DNA of 64,000 bases. Source: Vermamoeba vermiformis. Taxonomy: Eukaryota. The stretch is taken from the NCBI GenBank assembly GCA_045837725.1, contig JBEWZL010000244.1, positions 1 through 64,000 of the forward strand, in the 5' to 3' direction. The notes under the pieces are model-generated. The model saw only the letters and a program-made list of their open reading frames with translations, had not been told where the DNA came from and did not search any database. The position numbers and the translations under genes were made by a program. How positions within the stretch are numbered: position 1 is the stretch's first letter; each line of letters starts with the position of its first letter. Positions 1 to 64,000 of the stretch are shown here, piece after piece.

Positions 1-100
1 AATATTGCGCTTCACGCTCGTGGGGGGTAAATCTGGCACGCGTTTATTGAGGGCATGTAGTTGGCGTGGGGTCACACCAGACTAACCAGAGACACGCCCC
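1..100 (-). repeat. Split direct repeat B2 (element 3' terminus)
   Basis: aatattgcgc...gacacgcccc reads identically at 338-437. Confidence 0.95.
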
Positions 101-136
101 TTGTAATACAAGTAAAACAAAAACAAAAATAAAAAG

Positions 137-340
137 AAAAATAATTTAACAAACCAAGCTTGTTGTGGTGCTCTGTTTGCTAAAACGACGACAATGACGG
201 TTGTAGCGTTGCTTCGTTTTCTCCTCGGCAAGTCACGTGACACCTGTCACTTGTCAACCAGGGCAGTGTCGGAATTCTTCACTCGCTGTGAATTCGAATA
301 TTCCGACGCTAATTGCTTCGGGCAATGTCGCTGCATGAAT
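137..340 (-). repeat. Split direct repeat A2
   Basis: 204 bp reading identically at 4670-4873. Confidence 0.95.
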
Positions 341-437
341 ATTGCGCTTCACGCTCGTGGGGGGTAAATCTGGCACGCGTTTATTGAGGGCATGTAGTTG
401 GCGTGGGGTCACACCAGACTAACCAGAGACACGCCCC
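338..437 (-). repeat. Split direct repeat B1
   Basis: Copy of 1-100; overlaps A2 by the trinucleotide AAT (338-340). Confidence 0.95.
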
Positions 438-550
438 AAGCGCGCATGCGCAGACCCCCAAAGACAACTGCAGCTTAAGCAAGAAACGGAGCACTAGCAT
501 CAGCGGCTATAGAGCGGCATCTATGTAAGCAATACATAAGCATAATAAGG

Positions 551-1645
551 CTAAACGGCGACTAGCAAAAGCACGTACCTAGCAAGGTAAGCAGGGTCAT
601 TGACCTTTGCCGCAATGGCAGCTGGAACAGAAAGCCTCTGATCCATAGAAAAGAAGACATAACGTCTATAAGCATCGGAGACCCAATCTCCTTGGAGCTT
701 GATCATGGTGTCATCAACACCAGCGGCGAAGGCGCAAGTGGCGCCGCCTTTGCGAAGTGAGTGCGCGGAGAAGGCGAGCGAAATATGGGCGACCTTGCAG
801 AGCTTGCGAAGCAGGCTGTTGTAGGCTGAGTGTGTGAGCGCGGTCTGGCTACCATTTGCAGCGGAGTGAATGAATAGAGAGCAATTCGAGCACGGAGGGC
901 AGAGCTCCCACATGTCAATCAACGCTTGAACAGGGCAAAGTGAATCGCCAGGCAAAGCCACCAGCGGGATGGTAAGGATTTTCTGCGCGAACTGAACTGT
1001 CTTTGTGTGTTGCAGCCGTAGTGTAATGCCAAACTCCGTTGAAGACAAGCAATCTACTGCCAAGTGTTGGCCATCGATGAAGCCTGAGGTCGTCTTCTGC
1101 ATGAGGTTCGAAGCTCGCAAGAAGGACCAAAAGCCAATTACTGTAACTGCCCAGAAGGTGCGATGTTTGGAGTCCGACCAGTTGAGGATTGAGCGAAGTT
1201 TGCGCAGCTCATTAATGGTAATAGCAGGTTTGGAAGAAGGGCGGAACTGTTGATCACGTCGAATGCCTTTTAGAACTGCTTTGAGAGCGTATGAGTCGAG
1301 CCTGGAGCGCACAGGGTCGCTGAAACCGCGCAGTTGATGGAACGAACGCACTGTGTTAATGTACGTAGAGATTGAGCTGGCTTTGATACCTTGATTAGCC
1401 AACCAAGTAGCATATTCCAGCAGTGCTCGTGCAGGTGTTGGGCAAGGACGGAAACCGAATTGAATACAGAAACGGGTGAAGGCACGAACCGTAGAGTCTC
1501 TGCTTCTGGCGGTGGAAGGAGCGAGAGACAGCTCCATGTAATCAGCCACAGTCCTAGACGTCATCGTCGAGTTCGGGGCAAAGCACCATGGACAGTGTAG
1601 GGTCGATGTCAAGCATCGTATTGAAGTCTCGTCGTGAGCCAGCAT
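551..1645 (-). CDS. Tyrosine recombinase (phage-integrase family) of the retroelement
   Basis: Catalytic R (FLRASN), K (HTKT), HSLR, GDW and Y (AYRRY). N-terminal core-binding region (SISTYINTVRSFH). Real start may be the ATG at 1564. Confidence 0.95.
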   Translation of the reverse strand: MLAHDETSIRCLTSTLHCPWCFAPNSTMTSRTVADYMELSLAPSTARSRDSTVRAFTRFCIQFGFRPCPTPARALLEYATWLANQGIKASSISTYINTVRSFHQLRGFSDPVRSRLDSYALKAVLKGIRRDQQFRPSSKPAITINELRKLRSILNWSDSKHRTFWAVTVIGFWSFLRASNLMQKTTSGFIDGQHLAVDCLSSTEFGITLRLQHTKTVQFAQKILTIPLVALPGDSLCPVQALIDMWELCPPCSNCSLFIHSAANGSQTALTHSAYNSLLRKLCKVAHISLAFSAHSLRKGGATCAFAAGVDDTMIKLQGDWVSDAYRRYVFFSMDQRLSVPAAIAAKVNDPAYLARYVLLLVAV

Positions 1646-3239
1646 CCGCTAGAGTGTTAGTTTTACCAGCGATGAAACGCGCAGTAAGGTGGAAGTTGAA
1701 CTTAGCGCTAAGCCAGAAGAGTTTGCGAAGCATTGACATGATGCGACGTGATTTAGAAGATCCTCGGTTGATGGCAGCAACAGTTGTAGTGTTGTCAGAC
1801 TCCACCACGATGTGGAGATTGCGCCATTCTGAAGCCCACCGCTTCGCTGCGAGATAGACCGCTAGACACTCCAGTTCGTTGATGTGCCAAGAGTTAGTAC
1901 GGTCGTCGTTATACCGCACGATGAATTCACCATCGAATACCGCGCAAACAGCTAAGTTGGAAGCATCAGTGACGAAACACGGAGAGGCCACGGGCTTGGG
2001 GTCGATCATCATTTCAGTGCCATTCCATTGGGAAGCGAAGTTGAGCCACCATAAGACATCTAGACGGAAGCAATCTGAAAGAACGATCGTAGCATTGTGA
2101 TCGACAACTGTGTTGATTTCGTCGATCATTCTGCGAAGAAAGGTACGACCTCCTTTCACTACTTTCGCAGCAAAGTTAAGTCTACCTACCAATTGTTCTA
2201 GCTCACGTTTAGTGGCAGAAAACCGATGCTGAAAAGAGCGCAGTTCTGTCAAGATTTGGTCAAGCTTTTCGGTTGGAAGAGAGAGCTTGCGTTGCAGCAG
2301 ATCGAAGCGAATGCCCAAGAAGGTGATGTCTGTGCATGGCTCGACGACCTTGTCGTCGGCTACTGGCCAACCTAGGTCGATTAGGCATTGATGGAAGCGT
2401 TGATGATTGCGTCGAGCAGCAGCAAAGGCTTCTTCCAGCGTGTCCCCAGTGGACAGCAACAAGAAGTCATCGATGTAAGGAGTGTTGTGCTCGACGTCAT
2501 AGTGGCATTGTGCAGTGCGAGAGATGAAGTTGGAGATTCTCCAGAAGACGTAAGGGGCCATTGACAAGCCAAAGCACATGCGAAGATCGACGTAGTAGAT
2601 GCCTTTCCATTGAAAACCAAATAGATGCCAGAATTTAGACTTGATAGGGACATGTCGAAAGGCGGCTTTGATGTCGAACTTGGAGGCTACCACGAATTTG
2701 CTTCCGCGTTTGAAGATGAACATGACAGCGTCATCGATTGTAGCGAAGCGAAATTTCGGCCCTCCGCCGAAAGATTCATTGAGAGCAGAACCTTTAGGGC
2801 GGCTAAGGTCAGTTATGCGACGATACTTGCCACTGCTTTTCTTTTGCACGGCGCCTAACGCGTTGACTTTGAAGGGCTTGAAGGGGACTGCAGCTATAAA
2901 ACCTTGCTTAAGCTCGTTGGCGATGTCAGCGTCGATGACTTCATTAGCGTTATCAACGCTAGAGTAGTTAGCCAAGAAGGAACTTGGCACTGCAACGTCG
3001 TGGCTAACAATAGAGAGACCACCACCTGGGGCAAACACCTCACGCATAAAGGGACCGTTAATATGATCAGAGTAAGTGTACTTAACCCAGGTGGCGTATT
3101 GCGACGTTACAGCACTGACGGGTGCATTAATTAGGTGTTCCGGGTGCCCCCTGACTGAGGCTGAGATCCATTCCCGTTTGGGTGGTCGATGGAGCGATGA
3201 TCTTGTTGGCACTGCAAACAGACGTGTCGATATTTGCAT
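1554..3239 (-). CDS. Reverse transcriptase-RNase H (DIRS/Ngaro type)
   Basis: RT motifs KYRRITDLS, KFDIKAAFRHVP, MCFGLSMAP, YIDD and FLGI. RNase H motifs TDAS, HINELE, SDN and NTLADAGSR. No methyltransferase follows. Confidence 0.95.
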   Translation of the reverse strand: MQISTRLFAVPTRSSLHRPPKREWISASVRGHPEHLINAPVSAVTSQYATWVKYTYSDHINGPFMREVFAPGGGLSIVSHDVAVPSSFLANYSSVDNANEVIDADIANELKQGFIAAVPFKPFKVNALGAVQKKSSGKYRRITDLSRPKGSALNESFGGGPKFRFATIDDAVMFIFKRGSKFVVASKFDIKAAFRHVPIKSKFWHLFGFQWKGIYYVDLRMCFGLSMAPYVFWRISNFISRTAQCHYDVEHNTPYIDDFLLLSTGDTLEEAFAAARRNHQRFHQCLIDLGWPVADDKVVEPCTDITFLGIRFDLLQRKLSLPTEKLDQILTELRSFQHRFSATKRELEQLVGRLNFAAKVVKGGRTFLRRMIDEINTVVDHNATIVLSDCFRLDVLWWLNFASQWNGTEMMIDPKPVASPCFVTDASNLAVCAVFDGEFIVRYNDDRTNSWHINELECLAVYLAAKRWASEWRNLHIVVESDNTTTVAAINRGSSKSRRIMSMLRKLFWLSAKFNFHLTARFIAGKTNTLADAGSRRDFNTMLDIDPTLSMVLCPELDDDV

Positions 3240-4516
3240 TTACCGAAGCGCTGTTGATGCCAGCATGGACCTTGATTCCAGTCAAAGCAGATTCCAGAGG
3301 CAGAACCGTCGACCGGGGGAGAGGATGACGCTTGGGAACCTCTATTGAAGCGCTTGTTGCCGGAGCCATTCCCGCGAGTTGAGGCGTAAGTGGTAGGTGG
3401 CTTCTGTTTCAAGACGGCACATTCGATGTCGGTTGGGCGATTTGACCAGGAGATTTCGCCCAGTTCTACTAGCTGACGAAACTCTTCATCATAACTCATC
3501 ACAGAGTCCCAGGTATGGTTCTCCGAGAGATCAATGACCCAATTGACGTAGTCAGTGTATTCCAGCCGATCAAAGGTGGGATTCTCATGAGCTAGCATAC
3601 GACCAATCGCTGTGGCGCTTCGAGTGTAGGCGACTACGTCTGAAGGGCGGGATCCAGAGCCGATAGAGCGTCCTCTAAGACCACTAAAATTCCTTGGCAG
3701 GTAGACAGAGGCGACCGAACCTGTGGATGTAGCGTACATCGGGGTGGCAATCGCTATGGGTGAGCCAGCTTGACTGGCTGTCACTCCGCGTTGAGGGTTA
3801 CCAATGAAGCGAGTAGGAGTGTTTTGACCGGGAGGAGACTCATCATCGCTTTCTGACACATCGTTAGCTTGTTGCGCAGAAATTTCGGAGTTGTTAGAAT
3901 TCGAAATTTTTGAAGAATTATTGAGGCGGGCTCGATGATCTGCATTGATAGATTGAACGATTGACTTAGCTTTGGCATCGAGGTGCTTGAGTGACGTTGT
4001 CGTGGCTGTGGATCCAGGGACCTGAGAATTTCCCGGGGAATTTCTATTCTTGGGATCTGAAGAATTTGAAGTAGAACCGGGAGAAGGCTTCTTCTTCGTC
4101 GGGGTAGATGCAATGTGGGGCAGAATATCGGAAAGAACTTTCTTGACTTCTGGATCCTTGGTGAGTTCACTGATCTTGTCCGAATCTAGAGTAACGCTAA
4201 GTTTCTCATTCGCTTTCAAATGATGTAGGCGAAGAGGTTTGTCAGTATTAACTCCAGACTCAGCTAAGAGAGCAGCCTGAGTGAAAAATTCTTCGCAGTG
4301 ATCTGACAGTTGGGCAAGAGCAGATTTCGACTCTTGAGCGGCCGCGGCAATTTCTATTTGTTCTGAATCGTCCGGAGCTCGGGTAGACTTGAGGATGTCA
4401 AACTCGTCCGCAATGACGCAAGCAAGAGCCATTTGAGCGTAGAACGAAAGTTCGCTCGTTGACTCAAGTTTGTTCACTACGTCCCAGTTGACAATCAGTT
4501 GAAGGGATTCGCGCAT
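3131..4516 (-). CDS. Gag-like ORF1 with C-terminal zinc fingers
   Basis: First ORF after repeat A1. Ends in CFDWNQGPC...CKYRH-VCLQCQQDHRSIDH, a CCCH finger plus a knuckle-like motif. Confidence 0.85.
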   Translation of the reverse strand: MRESLQLIVNWDVVNKLESTSELSFYAQMALACVIADEFDILKSTRAPDDSEQIEIAAAAQESKSALAQLSDHCEEFFTQAALLAESGVNTDKPLRLHHLKANEKLSVTLDSDKISELTKDPEVKKVLSDILPHIASTPTKKKPSPGSTSNSSDPKNRNSPGNSQVPGSTATTTSLKHLDAKAKSIVQSINADHRARLNNSSKISNSNNSEISAQQANDVSESDDESPPGQNTPTRFIGNPQRGVTASQAGSPIAIATPMYATSTGSVASVYLPRNFSGLRGRSIGSGSRPSDVVAYTRSATAIGRMLAHENPTFDRLEYTDYVNWVIDLSENHTWDSVMSYDEEFRQLVELGEISWSNRPTDIECAVLKQKPPTTYASTRGNGSGNKRFNRGSQASSSPPVDGSASGICFDWNQGPCWHQQRFGKCKYRHVCLQCQQDHRSIDHPNGNGSQPQSGGTRNT

Positions 4517-4669
4517 TGCTGCGTTGGTTGATGGCTTCGAAATGATGTTCGTGAGTGTGCTGGCAGTGGCAACAGCAGCTTTGGACTCGCGCTTGACTTG
4601 GCAGACATGAGGAGAACGGATGCAAATTTATTGCAAAATTGATAACAGACAACAAATAAATACGTAAGA

Positions 4670-4873
4670 AAAAATAATTTAACAAACCAAGCTTGTTGTG
4701 GTGCTCTGTTTGCTAAAACGACGACAATGACGGTTGTAGCGTTGCTTCGTTTTCTCCTCGGCAAGTCACGTGACACCTGTCACTTGTCAACCAGGGCAGT
4801 GTCGGAATTCTTCACTCGCTGTGAATTCGAATATTCCGACGCTAATTGCTTCGGGCAATGTCGCTGCATGAAT
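4670..4873 (-). repeat. Split direct repeat A1 (element 5' terminus)
   Basis: Copy of 137-340, followed by AT-rich host DNA. Confidence 0.95.
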
Positions 4874-5411
4874 TTTAATAATTTTTCGTTTCGTCAAAGA
4901 ATCAAGATAGCCAATTATCGTAATTCTACATACCATTGAATAAAATATACACTAATTCTACAAAATAATAATATGACAAGAAGATTAGACTTTCAGACGC
5001 TGAGCTTGAGATCTGGTTGAGTTGAAACGCATTAACCCAGCAAACATGCCTGTCGAATGGAATTATAGTATTCTAGCCATTATTATTGGTATTGAGTGCA
5101 GCTACGTGGCTTGTTGCTAGCAAAGACAAATTGAAAACAGAGGCAAATTTCGATTTGAATATCAATAAAATAAATAATCCTCCCGCGCAAATGGCAACAA
5201 GAGCAGCTCGAATTCGCATTACATGAATATAATACTAGTATTATATGAGTTGTAGTTCACACTTGTGGGCCGTTGCATAATTGGTTGGCCCACAAATAGA
5301 GGAAAGGAACCGGAAAGCACTGCCTTTTGAGTTCTTCGTGGTGCACCACCGAAATATTATAAATAGCAATAAATTTGCTAACAGATTGAGAAAAATAAAA
5401 TACAGTAGCAG

Positions 5412-7390
5412 ATGGTAAGCTCGTAATAATAATGTCACATCCAACAGTTCTGCGCCAGCTACAAGGTTTAAGCTAAATAAAATATTTATATTTAGGAGCA
5501 CGAAGAGCATAGCGATATTTGTTATTTTAATCAGATCCCGAAGGAGGTGAAGCAATTAATACTTTTCCAACTAAATTTAAATTTGCCAACGGTTATCAAG
5601 TAAGTAAATTATATACTTTTTTCGTATTAACTAAAAAATTTTAGAATTCAATCCACGAGCAAAGAATGGCGAGATCTGGTGTGGACTTGCCTGACTGATC
5701 TCGATATTAGAGGTGAACAATACAACGCTACCAATCTAGCGACAATAATCCCTCGTTTAAGTTTTAACGTTCTTCGCAAGGTTATTGCAGGTACGTCATT
5801 TTACTTTCCACATCCAATTAATGCTAGCTAATAACATAATTAGCTAATTATTTATTTTATTAGCCGATATAGGTAGTAATCTTTTATGGAACTACGATAT
5901 CACACGCATTTGCCGTTCATTAGAGTATTTAGACCTTGGCTCTCTAGCATCCTATCTATACGACCTTACCTTCGGCGAGCAATTGAAAAACTTGAGCGAA
6001 TATTCGTTCAATTTCGGCAACAATCCAGTCGAATTAAGTCAATACTTAGATACTAAGTGTCGAATTAAAGCAAAAATAATCGGCCAGACAGCTTCAGACA
6101 ACAAAGAAACTCCGATTTGTCCAAAAATCAATTTCTCGCTTATGGAGGTGGGTGAATGGGAACAAAAAGACCCGATTAAATTCAACAAGAAATTTATCCG
6201 CGGAGGAGTAGTAGGCGACGAGTTCATTGTTATTGGTGCAACAGATGGAACACTGGTGTTTCTCAAACTCAATGCTAAGGCATCAACGCTGACAATACAC
6301 GCATCGAATAATATTCATAAGGGGTGTATTAATGAGATATGGGCCGAACAGAGTCAACATACTTACGTCGCGTCATCGGTAAGTGTCAAAATGTCATATA
6401 TCGAATGCGTGACTTTGCAATCCTGTAGAAGCCCGTTACTAACAGATATAATACCGCTTTAGGACGGAATCGTTACAGCTTGGAACTCACTCACCTGATG
6501 GACCAGTACTGGTTCAGACTATTCAATTTCCAGAGGAAATTTCGTTCGTGTGTGACTCGCCCTCGAAGCATGTCGTGGCAGCCTCTTCTAACAAGATTTT
6601 CATTGCCGACATAGCGACAGGCAAGGTAATCAAGACAGAGGAGTTCAACGAGACCATTACAGGTAAATTTTTTAATGTGCTACTGGTTCTTTGCTCATCT
6701 AATTTCAACTTTTCCAAAAAAGGTTTGTTCGGCAATTCGTTGCGAGTTCATTTCGCAACGACTAGTCGATTCTATACGAACTATGACAAAGATATTAAGA
6801 ATGGCGTTTATAAACGTAATGACATCTTTGACGCAAAGCCAACGCCTAACTTTTGGATCACTCCGGATGCGTCGTAAGTTCGTGGACCTATACCAAATAC
6901 GAAGCTTAACCATCATTATATTAAGTTTCCGATGTGTTGTTTTTCCGAACGAAGTCCAGTGCATCGATGCATCTTCCGCAACTGGTGTTTTCAAGACATA
7001 CTCGAATCCTAATTCAGCCACATTTGATGCAAGACCTGGCCTGTTAAAATTCAATCCAGTTCGCTATTGGTTCAGCGCGTCAACAGGAACCAATATTGTG
7101 ACTTACGTAAGATACAAGCCTTTTAAATATAGTTTAGCCTAATAGTTCTTGCTATTCAGGACTTAGAACATAGTACTGCCGCAATTATTTCGTCAGTATC
7201 TCCCCGTATATCTCGCAGCGAGATTGACACAGGAAACTTTCCGGTCTGTAATTCGTTATGGTGGTCAACGAAGGGAGACTTTTTGTTTGGTCTATACTCC
7301 AACGACACTCTGTGCTGTTGGGCATTGCCGCGTATTACCTCAGCTGAGGCCCAACAACAGCCTGTCGTGCCAGCACCTCCGGCAGAATAA
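5412..7390 (+). CDS. F-box + WD40-like repeat protein, multi-exon, with an apparent frameshift near 6490
   Basis: Spliced IPKEVKQLILFQL...KIQSTSKEWRDLV is F-box-like. VIGATDGTLVFL, HKGCINEI and VASS|DGIVTAWN are WD40-like. Start uncertain. Confidence 0.6.
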
Positions 7391-7608
7391 TTCAACAAGG
7401 ACTTCAAAGTCGACCTTAAAGCAGAAAAGCTTCGAGCAGACGAAGGAGAAAAGATTACTGTATAGCAATGTCAACGGCTTAACCTTTGTTTTTGTCATAA
7501 GAGTTTTAGTCTCGCGATATCTCTTGCTTTTTCGGCGTAGTTAAATAAATTTGTGTTGTCCTGGCAGTTAATAGGAGCGCAACAGTTCAGTACCAACTTA
7601 ATCAATAA

Positions 7609-10093
7609 ATGGAGCGCAATTCTCAAATCAAATTTGATGTAGCGGCTAAAGTAAAGCAGATCTTACCAGCACGCCAGACGAAAACACCCCCAGCGCGACG
7701 TTATCATTCATTAGTCTCTAATGAAGGCAATTTGTATTTATTCGGAGGTCTTGGTCACAATAACACGGCGCTAAACGACCTTTGGCACTTTAATGGAGGT
7801 AAGAAAAATCTATAAATTTTAGAATAATTCCAAATAATGTTAAAATTACTTCATATACTCTCCCTTGTGTTGTCACATCTATATTTAATTTATTTACATT
7901 AAATAACAATCAGAAAATTGGAAGCAAGTAAAAATAAAAGGTGCACCGACCCCTCGTCACTCTCACCAAGCTGTGATAATGCACGTAAGTAAATAATATT
8001 CACTGATATTCATTGACATGCAAATTCTCAATTCGTATTTCAAGGGCAAAATGTTCGTTTACGGAGGAGTTCAGCAAGACAAAACAACATCCAACGAGCT
8101 CTACTGCTTTGACTTTGGTAACTTACGGTCATATATTAGCACGCTTGTTAATAATTGGCATTAGAAAACAAGGCGTGGGAACTGGTTAAGAAAATACACG
8201 TGTCCAGATCCGGCCACTCGATGGTTGCTCTTGACGACAAAATTATCGTTTTTGGAGGAGCCGATGAAAGAAAGAACGTAGATAATAGTTTTATTATTAT
8301 AGATGGTAAGATTTATCACTGCGTTGACCTTTAAATAGCTCATTCATATTCTTAGCAAAAGCACCATTTTCGACGGTACGATGCGATTGCAATAACCCGC
8401 TGAAACCTCGACAATATGCTTCAATGATAGTACTCGACGGTCTGATATACATATATGGAGGTGTGGCATCTGAGCCTCTTGGTGACTTCTACAGGGTACG
8501 CGTAGGTTCGGTAGGGTCGAGGGTTACCGTTGAGCAGCTGTCGCTTCCTTCGTTCATTCCAGCACTCAAAGGCGCGTCACTGTCAATATCGCCGCTGAAC
8601 AACACTCATTTGATGCTCTTTGGAGGCTTGTCAAATACATCACAGAAAAATTTCATCTTCGATTACTCGGCAGTCAGCGCAGAGTGGCTTGAAATTTCAG
8701 ACTTGTTGAAATCAAATAATTTTCTACCACGACTTCATCACCAGACTTGTACTATTGGCAGAGTCATGTACGTGTTTGGAGGTGTGAGCGCTGAAACGAA
8801 GGACGAACTCAATGATATGTGGATCTTTGGAGGTACGAGCTAAGCAAGAATAATATCAAAAAATCGATATTTGGTTAACATTATATATGATAGATTCATT
8901 CGGCATTGACGGTGGTCAAATCAGTGTGCAAGTTCTGCCAAACGAGATCTGGACGTTGATTTTCCAATGCTTGGAAGGCGAAGATTTGGCCGCGGTAGCA
9001 ATCACGACAAAGTCATTTACGGATCTTATTAAGTACGTCGATAGTAAATTATTGATATCAAAGCTTACTCCGATTGCAGATCCGATGAAAAACTACTGCA
9101 GTGTATTAAAGAATGGACATCACTGAGGAAAATTAAAGTCCCTCCGATAAATAAGGAGATTTTTGCGGTAAGAGCGAAGTTACGGCAATATATATACTCA
9201 GAATTAATAAGTCCTAACACCATTTTTTATTGTAGGTCGTTGTCGGAGATGTTGGTGTTGGTACGCAAATACTTTAAGTTTGTCAAAATATGCATATTTA
9301 ATTAACTCAAATACAGGAAAATCAGCTAGCGTTGTACAATTCGTTAACGGAATTTTTGTAGAGCGATACGGTAAGTCGAGATCATGTTAGAAACGTGCTT
9401 CGCATTTATTAATGCTTTTTTAGACCCAACAATAGAAGATAGCTATAGAATTGCTATTAATGTAAAAGAAAAAGAATATATAGCTGAGATACTCGACACA
9501 GCCAACGTTTTGGACACAGGCTTTGGAGTCAGTAATGGGGTCCATGCGATACCTAACTTCTAATTTTGATTATGCAGATTACGTACCTTGCTATCAGAAA
9601 CCAATACGTAGCGAAATGTCATGGAGTATACGCCATTTACGACATAACCAGGCCCGAGACGTTGAAAAGTCTTGACGAGGATTTAAAAATTATTAATGAA
9701 GTCAAACGATCAAAATACCCTTTGATCATAGTCGGGTAAGTATAATCAAGTATGATACTAAATAACAGTAAAACTGAGCGGATTGAAAAGAAACAAAACA
9801 GATCTGAAAGACAATCGTAAAGTGAGCGAAAAAGAAGGCCAAGAATTTGCCAAGAGACGTGGTGCTATGTGGTGTGAAACAACGTACGCCCACTCTTATT
9901 ATTATAACGTGATCTTAACTAATCGTAATTCTGCTGTAGTGCTAAAACGCGTAGCGAGATCCTAGAGTCGTTCAACAAACTGTTCGAGTGTGTAGTAGAG
10001 CTCGAGGAGAAACAACGAAACAAAGAGTCACAAAGCGACCAGGCAAGCGATCAAGCAAAGCACACGAAGAAGGATCGATGCTCTGTTATGTAA
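7609..10093 (+). CDS. Kelch repeat + F-box + Ras-family GTPase fusion with C-terminal CAAX
   Basis: Kelch motifs (LYLFGG, MYVFGG..LNDMW). F-box LPNEIWTLIFQCL. GTPase motifs GDVGVG|KS, Y|DPTIEDSY, ILDTAN and NKTDL. Ends CSVM*. Confidence 0.8.
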
Positions 10094-10375
10094 TCATTAA
10101 ACAATAATTTTGATAATTTTCTCGTATTTTCGCGTACAAAAAGTATCTGTCTCAATGAGAGCCGTCTTAGATATTCAAACAAGACATTCGTGAAAAGACC
10201 AAGCAAGGGGCGTTTACGAGCTCGATGCTCTGCGATTTTCGCGAAAATCCAATTGTTCTGAGAAGTTTCCTTGAGGCGCAGACATAAAGGTGCCAGTCTG
10301 AAAGTGCACGTGTGTGATTGCTTCGTTATGGAGAAAAGCAACAATAGTGATTTTAGGTCAAGGCATTGCGCCTAT

Positions 10376-13300
10376 GACTGATGAAAATAAAGCGCTGGAC
10401 GCCCGAAAGAAAGAGAAAAAAGAGGCAAAAAGCTGCGGCTAAAGCAGCGCGAATAGCAAAAGCGAAACAAAAGGAGAATAAAGGGGATATTATAATCGAA
10501 GTAAGACTAAACCTGTTTAGACAAATCGGGTGCGCCGATAATTATTTTAATTTTTAATTTGATCCAAGTTGAATACAACAATAATAACGATTATTTCGGT
10601 CAATTTAAAAAATGTAAATATATAAGAATATTTGGTTACAAGTAAGTCATCAGTTCCTGTTGTTGTAGCTAGCTACAACAAAATACAATTAATTTTGATT
10701 TCATATAAAAATATTTGACGCGAATTATAAGCGATAACGCGCGAGCGCTAATATAGTAACATAAACGAGCCACCAGCAAAATTATTCGGTTTACTTAATT
10801 TTCGATCTGATCAGAAACCGAAGAAAATTCGTCTCAAAAAATCTTACGTAAACCCGACACCCAAGGGCGAGAAAAAAGGTATTAAAATAACAATTATTGG
10901 TGACCAACTGACATACCTATGCAGATCTAAGTAATGACGAAGCATTCTTGCATGCAGACTCTGCCTATGACCCCTCTACGGTAGAAGCAGCGTGGTACGA
11001 TTGGTGGGACGCACAAGGTTACTTCAAACCTGAATATAACACTGACCCGAACGCTGAAAAATTTGTCATTGTGATACCGCCACCGAACGTGACAGGTAAC
11101 GTGCAGCACTTAAGGGACCATATATAGGCAATAATATTAACGCTACATATTCCAGGATCGCTTCACTTGGGTCACGCCCTGACGAACTCAATTCAAGATG
11201 CGGTGGTACGGTGGCAACGCATGAACGGCAAGAAAGTGCTTTGGTTGCCTGGCACCGATCACGCGGGCATTGCGACACAAACCGCAGTAGAGAAGCGACT
11301 TCGAAAAGATGGGCTCACTCGTCATGATTTGGGCAGAGAGAAGTTCTTAGAGAAAGTCTGGGACTGGAAAAATGAATACGGAGGACGCATCTTGCATCAA
11401 TTACGCCGGCTGGGCAGTTCGTTAGACTGGTCACGCGAAGTGTTCACTATGGACGACAAGATGTCACGTGCTGTGAATGAGGCCTTTGTGCGCTTGTACG
11501 ATATGGGTCTGATCTACCGTGCCAACAGACTCGTGAACTGGTGCTGTGAACTCAAAACAGCCATCTCTGATATTGAAGTAGACGTTGAAGACTGGAGAGG
11601 GGAGGGGCCGGGCGAGAGAGTTGGACCATCTAAGACTACTATCAAGTAGAAGACAGTGAAGAATTGCTCGAGATTGCAACGACACGGCCTGAAACCATTC
11701 TCGGTGACACTGCTGTGGCTGTGCACCCCGATGACCCGAGATATAAGCACTTACATGGCAAGTATCTCGTGCATCCCTTCTCCGCCCGTCGTATTCCAAT
11801 CATCACAGACCCCATCTTAGTGGATATGGAGTACGAGACTGGTGTAGTGAAAGTGACTCCAGCCCATGATTTCAACGACTTTGAGTGCGGCAAACGTCAC
11901 AACTTGCCAATGATCAATATTCTCGATGAAAGTGGTCGTATCAATGAGAACGGTGGCGAGTTCAAAGGAATGAAAAGATTTGAAGCACGAGATGCAATCA
12001 TTGCAGCACTCAAGAATTTGGAACTTTTCAAAGGCTCGCTGCAAAAGAAAATGGTGCTCAAGACTTGTAGTCGCAGCGGCGATATCATCGAACCACTTTT
12101 AAAACCTCAGTGGTGGATGGACTGCAAATCAACAGCACATCGTGTGGGAGAAGCCGTGACGAGCAAACAACTCGAGATCTTGCCTAAGCGCTACGCTAAA
12201 ACATGGCATGAATGGTTGCGCGATATTAGAGACTGGTGCATTAGTCGTCAACTGTGGTGGGGTCATCGCATCCCTGCTTGGCTCGTCACTCTGCACGGCC
12301 AACCTACTGACAATACTGACCCTAATCTCTGGATCGTGGCGCGCTCTGAGAATGAAGCACGTGCCAAGGCCGAAGCGAAGTTTGGCAAAGATAAGGTGGC
12401 TAGTCTCGAGCAAGATCCAGATGTACTGGACACGTGGTTTAGTGCTGGTTTGTTCCCATTTAGCGCGTTTGGCTGGCCTGACAATACGCCAGATTTGCAG
12501 CAGTATTATCCCTCGCAGTTGTTAGAGACTGGCAAGGACATCCTCTTCTTTTGGGTGATGCGCATGGTGACAATGGGACTAACCTTGACCGATCAACTGC
12601 CATTCAAACAAGTGTTTCTGCACCCGATTGTGCGTGATGCACACGGCGAAAAGATGGCCAAACTCAAGGGCAACGTGATCGACCCTATTGACGTGATTGA
12701 AGGCATCACTTTGGAGCAACTGCACGCTGGCCTCTACAAGGGAAATCTCGACCCACGTGACATTGAATCTGCGCTGAAATTACAAAAAGAAGACTTCCCG
12801 AACGGTATCAGCGAGTGCGGCACTGACGCGCTGAGATTTGCTCTGTGCACGTACATTGGAGGTCAAGGCAACGACATTAATTTTGACCTCAACCGTGTGG
12901 TGATATATCGTAACTTCTGCAACAAGCTGTGGAACGCCACTAAACTTGCACTCAAATTCATGGGCACTGATTTTATGCCGACGGATTACAGCGAGACCAA
13001 ACGTACTGGTCACGAGACGGAGTGGGACAAGTGGATCTTGGGTCGATTGCAGTGTGCTATTGAAGGTGCCAACAAAGGCTTCAAGAAGTATGAATTAAGT
13101 AACTCGACACAAGCGATTTACAGCTTCTGGCTCTACGACTTTTGTGATGTGTACTTGGAGGCCATCAAGCCACTCATGGCCGCAAACTCGCCTCTATCAA
13201 GTGAGTCACGTGACGCGATCAAACATACTCTGTAAGTATCCTTTCCTTTTTGGGCAATAACTGAACGATATATTGATGCTTTAAATAGCTTCACGTGCTT

Positions 13301-13964
13301 GGAAGTGGGTTTTAGATTGTTGCATCCGTACATGCCATTTTTGACCGAAGAACTTTGGCAACGCTTGACACGCAAGTCACGTGATCAATTTGCACCTTCG
13401 CTTTGTGTGGCCAAATATCCGCATCTTATTGGTGAACATTCAATGAAACTTGAAGAGGAGATTGAGCACGTGAAGCAGATTGTGCATGGAGTGCGTACAA
13501 TCCGTCAAATGTACCACTTGACCGGCAAAGACAAACCTCCTCTCGTGATTAACTCGCACAGCGCTGACATCAAGGACGTGTTGTCAAGTCACGTGTTCAT
13601 ATTAGCAATTCAGTCCTTGGCTCGTGTGAGCGACATTACTGTCACCTTAAACGACTCACAGGCGCCGCTTGGTGCTGCTTCAGCCATTATCAACAGTAGC
13701 ACGGAGATATACTTGGTGATTAAGGGCTTGGTGGATGTAGACACGGAGATTGACAAACTCAACAAGAAGATCCAAAATCTCGAAATTCAGATAATTGCGC
13801 TCAAGAAACAACGTGCAGATCCGAACTGGGAGACTAAGACCCCTGCCGAAGTGAAGGAATCTTTGCAGACGAAACTCGAAGCCATTGACAGCGAGCTTGC
13901 CATCGCCCGTGCTGCTGCTGCGAATTTCGAAAAATTGAACCTCGAATACAGTTGTAAATCTTGA
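10376..13964 (+). CDS. VARS: Valyl-tRNA synthetase (eukaryotic type) with two reading-frame disruptions; pseudogene or assembly error
   Basis: [52 protein letters not shown] and a C-terminal coiled coil. Frameshifts near 10430 and 11593-11640. Confidence 0.9.
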
Positions 13965-14112
13965 TTTAAAATAATATATCTGCAAATAGTACTAGTGTTC
14001 CGTAATTTTGTGGACCAAAATTGGAATTCTCGCTAGTCCACAATTTGTCGTAGATTTATTTGCGTCTGAAAAAAATTTGTCATTTTTAAATTCAATTCGA
14101 CAAGAACACAAC

Positions 14113-14313
14113 ATGAGCGCGCAGCCCCCAGCAACAGTAGTACAAGAACGAGAAGGATACAGACCACCCTTCGACTACACTAGATTATGGCCTGAATCAG
14201 AAGAGGATCTGGCATATTACGAAAGAACGTGCAAACCAACGGGTCACAAGTTCGGAGGCGCGTGGGATCGTGAATTACAAGAATTCAAAAGGCAAGAAGG
14301 CTTTTATAAATGA
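14113..14313 (+). CDS. Small hypothetical protein (66 aa)
   Basis: ATG after an A-rich leader, protein-like composition, sits between two genes. No recognised domain. Confidence 0.4.
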   Translation: MSAQPPATVVQEREGYRPPFDYTRLWPESEEDLAYYERTCKPTGHKFGGAWDRELQEFKRQEGFYK

Positions 14314-14603
14314 AAAAAGAGTTAAGGATGTTCATTCGGTTAAGCGTAGACGGGTTCTTACTTGTTTGCCATAATAAATAATAGTATTTAATTATTTTTC
14401 AATTCGTTTCGTTGCTATGGACTATATGTGCGTTTCCAATTTCGGTCTGGCTGCTCTTCCACGCTTGGGAGGCTACTAATTGAGTCCTAAGCCTTTTAGC
14501 ATAGTTTAATTTTTCGTGTTCAGCGATCAGACCGTTTGTGGAACTTCTCATATATTTTGTGTGTTACCTGCAAATTAAAATAGTCGATTTTTTTTGCATC
14601 CGG

Positions 14604-16435
14604 ATGAACGACCACACAGCAAGTAATTTTGTCTTCGTCATACTTTATACTAATATTTTAGTCGTTAGAACTATTTGCACGAGGAGCTAGTGCAGCTGAT
14701 AGCCAGTTATCTGGATGACGTGGGTCCCATCCGCGCTGTCTGTGCAACATGGTGCCGATGGGTCAAAAGAATATTTTTTAAATTAAATATTGTGCCCAGC
14801 GATAATATTACGAATATTATTGAACGATTAAAACAGCATCCAGGACCGTTAAAAATTCAATTCAACAAAACAAATCCTCTCTTGGCTTTAAAAATATGCA
14901 ACGCAGGTCTACATACTGTTAGCTCACTTAGACAATTAATTGTGGATTTTAAATGGCAAGATCCGTTCATTGTAGAAGATCCTAATGCAACTCCTCCCCT
15001 CAATGTTTTCCTCCGTTATTCCGAGCTAAACTACTCAACTCTTGCAAATTTTACCCAATTAGAATATCTTTCAGCTCCACAACTATCTTCAGCAGTTATT
15101 CTTCAATTACCAAATCTGACTTCGCTACATCTGACCAACTCTGGCACCTTCGAGATATCAACGCTATTAAAATTGACCAAACTACGAGAATTATCATTAG
15201 AGTCATGCCAAGAACTTACTATAGGCCCTGGAGAAATTCCAACAAATACAAATTTGACCCGATTAAAAGTGGCGCGAACAACGGTGCTAGATCCGTCATT
15301 CCTTAATCAACTAGTCAATTTGAAAGACCTCCATCTTCATTATTTCAATATGACCTCACCGTATTATTTCATCGTTCCAATGACTTCACTCTAATCTCTT
15401 ACTTTGAATGGCTGGTCGGAGCCTGTAGCCGTTGCCAGCATTGCGTTGAACACTAATTTGACGCGCATTGAAATTTCAGGAGGTTTTGCAATAGAAAACT
15501 ATGCGGACAATAATTATTTGGACGAGTGGAGCAGACTGACTAAATTGGAGATACTTAAATTAACTCATTTTGGCTTATATAATTCTGTTCCAGCGGAAAA
15601 ATGCCATTTTTTGACCAATTTGACGTTATTACAAGAATTTCACGCTATAGCTGCCATAGACCAAGTAGCAGATCTGATCCAATATTTGCAGCCTAACCGA
15701 TTGACCTGCTTGGTTCTCGGACAGAACGAAAATCAGATGACGGAAGAAGACTTGACCCAGCGTGAAGGCAAAGTGTCAATATCACACTTATGCAACCTTC
15801 AATCGCTACAAGTGCGATGGATCCAACCCAAAATAACCGATCTTGGACACTTAACTCAATTGACGTCGCTAGATTTCTGGAATATTAATCAAATTTCTCC
15901 GAAGGATTTCATTACGGACTTAACTTCGCTAAAGAACTTGCAAGTGGAATTATATGCATTTCCGTTCAATTGGAAAAGGCTAAGGAATTTGACTAATTTG
16001 GAAACTATTAATGTCCAAACAATGGAACACTCAAATATTCACGTCATCTCGACACTAACGAAACTGCATCAATTGCAAATACAAGAAGATGAATGTGGCA
16101 GATATCTAGGTCCATTGTCAAACTTAACGCGCCTGAAAATTAGAACGTGCGCTGGATCCGAAGAATTCAGGCAATACATCCCAGGACTGACCAACTTGCG
16201 CGAGTTGTACTTGGAACATCACGACCCATCAGTACTCGAAACTTTGACGGCCCTGCAGCACTTAACGTACTTGTACTCGTCGGGTGGTCATCTCGCCACG
16301 TGGGAGTGGTACAGCGCATTGACACAGCTTCGTGTTTTAAGACCGTCAAATACACTCATCAACGATGATGAACTCATTGACATTGCTGAATGGAGCAATA
16401 ATTTATCTTATTTAGTAGCGTTGATTCATCATTAG
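14604..16435 (+). pseudogene. F-box-like + leucine-rich-repeat protein with one in-frame TAA
   Basis: LHEELVQLIASYL..RAVCATW followed by many LTxLxxLxL repeats. ORFs 14675-15394 and 15404-16435 share one frame, split by a TAA at 15392. Confidence 0.7.
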
Positions 16436-16656
16436 CAGTCTGCTTAATGATGAATGGATTGATTGTAAGAGCGACGAAAGAAAAACGGAGTAATTGACGG
16501 CTATTGGTAATCAAGAATTTTGAAGATTTCGATGCAGTAATAACCTCTCGAATAAAAATAAACGAGCGTCATTCGGCAGAAATGTTTATTCAGTACAACA
16601 AGACTCGAATAATCTTCTACAACTGGTTTAGTGCCAGTTCTTTTTCGCCGTCAAAG

Positions 16657-18956
16657 TTAGTTCGCGGACAACGAGCCACCGGCTAATTCAATCATATTAA
16701 TTATTAGTTCAAGATATTGTTGGTTCAACTTTTCACTTACGGATCTGACGGCAAACGAACTTGATGTTGTCGAGATAGACAGTGCTTTGTTGAGCACCAG
16801 AGGCCTAGTAACGAGGTAAGATAGGTGCAAATCGAACTATATTACAAAGTCTTACGTCTTGCCAGGAAATGCCAGTGATGCGTTTGTCGGCTGGAATGTC
16901 AAGCACGGCGAACGGAATTGTAGCGACACGGTAAGTAGAGCGAGATAGTGCGATTGACGACATAATCAATGGGTGGAGTTGAGGCACCGCTGGGAGTACC
17001 GCCAGTGATCCAAAATGAAACATCGATGGCTTGGTTGCCAGGAGCATCACCAGCAATACCGAACTGGATCGCGTTGTAGCTGGCAATCGAAAAGTTTTGA
17101 CCACTTGGACGAGACACCCAGAACGCAGCGTTGTTTGAAGGCACAAAGCTAACTGCATTACCCGACATGCTGTTGGTGCTGGTCAATGAATGAGTGGCCC
17201 AGCTCCTATAAGAAGAATGATTATTGAGTTCGAAGTTGATAGGCAAGGCTAATTTTTTTGTTTTCAAACCGTACCAGTCTTGCCAGCCATTTTGCAATTG
17301 ATCGTCGTAGATAATGTGATCGGCGGCGCTGCATGCGGCTACAATAAAATGTAAGAGCAGTGAAAGTTTGTTGGAAGAACCTACGGATGGTGGGGTAAGT
17401 GAGCGCAACAATCGGGTTTTTCATGTGAGGCTTGATGGCGGTAAGCTTTGAGTTAGGTTTGGGAGGGTAGCCAGTGGGTTCAACAGTCAAAAACGCGCTG
17501 CCAAAACGAGGACCAGCGCCCCAGTATGTCCAGCCCAACCTGACAAAGTAACAGGTCAGTAAGGCCATTAATTTTGAATGAGACGCTGCAACTTACCAGA
17601 CATCACTGTTGGCTTCAAGATAATTCAAGCTATCATTGAACGCTTTAACGCAGTTAGTTTGACCAGATCCACCGAACTCACCCAGGAAACCTCTCTTGTT
17701 GTTGGTCTTGAGCCAGTTAGTGACGACTTGCAAGTGCGATGGGACTTTAGGGACAAGCAATATTTAGCTTAGATATACGTATCTTTATCTCCAAGTGCTC
17801 GGGGAAAATTCCTTGTTTGCACGAGACTTTACACGTACCTGTGGGAGGCGCAACGCATTCCACATGAGTTCCACTAGAGTCAGAATCTGATAGCCGGCAG
17901 TTAGACCACGTGGGTTATTAGATTCAGTACGTTAAATCATTGTGAATTACCAAAATAAGTGTGCAACTCGAAGGCGTAGTTGTTGCCGGAATCAGTAATG
18001 CCCAACATAGCAACAGCGTTGGAGACCTGCGGACTGGCAGTATCATACCAAGTATCAGTCCCACGAGCCCGCGCCGGTCCACCCGTTTCCTAAAAAGGAA
18101 ATTGCAATGAGTCTCGTTAAATTACTGCAATCGTTTACAGTTCTCGAACAGGGACGTACCAGGAACGAGGATCAAGTTAGTCGCACCAGTAGCGCGAATG
18201 GCGGCAATGGCTGCATTAGCGTTGTTTCTCCACGTGCTTTATCAAGTGTCAGAGTGTCAGTTGAAGTGTCAAAAAAAAAATCTTTGTAAAATTTCCGCAA
18301 TGAATATCTTACACAGTTGACATGGTGTTGGGCTCGTTCATAATCCCGAAGATCTTCCCGTATAATCAGTAAACGATTATTCCATATTCGCTAAGATTTA
18401 CTTACGACGCGCGAGTTGCTCTTGTACTGGTTAGCCAACTTGGTCCACAAATCCGCCAAAGAAGAGGCAGTAGCGATATTACCGTTGTAACGAGCGTAGC
18501 TATAGATGTCGGAATATTAATATAGTGTTGGAGAGAAGTATTTTTTGGCGCTTACTTATGCGGATCGATAATGACTGACAATTGCTTGGTATTTGTAATG
18601 TAATTTACAAGATTTGTGTATCTATTCAAGAAGGCCTGGTTAAGAGCACCTCCAAGAGTAGGTTGCATAAGTTCCCAAGCGAAAGGCAAGCGGAAAATGT
18701 TCATGCCGCGGGAGATGAAGTAGTCGATCTCGTAAGTGTTCGGCCAGAAAGGTCCAGAAGTGGCACCAGCTTGTATATATAATGTTAGTATGGACTATAA
18801 TAAGTAATTTTGCAATTGCTTACTCCATTCGGGGCCAGTTAAGTTGACTCCAGTGTAGCGCAAAGTAGAAGCACCCGTTGCTACTGCTATGAGGCAGAAC
18901 ACAACTGCAGCACAATGTAAGATGTTCAATCGTACGGTAGTATTAGAACTACGCAT
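16657..18956 (-). CDS. Secreted GH5 endoglucanase with a C-terminal putative carbohydrate-binding domain
   Basis: Signal peptide, then GVNL, GMNIFRLPFAWE, IIDPH|NYARY, IMNEP (acid/base), FELHTY, GFLGEFG (nucleophile) and WTYWGAG. Accessory domain starts IIYDDQLQNGWQDW. Confidence 0.9.
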
Positions 18957-19577
18957 ATTTGTGTTGGTTTAACGAGCAATTTAGAACGAATGATTTGTTT
19001 CTGCAACAGATCGGCTTTTATCGCCAATTTCAGCACGTTAGAAATTCTACGGCCGGAAATTTGCCTATAGCGCACATTTTAGCGTGCATTTAAGATCATT
19101 CTAGAACGAAACAAATGTCTTCGCAATGTGTGGTGACGTTTGTGAACAAAAAATATTTGAAACGATATTTTGAAAACAGATATTATTATACCAAAATCAA
19201 GCTTTGTGATTTTAAAGAAGCTTCACAATACTAATTATATTAATTATGAGCGTTTGCAAACCGCACATTGCCACCAACTTACCGGATTAAATCCGATCAG
19301 TTTTCATTATTGTTTGTTTGCGATCCTTTGAATTGAAAGCGCTAAGCGGGCCGTATATAACTGAAATATATAGATCTTGAGCATATTTCTTTTGTTGCAC
19401 TCTGGTTATTATTCGAGTTTACAAATTTCTTTCCCATTTTTTTTGTTTTGCTAGCGAATTAGAGCAGAATAGAATGGCCCACGCCAGAATATTTCTTCCT
19501 GTACTCCAGGGCACACGTGCTCTCAAAATCAGGAATAAATACTCTTCGGGTACGCTCAAAGCCATCCAGAAAAACAG

Positions 19578-20862
19578 ATGAATAACAACAAAGCAACCAA
19601 ACGCCAAAAAATTAGTTTAAAACTGCTTTTATGTAAAACAATAAGATATGGCACCGTGCAGGACGTCCAAAGGTTCAGATGGTTTAGCGACAGTATCGAA
19701 AATAATAATAATGCCAACAAAAAGGGAAAATCAAAGCCTGTAAGTTTATTTTTAATTATAACGTATAATACTATTATTCATACTAATATTAATCACCAAT
19801 AATATAATTCAAGCCCGTAGAATCAAATAATCTAATTTAATTGGTATTACAGAATGAAGAACCGCTGTTCGTTGTAATGGAGAAACAAGACGCTAAAATG
19901 TATCACGAAGTATTTAAATTCAATTTGGATCTGGATTGTCGAGTGGGAACGCATAGCATGGTGAGTCCCCTATCATTATCTCTTCACCTATTGTTATTTA
20001 GCTCTAATAATTTACCATAGACTGCGCTTCATTATGCCGTTGAAACTGGAAATACGCTAGCTGTCGCAATGTTTCTTTATTACGGACTGGATCCGGACGC
20101 GTTAACAACTGATGTAAGCTCCGCTAAGGTTACATATGCTTAGATTGCATATAATGATACTAATTTAGTTACTTTTCGTAGAATAACGTGCCCGTTAAGC
20201 TAGCTACGAGCAGAAATATGAGGAACGTGTTCAGCGATTTCAAACAGATGGCCAGAGCCAACTTTGCGAAGAAATACAAGTTGAAAATACCCCGACAGAC
20301 CTCCACGAGCAAACCATTTCCTTTTTTGGCTCTACCGCCTGAAATTCAAGAGCAGATCTGGCAATGCGTTTCGTTAGTTAACTTATGGAACTTTCAATTC
20401 GTCAGCAAAGAATGGCGCGAGTATTTTCAGCGAAAAACAAACGCAAATTCATTAGCCAATAATCTATTCCCTCGCGGACAATTAAGCCCGTACACTGCAA
20501 TTAGCTATTATCCTACGGAGTATCATTTCTCTTTTGCGAATCGGCTTTGCGATTTAACCAAGGATGGTCACGTGGATCTTTCGCAAATAATTGATAAAAT
20601 TGTGCGAGAAAACAAGAAAGATGGAAGGAAGCTGAGTCCTCAGATAAAAGCTATTATAAAATTGTTGCAGGATAAGAGTGGATCCAGCAGCGATTTTAAA
20701 GAAAAAATATTTACTGCCAAGAGCCTTGAGCAACAACGCTGTTACTATATTCAAAAATCCACGTATTTTGGCATTGCGATTGAAGTGCCTGAAACTCCTA
20801 TCCTTCGCAAGCTCGAACAAATCAAACTTATGCGATACATAAAACAATTTGCGCAGCAGTAA
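19578..20862 (+). CDS. Ankyrin repeat + F-box protein
   Basis: Exon TALHYAVETGNTLAVAMFLYYGLDPD is ankyrin-like. FPFLALPPEIQEQIWQCV...VSKEWR is an F-box. Confidence 0.7.
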
Positions 20863-21001
20863 CTTATTAACAACAAAAAATTACTTTGGTTAGTATTTAA
20901 TTTAAAAAGAAAATATTTCGTCGATCCAGCCAGTTCAAAAGCAATGGTGCTTTGAATGGATATATACAGTTTATTAATAAATACAATCTTTTAACTCGTA
21001 C

Positions 21002-23421
21002 TTAAAAGAATTTGTTGGTTTTGACCCATTCACCCTTCGCGATCGAAGGCAACAAGTGCTTTGGTGTGTCGAACGCATCCACCAACAAAGGTGCGTGAGG
21101 TCTAGTACGTATGATTAATAAGCTATCAATTATCGTAATGGACTATTATATATATTCGTACCGAATTTCCTTGCATAATTGACTGACTTGGGTTCGGATC
21201 GCAGCAGCTTTTCTTGGAGCGAAATAACCTTCCTCTAAGAAGAATCCTGAATCTCCTTCCATAGTAGATAAAGCGAACAATTGAATAACTTTTCTTAACA
21301 GGTCCTTGCTAAACGAGTTCAACATCTCTTCGCCTTCTTTTTCCAAGTGCTCGTAGAACAATTTCAAACAAACGTTCTCAACGTGAGCAAATGCAGCGTG
21401 ATTAATTTCAACTACAGAATCGTTCCAAGCTTCCCAGAAACTCTTTCCGCCCTTCATTTTGCTGAAATGTACCGGATCAGTATAACTCGTAAGAAATTCT
21501 GAGAAATATTCGATACTTACCCTCTCAAAGTAAGAGCCAAATTCTTAACCGATCGCTTTTCTCGGAAATGGAATGCTTGCAAGTGGAAGTCCTGAGACAA
21601 GATGTGTTCTTCTTCGGCCATTCTCTTACGCACGGAGTTGCTTTCCATAGCGTAATAAACTTCGTCCTTGTAATAGTCGAAAACTCCTTGGAAGAACTTG
21701 CCCTTCGAGAACTGTGCTTGAAAATCTTTCAACAATGAAGCAGCGACTTGTTGTAACAAAACAGTGTTGTCTCCTTCGTACGTAGTGAAGATATCGCACG
21801 ACTGCTTCAACGAGCCCAATCTGTTGTCAGATTTAAAGCCTTGGCCACCACAGCATTCTCGCGCCATATTAAGCACGTTCTAGAATAGGAAGTTAGCTCA
21901 ATTACGAAATTTCGATGTTAAGAATTAATATACTGACCATACAATTCCAAGTTGTGAGTGCCTTCATTCCAGCGGCCACAATATGCAACTGAAACATTAT
22001 ATTTAATCAAATGAACAAAAGATCGCGTGTACCCGACACTTACGTGCTTGGTATCGGTCGTATGGGCCAACAAACTGCGGACATATCGCTATCCTCAGGG
22101 AGAGGTAGTTTGAAAGGGTTTTTTGTTTTTGTTTTTTTTTGGTTTTTTTTTTTTTTGGTTTATCCTTGGCACACGAACGTTGTCGAAGAAAATTCTTCCG
22201 TTGTCAACTCCGTTCAATCCTTGCTTGTGGCCACAGTCCTCAACATAGACTCCCTAAGATAATTTCATGTCAGCTACTTTTCGACATTAAATCTCAGCTT
22301 TGAAACTTTGTACGGACCTTTTGAAGCACTCCTTTGTCGTCTCTCATGCGCACCAAGAATGCATGAACACCATAGCTCTTATCATTAATTTGCAACTGTG
22401 CGAACACAACTCCATAATGGGCGACCACTACAGAAGTGATTTTTACGTTAGAACACGTGTAACATTTGCAAAGCTTGATTTTCCAACACTTACTAGCATT
22501 GCCCATCCAATATTTTTGTGCCAGTAAGTTAGGTGTGTTGATGACAAATTCACCGGATCTCGTGTCATACTGCGCTGTCGTTGTGATTTCTCGGGCATTC
22601 GAACTTTCCCAAATATTAGACATTATTATATTATGTGATGTTAGTAGGACATACCCGTGACCTAATTCAGTCAAGGCAAAGCACACGAGTGTCTCGAAAG
22701 TGTTCATCTTTGGGATCAGCTTGTGGTGCTTCTCGGTACCTGCAAGGGTTAGCCTCCGAGTGTTTCAATAATAACCTCTACTACTTACCTAACTTCAAAA
22801 TTGCAGTACCGCATAGTACCCACTGAAAAATAAGAATTAAATTGAGATCACACGAGATCACGATACTTGTCGACACTTACTTGAACTCCGAACTTGGTAC
22901 CAATACTCGGGTCAACGAGTGACAATGCCTTTCCAACGGAAATTAATGGATTAGGGTCCCTACGCGAAATTTTGTTAATTATTTTGACCGTTGTTCATCT
23001 GGAATTCACAAATCGAAACGGCATCCAGGATAAGTTCAACTTACGTTGCTAAATCTTCTATCTTCGAAATGTTGTTATCCACCAAAAATTTGGCGACCAC
23101 AATGCACTGCTTCAAAACGAGATCGCGCTCTTTTTCCAAATCTAAGCCGTACTGCATTTTCAGAAACGGTTCATTCTTTACGAAGTCGTAAAATCGATTG
23201 ACGAGGTCAACATTGTCGCTAGATAAATGCTTGAGGAAATTTTTCATGCCTGGCAAGGGATCTTCCTCTTTGGCCCTTGTCGGATTGATCTTTATATCTC
23301 CTCGTTCATTTTCTACGATAAGAAATTTGAGTTTGCCGTACCTAAAATTAATTATTTAGAATTTATACATACTTGGCGCGATGCCAACTAGGTGACCGGT
23401 AATGACTCGGATTCGTTCCAT
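21002..23421 (-). CDS. ACOX: Peroxisomal acyl-CoA oxidase with a PTS2 signal; an internal segment is missing near 22100-22165
   Basis: N-terminal [49 protein letters not shown] and TYEGDNTVL. Confidence 0.9.
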
Positions 23422-24313
23422 GTTATTTTAGTTGTACGCGACTAGTATGGTTATGTTTACAAAAAGAAAATTAAAATAAATTGGTTCGTAAACAAATCCC
23501 TGTCGACCGGTCGTTGGGAATGTCGTCTGCGCCAAGTGTACGGCTCGGTTGAGTTTTCCGTTTCCTTTTTAAGAAAATTTCTCCAACTTTCAACTCAATT
23601 TCGAACGGAGACGGACACCATGGTACCACGGCAAGCACCATTATTATAAAATATGTCCCAATTTGACTAAATGCAAAGACAATTTTTTGCGGCTTCGATC
23701 GAATCTGCGCAATTTCCCCATTCGTTCTGTTCTGACTACAGCACGTACAATAAAAATAAATCCATAATTATAACAAAAATAAGATAATTTGATTTTAGGA
23801 CGGTTTCTCAGGTTCTTTCGTACATGCAATCAAAAGCAACGAATTATAATTATTGAATCATAACTGCTATTATACTTATCTAATTATGGAACTTACTTTT
23901 GATAAATTGGCGGCTGACAATTCAAAGGAGACCAAAGCTAGCTTCAGTTTTGATTGCGGCAATTTTTGCCAGTGCTTCAAGCAGACTCTAGAGTCTAAAG
24001 ACCACATTGCTTTAACGGTAATTAACTCGAATATTGACGGTCGTTATCGTGCATCTGGATTGGAGTCGATCGAAGATGGAATTGTGCTTTCAAATCACGA
24101 TTATCGGCTTCTCTCGGTACCCTATGGTAAGCAGAACATATTTCTAGAAGTTCACAAGTGTTCTGAGCGGTGCTTGATTGCCTTTAGTTCTAGATGATTC
24201 GACGGGTGCGCTTTTTGCGTGGCCGATTTTCTGTGGCCGTGAAAAATCAAGGCAAAAATACCAATTTTGAGCTCAGACAAATCATTGCTGCAGAACTTTA
24301 TACATAAAACAAC

Positions 24314-26665
24314 ATGTCTCAATTAGCTGATATCGGTTTGATCGGTCTCGCCGTTATGGGTGAGAACTTGATCTTGAACATGGCCAATCACGGATTTACC
24401 GTGTGCGCCTACAACCGTACTACCGCCAAGGTTGACGAATTCCTTGCTGGTCGTGCCAAGGGTAAATCCATCATTGGTGCTCACTCGATTGAAGAGCTCT
24501 GCAGCAAGTTGAAGAAGCCCAGAAAGATCATGATGATGGTCAAGGCCGGCAAGCCTGTCGACGACTTCATTGAGCACATTCTTCCCCACTTGGAGAAGGT
24601 ACGTGGTATATAGATTACTCTTTGCAATCAAAGATATTATTTTGAGATTTAGACCTCCTTGTGGAAATGGAAAATATTTTCTATTTATTTGCTTGCCTGT
24701 AAAATTCTCTATTAAGCTTTACATTATCATTTACATATATTAGCAGGTTTAAAACCACATTTTTTATGCATGAAGCCAGTTCTAATTTTAAAATAGGGTG
24801 ACATCTTGATCGACGGTGGTAACTCAAACTACAACGACTCCACTCGCCGTGTTAAGTACCTCACTGCCAAGGGCATCCACTTCGTCGGCTCTGGTAAGTA
24901 TTCCGCAGCCTTTGCTCTAGTCCTTCTAGAAAGTTCCTCCGTCCCGCTGGAACTAAAACGGGCATATAAAATCAATTAAAATAGATACTGCCATAATAAT
25001 GATATGCTAATTGATGATATAATTAATAGAATTGACGATCGCATATTCGCGATTGAGATTTTTTTTCCAAAAGTTCTTCGGCTGATCTTTCATTTTAAGG
25101 TGTTTCTGGTGGTGAAGAAGGTGCCTTGAATGGTCCTTCCATTATGCCTGGTGGTGATAAGGCCGCCTGGGAGCACGTTAAGCCCATCTTCCAAGTAAGA
25201 ATTCACTCAGATCAAAGCTGACATCCACGCAAAATATTGCAAAAAAACGCTTGATAATTTTTATTTCTTTTTTTGCGGCATTTTATTATGCGGTTTATAT
25301 TGTACGATCATATAATATAATCCTAATTTCATTTCTTTTAGACTATTGCCGCCAAGGTCGAAGACGGATCTCCCTGCTGCGATTGGGTCGGTGAGGAAGG
25401 TGCCGGTCACTTCGTCAAGATGGTCCACAACGGCATTGAATACGGTGATATGCAATTGATTGCTGAGGCCTACCACTTGTTGAAGGGCGTTTTGGGTCTC
25501 TCCAACGAAGAGATCTCCAACGTCTTTGCCGAATGGAACAAGGGTGATTTGGACAGCTACTTGATCGAAGTAAGTATTAATACTACATTTTTTACATTAT
25601 TACGTCCGTAGTTGATTAAATTTCAAATATTTTGTCGGATGCGAAACTATTCCACCCTTCCCAACGCCTTTTCAATTAAGTAGCAATATTAATTATTTTT
25701 GTAGATTACTCGTGACATCTTCAAGAAGAAGAGCGAGGAAGGTAACGGTTACGTTATTGATACTATTTTGGACGCTGCTGGTCAAAAGGGTACCGGCAAG
25801 TGGACCGTCGAAGCTGCCCTCGACACTGGCATGCCCGTCACTTTGATCGGTGAAGCCGTCTTTGCTCGCTGCTTGTCTGCTCAAAAGGACGAGCGTGTTG
25901 CCGCCTCATCTATTTTGCCCGGCCCTGCTCAAGAGCCCTTCACTGGCGACAAGCAAGCCATCATCAACGACATCCGTGACGCCGTCTTCTCTTCCAAGAT
26001 CGTTTCTTACGCTCAAGGTTACGTTTTGATGCGCGTAAGTGTTTGACTGAAACCGCTGCGTACACGTCACTTTTTGACGATGCGTGAAGCTCCAAAATAC
26101 AACCAACATGCTAACTCTGTGATTACTAGGCTCAAGCCAAGGAGCTCGACTGGCACTTGAACTACGGAGGTATCGCTTTGATGTGGAGAGGCGGTTGCAT
26201 CATCAGATCCAAGTTCTTGGGTAACATCAAGGAAGCCTTCGACAAGAACGCCAACTTGCAAAACTTGCTCTTCGATCCTTACTTCGTCAACAAGATGCAA
26301 GCTACTCACGTAAGTATCCGCCCTCAATGTATTTTAAATTATCCGATAATAATTCGCGAATCTGGTCACGGATGTACGCTGTACGTTATACAGAATATTA
26401 ACGATGTGTTTAATATTAGTCTGGCTGGAGACGCGTTGCTGCCCTCGCCGTTACTCGCGGTATCCCCATCCCTGCCATCTCTACCGCTTTGGCTTACTTC
26501 GACGGTTTGAGAACTGCTCGCTTGCCCGCCAACTTGACTCAAGCTCAACGTGATTACTTCGGTGCCCACACTTACGAACGTGTTGACAAGAAGCGCGGCG
26601 AGTTCTTCCACACCAACTGGACCGGCCACGGTGGTAACACTGCCTCCACTGCTTACATTGTCTAA
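24314..26665 (+). CDS. gnd: 6-phosphogluconate dehydrogenase, decarboxylating
   Basis: [58 protein letters not shown] and [10 protein letters not shown]. Confidence 0.97.
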
Positions 26666-26780
26666 GCCCTCGATTGTAACGCTTGTTTAATTCGTCTGTA
26701 ATAATCTCTTTGTTTTTTGACAACTTCATAAGCGAGTTGTGTTATAAATAAACTGTTTAAAATCCAAGTAAGCTCGCTAA

Positions 26781-28183
26781 ATGTCTCAAGATCCGACATC
26801 CATTTTTCTTCAGCGCTCCTCCACATGCGGAGCACAACAGCCAGTCACCGCTAAAATACTGTTTATTATTACTAATAGACGGAGGAAAGTTCTAGATGGA
26901 AGGACCAAACCAGGTAGAGAGGATCCAAGATCAGTCTCGAATATTGCAGTTCCATAATTTATTTTAATTATAGACTTATGAGATTGGAGGCATCCGCGTA
27001 TCGTTTATCACAAGTATGTTACTATAACTGCTAAGAATGTCCATTTTTCAAATTTGCGGAGACACACCATCTGCTCAGTACACTTACAGCCCACTATTTA
27101 CGTCAATTATCGAGAACATTAATTCAATAATATTAATACCTATTTTTCAATAGTATTTTTGTTCAGTTTCTTCGCTCTCGTGTCTTTAATTATTATTCTC
27201 GTGGTCAAGCTGTTCAGAGTAAAGTATTACGAACAAACAAAGAGGTAAATACTTAATATTTATGCATATTGTAATGGTTTGTAATGATGTGTATGGACAG
27301 GACCGGTGGACAACCTCTAGCAGAAGATGATTATTTATTAGAGAGCGAGCCACACCTCAGATTAAAGAACATTGAAGCAGATAAGCTATTGGTACGTGCA
27401 TTTTTGTATAATGTAACAACGATACTAATATGGCCCATAGTATAAGAAAGTTAGCCCTCAAGAACGAATTCTTTGGATCTACGAACGACCTAGTCATTGT
27501 ACGAACACTGCTATTCGTGAATATACTAGACACTAATTCTATGTACAGTTGTTAGGTCTATTTTGGGCTTTTCGATTGGATCACTCGGCCTCGCTGTGTT
27601 GGGCGTCGATGGCATCAATTATTTCATACGTCATGCAGCCCTCAAGGCAGATAGACTTCTATATTATCGTAGTTTATGTCGTGTTATTTGTTAGCTGGTA
27701 ATTAATGATCAAGCATATAACGTAATTCGTTTGGTGCTAACTTTGCTTTCGAAGGCTTGGCTGTGCTGTGATTAGTTTGATAAGAAAGCCAACTTCTCAC
27801 GGTAAGGAGTCATTAATCTCACTGTTACTCTGTCTAATCAACACAGCTGCCTATGCGTTAACAAATCAGCGAGCAATTATAATCGGATTATCGAGGCCGT
27901 CATGCGTTTCTGGTAGTGCAGAAGTACGGTGTACCAATATGCAACTCAAGGTTGACTTGTTAATATGTAGGAGGAGTTTTTGGAATACACATTCGGTCAA
28001 TTACATTCGGTCCAAGTAGAAAGATCAAGTGAGGACGAAGGCAGCATTTTATTCAAGAACCAACAAATTGGAGATTTGTCAGTGGCCACGGGCTTTTTCG
28101 ACATTCCAGACGTGGACTCCGTTGCAGCACTGATAAAGCAGCAAGTGGTAAATCAACGCCTCGGCTTGGAAAATGGGAGTTAG
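26781..28183 (+). CDS. Hypothetical membrane protein with a possible C-terminal bacterial-PH-like domain
   Basis: Multiple exons with hydrophobic segments. YALTNQRAIII...EGSILF...GFFDIPDVDSVAALI resembles bPH-type domains from memory. Confidence 0.45.
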
Positions 28184-28198
28184 ATGTGATAACAGGCG

Positions 28199-28477
28199 GA
28201 GCAAAGTAAATAGTCCTCACACCAATTATGCTTGAGGTTGAGTATGAGGATTAGGGTTGATCGGGAAGCAACTCAACAAGCATGCGAGCGTTAGCCGAAG
28301 TTGTGTGGCTCAAAAATATTTTTGCCTCGACTCAACGCCAAGCCCGCTTAGCTCAGTCGGTAGAGCGCACGGCTCTTAACCGTGTGGTCGTGGGTTCGAG
28401 CCCCACAGCGGGCGTATTTCTTTTTTTTTTGCTTGAAGAGCGAGCACGCAAACAACGAACTGCAACAAACAAGTCTG
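28199..28477 (+). repeat. tRNA-Lys cassette, left arm of inverted pair 1
   Basis: Reverse-complement match to 31832-32162, lacking the 47 bp at 32069-32115. Confidence 0.9.
28342..28414 (+). tRNA. tRNA-Lys(CTT)
   Basis: 73 nt. Acceptor GCCCGCT/AGCGGGC, anticodon arm CACGG-CTCTTAA-CCGTG, T-loop TTCGAGC, oligo-T terminator. Confidence 0.97.
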
Positions 28478-28633
28478 CTTGGCGTCCAATCAAGAACGCT
28501 GTCGAAATATATGTCCTTGCGGCGTGCAATTTTTTTTTGTCGACCGCGGAATTTGGCAACTTTTCAAATAATTGGCCTTTTTTTAAGTGCTGTTTCCTGC
28601 CGAGTACCTCAAAAGAATCGCGAGAGTTAAGAA

Positions 28634-29933
28634 ATGACACAGTTGTATCTTCCGCCAGAAGTGTGGTGCAACATTCTCTCGTACGTGCGAGATATTGATG
28701 AGGTTGTAGTTGCCAAGAGAATCAATCGCTTATTTTACAATGAAATGAAAGATAAAGACCCGTTATTGCTTGTGCCAGATGTTAACTGGGAAGCGTTAAA
28801 AGGTATTTTAGAAATTAATTAAAAATAATGCAATTTATTTATCTGAAAATCTTGTGCCTCGTGCAATTAACGATTTTAAATAGGAAATATTAGATATTTA
28901 TCGCAACGACGAATTTATACCGCGAAGCGTGAACAAGTGCTGGAATAGTACGTTGAACAGATCTTATAAACTAATTTTCCTTGCTTACTTTCAATCTTAG
29001 TTGGCGAAGTAATCAAGTCTCCGATGTGCTGAGAGATGCGGAAAGTCCTGCCGACGTGGCGAATAGATACTTTGTATTTAAAGCCTTGTTATTAAGTACT
29101 CGTGAGGTCGACAAAACACAGGCTATTTATCGCAAATACGAACTCGCAGCACCAGAGAATATCATTACCTCGAGTCAGTTCGTATGTATTAGTCATTATA
29201 TGGCTTAACGCTGACCTTCTGTTCGTAGTACACGAAATTGATCCTCGATGACGACTGCGTCAAAACAAAGCTTTACGTAGTAAGTTAGTAATAATAGATA
29301 TTGCTTGCATTATCAACATCTAACGAAAATTTGCTTAGTGGGACATTGACTCGGTAAGTTAAGCAAAGCAGGAGCGTTAATTAGGGTTAGGGTTTGACTT
29401 TCATTTAGACCGAGACATGCGTCCAAATACCGCCCATCTACTTAAACTTTGCCAATGCACTCTTGATGACATTCAGCGTCAACAATCGAGAGTCGTTCAA
29501 ACTGCTCATTGAACGCTGCATCAAGATCATGGGCACTTTTTATTCAAGAAAGTCAACGGTGCCGCCTCTCTTGTACCTCGTTGGATTGCGCGGAAAAACC
29601 GACGGAAAGCACCGAGTCGTGAAGGCAAAAGACATTGAGGTATGGTTCGATCTGCACTTTGACACGTGTCATTCACTAACCTGCGTCTAGCTCGTATCGA
29701 AAGTGTTCAATCTCAAGTACTTTGAAATTCCCGATAGCGCCGATGCAGTTACAGAGATGATGAACTCAATCACCGATGACATGCAAAAATCTGCCGCGTA
29801 AGTCTCTCGAGTGATTACTGTTACGACTTACCTGTCAATTTGCAGTGGGAAATGGGTCGCCGGAGAGCAAGGCCTCAGCGTGCTGCAAACAGCTGAACCA
29901 ACGTCTACGAAGAGATGGTGCAATGTATTGTAA
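28634..29933 (+). CDS. F-box + degenerate Ras-like domain with CAAX
   Basis: F-box LPPEVWCNILSYV. GTPase-like segments FKALLLSTREVDKT, YV|WD, LMTFSVNNRESF, LYLVG and LKYFE. Ends CNVL*. Confidence 0.65.
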
Positions 29934-29976
29934 ATCCAGCATCTTATTGTTCGTCCTTAACGTGCCAATAACAATC

Positions 29977-31661
29977 TTACTGCATCATTAACACGACTTC
30001 TAACATCTTCTTGTAACTCGCGTGATCAATTGACTTGACGATTTCTACGTTCGGTTCTTTGCCACTCATTTTGCCCCAGTCTATCAAATGTCAGTTTCTA
30101 CGACACTCGCAGGCAGTCAGATTTTGCTCACCAAACACTGTCTGGCCTCGTGAATATTGGCCGGCGAGTTCGACTGTGCCGTACACCGACTCGCGAGACT
30201 GGATCAACTCGGGCTTCAGAAACGCGGCTACAGCCACTACGTCAGCTCTGTGCAATCGTGATTAGTTCTGCAAACAGGTTTTTCAGCATGAATCAGTTAC
30301 TTACGAGATGAAAACCTCGCGAAGTTTGCCGCGCACGAGTGACTCATATTTGGCCATAATAGCGGCCATAAACTTGCCGTTATTGGTCGTGTTGTGTTTA
30401 ATGTACTGAAGGCACCGTTAGATTTCATGGCAGCTTGCTTCGTGGAACCGGATCTTACCTTGTCAAACCAATCCCAATCAATGCCACATGCCACCGCTAA
30501 CTCCCACGAGATCATTTGTACTTTAGGGAATTGTTCGAAACATATTCTAGCTGCTTCAGGATCGGCATACCTACGTTTGAAAATGTCATTATTACACGTG
30601 AATGTGACGCCCATGGTGCTGTCACTTACACATTCCATTCGCTTGTGAAGCTTGAATTACCGAGTGCTTGATAGGCACCAGCCATTGAGATCAGTTCTGT
30701 TAGTATTGTTAATTACTGACTTCAAAAATATCGATGGACTGTCGTACCTCTGACGCGGTTGGGAAGTGTCGGATCTAAACAAACAGCCAAAGCAACGTTC
30801 GTGAAGGGACCTACTGCTAATTAATAACATACTCGTATATATTATGGCATACCAATAGTAATCACATAGGTATCAGGGTGTTGCTTTGTAAGTTCGATTA
30901 ATGCTTGAGCCGCGTGCATAGGTTTTGGCTTTAAATTTTCATGACCCAAGTTGGAGTTGCCCAAGCCATCGGTACCATGGCCTAGTAGGCGAGTCGTAAA
31001 TGCATAATTTGATACGAGATCCATCATAATGACGATTACCTTCCCAGTTCGGAGGTGCGAAGGTGCCCAGGAGAGGTTTCGGAGCACCAGCATAGAACGG
31101 AATTTCTTCGGTCTTAGTTAATTCGAGGACATATGAAACATTGCGCAGTACAGCTGTAGTGAGTTAAACAGGAATTAGAAAGACAAAGGTACGCGGATCG
31201 AGACCTTAAGTCACTTACAGCCCAGATGAATGTTGCCGGATACGCATGTGATGCCGACCACTTCTACAGCTCCTAGTGAATAGTCGCCTTGGCGGGTCTT
31301 TTTGTGGGCTTCGAGCAAAAGAAGCAGAGCGAAGGCGCTTTGAAGAAATTAGCAAGTGGCTGGCAAAAGTCAATAGAAAAAAATTTAGAAGGCATGAGCA
31401 TATTTACAAAGCTGCGCATTGTACTCGTAATGAATCCCGCCTCTGCAGAGAATTTTTTAAAAAATAATTAAATTAATTTCAACTTGAAAAGAGATTTGAC
31501 CAATTAAAGTCCTTACTAGTGAGGGTGTATTAACTCAATTTTGTAAAATATAATGACAAATTATCAATGCAGCTAGCATATTACTCTGACAAAATTGAGT
31601 ATGTCTCTTACTCATCTACGCCACAATCAGTATCGATAATGACCTTTCTGATGGTGTTCAT
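29977..31661 (-). CDS. Inosine-uridine-preferring nucleoside hydrolase family protein
   Basis: KVIIDTDCGVD, GITCVSGN, HGTDGLGN, I|GPFTNVALA, ADPEAARI and VELAGQYSRGQT. Confidence 0.9.
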
Positions 31662-31822
31662 GACTCAAAGTTCCAACTACTCAAAGGTCTTGTTGCGTAT
31701 TGTTGTAGAGAAGAATAAAAAGTATGTTTTTTGACACGATTGATGTTTGTTAATAATAACTTAAGTCTTTCCGTATCCCCGCGCACCGTAAAGATGCAAA
31801 AAATAACGACACGTTCGTGCTT

Positions 31823-32162
31823 GTACACAACCAGACTTGTTTGTTGCAGTTGGTTGTTTGCGTGCTCGCTCTTCAAGCAAAAAAAAAAAAAAGAAATACG
31901 CCCGCTGTGGGGCTCGAACCCACGACCACACGGTTAAGAGCCGTGCGCTCTACCGACTGAGCTAAGCGGGCTTGGCGTTGAGTCGAGCCAAAAAATATTT
32001 TTGAGCCACACAACTTCGGCAAACGCTCGCATGCTTGTTGAGTTGCTTCCCGATCAACCCTAATCCTCGCTGGCCTGTTGCCGTCCTCTCCGCTCAAACT
32101 CTCTCTTAGTGCGCGATATTCAACCTCAAGCATAATTGGTGTGAGGACTATTTACTTTGCTC
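31823..32162 (-). repeat. tRNA-Lys cassette, right arm of inverted pair 1
   Basis: Inverted copy of 28199-28477. Its downstream flank matches the 60351 copy further, to ...ggttgtgtac. Confidence 0.9.
31899..31971 (-). tRNA. tRNA-Lys(CTT)
   Basis: Exact reverse complement of 28342-28414. Confidence 0.97.
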
Positions 32163-32332
32163 TACGCCCTCATTCGCAGAGGACAGCAGTTCTTGCGGAG
32201 GTTGGCTGGTTCTTGTCACTGCGTAGTCTGCTATTGAGATCGCAACTGCTTGGTATCAAAGGGTGTACTAGGCTGTGGACTCGGATATCTGTCTCGGATC
32301 GCGTAAAATGGCAGAATTTCGAAACGTGAACG

Positions 32333-34591
32333 TTACTCTCGCAAATTCTTCCCTTGCTCTTCCCCTTTAATTAATCAGTATTTTTCTTGCAATAACAAAC
32401 CCATACCAATTATCGCAACAGCTCCATTGAAGCCTACGCTTTTTTGCGGGATTAGACAAACTCGACGGCCGTCCGCTTTGTACACTTCGAATTGCTTTTT
32501 GTGAACTACAACCGATCAGTCACCATTGTCATTCCGAGCCTTGAGCTTATTACGTACCTGAATAGACGGTCCTGTCGCATTTGTTGCAGTATCTTTCGTG
32601 TTTTGTCTGTCCCACTGGCAAGTTCTGCCAGAATAGCGGACAATCATCGTGCTTGTGACAATTTTCAATCGGGTGCAAGAAGGTGCTACAACTAGACTGC
32701 ATTTGATCCAGCCTTGACCGATAAAATCTCTTCCAAGAAGCGACAGGCAGGTTCGGATTTTGCAACGGCCATTTTTTCAAAAACAACGCCTTCCAGATGA
32801 AATTGTCATTCGTGTAATTCAACCAAGTCTTGCACACCTGCATCACTAATAAGTTTTTCCGCGATTTTAACACTTTTGCGAACCTGGCGTAGCAATACTA
32901 AGTCTGCAGGTGCTCGAGCCAGCCACGAAAGCAATAATAGCGGTATCTCTCGGGGAACTTCTTCCAAATAATTCTTCCGCTCGTTTCTATAATTAGGAAC
33001 GCTGTTCAAATCAAATAGATACGGTCCTCTCATGTGAGCTTGGAAACGAATACTGGACTGCTTCGTGAAACATACTCCGAACGAATACTTGTTGTTTGTC
33101 GATATCGATATCGGAACTGTCAAGCCTAATAACCACAGTGTCAGAAACCATGCTTGTGGGCTTGGTCTACGTACGCTGCATGACTCCATTATGCGTCACA
33201 AACAACCTCGTTGAGTTGTAGCTGTCCAACAAAATGCCCATTCCCACGGTATCACCTTCGATATCACATTAGCGTCAGTACACTTTCAGAAGGAAGTTAC
33301 ACCTTACCAGGCTGTATAGGCGTTAGAGCGGCCATCGGGTGATGCAAAGAAGCGTTGTAAACCTAAGTTTATCGTTAGAATTGGGGCCATAAACCAACGA
33401 CCTACATACCACTCCGTCGTTCAAGTAGCCTGTGGTATCGTGTCCGAGCAATTGTGCTTGAGTCTGGTGATTCATATCTAATATAATTCCGACTTTTTCT
33501 GCGCTGTTAAAGGCCAAAAATGTCACCTCGAAGTACGCGTCATCAAGTGGTTTGTCGTTCAATCCTGTCAAATCCAAGTAGCCTTTTGTGACTAAATTCA
33601 TATTTGCAGGACAAGCGGACTCGTTGTTGAACGTTAAAGTATATTCGTGGGACTTTTCATCGTATTTCAGAACGTCATTCAACAAGTCAATGTCGAGGGT
33701 CGCGGTGTCACCAAGATATTGCCCCAAAGAACATTTTTCGCACTCTGAGTACTCCATACACTCGTAGCAAATGCTGGATGTTATAAATTTGTCTATAACA
33801 ACATTGCATTTGCCACAGTTGATTTGACCATCGAGGCGCCAAGGATCTCCGTGGTAACTTAACTTTGTTAATACGTGCGGATGATACTTCGACTTTATCC
33901 TCCTGTTGAATATAATACGGCTGCTAGCGTTACATGTGTGGCACAAAGTCCATCCGTTGCAAAATTCGCACGAGAAATATCCTGGGACAGATCTGGTAAA
34001 TAAAGATGTTAGTTGTATTTAACTAACTTACTATAGCCCACAATCGCCAAGTTGCATTTGTTGCATTTCATTCCTTCAATTTTCTCTTTGTATTCTGTCA
34101 ATGGATGCGGATGTAGCGCTAAAGCATTGCAACGGTCTTTATAAAATTGAATTAGCGGAACCCAGCTGCTTAATTCCTTTGGATCCTTCAAAGTCACGAT
34201 TATTAATAAGAAACGAGTGATTATTTACTCACTTCTCCTGGTAAGGGAGTAAACTCGATATTGGAACGAGTGTTCTTATAAACAAACGACAACCCGTTTC
34301 CATACGTGTGTATGTTGAATATACTCTCTATATAATACTTTCTATAAGTGTTAGTTGGATTGCTGAATAATAAATTAAAAAAATATTATTTGAAATAAAA
34401 AATTAAGTTAAGTTGATTACTGATAATTAATGTATCGCTCATTAATAATTAAATCTATATACCTTTTTAAGGTCTCGAAAGGGCAGATCGATTTCCAAGT
34501 GTGTTGTCCATAATCTAGCAGTAGCCTCAGTCTTGGCGGGCAAAAAATCAGTTTGTACCAACGCCTTAGTTTGGCGTAGTAACTTTTCCAT
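32333..34591 (-). CDS. Cys/His-rich + SPRY + F-box protein
   Basis: HPHPL..CNKC and HPHVL..CGKC (DC1/ZZ-like). YFEVTF..VGI...GYLNDG and GDTVGMG (SPRY). VPREIPLLLLSWL...VCKTW...IWKALF (F-box). Confidence 0.65.
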
Positions 34592-34888
34592 TCACTTGCA
34601 CCACCTGTGTAGTTTTTACGGCGAGTTCAAAACAAAGATCCTGAACCACCGAAGCGCGCTAATAATGGTATTTCTTTCTTAAAAAAAAACAAGCAGTAGC
34701 AATGTCCATGGTATTCCGTGTTACTATCAGATCAACCAAGATTGACATTCTGGTCAAATTCGCAAAACTCGCCTCTATTTGGCAAAGCTTTTTTTTTTCC
34801 TTTCGCATAATTACTTACATTCGAACAAATGAACCACAAGGCTAATATCCGACGCAACTGTGACAAGAACATTAACTACGAGTAATTT

Positions 34889-36450
34889 ATGGATTTGAAG
34901 AACAAGAACGCCGCTGTTGTCATTCAACCGGTCAATATCGCGCAAAAAATTGCCGAGCTCGGTGTAAACTACGAGCGACAATTTAAGAATATTATTCCGG
35001 GCTTTATTATTGCCCAGCCCTTTGTCCACGAACGAGAGATCGACAATACGCTCGAAGAAATTCAACAGAGTTTCTCTTACCAGGGTTTCGTTGCAAAAAC
35101 CGATCTTGTCATTCGCAAGGGCGAGTACAAATTTGAAATTGGAGTCGTGCCAAAGGAGGTAAAGTGGAAAAAAATTATTTGAATTGATCTAACATTATTC
35201 TCAGGATTCACGACATCTTATCGACGACCTTCAAGTAGCTTTATATCACACTATGGGAATTAAGTAAGTTTTCAGTCAATTGCCTAACACCAAACATAGC
35301 GCTAACAAATTGTAGTTTGGAAAGCGCTTCTGTCAACGCCTTTATTCCGCTTGCAAGCTTTGCAACTGAGGTATAATTAATACTATAAACGCCCCAGATG
35401 TAGATTTAACGCTAATGTATTAGACTTTGGCTCAGAAGAAACTTTCTGAATGGACCCAGATCTGGGGTGATTACTCATTCGCTGTGGACGAGTTAGTCGT
35501 TTTTATGAAACAATTAGGCAAGCCCTTCACTGCCACCGACAAGACCATATCCCTCTTAGTAGATGAGGACGAACAAGAGGATGTGATGACGGATGGCGAT
35601 TGGTCAAACACACAAGGAGACATTACTGATTTCTCAGAGTTTATTGATGCAGCTACCGATGCCGATAGTCGACCTGCAGTCAATTCTGAGAATAACAATA
35701 CCCCTCTGACCATCGCACATGCTGATACCGCATCCGGCTTGTCAACTGGTGTACAAGAGGAAAGTGTCAAGGTGGCGCGTGTTAAGGTCAACAAGCCTGT
35801 TTCTCGTGCACGCACAAACATAGTCCTAGCCGATAAGAGCACTCGCCCAACTGGAAGTCTTGGCATCGCTGTAGATCGTGTCGAGAAGTGGATCGTGGAT
35901 AGCGTTTATCCAGAGAAGCTTCCTAAGACCCGTAACAAGTTGATGGGTTGCATTCGTCCATTTTGTATCATCGTTAACAAGCCCGATGTCGACAAGATTA
36001 TCAAGGAGTTAGTTGAAGAAGGCTACTTGGACCCCGAGACTCGTTATTTCACACCTTGCCCTCACATGGGTAAATACGGTAAGTGCCTATCAATATCGCC
36101 TTTAGATAGTAGGTGCCTAATATTATATTATAGAAATCAAGTATTTCTTCCCAAAGGCTGACGAGGTCCGAGGTATCTTCCACGACTTTACTACGCGAAA
36201 CAAAACCACTTTCTTCCAACGACATTTCGACTTCACCGAGCACGAAGACAAGATCTTGCGTCAATGCCGCCTTATTTTCACGAGTGAGAAGGCCTTTGAG
36301 TTCCCTCACAAGCGTGAAAGCTTCATGAAGAAGATGTACGAAATGTTCGAGACCAAGGAAAATGTTGATCCGCAGAAGGTCGTCTATCGATTGATCGAGG
36401 AAGGCTTGATCGAAATTGATATGGACGATAATGTTACCTATTTCTTGTAG
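34889..36450 (+). CDS. Hypothetical protein; N-terminus may be a degenerate 2H-phosphoesterase fold
   Basis: Several clean exons. Acidic linker and a duplicated C-terminal V..II..LxEEG motif. Confidence 0.55.
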
Positions 36451-36521
36451 CTACCGGCTCTAAGGAATAAACTCCATTGGTGCTCCAATAACGAGAGTTA
36501 TGTTCCGTAAAAGGAAAAATT

Positions 36522-38797
36522 TTATTGCGTGGTTTCGGTACTATTAACATTATTGGTTGTTTGAGCTAGTGGCCTTGATTTGCCGTTAAAATTGAGGTTA
36601 TTATTATTCACATTACTATTCACATTGTTGTTGTTTTTGTTGTTGCGTACTGGCACGCTAGTCGTTCGCCGCAGACCACCAGTGTTGTTATTCACATTTG
36701 TATTGACATTGTTGTTTTGTGGTTGGCGCGCTGGATTAGCCCAATTTACGCGTTGATTTGTATTGTTATTGCTAGTAGCGTTTGTGTTGTTGTTATTGCT
36801 TGGCACTTGACTAGCAAAAGGTGTTGAAGATCTGTTGCTCGTGGCACTCGCGACCAAGTGTTGATTTGAGTCATCGTTCATCGCATCAAAGTCATCAACT
36901 TCTTCAATATTAGCGACGTATGAGCCAGGTCTGCGAAGGCCAGTTTGCATTTGGCTGTAGGGCGGAAGATTAGGGTGATCCATGGCCGGTCCAGGTCCGT
37001 ATTGTTGTTGATTGCCATAATAAGGATTGCCACCGTTTCGTGCCAACTGTTGCTGATTTCGCAGCAAAAGTTGCAATGTTTGCTCGTCAATTTCTTCGAC
37101 TAAATTGGCAGGGAATAAACCTGTCTGGCGTTGACCGTTCGGGTATTCCAATTCTCCTTCCCACCACTGTTCGAAGGGCTTAGCGACGACTGTAATAAAT
37201 TCACCAGCTCTGAATCGCAAGTCATTGGGACTGGGGCTGTCGTAGTCGTACAATGCGCGGACAAAGAATGGCTTGATGGGTCCTCCAGCGGCGACTTGTG
37301 ACGGATCTGGCTTTCTGAAGAACGAAATGACTTTGTTGATAGCGTAAACAGCCACGGGGATAGTGACGAATGACAAGCCCAAAAGAGCGATTAAAGTGCC
37401 AACAGCTGATGCGCGGTGTTGTGGTTGATCCATTGGTCCTCCAGCAGCAGCGGGATTTTCAAAAGCTTTGAAACTTTTCATGTCAAATCCGGCTTGCGCG
37501 AGCTGATCCTCTTCAGTTTGACGACCAGTCAGTCTTCTAAATACATTGAGCATTTTCTTAAATAAGCTCCAAACAATTCTGAACACTGCAATGCCTGAAA
37601 TAGCAAAGCCGATCTCGCGGTACAGATGCGACACGCGTTCAATCAGATTGATTACTGAGAAGAACGAGCCGTGCACGGCTTGAAAATTTGCATCTAATAG
37701 TGACGAGAACCGAGCAAAGCCTAAGAAAAATAAGTCGTGTAAGTGTTTGTTGGTTTCGCAAGTTACCGTTACAAAATGATTGATCTGTTGAAATTAAGCA
37801 ACTTACCTTCAGTTACTGCGTGGAAGTCGCTCATCCAATTAGAAGGTCCTGCTAATGCAGATCCGAATCGACCTGGAGGCTCGTAACGGTCTAATAAAAA
37901 TGAAAAAATAATATTAGCAAAATTGAATTTTGGCAAATCTTTTTCTTTCTAATCGCTCAATAATTGCTATAGTAATTGTCTACAATTAATTCTATACTCG
38001 CCAAAAATAGCAATAAATTGATATTCAACTTGGTTGATGAAAATAATTTTTGTTTGCCGTTCAAGAAAAAACTTACCATAACTGGAGCCATAACCGCCCA
38101 TACCATAGCCCGAGCCGTAGCTCGAGCCATAGCCACCATAACCGGATCCATAGCTCGAGCCGTAACTTGAACCATATCCGCCGTAGCCAGATCCGTAACT
38201 CGAACCGTACCTCGAGCCATAACCTCCTGCGTAGCTTGAGCCATAGCCACCCATGCCGTAGCCTGAGCCGTAGCTAGAGCCATAACTCGAGCCCCCATAG
38301 CCGCCCATGCCGTAGTTGGATCCGTAACTCGAACCGTAGCCCGAGTTAGAACCATATCTATCGTAGCCGCTAGAGCCATAGCCGTAATCGTCTGAAAATG
38401 AGAGATCAGATTGGGACTCGCAATTTGGGGATTAAACTAATGAGGGTATTATAATGAATAATAGGATATTGTAGGTAATTATTTAGGTGCCCGAAAATAA
38501 TAGATAATTATTATTGGCAATTGAAAGTGTGGATTTGTGCGGTTTGCTTGTACGATATCGAATCAACCGAAAATTGGACTTACTTCGATTGCCGTACGAT
38601 GACATACTATTTGGACTTCTATATGATGAAATTGCGTTGTCTCGTGGTGGTAAAGCTGGGGTCGATGAGGATCCGCTAGCCGTTGAAAGACTGCTACCAG
38701 CATTGGTAGTCGAATTAACAAGTGGAGTGCTCATTGTACTCGAACTGCCACCAGCTCCTGTTCGCTCCCAAGGTTTAGGAGGGCTTGTTCGTGACAT
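36522..38797 (-). CDS. PEX13: Peroxin 13
   Basis: N-terminal SPPKPWE, long YG-rich region, [16 protein letters not shown], a TM segment and an SH3 domain (RALYDY..DLRF..WWEG..GLFPAN). Confidence 0.9.
38076..38390 (-). repeat. Coding low-complexity YGSS/YGSG repeats of PEX13
   Basis: Imperfect repeats encoding [15 protein letters not shown]. Confidence 0.85.
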
Positions 38798-39794
38798 CTT
38801 GTTATATTGATGTTATAAAGGGTATTCGTGTGTTGGTTGATTTTTATCTGTATCAATACGTTAGTAGTTATTATTGGGGCGCTAAATAGTAAGAAAAATA
38901 AATAAATAAATCGAAAATGATTGAGATGACGGAAAAAGCTTGAACTCTGGCTGGCAGGACTTGAGAAGGCTACGTTAAATAAATATCGTCTTCTTGTGAA
39001 TTATAGTGTCCATATATGCATTTTAAATGGGTTAGGCCGCTGGTAAAGCCTGGATTCTGGTAGTTTCCCATTTAAATAATTATTTCATTCGATCATGCAA
39101 TTACACGTTACAAGCTCGTGCCCGATCCAAAATACGTCCATCATGTACACATAATATCCAAGGCACGAGCCGTTAATCAGTTTTGTGAGAGAAAGCTTCT
39201 AAGTCCTGCCAGATCAAGCTCCAAGCCGCAACGAGGGATTCGTCTACTTACCAAACAAAATTGCACACCAGGAATAGATAAATATATTTACAATTGCATA
39301 GTGTTGAGGTGCACGTCTTTTGATCGAATAATAATAACTCTAACAGTGTGTTCGTTCTGGCTAAAAGTAAACCCGTGTGTTCTACGCGAGTTTTCTAGCG
39401 TAACAAATCTTACGACCACTGTTGAGGTCCGCTCTAGCTAATGGTAAGGGTACACTCCGGCCGATACTTGGACACTACTGCCGAAATATTTTCGTTGAAA
39501 TTGAACGGGTAATTAAGTTTCGTACCAGACGATCGGCTTGATCGCGTTATGCGGAATGAGGTGCGTTGCAAGCGCGAACGGCAACTGTTTGTTAGCATAC
39601 TTGACGCGTTAATATCAGACGGATGTATCTGCGAGAAAAACGGAAAGGGGTTTCTGAGTTTCCCACGAATTTTTTTGCTGACTTCGCGTTTTTTTGGTTC
39701 AAAGGCCCAGTTCACATAAAGATTATTGAAGGAAGAGTCAAAAGTACCGATATTTATTTATGTCATCAGCCTAGAATCATAGACAGACTAACCA

Positions 39795-42470
39795 ATGGAT
39801 TTAAATCTCAAAGATCTTGACGACGAGACTTTCGTTTCATCTTTCCTATCAACTTCCTTCGACCCGACAGTGCTGGACCTTGCGTCAGACTTTACCGATG
39901 AGCGCCAGCCTTTCGGGGAACAGGATTATGAATTCGTTGATCGCTCTCCCGAAAGCAGTGGAATGGATGTGGAGCCCTCAATGCCAAATAATTACAGACG
40001 GAATAATATCGATAGCCAATCAACGCCTTCAGCATTATCCAGCACATTTTCACCCCATTACCAACGCAATATTTCCAATTACTACAATCCAAACAGTTTT
40101 CAAACAATTTTACCAATCCCTTTGCCCGGCTCACAGGTATTTAGTATCATTTTACTGTACATTATTGTCAGTATGAATTTATTTGTCAATTAGTGCGAAT
40201 TTTGGAGAAATTGATTTTGACAGTTTTAGTTTAATTTTGTTGTTGGAGCGGCATCCGCTTTAGCTTCCGTAGATTTTCTCGCAGAAATAAGAAGTTCTAT
40301 AATGCTAATATTACGCACAATTTCATATTGTATTCAATTTGGCCGTTAGGAATTAATCTCCAAGACAGGATCCAATAACTAATCACATTTTCGTGACTTT
40401 ATTGTCTTTGACTGGCAATTTAAATTTACTATTATGTATATGTGGTGTATCTAATAATATTTTAACAGTCTGGCAAGCATCCTGCTGGCTCTGAGCCCGA
40501 TATGCGTCGCGCCAACAAAATGCGACGACTTGACAAAGATCCGTACATGAAGGAGGAGGTAAGCAGCCGATAGAACGAGCTAATACTATACGATAATTTC
40601 TGAATATATTGCGGATCTTAAAGCCTTTGCCTTTCAATGAGTCACGTTACCACGTGCTATTTTGATCCGAAATTTGATTATTTTTTAAGCAATATTGGCT
40701 TGCATCATTTAATAGTATTACTTAATATTATGTTAGTCAAGTTATGAGGAAATATTAAATAATTTTTCTATCGGTAAAAGCGGCCCGTTTTTGACTGATA
40801 TCTTTGCATAGTTTTATCAGACCCCGAATAATCCTCCGAGCGGCAATTTCTTAAACTTCCAACCTAACACACAAGGGCAACAAAATGGACAAGCACAGAG
40901 CTACACTCCTTTGTCACAACAAGCGTCACAATTGGGCGCAAGTCAGATGGGACAAGCCAACGGATCGCATCAACAACAACAAGGCCGCGTTAATTTTAAT
41001 CTCGTCAAACAAGAGCCCCAGCGAAGTGGTTTCCAACAGTCGCCGTACGATATCCAACAAGATGTCAATGGCTTCTATCAACAGCCCGTGCCTTACAACT
41101 TGCAATCTTTACAAAACAACAACAACCAGCAGCAACAGCAATGGAGCTCTGAAATGTCGATAAAGGAAGAGAGCGATGGCGCATTTGATACTGATGAAAG
41201 CCAAGACGTGGACAATGGAGCTCCGATTCAGTACACGGGCTTGGAACATATGAAAGTGAAGCTTGTCGTCGATAACCAGCCGCCCGTTGAAGTTCGTACC
41301 AGAACACCGAGCGAAAAGAGGTAATCATCAGATACTAATCAGCCACGCGCGGATCCGATCTCAGATCTAACTCTTTTTTCCTACTTTAGAAATTTCCAAT
41401 GCTCATTGACTGTTAACGGCGATTGGAAGAGTATTGGCGGCAAATACATTATGGCTGAGTTGATCTACGCAGTCGATAATGACGGCGAAGAAGGTGTAAG
41501 TATACTTCAAGATTTTTAGGCCACGATCATTTTTGTCTAGACTTGCCGAGCGCACTAATTAGTAGAACTCAATACTAATGATCTATTTTATTTATAGCCT
41601 AAGCAAAGCATATTGGGAGGCACGAAGACGGTCACGATTCGAAAGGACAATCGTGTTGTGTTTGACAATTTGTCCATGTCCGAAGCTTCGACGAAACACA
41701 AAGAAAAAGAGTTTTGCGTGCGGTTCTCGATGTTAGACAAAAAAGGAAAGAAGATTCCAAACATTGAGATTCTCACCAACCCATTCTACGCTTACTCGAA
41801 CACCAAAGTTTTGGCTCGACGAAGTACGTTCCCAAATCATTATTAACGCTAAGATTTATTGCTCACGTACTACCTGTAGGGAACATTCAATTGCGCGCCT
41901 TGAGTCAAAACACTGCTTCGATCACTGGCGGTGACAGCATGCACGTGATCGGTACGTTGAATTTCATAACTTTGCCAAGTGATAATCAGCTTCAAGATCT
42001 TAAACATAGTATAGCAACATTAGTATTGGTACTAATATTGATTTCTAGGTGCACCATTCATTGGAGGACCAGCGCTTAAACTTGTAATTAGAACTGCACA
42101 CGGGGATGTTCCGGCCACATCACTGGAGCTCTATTCAGAAACTGTATTATTTTTCAAGCTGCCGGCTTATCCTTTCCCCGTTGGCAAGGTATTCTTAACA
42201 GATTTTATTCGTAAGAAGCTTTTCTAAATGTTTGTTTCTATTCGCAAAGGACGAGGAGACTGTGAAGGTTCAGATCTTAGTCACAAACGACGGAAGAAAT
42301 TTCAGCAATTCATTGGACTTCTATTATGTCACTGGTAAGTAGGAGCAATACCAATCTAGGCCAGTAGATGGTTTTGAAACTCTTTTTTCATCGCGTGGAT
42401 GACCTTTACTTTTTTCGATACTTACTTTTTCTTAGGTAATACCCAACCTTCTCGACGGTCATTGCTTTAA
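39795..42470 (+). CDS. Putative transcription factor: acidic/Q-rich N-terminus, Ig-fold DNA-binding-like domain and IPT/TIG domain
   Basis: LVVDNQPPVEVRTR...VVFDNL..EASTKH.EKEFCVRF, then ASITGGDSMHVIG.PF...VQILVTNDG.NFSNSLDFYY (IPT). Confidence 0.65.
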
Positions 42471-42645
42471 GTAAAATAGAACATAGAATTTGCGGTGATA
42501 AATAATAATAACTTGTATGTTTGCTTGTAAATAATAAACCTAATCGATTTCAAATGTCCAAGTAGTCGCTCGTGGTATTTAATGCCAAACTAAGTTAAAA
42601 TTGAATTGTTTTATTCGTTGTTATGCAAATAAACTATTAATTATA

Positions 42646-43128
42646 TTAATCCATCATTCCGTTGTGGAATCGCAACGAGGATCCGTCAGTGATTCCTGCT
42701 TCTTCAACAGTTTTGGAGCCATCATATTCGTTATGGTTAATACGAGCTTCGGGTGCTACTTTAGTAATCGCATCTGCTAATTCCTTTGTTGACGCTTTGG
42801 GCGAAATCTGACAATTGTTAATTTAACAAATGTGAAATACTGTATATAACTCTTATATTAATATTTATTATATTTACCTTAACTTCGTAAGTTCTGCCAA
42901 CACGGAATACTCTGTTTGGGGGAGCGCCTCCAGAAGAACCAGTTTCGATTTTGACTGTGATCTATCAGAAATAATTTTACATTAATTCTAATATTATGAT
43001 TTAAATCATAGGGCTATATTATTGAGAAATCGCGACCATTGCAGCTCGGAACAAGATTTCAGATCGCGAAATTGCTCTTTTATGGTCAACATAATTCAAC
43101 CTCAATTTTTGCTTACTTGATCTGACAT
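42646..43128 (-). CDS. Small ubiquitin-like protein, three exons
   Basis: MSDQ|ITVKIE...TYEVK|ISPKASTKELADAI...DGSKTVEEAGITDGSSLRFHNGMMD*. Confidence 0.6.
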
Positions 43129-43467
43129 TATCAGTGTGATGTGGTATTGTGGTTAATAAGATTGCTGGAATTGCGGGGCAAAACTTTTCGTTTTAATTGT
43201 CTGCAGCCGTTTTCAGCCAGTTTTCTCTCACTTTTCAACGAGCAAACACGATCCTGCTTGGTGCACCATTGTAAGTAAGTAGAGGTTGCTGCTTTGATTT
43301 GAAAATAGGACAGACGAGCACCATGAAGCTTTTCCTTTTTAAAAATTTCGTAATTTGTAATTAAATACAACATCGCTTCCTTTATTTACTGTGCGATTAA
43401 AATAATATAACCTACATATATTTGATGATAATTGATTTATTGATAGTACAGAATCGTATTCACGAAT

Positions 43468-45495
43468 TTATTCAGGGTTAGCGAGGTGAGATTCAGGAGG
43501 ACCGCAGTGAGTACCGCAAGAAGGAGCAGGAAGAATATCAGGAACAATGTTGACCTCACTAGTAACGGTAAAGTCGTACTTGTCACCGAAACGACCACGT
43601 TCAGTGATGTCGTAGTGGAACTCGAGGTAGAAGATACCCCAGCCTTGCGCAGGAGCAGTGCGAGTAGCGGTGTAGATAGAGCCATATTGAGCAGTGATTT
43701 CAGTAGAAGTCCAGTTCAAGGGTTGTTGGCAAGCAGGGCCAGTGGCAGTGAGGCAGCGGTGCAAACGGAAGTCACGTTGGGTGGTGCTGATGGTGTTGGC
43801 GGACCACATAACGACCTTCTTGGGACGAGTGCCAGAGATGGCAACGATCGAAGCAGGAGCAGTGCGGGAAGTAGTCTTAACCACGCGCCAGTTCAAGTCA
43901 CGAGGACCACGCAAGTTAGAGCCAACCATTTGAATGAAGCCGTTGACAGAGTCAAGAGTGTCAGCCAAGGGGAAGGTCAAGTCGAAGGCGTGACCAGCTC
44001 CAGGCAAAATGCGCAAGTACTTCTCACCGCGGAGGTCTTGGAAGAAGAAGTTGACAGAGTCGGGTTGGAAGAACTCGTCTTGAGAAGAGGTGATGATGTA
44101 GGTCGGCTTGGCAGTGAAGACATTGTTGAAGATGATGGGGTCAATGAGCTTGATCATGGCAGCAAATTCAGGCTTGTTCATGTGGCTCATGACGTCTTCG
44201 CCCCACTAGATTTTCACAGGTTAGTATTTTATAACAAATAACTCGTGTGATCTAAACTTACGTAGTCACGGAAGGCCCAAGTCCAACCTAGTAGCGATAA
44301 TTAGTCAAGAAGGCAGTTATATTACACCTCTGGACTTACCACCGAGAGAGCGATACATGTTGTCGAGGTTAGATTGCATGTTAAGAATGGGCATAACAAT
44401 AGGAGCGAAGGCTTCAACACGCTTGTCAACACCGGCAGTCAACCAAGTGGTCCAACCTCTCTTGGAGGCACCAGAGACGATGAAGCTCTTGACGCGAGGG
44501 ATATCGAGGGTCTCGGTGAACTCTTGAACGGCATCCATAGCACGGACCGCGGATTTGGTTTGAGGGAATTGCAAGAGCCATTTTTCGGGGGTGCTGGTGT
44601 TGTTCAAGAACTTCTTCCAAGTGTAAGCGATGATACCGTCTTCGGTGCGGACCTTTTGGGCGGGGTCGGCATTGAACACGATGGGCTGGTTGGGAACTTG
44701 TTGGAGATCTGAAACGGATTAGCAAAGTATCACAAGTACAACCGCGAAATTACACCGATTCACCAAATCTCTGAAACAATGCACAACGTAGTAAGATTTA
44801 ATGCAGAATTTAAAACTTTACTGGCCACAGAGTCCAGTTACTCCGTGCTCAAAAAGCGGATGAACTGTGTACTTACGAACAGTCACAGCGTGGCTGACGC
44901 GGCACAAGTAATCAACAATGTTGTTCACGGTGGTGGGGACGGGGTCGGTGACATCACCGTTGTTGACGTAGAGGAAAGCAACGTTGTGAGAAACCTAATC
45001 ATCGAGATCAGCGCTTGGCCCAAAAAAAGGGTTGGATCACAAAAAGCTTACATCGTTAGGAACGCAAACAGTCAGAGTGTGGGTCCAAATGGGACGAGAT
45101 GAATCCGCAGCAGTCAACCAAGCTTGCGAAGTGAAGTTGAGCACCTGAAAACGTGATCCGTTGTTAGATTCCGCAGGTTGTCATGCGTCAATTGCAAAAA
45201 TAATTAATTTAATTGAAGTTTCAAAATATAAGAAGAATTGAGAATGGCTATAAGAGCAAGAGCGTAGACTTGAGCGTAGATCGATGCTGGTCCGATCTAC
45301 AATAAAACGGGCAGCGTTTCAACTTACGTAAGCGGTGTAAGCAGCCGTGTTGATGGTGCTAACTTGTTCCCAATCATAGGTATCGTCGTCGGCGTAGACG
45401 TACTTTTCAATAGGCGTCTTTTTCTTGCTTCCAGCGAATCCACCGAGTACAAGCAAAGAGCAGATCACTGCAACGAGAAGAGTCTTGGACAACAT
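43468..45495 (-). CDS. Secreted PqaA-family alpha/beta hydrolase-like protein (Dictyostelium AprA-like)
   Basis: Signal peptide, FTSQAW, VPNQP, EDGIIAYTW, GASKRGWTTWL, DEFFQPD and PGAGH. Confidence 0.9.
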
Positions 45496-45799
45496 GGTGT
45501 GGGCTATTCAATAAGCAAATGGAGCTAAACTTATTGAAAGAGGAGTGGTGTAGTGTACAGAAGATATTGTAAGAATTAGGAACGAGCCGGTGTCGCTTTT
45601 TATGCGCGTGAAGATTCACAAGACAAGTTCTTGACAGCGTACTCATACTACCAGTATTTAATTCCACGAGTACCCACCTTCTAGCTGCCAGAACATCAAG
45701 GAGATGAGTCGAGCTAGAATGTGTTTTCAGTCTCGCGGCTTTGTCGGGCGGTTATTGAAGCGATACCAAGATAATCCACCAGCAGTTTTTCCGCAAGAC

Positions 45800-46322
45800 G
45801 ACAAATAAAATTAATTTAATCGGAGGATACGACGGAGGTCTACATCGCACATGTTCTTCCGGAAGAATGTTGCAGAAACAAGATATCGCTGCCTTGAAGC
45901 GCTGTTGAAACCTCAACTCGGTACCTGCACTGCTTTAGTTGAACAATCTTTTAAGGCTTAGTGAGTGATATGGGGAGGAAGAGATTTCGGTACCTTGCAA
46001 ATTCTAACTTTTAATCAATAGATACGGTCAATGGCTGAAGACGTTCTTCGTATTGCACCCGACGTTCTGGTTCAAAGTTGTTGAAGGAGTGTCTTTAATA
46101 TTCGCCTCAAAGTCAAAAGTGTTCGATAAAGTAATCTACATGGACAAGTTACTCGATCTGTACAATCTTTTGGGTGCAGATCAGCTGAAAATACCTGAAG
46201 AAATTATTAAGTACGTACATATGTTCCTATGCGTTATTTTTTTATTTAACATTGACTGTAGATACGACGAAAAAATTAGTGGCAAATTGAGCATTGCGAA
46301 TAAGAAACAAAGTCCGTCATGA
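45800..46322 (+). CDS. CRAL-TRIO/BCH-like domain C-terminal part; 5' exons unresolved
   Basis: LKTFFVLHPTFWFK...KVIYMDKLLDLY...QLKIPEEIIK|YD. Confidence 0.5.
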
Positions 46323-46578
46323 ACGAAGACCTTCGACCTGTCGAACAAAATAAAAGAAAATATTGGCGATACCTATTATTTCAAAGCCCGTGAATTTAGG
46401 TACAATAATTCTACTTAACGAGCTATTGATGGTATTTATTAAACTCATTAAGCAGTTATTCCACCGCAACGCTTTCGCAAAAAAGCTGCCCAGTTCTTGC
46501 CTCTGGAGTTGACCGTTGACAACTATTGTGGACGGGACAAAGAAAGCACTAGTGGCGGGAGGCAATTAATTCTCGGAA

Positions 46579-49500
46579 ATGTCAACGCAAACAAGCATAA
46601 AAGTTGACTTTTCTTTTTCACCGCTTGAACACCGCACGATGAGCACAAAAAAACGAGCAGCGAAGAGAAAAGCCGATGCGATTTCATCGGTTGATGAAGA
46701 ATCGCCTGATCTGGCAAAGCAAAAGAAACAAAAGTTAAATCCAACCGCCGAGGAAAATAGTAAAATGGAGGAAAATATCGCAGACAACGACAATACTAAT
46801 GAAGTAACGTTGGACAACGTAGAACTGCCGCCAGAAATTTTGGTGTCGATATTTTCACAGCTAGAAAATGAAGATCTTTCCCGTGCCAGCTGCGTGTGTC
46901 AACATTGGTGGCTTTGCTCAAAAGATGAAACGCTCGCATGGTTTACATTACCACCGCTGGAGTTTGTCGAGCAAACAGAGAACTACTTTAGTTTGGGATC
47001 TTTTGACAGATTGCGGGTCACTTTAAACGATATCCGTCAAGCTTTATGTAAAGGAAAACCAGAGGATCTACGTCGTATGGTTTCTTTCGGCACTTTACCC
47101 AAATCAGAGTTGAACGCTGGAAAATCCCTTTGCAAGGTAAGAAAACTGGTTGATCCACTCCTTTGCTAATATTTAACCTTTAGCTTTTGGACAAAAATGA
47201 CGACTTGATTGCAGTGATCGGAGGTTTTATTTCTTTTCCTGATCTGGACGAGACGCAAGACTATTTTAGAATTAGGCTAGCAACAGCTTCCAAATTAAAA
47301 AATATGGGAGCCAAGCCCAAAAGCCCAAAATCGCCACATAGCGAAGTCCACATTTTGATTGTAGAAGCAAACTACCGCAAGTATGTTCACCATTCACTTC
47401 GTACTACCAAACTAACACTGTCGGCGTGTCAGAATTGAAAATATTCTCCGGTCTGGCGAAGAATTTAAGGGTGCTAATATCTTGTTACACGACACCGTCC
47501 ACACGTTTTTGAATCAATTTTATCGCTGGCCTGTGAATTACCTTCAAACCTTGTGTGACCTGAAGAAGCCTTACACACCAACGGTAATATTGAGAAGCAC
47601 GTAAACCATCTTTTATTTACGTGTCCCGCAGGTACTTCCGACCATCACCGAACAGCCAGTCCAGTTGACAGGTGTCAAAATGCACAATTATCAAATCGGT
47701 GCCGTCAATTGGATGGTGAATACCGAGCAAGACAGCGAAAAAGGTATGAAAGAAAACGAGATTAAGTTGCGTAGTCGAGATTGACACGTGTCATTTTTTT
47801 TTGACAGACTACGAAGTTTCACCGTTGGTACCAGTGATTAAAGGCAGCAGTATTCTCGCCAAAATAGATCTTGAAGAGCAAAAACTCGTGTTAGTTGAAA
47901 ATGCGCATCAATACAACATCAAATTAAAGGCCAAAGGTAACTTTTCGCGAATACTGTGCATGAGCTAACGGTTGCTGCAAAGGTGGTATTTTGGCTGATG
48001 AAATGGGCCTCGGTAAGACAAGCGAGGTGCTAGGACTGATATTGTCCAATCCGATGAAGCAAGCACCGAAGAATGGCTCGTTCTTCGCGACCAAGGCGAC
48101 ACTCAGTAAGCGATAGACACGTACTGTAGCACGAAATCTAACGTACGTTAATTAGTCGTATGCCCTAACCATCTACTTGCGCAATGGGCTTCTGAAATCG
48201 AAAAACACACCGAGCCCAAATTGAACGTGCTTCAAATCCCCACCATGGCCCAGTTCAAGAAGTTCACTTACCAACAGATCTTGGACGCAGATGTCGTGCT
48301 TGTCACTGCCAATATGTTGAAGAATAAGAACTACATTGCTTATCCACTCGAGCCACATCAGATCAAATTCGGGGAAGACTCGCCGCACGAACGTGTGGAC
48401 AGGATGGATGCGTTGTTAGAGGAGCGCAAAGACAAGGCTCCTGAGAAGCTTAAAGGTGTCATTCTCGATCACTTCCATTGGCACCGCATTGTATTGGACG
48501 AGGGTCACGAGACCGTTGTCGATGACTTCATTATGAGTACGTCTATCTTAACGATATTGTTCAATTATTAACGGTTCACAGATGTCGTTAATTACATGCA
48601 AAGTACTTACAAGTGGTACGTTAGCGGCACTCCGTTCCCAAAAGTGTAAGTTGTATAAGCTATATTTTGTAGACAAACTAACTCTTTGGCGGTGTAGGCA
48701 AATCTTTAAAAAGATTCGCAAGTTTTTGGGCCTAGCGACGCCAGAAGCGCCTTCGCTTACTAACAGCAAGTTGCCCAATCTTTTGCGTGGTGCATACAGC
48801 CATGCGCGTAATGCCTACACTTTTGAGTCCTATGTTAAGTACGTTAGTATTATCTTCAACCGGTCATGGCTGACGTTGCTTTTTATAGCGAGACTTTGGA
48901 TCGGTTACTCATCGACAATTTATTCTGGCGAAATACTAAGGTAACAGTTATTATATCAAATGACGTTACGAGAGTGACATTAACCGTGGCTATGTTTAGG
49001 AGAGTATTAAAGAAGAATATAAAATGGTCGATACCAAGCAAGAACTCGTCTTGTTGGAGTTTACACCGATTGAAGCGGCAATCTACGAGGATCTTAGCAT
49101 TAAATATAAGCATCGTAATACATCCCAAAGCAATCCCTTACGGCAATTATGCTGCAAGTTAGACTACGACTGGGGCAACACGCTGGAGGACATGAGAGTG
49201 TTCATGTGCGAGCAGAAAAAGAAAGATATCGAAAAGGCCAAAGAAAACATCAAGTGGCTCAAAAAACAAAAGAAGGAAAGCAAACAGAAATTAACGCAAC
49301 CTATTTTACGTGACTGGGAACGACGGACTTGCGAGACGAATATCCGAGAATACCCCAAACAGTTAGTCGCCAGAGAACACGATTTATCAGAGCACAAGCG
49401 TATTCAAACAATATTCGATGAAATTGTAAGTGCTGAACATGATGTCTAGTTGCTGCAACTAACATTTAAATTTCGTAGAAACCACGCGACACGTCAAAGT

Positions 49501-50274
49501 TTGAACACGTAAGTGGCACATGACGAGCCATGATGACTTAATCTAATGTGTTATTAGAACTCTAAGGACTTCTTGATTGAGCACTATGGCACGAAGTTGG
49601 CTAATCTCGTCTTGTACTTGAAGAATTTGTTCGAGAAAGAGCCCACGACACGTGTCATCGTGTTCTCGCAGTTCACGGCTTACCTTGACTTGATCGGTGC
49701 TTTGCTTGCTGAGAACGACATTTCGACCAGTTCTGTTGAAGGGTAAGTGTCTTAGTGTTAAGTGATTCGGTCTAACGAGTCCACTTTAGTAACGTGTACA
49801 AGAAAACTAAGGCTCTGAAGCAATTCAAAGACGAGGGTTCCGAGGTCAAAGTTATTCTCCTGAGCTTATCAAAAGCAGCGTCGGGCACAAATTTGATTGA
49901 AGCTAGCCACGTACTGTTGATGGGTATGTTACGCTAATGTATGACATTGCTTGACTTGTTGTGACACGTCACGCCAGATCCGTTGACAGGCTCCAAAGAA
50001 GAGGCTCAGGCGTACGAGAATCAAGCAGTAGGACGTGCGCAAAGGCAAGGCCAGACTAAACCCGTCACTGTCGTGCGATTCATTATCAAGAACACTATTG
50101 AACATGAGTACTACATCCGTAACACGGGTAGCAATCAGCATGGTGAGTACTATTAACGACGCGGTCTTAAAGCACTTTTAGTCATTTTTATTATTAGGCC
50201 AAGTTACATTGAACCGTAGCAACTCAAAGTTAGTCCGCAGCAGTAGTTTTGGAACTTTATTGGCCAATCAATGA
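46579..50274 (+). CDS. F-box + SNF2-family helicase (Rad5/16-SHPRH-like motifs)
   Basis: F-box LPPEILVSIFSQL. Helicase motifs YQIGAVNWM, GGILADEMGLGKT, RIVLDEGHE, VSGTP, VIVFSQF, SGTNL and QAVGRAQRQGQ. Confidence 0.9.
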
Positions 50275-50513
50275 AACCGAACACATTTTGAATAAAGTGT
50301 TTCCGGATCTGAGCGCAATAAATTTGATCTCGTTTCCTTGTAATTTTGACTGTTGCCTCTAGGTTTATGGTTGCATTTATCGGGAGCGGACCCGCGAAAT
50401 CTAAATTTAAATCTGCAACGTCATGTCCACTTTGACATGGAATCAAATAATCGATTTTGGGCAATAGGACCGTTTTGATTTACGATTCAACAGCAGGAGA
50501 ACATAACTAGACA

Positions 50514-53500
50514 ATGCGAACACAACTAGTGATTTTGGTTTTGGTCTCCTTAGCATCGCTGGATCTAGCCAAAATATATCAGCCCCAAGCCCCTCGGCCG
50601 TGTGGATTAGGTGATTATAGTTTCACTGACTTAGCAATTAATTGCACTACGCAATTAATCACTATCACTGATGTTGGCACGTTAACGGCTCTGCGTGTCG
50701 GCGTGATTATCGAACATCCCGTAACACCAGATCTGTACATAACATTAATTCCACCGAGTAAGTTACGTTCGGGAAACCTTTAGAAAGATTACTGGCGAGA
50801 ACAACGCTCAGATGTGATCTTAAAAATTTAATGCTCAATTATTGCAAAGTACTAGACAAAGCCTTTAGGGACAATAATAGAAATATAGCAATTATGACTG
50901 ATTGCGTTACTAATTTAAATCAAAAATTTCATTCCATAAAAACGATCAACGATCCGATTTTTATCCCAGTCTTTAATTCACACTTTCGGAATTCTGATTG
51001 TTCTTATACAGGTCGAAAGTGGTTTGGCGAATCTACGGGTGAATACAATGATACAATTTGGAACGCTAATAATTACGCTTACGGAAATTACTCAACACCC
51101 GTACTCATTTGGGGCTTTGGTGGAGGAATTTATGGCCCTGCTAATCTTGGTAAATAACAACATTATCTTCCAGCGCATCTAATATGTTTAGGTTCGAGTG
51201 TCACTGGAGAATATTTCAACATGACTTCCATGGCTGATCCTTTCTTTGGATTTGATGCTCTTTATTGGATGCCCGTTCTTAATGTTGAGAATATGACCGG
51301 AAATTTTGGAGGTGTACGTAAGCCATTTCTAATTGTTGAAGAAGCGTACTTAATGTATAAACAGAGGATAAGTGATCTCGACCAAACTGTTGCATCTGTC
51401 CTCGGAGAAGATATTGCTGGTGATTGGAACATGGTCATTGCGGATGCAGTAGGAGGAGAAAACGGCACTTTACTGCGATGGATTATCGATTTGAAATTCT
51501 GTGGTGACGGTGAAGTCACATACCCCGAGGAGTGCGATGGTGGTGCGAACTGCGATAGTTGCAAATGTGCTGCTGGAGCTCGACCCGATCCAAACAACCC
51601 TGGAGCATGCGCATCTAATAGTAGGTGCCGCCTATAATTCAAGCACGTAATCTCACATTTTATTTCAGCCTGTGGTGATCTTGTTGTGGGTGGCAAAGAG
51701 GAGTGTGACGGCGGATACGGATGCGACAATCAATGTAAGTGCGTCGCTGGATGGGTTCCTAATGCACAACGAACTGCACACTGTCAATTAGGTACGTAAT
51801 ATAAGCACAATTAAATGTAGTGAAGCTCTTCTAATTATTGGCGTAGTTGGCAAAAAGTTCACGAAGACCATCAATACAGGTTTCTATGACGGAGGGTACG
51901 AACAAAAATCATGTATAGTAATTGTATTTACGTTATATTTTGACAGATGGAATACGATTGCGCAACTTGATGTGACTGACAGCGGAACAATTCAATCCAT
52001 AAAGTTCGGAATCCTCGCTATACATCCGTGGGCCAGCGACATTTATCTTTGGGTTGTGCGCCCTGGTAAGCTGTTTACGAATCGGATTTTTAAGCTGGAC
52101 AATGGAATTAACCAATCAATAAGGTTTTAATTTCCCTGATGCCTTGCCCGTTGATTATACCTCCGATTCGTCACTCGTAACAGCTGATGAGAGCAGCGGT
52201 ACTATCAAATTGTTGGGATATTACGGCTACTACCTAGGTGCCACAGACGTCGGCAATGTTACTGCAACAAAACCTCTCTTTATTGGTGCAGCAAATGATC
52301 AAATGATCAGCGCACCGAGATTGGATCCAGCTTATCGTACAATTGAGGGCGATGTCACCGCTGCTGTAAGTGCACCATTAACACATGTCATTTGATACTA
52401 ATCGCTTGTCTAGGAACGACTTCATTCGGACAGAATCGCCTTGTTGGTCGGAACTGAATTGCAAGGTACTTGGAAAGTTGTGGCTGGAGACTGGAGTGCT
52501 GATAGCTGGTCTGGAACGTTGTTGCAATTCACAATAGAAGTTTTGTGTATGTACCAAGGACAGCTCGCGTTCATTCGCCTAACCTTTTTTGATAGATTGC
52601 GGCGATGGTATATGGAACCCTTGGCACGAGCAATGCGAACAAGTGGCTGGCTGCAATAACGCCACGTGTACTTGTCTCGATGGCTATAAGAATGCTAACG
52701 GAACTTGCAGTACGTAGATAACTAGTCCTTGAGATGGGCCTATTTAACATTGCTCCTCAGGTCAATGTGGCAACGGTAAAGTTGATCCAGGCGAGGAGTG
52801 CGATGGTACCGAGAACTGTTCCGCGGACTGCAAATGTCAAGTTGGAACTTCTGACGGCACAAAATGTGTCATTGCTAGCGGGATTGACGGTCCAGTCGCT
52901 GGAGCATCCTCCAGTGCCCTTATTGGAGGAGTTGTAGGAGGTGTTGGTGGTGCACTTGTCGCCGGTGCTATTGTGTTGATTGTTCTTGCCTCGAAAGGAA
53001 AGTTAAAGAAAAAGAAGAAAGAGGACAAAGAGGAGCTGAACCAAAGCGATGTTGAGGCCGGATCGGTTTACGGACCTATTGGCGGTGCTGATTCAAGGAA
53101 GGCCGGCAAGGCTGTTGAAATGCGTAAGTTGCTCTTTTGCTTTTAATCAGTCGTTAACGTGCTACAGAAACGATTTCGCCGGAAGATCGACTGAAAATTC
53201 CTTACCACTCCCTTGTGTTCAAGCAAGAGATCGGTGTTGGTGGCTTCGGCAAGGTGTTTGTCGGAGAATGGCAACGAACAAAAGTCGCCATCAAAGTTGC
53301 AACTGTTGCCAGTGCTGAGGACTTTTTGCGCGAGGCCAGACTTTCAGTGTACGTACCAACAGTGTGCCTTTAAAGTGTTTCTTACTGTCTTTCAATAGGT
53401 ACTTGCGACCTCATCCCAACGTCGTACAAACACTCGGAGTGAGCGTTGATGGTCAGTTCCCAGCACTTGTTCTCGAGTATTGTGCTGGTGGAAGCCTCGA

Positions 53501-54314
53501 CAAGGCGCTCTACAACCCTACAAAACAAATGAGTTACCTCGACAAGCTTCGTATCATCACAGGCATTGCAAAAGGTACGTACCATAGACGAGTTTGTCTT
53601 TCAGAAGCTTACGTCTAATTCTCAGGCATGCTTCACTTGCACTCAAACAACATTGTTCATCGTGACTTGGCAGCACGAAACATCTTGTTGTCGGGCACCG
53701 GTGAACCAAAGATCTCAGACTTTGGCATGTCTCGTCTTGTTGCTGATGATGAAGGCATGACCACTCGCACCAATGTCGGTCCAATCAAATGGATGGCACC
53801 AGAATCACTCAAATACAAAGAGTATTCGAAGAAGTCAGATGTGTGGAGCTTTGGAGTCGTTGTTTGGGAGATTGTCACTCGTGAAGAACCTTACAAGGGC
53901 GAAGATTTGATGGAGCTAGCGTTGAATATTCGTGACAAAGGAAAGACTTTGCCTATTCCCGAGTGCGAGCCTATCTTCCAGAATGTTATGAGGGACTGTT
54001 TCCAATCAGATCCGCACCAGAGAAAGGCAAGTTTGAACTTAATATCGTTTGCAATGTATTAACCCAGACGGCTATTATAGGATTTTGATGTCATTTGCAG
54101 CGAGCTTGATACTGAGCTTGAAGCGCAAGAGACGAATGGTACCGCTGCTCGTGTGTTTACCGTAACTCCCAACACCACTAATAATACCTTACCTGGTTCC
54201 AATGTTCAACTGCCAAGCAATGATGAATCAAATAGCAGTTCAAAGGACTCGTCGAGTGAATCAGAGTCTTCTGGTTCGGGATCGAGCGAATCTGGCTCCT
54301 CAGAAAGCGACTAA
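50514..54314 (+). CDS. Receptor tyrosine-kinase-like protein 1 (P-domain-like and Cys-rich ectodomain, TM, kinase)
   Basis: Signal peptide and CGDG..EECD repeats. TM GGVVGGVGGALV followed by a poly-K stop-transfer. Kinase motifs GVGGFG, VAIK, HRDLAARN, DFG and GPIKWMAPE. Confidence 0.9.
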
Positions 54315-54628
54315 ATAATTGTAAATAAGCAATCTAGAGCAAAAAAATTGAATAATAAATAAATTTTTTAACAATACTTGCCTATTAGACTCGTGCATGG
54401 ACCAAAAGGAAAAAGAAATGCAATTAGCGCGTTTACTACTAGTACTGTCCGCTGAAACTCTTTGGCCCAAATTACTATACAGAAGATTTAAATTAATGAA
54501 AACTACCTTTGGTACTCGATTCGATGAAAATTGAATTTAAATTTGAACGGCCAAATTTGGCACCACTTGCTAAACGTTACACATTTTATTTTTTCGGTAT
54601 TCCATACTAACGTTATAAACTGAGCAGC

Positions 54629-57600
54629 ATGGAGCACCGTTTATTATGGCTGGTGGTCATTCTGACGATTGCAGGTCTTGGATGTGGAGAAATTTTTGTA
54701 CCTGCTGCTCCTACCAACTGCAATATTCCTGATAGCGGCGTTATAGACACTTTCGCACAATGTACTACTCAGACAATTAATATCCCTAAAAGCGGTATCA
54801 TCACAGCCGTACGAGTAGGATTCCAGATCTCTCATCCATTCGCTTCGGATGTGATGGTTGCTTTATTGCCTCCAGGTAAGTTATTATAGCATAACCACTT
54901 AGATATCTGGATCAATCAATTGAAATTAAACGAAGACTTTCGTAATTCCAAATTTATCGAATCTATGACGGCTTTAAATTGTAACCGTTGGCCGATTGTG
55001 AAACGCAGATATAAATATTAACTATAATTATTTACTCATTCGGAGAGCTGCCGAAAGTAGATCGGTACATCTGCCGAAAATGTAGCCATTTCTTTTCCTT
55101 TTTAAAATCGGCCTTTCGATCGAAATCTAATTTATTCTTACTTTAGGGCGAACTTGGCAAGGAGCTTCAACTGGCACATATGATTCAACGATTTTCTTGG
55201 ACAACAATTGCCGCCAATACTCGGATCCAACAACGGCTTTATTAACCGTAGGATATCCTGATAACGGAGCAACGCGAACTACGGATTTAGGTAAAGCTGT
55301 TTTAGCTTGAAATTTAAATCGGAATTATTTGTTGATCTTGCATCCCAGGTGATATTGCGAATGACGACTACTTTTATGTTGCCAGTTTGCAAGATCCTGA
55401 ATATGGATTCTTAGCGGACTATTTTATGGAGCCTTATTACCGATCTCAACTTACTGGCGTGTGGGGACCGGTAAGAATTAACTTTTTGGCGCCTTTTGTC
55501 TAACTCGAACTCGTTTCCACCTAGATTACACCAAGTCATGATGAGAAGTTTCGAGGCATCGCAGGCACCGATATGCAAGGTGATTGGAACCTTGTTATTG
55601 CTGATCAGTTCTCTGGCGATGTTGGCTACCTATTAAAATGGGTCATCGAAGTAAAATGTAAGAAAAATAATTTGGAGAATGGATAATATCAAAATAATAG
55701 CCAATCTGTTCGACGTACTCTCAGAATATTATGAATTTTAATACAATTTTATTTTACTTTCGTATTTTAAACAATTCAAATCCGCCCAATAGCGGGCGAT
55801 AGTAATAGATCTACTACCGCCTAATTTTTAAAATTTTACTGACCTTGTTTAGATTGCGGAGACGGTGAAGTCACTTACCCGGAAGAGTGCGACGGCGGAG
55901 CCAATTGTAACAGCCAGTGTCTCTGTCCTGCTGGTTCTAGACCTGATGGAAGCGCAGGCTGTGTTGTTAATAGTACGTAAATCTGGCGTGGTCCATTTGA
56001 TGAAACTAACAATTATTATCAGCGTGCGGTGACGGCTTTGCTTGGAACACCGAAGAATGTGATGGTGGTTTTGGCTGTCAAACAAATTGTACTTGCGCTC
56101 CTGGCTGGAAGCCACAAGGTGCTCGGAGATCGGATTGCCAATTACGTACGTGAGCAGCCATTGAGCTGAACATTATGCTGATGGGTGTTTTGTACAGAGG
56201 CTGTTAAGAAGTACAAGTTCACAACTCCCACTGCTATCCCAGATACTCAGTAAGAACAGAAAAATATAGGCGCGGCGGTCGTTAATAACGTTTAATGCAG
56301 AATGACGCAACTATTGCTCAATATCCCCGATTCTGGTGTCATTCAATCAATCAAATTCGGATTTGTTGTGAGTCATCCTTGGGCAAGTGATGTCTACATC
56401 TACGTAGTGCCTCCAGGTATGGCTTGCAAAGTCTTAAGTAGATACGAGCAATACACGAGTATTAATTTTAACCTAAACAGCAAAAGGTTCTGCTTGGGGC
56501 ACAACTTTCCCCGTGGACTACACCGAAGCCACTCAAGCTATTGCAGACTTGCCTTCATCTGATGATATTAAATTCTTTGGATTCTATGGCAGTAGCAATG
56601 GTGCGACTGACATTGGTGACACAACGAACTTAATTCCCGCTTATTTTGGTCCGCCATCTGACCCGAACTATAGCGCGCGTAGAATGAACACAGCTTTTGT
56701 GCGAATTAAAGGCGATCAAGGAATTGCTGAAAAACGACAAGCAACGAAGGCCGATTCTGTTTTAGGCACAAATATCCAAGGTAATAATACGCTAGTATGC
56801 CGTCTACTTAGCTAATGTTGCCGTTTTAGGCCAGTGGCAACTTGTAATTGGAGACTGGAGTAGCGATAACTCTGGTACCTTGATTCAGTTCGTTATTGAA
56901 GTGCTGTGTAAGACCAAAATTTCGCGCGTTGATTTGTTCTAACTTTTGAGCGTAGACTGTGGTGATGGCCTGTACAATCCACGCGCTGAGTCGTGTGATG
57001 GTACTGTTGGTTGTAATAACGCAACTTGCACGTGTATGACGGGCTACTACAATCAAAGTGGCGAGTGCCTTCCTTGTAAGTACACTAATAATGCTTTATA
57101 TATGCCGTTTCTGACTCAAATTAGACTGCGGAAACGGTGTTGTTGACAACGGTGAGCTCTGTGACAAATCAGAAAACTGCTTGGCTAATTGCACGTGCGC
57201 AAGCGGTTTCACCGCGAACAATGGTCTGTGTGCAGCTATTGTAGTCCCAGCTACAGCATCTACACCGGAAAATAACATCGTCAACACCCCTGTTACCGAT
57301 AGTAGTGCCTTGATCGGTGGTGTTGTTGGTGGTGTTGGTGGCGCTTTAGTTATTTTAGCTGTCGTCTTGATTGTGTTGGGAGCTACAGGCAAGCTGAAGA
57401 AAAAGAAGAAGAGTGAACACGACGTCGAGAACCCTAGCAATGGAATTTATGGTCCAATTGGCGGTCAATCCTCAGGCAATAACTTTACGAACAAATCTGT
57501 TGAACTCGAGAACCTAGCACCGGAAGACCGATTGAAGATTCCTTACTACTCTTTAGTGTTCAAGCAAGAGATTGGTGTTGGTGGTTTCGGCAAGGTGTTT

Positions 57601-58692
57601 GTCGGAGAATGGCAACGAACAAAAGTCGCCATCAAAGTCGCAACTGTTGCCAGCGCTGAGGACTTCACTCGCGAGGCCAGACTTTCAGTGTACGTGGATA
57701 TTTATTGCTACATGCATTACTAACCTGCTTATAGCTACCTCCGACCTCATCCCAACGTCGTACAAACACTTGGAGTGAGTGTTGATGGTCAGTTCCCAGC
57801 ACTTGTTCTCGAATACTGTGCTGGTGGAAGTCTCGACAAAGCTCTTTACAACCAGTCTAAACAGATGACCTATGTTGACAAGCTTCGTATCATCACAGGC
57901 ATTGCAAAAGGTACGTGCAGCTGGCTCATTCGATCGATTTCAGTAGCTGACCTACTCACTCTCAGGCATGCTGCACTTGCACTCAAACAACATTGTTCAT
58001 CGTGACTTGGCAGCACGAAACATCTTGTTGTCAGGCACTGGTGAACCAAAGATCTCAGACTTTGGCATGTCTCGTCTTGTTGCTGATGATGAAGGCATGA
58101 CCACTCGCACCAATGTCGGTCCGATCAAGTGGATGGCGCCAGAGTCACTCAAATACAAAGAGTACTCGAAGAAGTCAGATGTGTGGAGCTTTGGAGTTGT
58201 TGTTTGGGAGATTGTTACTCGTGAAGAGCCTTACAAGGGCGTGGATCTGATGGACTTGGCACTGAAGATCCGTGATCAAGGTCATACCCTATCCATTCCC
58301 GAGTGCGAGCCTATCTTCAAGCTTATCATGGCTAATTGCTTCAAGCAAGAGCCTCAAGACAGATCCGTAAGTTTATCTGTCTATATCAACGGCCAAGGCT
58401 AATAATTAAGCTTGTATAGGACTTTGATGTTATTTGCAGTATTCTCGACAAAGAACTCGATGAGCAAGAGTTGCACGGCCCAGTGTCGTTGTTCTCTGTC
58501 TCTAACACGACCTTGCCCAACTCAAACACAACCTTACCCGGATCTAATGTCGCTTTACCACCGGGCAATTCCATTACTGCTCAACCAAAGGACAATTCAG
58601 CTAGTGAATATAGCAGTTCTAACGACTCTGATGATGATTCAGACAGAGAAGATCCCGACTCGGAAGAAAGCTCCGAAGTGTCTACTGACTAA
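54629..58692 (+). CDS. Receptor tyrosine-kinase-like protein 2, tandem paralogue
   Basis: Same architecture and largely shared intron positions as 50514-54314, with near-identical kinase exons. Confidence 0.9.
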
Positions 58693-58902
58693 TGCTTCCC
58701 TTAATCATTAGTATACTCTATTTTGTAAATATTTAAAATTAAATTTATTCTAATAACGCTGGAACAGCTCGATCGCGTGAAAAACTTTGTTGCGGCTATG
58801 TTAGTAGCACAACTAGGAAAATTTATAAATAAGCCAAGTATTGTATCGGCGTATATAAATTATTCAAATAAGAAGCGGAAAGTCACAAACTTGTTTACTT
58901 TG

Positions 58903-60036
58903 ATGGAATCCAAGCGCCAAGTCATTTCGTCGGCCTATAATACCAGCAAAATTGGTAATAATTATTCTTCATAGTAAATCATCGAATTGCTATATTTTCG
59001 AACAAATTTGAAGATAATTGGATTTATTAAAAATATTTTAAACCAAATTTTCTTCGGATTTCACATGAGGACCCGTATTAACTTTTAGATTAAACAGATT
59101 TTAATGCTCGAGAGTTTCAAGAGAACCTTCGTACCGAATTTATTGGCCGCTCGTTTATTTATCGACACCTAGTTGACTCGACGATGACCCTTGCACAAAA
59201 TGAAGAGGCAGGCGGCTGTCCGCATGGTACACTTGTTCTCGCAGAGTGCCAGTCTCACGGCATTGGACGTGGCGGTCGAGATTGGGTCTCGCAGCCGAGC
59301 GTAAGTTCGGTGGTTTTTTGAGAATGACGCTTACACTACACACAGGGCAATCTTTACTTCAGTATCGTAATACGGCCACGAGTATTTACGGATCTGTACA
59401 AATTGAACTTTTCGATCTGTCTTGCTGTGTGCCAGAGTTGTGATCAAGAAGGTAAGCTTGTTCGTATGCACGACGCAACGTTTACTAATCGCGATTAAAT
59501 CAATAGGTATCAGTACGAATGTAAAGTGGCCTAATGATGTATGGTACGATCGATCGAAAAAACTGTCTGGCATGCTCATCAACACTTCATTCGTTGGCAA
59601 AGAGGCGTCAGCTGTCATTGGCATTGGTGTAAGGCTACAGGCCTCTTTTTACTAATCCGATCTTACTAATGCAACGCAGATTAATGTCAACGAAGATATG
59701 ACAAAGACAAACAACGCAGAGATTCAAAAAGTTGCGACGAGCTTATTTAACATAACAGGAAGATTAATCAACCGCGAGAAATTTTTAGCAAACGTTTGCA
59801 ACCATTTAGAAGAGCTCACCGTCAAACCCATGGACGCTATTATTGAGTTATATAAGAAGTATGATCTATTGTGTGGCAACGATATTGTGGTCATGCCAAA
59901 GGGTCGCGATAATCCCGAACGCATTGACGCAAAAGCAGTTACTTTCTCGCACGAAGGAGCACTCATAGTTCAATATCAAGATGGTACTACAAAAGAGCTC
60001 ATTGCTGAAGAAGTCAGTATCCGACCCAAGATCTAA
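58903..60036 (+). CDS. Biotin-protein ligase (BirA/holocarboxylase synthetase family)
   Basis: VDST, AECQSHGIGRGGRDWVS, GNLYFS, KWPND, KKLSGML and IGIG|INVN. Confidence 0.92.
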
Positions 60037-60119
60037 GTTGGATCGCAGGTACTTGTACATATTTCTACACTTTTACGTTATTATAAACAACCAATTTGTC
60101 AAATTTGAACCTGCCGTAG

Positions 60120-60500
60120 CTTGCAGTGGCACGGACATCGCACTCCACCTGTCAGTGACGAACCTCAATATCAACCCACTAAGCAACAACAAAACCAAAC
60201 CAATCGCCACAGCAGCAAACATGTTTCGGCAAACGAGGACTGTTTGTGGAGCGTAACAGTTATTGTAACCACGATGATGCTCATAAGCATAAACTGTTGT
60301 TTGCCGAAGTAGTGTGGCTCAAAAATATTTTTCCCTCGACTCAACGCCAAGCCCGCTTAGCTCAGTCGGTAGAGCGCACGGCTCTTAACCGTGTGGTCGT
60401 GGGTTCGAGCCCCACAGCGGGCGTATTTCTTTTTTTTTTTTTGCTTGAAGAGAGCTAGCACGCAAACAACGAACTGCAACAAACAAGTCTGGTTGTGTAC
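60120..60500 (+). repeat. tRNA-Lys cassette, left arm of inverted pair 2, including a decayed 3' fragment of the 63095 gene
   Basis: Inverted match to 62912-63288. Confidence 0.9.
60351..60423 (+). tRNA. tRNA-Lys(CTT)
   Basis: Identical to 28342-28414. Confidence 0.97.
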
Positions 60501-60772
60501 TCGTCGTTCGTTTTAGGTTTTTCTGGTTGCGGCTGACTTCGTTTTTTAGAAGACGTTTCAAAATTTAGATAAAGTCAAAGCGGAAACCGTTTATTCAAGC
60601 ACCGAGCGACGCAGGAATTAGCATTACTTAAAAATCTTTGTGACATCCGATCTTACGGTTTGCTCCAGTCTTGCTCGCTTGTTTATGTCCACTTCATCCT
60701 CATCACTGAACGCCATATCAAAAGCACGCTTCACTATGGCAATCAAATGTTAAAATTGTGTGCTTGTGGTCT

Positions 60773-62622
60773 TTATGCTTTCACTCGATTTATTTCGAAC
60801 AACGATCTAGCTTGGAAAGTTGTACAACCATGCGCACGAGCGTATTTGATCAACAGCGGAAGTGAAGACCTGCACTCTTCATCGTTCCATTTGCCTATTG
60901 AGTATTCGTCAGAATGGTAGTTCAATACGATGCTGCGGTCAGATTTGCTTACATCCAATCTTTGTCAAGTATGCCATATTTGGCAAGTCATACACTGAAG
61001 CGAGATGTTCTGAAGTCCACTGAGCTCCTTGTTGTGTCAAGAAATCGAGTATTTCAGGCGTTGAATACTTTGCGGCAGTCATCATACATTGTTCCATGTC
61101 AAGATCTTCCTTATTTGGCAATTTCTCCCACAACAGTTTCAAGATCTCGATGTTCTCCGATTCAATGGCCCGATTGATTAACCGCTGCACGAGAGGAAGG
61201 TTTGATGGCGTGAGCGCTCCAAGACCGAACTGAGCTTGTATTTGCACGGGAGATTTGTTCGGGAGATTTCGTTCAAAGGCAAGTTTCAACACCTCCACAT
61301 TCCTGTTTACAATACCCCATATGTACGGATTAATCTCGTCGAATGACACTTTCACTTCATCGAGCATGAACTTGAACAGTTCAACCGAAGTCAGCGAACT
61401 TTCCGCTGCCACTCTGTACGGCACTGACATTGGGTCTGTTGGTTTAGGAAACCCTTGGTTAAGCATAAAACGAAGTGTTTGAATGTCGCCCATCCGCACT
61501 TGATCCGTCCACAAATTGTTCAAACCATTAAGTTCTTGCAAGCCGTGTTGTTGCACGATGTACTTGAAGCAGTCAAACGTCTTGGACATGTTTGGGACCG
61601 GATATGTGTTAGAATTTTCATCAGCGTAGATAAGACAATCTAAATGACCTTCTTGATTGGCGCAATTTGCACTTTGCTTTAGTGGAGCACCCTTCTGATG
61701 AGCGTACTTCAGCATCGTCAAGTCACCGAGCCTTGCTGCCTCCTCGCAGATGTTTCTCTTCCCTCTTCTAAGCTGAAGAACGCCTACAAGTCCTTTGTCG
61801 TTCTCTCCTTTCCACTGAAATTCATTCTGAATGGCGAAGTCCAAGCACTCGATCGAAGGTGTGTACGACACATAACGTTGAGTGCAGCCATTCTCGACTG
61901 CATATTTCATGCACGACAAGTGCCCGTGATACGCCATACTCTCCATAGCAGTTTTTGCTGCGTTGATGTAAACTGAAGAGTACGCTAAGAATGGATCTTG
62001 CTTCTGGGTAGTATCTGCAGGAGGGTCCCAAGGCACTCCATTCTCGTGCAAGTACTTGACCATCGACAGACTACACGTTCCCTTCGTGCATTCAAACAAC
62101 AGATCGGCGTTGAGCGAGAGGCCGTTGTTGACGAGGTGTTGCAAAACTTCCACTTGTCCGCATTGTGCTGCTACTAAACAAAGCTTCTCGGTCCATTCGA
62201 AGTGCAACGTGTTCTTAACATAGTCTAGCAGTGAAATGAAGCCATTCTTGACCAAATATTCCATAAAGTTGTCTTGATCCAGAACAAAATACTTTGGGAA
62301 CGGTCGCAATTCTTTGCATAGCTTGTACAACATAGAATTCGTTGCTCGTAGAAAAATAAAATCCGATATGCGAAGAGACTGCAAGATCACACCCCAGATA
62401 TCTTTTGGAAGCGTGGATGTGTCAAACTTAATAATAAAATGTCAGTTAGAAAAATTGTTAGACAATTTATAAATTCGGATTATGCTCGTTTAAATTATTA
62501 TCAATTAATTTATCTCAAATTTTGTCGGGATAAGATCTTACTTGACATTCGATCCTCGCTCTTTTGCTGCTTGTGTCTCCTTGGTTAATTGGATCAGAAG
62601 CCTCGTCAAAAGTTCGTTTCAT
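60773..62622 (-). CDS. F-box + ankyrin-like repeat protein
   Basis: F-box LPKDIWGVILQSL..LRATNS. Repeats such as AAQCGQVEVLQHL, MVKYLHENGVPWD and GHLSCMKYAVENGC. Confidence 0.8.
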
Positions 62623-62911
62623 GGACTTGCAATAACAAGGGGTTTGTTTTCTCGTTATGAAGTGTTTCTCAATCGATTGAGCGTGTTGACGATTAAAAAT
62701 TGGGTACGGACGTGTCTGTCAACCCATCAACGCTTAAATGCACCACATTTGTTCATCAAAATGGTGGATCGAACGCGAACAGGGAGTTGATAGCGAGTAC
62801 TGGACTTCAATGGTTTGCGCGTGTAGAACGTGACAAATTCTACAACATTGAAGCAACGTGCAGTGCGGAGTTACAGGTTGCGTCTTGCACGAACTGCAAG
62901 CTAACTCGCTC

Positions 62912-63288
62912 GTTCGTTGTTTGCGTGCTCGCTCTTCAAGCAAAAAAAAAAAAGAAATACGCCCGCTGTGGGGCTCGAACCCACGACCACACGGTTAAGA
63001 GCCGTGCGCTCTACCGACTGAGCTAAGCGGGCTTGGCGTTGCGGAGAGGCAAAAATATTTTTGAGCCACACAACTTCGGCAAACAGACCACAGTTTATGC
63101 CGTTATGAGCATCATCATGGTTACAATAACTGTAACGCTCCACAAACAGTCCTCGTTTGCCGAAGAAACTTGTTGCTGTGGGGATTGGTATGGTTCTTGT
63201 TGTTGCGTTGTGGGTTGATATTGAGGTTCGTCACCAACAGGTGGAGTCAATACTTCTCCAAACGGTGCGATACCCATGCCACTGCAAG
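62912..63288 (-). repeat. tRNA-Lys cassette, right arm of inverted pair 2
   Basis: Inverted match to 60120-60475. Confidence 0.9.
62960..63032 (-). tRNA. tRNA-Lys(CTT)
   Basis: Exact reverse complement of the other copies. Confidence 0.97.
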
Positions 63289-64000
63289 GTCCTGTAGGAT
63301 CGGGTACTAGTTGTCCTGTTTCGCTCGTCTGAAGGTTCGGGTCTGCAAAGACGTTGGTGTTTGTGAAGTTCGTGAAGTAGGCTTGAGTGTCAGTAATGTT
63401 GTGGAAGTCGATAGCTGTCGAAGGATACATAAAAACCCGTCCTATAATTTGATTTTGTGTATTATTGTTGACTTGAGGCCACCAACAATTCGCGTCGAAG
63501 TTGATCTCTTGAAAGTGAGGCCACGGTTGAACATTCGCCCAGAACGACATCTGTGTTGCATGCGCAAAGACGTTGTCGGTTATGAAAACGTTCGTTAAGT
63601 TCGTAAATGCTCTATAGAACAATAAGTCGTAGCCTTGAAGTGCGCGTTGAAAATGGCTCCATCCCGTGCCCATTCGAATGCACGAATTCTTCACGAAGTA
63701 GATCTCATACGATAACGAATTTGTCATATTTCCTGCATTCCACAGCTCAAAGCACTGCTCGCATTCAAAAATGTAGTTGTTCTCGAAGCGGATGTGGTGT
63801 TGAATGTTCGCGGAAAGTCCTTGTGCCGTCGTTGCAGTGTCATACACTTGACTGATAGTATTGTTCGCAATAAGAATGTGCGCGTTGCTTTCCCACATCT
63901 CGATTCCGTTGCCATATCTCGTCGTACCGCTGAGAATACTTCCACCGATATGTCTAATGTCGCAATCTGTCACGGTCACATTGTTTGCGTTGTTCATTTG
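63095..64000 (-). CDS. Right-handed beta-helix (pectin-lyase-like) protein, 5'-truncated by the window, with a hydrophobic tail (possible GPI signal)
   Basis: Repeats NVTVTDCDI, GNGIEMW, ILIANNTI, IRFENNYI and VFITDNVF. Ends in a P/Q/T linker and LWSVTVIVTMMMLITA*. Confidence 0.7.
   Translation of the reverse strand, partial: QMNNANNVTVTDCDIRHIGGSILSGTTRYGNGIEMWESNAHILIANNTISQVYDTATTAQGLSANIQHHIRFENNYIFECEQCFELWNAGNMTNSLSYEIYFVKNSCIRMGTGWSHFQRALQGYDLLFYRAFTNLTNVFITDNVFAHATQMSFWANVQPWPHFQEINFDANCWWPQVNNNTQNQIIGRVFMYPSTAIDFHNITDTQAYFTNFTNTNVFADPNLQTSETGQLVPDPTGPCSGMGIAPFGEVLTPPVGDEPQYQPTTQQQEPYQSPQQQVSSANEDCLWSVTVIVTMMMLITA

Follow-up and report, generated by a model that had tools for sequence, protein, structure and literature searches.

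A 64-kb window, which is the whole stretch of DNA analyzed here, contains four identical tRNA-Lys(CTT) genes arranged as two convergent pairs. The inverted flank homology particular to each pair leads us to propose, tentatively, that this tRNA family arose by local duplication at the DNA level, with each pair representing the scar of a small inversion that began with staggered breaks. ARAGORN and Rfam each detected exactly four tRNA genes in the window, all of them tRNA-Lys(CTT). The 73-nt tRNA sequence is invariant (0 mismatches across 4/4 copies), and the two genes of a pair are separated by 3484 nt in pair 1 and 2536 nt in pair 2, in agreement with the original prediction of four identical genes in two convergent pairs with inner gaps of about 3.5 and 2.5 kb. 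Within each pair, a perfectly identical block centred on the tRNA extends over 100-105 nt. Eleven of the twelve inverted repeats of at least 40 nt in the whole window come from the tRNA cassettes, the twelfth being a 73% match, indicating that the paired layout is not due to chance.

Table 1 Positions of the tRNA genes, repeat arms and neighbouring genes in the 64-kb window
Feature	Position	Strand	Evidence
P1L, pair 1 left arm	28199..28504	+	Gapped alignment
tRNA-Lys(CTT), pair 1 left	28342-28414	+	ARAGORN, Rfam
Inner gene A, pair 1	28634..29933	+	Pfam F-box and spliced model
Inner gene B, pair 1: nucleoside hydrolase (IU_nuc_hydro), several exons	30000..31662 (limits approximate)	-	Pfam PF01156
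P1R, pair 1 right arm	31807..32162	-	Gapped alignment
tRNA-Lys(CTT), pair 1 right	31899-31971	-	ARAGORN, Rfam
P2L, pair 2 left arm	60107..60474	+	Gapped alignment
tRNA-Lys(CTT), pair 2 left	60351-60423	+	ARAGORN, Rfam
Inner gene, pair 2: ankyrin-repeat protein	60939..62630	-	Pfam Ank families, E 1e-9
P2R, pair 2 right arm	62912..63301	-	Gapped alignment
tRNA-Lys(CTT), pair 2 right	62960-63032	-	ARAGORN, Rfam
Outer neighbour of P2R: beta-helix-like protein gene	63095..64000 (open to window end)	-	ORF

Arm limits were taken from gapped alignments, and the occurrence of the private flanks within the window was determined by blastn. Across both pairs, the arms measure 306-390 nt. In P1L, a private upstream flank of 91 nt (28199-28289) is followed by a shared upstream core of 52 nt (28290-28341), the tRNA, a T10 terminator, and then the downstream core and flank; the corresponding T-runs are T14 in P1R and T13 in P2L. 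P1L and P1R align, with gaps, at 94-98% identity, and P1R carries 47 nt (32069-32115) that P1L lacks; alignment of P2L with P2R gave 91% identity over 340 columns. Between the pairs, homology is confined to the 52 nt upstream, the tRNA, and a downstream portion reaching +46 to +77 (173-204 columns, 94.9-96.5% identity), and its upstream edge, at -52, is sharp. These values of 52 and 46-77 nt match the earlier estimate of about 50 nt upstream and 45-75 nt downstream shared by the four genes.

Beyond the shared core, homology is found within pairs only, and in the window blastn placed the private flanks of each pair in that pair alone, so that at least two separate local events are required. A separate tRNA-Lys-centred event for each pair had been predicted and is upheld by this private homology, whose predicted extra lengths (100-150 nt in pair 1, about 180 nt in pair 2) were off by no more than a few tens of bases. 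The two events are of different ages: 95/97 aligned bases of the private flanks match in pair 1 (97.9%), against 170/191 (89%) in pair 2. The 52-nt upstream core is star-like, with private changes in each of the four copies and none shared by a pair, and with such small counts it gives no order of events.

Within pairs, homology begins 143-300 nt ahead of the tRNA 5' end and continues beyond the T10-T14 terminator. Since it passes through the Pol III start and past the terminator, the copied unit was not a Pol III transcript, and copying occurred at the DNA level. The hallmarks of a SINE or retroposed tRNA were not found in the arms, where homology covers 52-300 nt upstream of the gene as well as sequence past the terminator, and the arm ends have no A-rich tail. 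The tRNA lies 158 nt (P1L) and 62 nt (P2R) after a same-strand stop codon, which gave rise to the idea of a retrocopied mRNA 3' end; this was rejected, as no arm carries an A-rich tail.

The same anatomy bears on a mobile origin, in which the cassettes would be the ends of a tRNA-carrying MITE, SINE or composite transposon. Such an element would fit the presence of the sharply bounded ~200-nt core (upstream limit -52) at two loci separated by 32 kb, an imperfect 13-15 nt direct repeat seen by eye around the P1R core, and the occurrence in the same window of a retroelement encoding reverse transcriptase, RNase H and tyrosine recombinase. However, the ends of the core and of the arms lack terminal inverted repeats, and the junctions show neither shared termini nor duplications. 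The repeat around P1R, the one imperfect candidate for a target-site duplication, concerns 1/4 copies and was found after many junctions had been inspected; no convincing example was seen. The inner ORFs encode F-box, hydrolase and ankyrin proteins and no transposase. Copy number also argues against mobility: in DNA run X1, the pair 1 private flank has a depth of 355-421, compared with roughly 550-1000 over unique sequence, and is therefore single-copy or below rather than multicopy, and a rough reckoning from depth gives ~3-5 copies of the downstream core, about equal to the four in the window. A mobile element is thus highly improbable, and the composite-transposon reading offered in the original prediction is not supported.

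As a leading though still tentative explanation, we propose a staggered-break inversion for each pair. One breakpoint would have lain at a tRNA-Lys gene, where the two strands would have been cut 0.3-0.4 kb apart, with one cut on each side of the tRNA. Once the overhangs had been filled in and the ends rejoined, each end of the inverted segment would carry one copy of the sequence lying between the cuts, and the two copies would face opposite ways; between the arms, the inverted segment would measure ~3.3 kb in pair 1 and ~2.4 kb in pair 2. The tRNA would later have stayed unchanged through purifying selection as the flanks decayed, and the enclosed genes would be bystanders. Genes for tRNAs are likely break sites because of replication-fork stalling and R-loops, and the start of the shared core at -52 lies near the upstream edge of the TFIIIB footprint, for which PMC5391098 gives -47. 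In the window, two inverted copies of an otherwise low-copy segment bound each inner segment, and for pair 1 the flank is of low depth. An inversion-related origin of the pairs is plausible; we infer the inversion itself, the mode of breakage and the selection that would have kept the tRNA identical. Pair 2 has a poorly defined outer limit (78% identity over the last 37 nt), so that junction microhomology is unreadable there, and two cases are too few to establish tRNA genes as preferred break sites in this organism. The staggered-break model leaves the ~200-nt core at two loci 32 kb apart unexplained, and a third event is needed for it.

The neighbours of pair 2 reveal a split ancestry. The pair-specific part of both arms is the 3' end of the beta-helix-like gene located outside P2R, and only P2R adjoins the intact upstream gene, its tRNA lying 62 nt past the stop codon on the same strand. 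P2L has instead a headless, decayed copy of the last ~55 codons (60142-60312), with the frame disturbed and the stop shifted. On the downstream side, a piece spanning +52 to +77 (60475-60500, just past the P2L arm) is common to pair 1 and missing near P2R, and is therefore present in three tRNA copies, P2R excepted; the P2L version matches P1R at 26/26 bases and P1L at 20/21. Under the staggered-break model, one copy is expected to retain the former outer neighbour and its partner the former inner one, and pair 2 is split in this way. The split could also have arisen if the core was copied from P2L to pair 1 soon after P2L formed. Pair 1 offers no internal outgroup for a comparison of outer and inner neighbours. 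The beta-helix-like protein itself has a hydrophobic C-terminal tail; its ORF had no Pfam match, and an Atlas search gave weak leads only, to Beta_helix and Pel9A-like clusters (0.90-0.91).

A close rival to the staggered-break inversion is an inverted duplication of the copy-and-paste kind, in which a tRNA-bearing fragment of 0.3-0.4 kb would have been inserted, flipped, a few kb away and the inner genes would not have moved. The replication template could have been switched at a stalled fork, or a released fragment could have been captured at a nearby double-strand break; tRNA genes are described as fork barriers and fragile sites in PMC7990762. The resulting anatomy would be the same as under the inversion, and P2L resembles a partial gene copy inserted between two unrelated genes. 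Moreover, the third copying event required in any case for the ~200-nt core, 32 kb away, implies a genome capable of making short copies. Against this, the presence of +52 to +77 at P2L and not at P2R calls for an extra assumption, either that pair 1 was copied from P2L or that the piece later disappeared from P2R. If orientation is random, both insertions would come out inverted about one time in four, which carries little weight either way. We regard this duplication without inversion as a real possibility, though a less likely one than the staggered-break inversion.

The blocks of about 100 nt that are perfectly identical within each pair could alternatively mean that the inverted tRNA pairs are old and that recombination, through flipping exchange or gene conversion, has kept their arms alike, in which case the inner segments would be invertible, as the original prediction had suggested. 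Inversions bounded by oppositely oriented tDNAs are reported for yeasts in PMC7990762, and an exchange within the tRNA would swap the downstream flanks and could yield the split ancestry of pair 2. Neither exchange nor conversion creates flank homology, however, and a prior duplication would still be required; outside the tRNA, the arms diverge by 2-11% and differ by indels of 19-47 nt, contrary to ongoing homogenization of the flanks. In the DNA runs, examined as short-word contigs, the contigs are interrupted within identical blocks of 98-108 nt. This explanation is unlikely. Similarly doubtful is a broader proposal in which tRNA-Lys genes act as recurrent break-and-duplicate hotspots, producing short gene segments between mirror-image Pol III genes, which would flip via the ~100-nt identical blocks or, insulated by the two Pol III complexes, offer lineage-specific genes (F-box, ankyrin) a protected, switchable niche; if true, it would represent a eukaryotic counterpart of invertible segments, anchored on tRNA genes.

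An assembly artefact with a collapsed or mis-joined repeat must also be weighed. The arms are repeats, and no single short-word contig crosses the whole stretch; the best DNA runs, X1-X4, may also derive from the sample behind the assembly of the window. On the other hand, the arms differ by substitutions and indels, the junctions on either side of every arm are unique, and run X1 covers 30/30 bins. Both outer flanks and the interior were recovered in pieces, at 95-100% identity, from two water metagenomes of another study, and the loose ends include another haplotype of the P2L-type flank. We accordingly consider an artefact the least probable of the explanations. In RNA run X21, the inner genes had a depth of 0-2 and showed no intron joints; of its 113 placed reads, 109 overlapped the stretch only in part, mostly via A or T runs. 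The sole RNA joint, from 31453 to 31879 on opposite strands, connects two A/T runs and was discarded as low-complexity noise. An invariant 21-nt segment from the upstream core had 0 matches in a metagenome scan. The neighbouring 6-phosphogluconate dehydrogenase has a 93%-identical relative in a protein search, and a metagenome scan for a related locus of this enzyme kept 80 loci, of which the closest reached 75% identity; none was related, and all were set aside.

The enclosed genes were then compared with their predicted identities. Gene A was modelled by a splice-site search, with no RNA input, as 8 exons encoding ~301 aa. Its N-terminus contains a weak F-box (28634-28819, plus strand; E 0.003-0.005, under the Pfam cut-off). 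Motif reading of this predicted spliced model suggests a Ras-like C-terminal part that lacks a P-loop and ends in a CaaX-like CNVL; the label of pseudo-GTPase given originally comes from this same motif reading. In gene B, exon pieces at 30300-31117 on the minus strand gave two PF01156 matches (E 3e-4 and 5e-4), which fall under the Pfam cut-off because the exons were scored singly. The ankyrin gene of pair 2 comprises a main exon of 500 aa (60942-62441) and a probable short upstream exon, and its protein has 13 relatives at E <= 1.3e-50, with a top identity of 51%. Pfam found no F-box in this gene at E <= 0.01, the F-box-like N-terminus being recognizable by eye only. The predicted ankyrin and nucleoside hydrolase genes and a weak F-box in gene A were therefore recovered, while the F-box assigned to the ankyrin gene remains a reading by eye.

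F-box genes had also been cast as the cargo of the pairs. About 5 F-box-like ORFs occur in the window, and three of them (20182-20859, 32553-32897 and 46570-47166) are located beyond the pairs. By this rough count, enrichment inside the pairs does not exceed chance and was rejected, and since F-box genes also occur outside, the supposed cargo looks incidental. The window as a whole has ~42% G+C and is eukaryotic, with short introns; the genome of Dictyostelium is far more A+T-rich, which indicates a different lineage. Genes in the window include HRDLAARN-type tyrosine kinases. Codon demand was rejected as a cause of the tRNA-Lys(CTT) copies, as lysine codons in clear exons (3589 codons) comprise 96 AAG and 85 AAA and show no special need.

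If the inversions are real, the locus would provide two clean examples, of different ages, in which micro-inversion multiplied a tRNA gene and reshuffled gene order in a little-studied eukaryote, and the breakpoint duplication would serve as a built-in direction marker. Convergent tRNA pairs around genes can be explained without a transposon, which is useful for repeat annotation in new protist and fungal genomes. The locus alone opens no new question, as the same logic has been documented in flies and yeasts.

The original prediction named no known element of this layout, yet similar layouts are described for Drosophila inversion breakpoints (PMC1885836) and for tDNA-flanked inversions in Saccharomyces (PMC7990762). 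In Drosophila, inverted duplications mark 17 of 29 inversion breakpoints (Ranz et al. 2007, PMC1885836), with a median length of 321 bp, a range of 46 bp to ~1.9 kb and a mean identity of ~88%, and staggered breaks are held in that account to duplicate the breakpoint segment in inverted orientation. As at the fly breakpoints, a sequence that is otherwise unique (0.3-0.4 kb here) is present twice, in inverted orientation, at the two segment ends, and partial gene copies decay to pseudogene fragments; the sizes (306-390 nt) and identities of the present arms fall within the fly range, and pair 2, with one breakpoint region duplicated only, resembles 12 of the fly cases in the same account (PMC1885836). 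In contrast, the fly inversions it describes are large and confirmed by outgroups, whereas the inner segments here span 2.4-3.3 kb and their inversion is proposed from the arms. Unlike the fly cases, both duplicated stretches here contain a tRNA gene, and the copies still appear functional.

In yeasts, oppositely transcribed tRNA genes similarly bound short segments (PMC7990762; Gordon et al. 2009, PMC2675101), and all inversions among four Saccharomyces species were reported to have tDNAs in opposite orientation alongside (Kellis 2003, as cited in PMC7990762). In yeasts, tRNA genes are described as fragile sites, and lineage-specific genes often adjoin them (PMC7990762, PMC2675101). Both segments in the window likewise have oppositely transcribed tRNA genes at their two ends. 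The present organism is an intron-rich eukaryote, unlike the yeasts, and its pairs share flanks of 150-300 nt that demonstrate duplication of a whole segment; the comparison with yeast concerns orientation and position. In the inverted repeats of fission yeast centromere 1, mirror-image Pol III genes also bound a chromatin domain, with a barrier role shown by mutation and ChIP (PMC2040200), whereas ordinary euchromatic genes are enclosed here and the layout alone is compared. Nearby pairs of tRNA genes with the same anticodon and sequence, such as those in this window, are also noted in Dictyostelium discoideum (PMC8163159, citing the 2005 genome paper). The pattern of the tRNA-Lys pairs has precedents in yeasts, flies and social amoebae.

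Exactly four tRNA genes were detected in the 64-kb window by ARAGORN and Rfam, all tRNA-Lys(CTT) with one identical 73-nt sequence. They form two convergent pairs, with tRNA-to-tRNA gaps of 3484 nt (pair 1) and 2536 nt (pair 2), and each is followed by TATTTC and then 10-14 T residues, as is normal for Pol III termination. The window is eukaryotic in character, with short GT-AG introns and a G+C content of ~42%. Repeat limits were taken from a four-way alignment and gapped pairwise alignments, which reproduced the layout of cassettes and pairs described in the original prediction. Common to all four copies is the tRNA together with 52 nt before it and 46 nt after it; ~30 nt further downstream is common to both arms of pair 1 (P1L, left; P1R, right) and the left arm of pair 2 (P2L). 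Between-pair identity is 94.9-96.5% over 173-204 columns. Within pairs, the arms span 28199-28504 and 31807-32162 (pair 1; 94-98% identity, with 47 nt, 32069-32115, in the right arm only) and 60107-60474 and 62912-63301 (pair 2; 91% over 340 columns, 78% over the outermost 37). For any two copies, the longest exact match measures 98-108 nt, with the tRNA at its centre. The entire window has 12 inverted repeats of at least 40 nt; 11 are cassette parts, and the remaining one is a 73% match.

Coordinates of the tRNA genes, the F-box-like ORFs outside the pairs and the protein gene beside the right arm of pair 2 (P2R)
Feature	Position	Strand	Basis
tRNA-Lys(CTT), P1L	28342-28414	+	ARAGORN, Rfam
tRNA-Lys(CTT), P1R	31899-31971	-	ARAGORN, Rfam
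tRNA-Lys(CTT), P2L	60351-60423	+	ARAGORN, Rfam
tRNA-Lys(CTT), P2R	62960-63032	-	ARAGORN, Rfam
F-box-like ORF, outside pairs	20182-20859		
F-box-like ORF, outside pairs	32553-32897		
F-box-like ORF, outside pairs	46570-47166		
Protein gene beside P2R, ends 62 nt before tRNA	63095-64000, open to window end	-	ORF; hydrophobic tail

Flank identities were calculated over aligned bases only, leaving out the tRNA. The private upstream flank, homologous within one pair only, is identical at 95/97 positions (97.9%) in pair 1 and at 170/191 (89%) in pair 2; neither private flank was found elsewhere in the window. Because of this difference, pair 2 is the older, and the pairs record two events of different age. 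The 52-nt upstream core is star-like (six pairwise identities of 90-96%), with private changes in every copy and none common to both members of a pair. The pair 1 core may have diverged around when pair 2 arose, the sites being too few to fix the order.

In pair 2, the private flank corresponds to the 3' end of the protein gene beside P2R, for which Pfam gave no match and Atlas led to beta-helix families (0.90-0.91). The P2L copy of this gene comprises the last ~55 codons only, with the frame disturbed midway, the stop moved and nothing upstream; upstream of the tRNA, therefore, P2R retains the original and P2L carries its copy. Downstream, the P2L piece at +52..+77 from the tRNA end matches P1R at 26/26 bases and P1L at 20/21, and no counterpart was found near P2R. 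On this side the sequences indicate the reverse polarity, with P2L rather than P2R as the original.

Split neighbours of this kind are predicted by inversion via staggered breaks, and the split ancestry of pair 2 matches that prediction. In this model, DNA nicked twice, 0.3-0.4 kb apart, at one inversion breakpoint would be filled in and rejoined; each end of the inverted segment would then carry the sequence lying between the nicks, the old outer neighbour staying with one copy and the old inner neighbour with the other. We propose this specific mechanism tentatively. Its main rival, copy-and-paste of a fragment inserted in inverted orientation with no inversion, is somewhat less likely; it covers the pair 2 asymmetry only if pair 1 was copied from P2L or the +52..+77 piece was later lost in P2R. 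Under inversion or copy-and-paste, a third event would be required, as the core lies at two loci 32 kb apart.

The tRNA cassettes are not a mobile element. The original prediction had raised a composite-transposon-like cassette; inspection of the junction sequences showed neither terminal inverted repeats nor target-site duplications, an A-rich tail was absent from the ends of all arms, and no transposase was found among the inner ORFs (a weak F-box/Ras-like gene, a nucleoside hydrolase and an ankyrin gene). By eye only, an imperfect repeat of 13-15 nt could be made out around the P1R core. A retroposed Pol III transcript was excluded, since homology begins well before the Pol III start and continues past the terminator. 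Taken jointly, local DNA-level inverted duplications at tRNA genes, with no mobile element and with the enclosed genes as bystanders, are the likely explanation.

About five F-box-like ORFs occur in the 64 kb, a locally abundant family, and three of them lie outside the pairs; enclosure of F-box genes is therefore not clearly above chance, and their proposed role as cargo was not sustained. Nor was the F-box formerly assigned to the ankyrin gene reported by Pfam at E <= 0.01; the ankyrin protein has 13 relatives at E <= 1.3e-50 (best 51% identical), with which it makes up a small lineage-specific family. The predicted spliced model of the F-box/Ras-like gene (28634-29933) combines a weak F-box with a Ras-like domain lacking a P-loop and a CaaX-like CNVL end, an unusual domain combination in this model. 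One of its introns carries two tandem telomere-like TTAGGG units (29376-29391), and each pair 1 arm has a single unit in its private upstream flank (28250-28262, 32052-32064).

Read data were drawn from DNA runs, whose short-word contigs do not bridge the ~100-nt identical block, and from RNA run X21, which yielded no usable coverage of the region. Depths in DNA run X1, contig means of summed word depth and indicative only, were roughly 550-1000 for unique sequence, 355-421 for the pair 1 private flank (two places reported), and up to 4761 and 7888 for tRNA-bearing bins; single places at the tRNA 3' end reached 14757-16601 in one copy, against 2187-2211 in the other. On a rough reading, the contig means correspond to some 20-27 genomic tRNA-Lys copies and to ~3-5 copies of the downstream core, roughly the four in the window. 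Other tRNA-Lys loci among the loose ends of X1 and the RNA run X21 have related yet different upstream sequence. It follows the same pattern as at window 28341, an A-run, then ATTT, then TCAACGCC directly ahead of the tRNA, but in different letters. In this organism the common pattern may reflect a conserved upstream element of the Pol III promoter, and part of the upstream similarity may be a family-wide promoter feature.

Two haplotypes are present in X1 (e.g. two contigs over the 342 nt of 29139-29480 differ at ~18 sites, with indels besides), diverging by 2-5% in non-coding stretches of 27500-33000, probably reflecting a diploid organism or mixed culture. Two water metagenomes from another study cover, at depth 2-4, parts of the interior of pair 1 and of its two outer flanks; they share with X1 a variant P2L-type downstream flank. 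These observations speak against a misassembly and indicate that pair 2 has some age, and are uninformative on orientation. Two metagenome scans found no related locus.

Elsewhere in the window, a retroelement at 1-4900 (-) looks DIRS-like: its ORFs encode reverse transcriptase and RNase H at 1557-3239 and weakly match a tyrosine recombinase (phage integrase) at 554-1648, and 223-nt repeats with 96% identity (121-343 and 4654-4876) enclose it. A perfect repeat spaced by 337 nt lies at 1-100 and 338-437, and G+C is ~50% in this region vs ~42% elsewhere. Tandem paralogous receptor-type kinase genes (51158-54059, 55850-58400) bear the HRDLAARN / PIKWMAPE tyrosine-kinase signature, with kinase exons 89-95% identical (53179-53914 vs 57520-58254) and repeated cysteine-rich extracellular units (copies at 51500, 52766, 55855 and 56025). 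Directly upstream of a Pex13-like SH3 gene (36525-37793), a Gly/Tyr/Ser-rich repeat coding region (37960-38436; 51-nt units, 6 copies at 38088-38345) is probably its glycine-rich N-terminal exon.

Specific to this locus is the duplication of an entire 0.3-0.4 kb tRNA segment, with functional-looking copies at both ends; two such events, differing in age, lie within 35 kb. Bolder readings, namely segments that still invert, gene niches insulated by Pol III or a process acting across the genome, are speculative and rather improbable; overall, we regard this as a real, tidy finding. The upstream limit of the shared core, -52, is close to the upstream edge of the TFIIIB footprint at -47 (PMC5391098), and the two may be linked. 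In yeasts, tRNA genes are documented as likely break sites: they are replication-fork pause sites, R-loop sites and fragile, and all inversions between four Saccharomyces species are flanked by tDNAs in opposite transcriptional orientation, according to a review (PMC7990762); another study reports 3x enrichment of yeast tRNA genes at evolutionary breakpoints and gene-gain sites (PMC2675101). In Drosophila, one report describes inverted duplications at 17 of 29 fixed inversions, with a median of 321 bp (range 46 bp to ~1.9 kb), ~88% identity and frequent partial gene copies that later decay (PMC1885836); the arms described here measure 306-390 nt at 89-98% identity.
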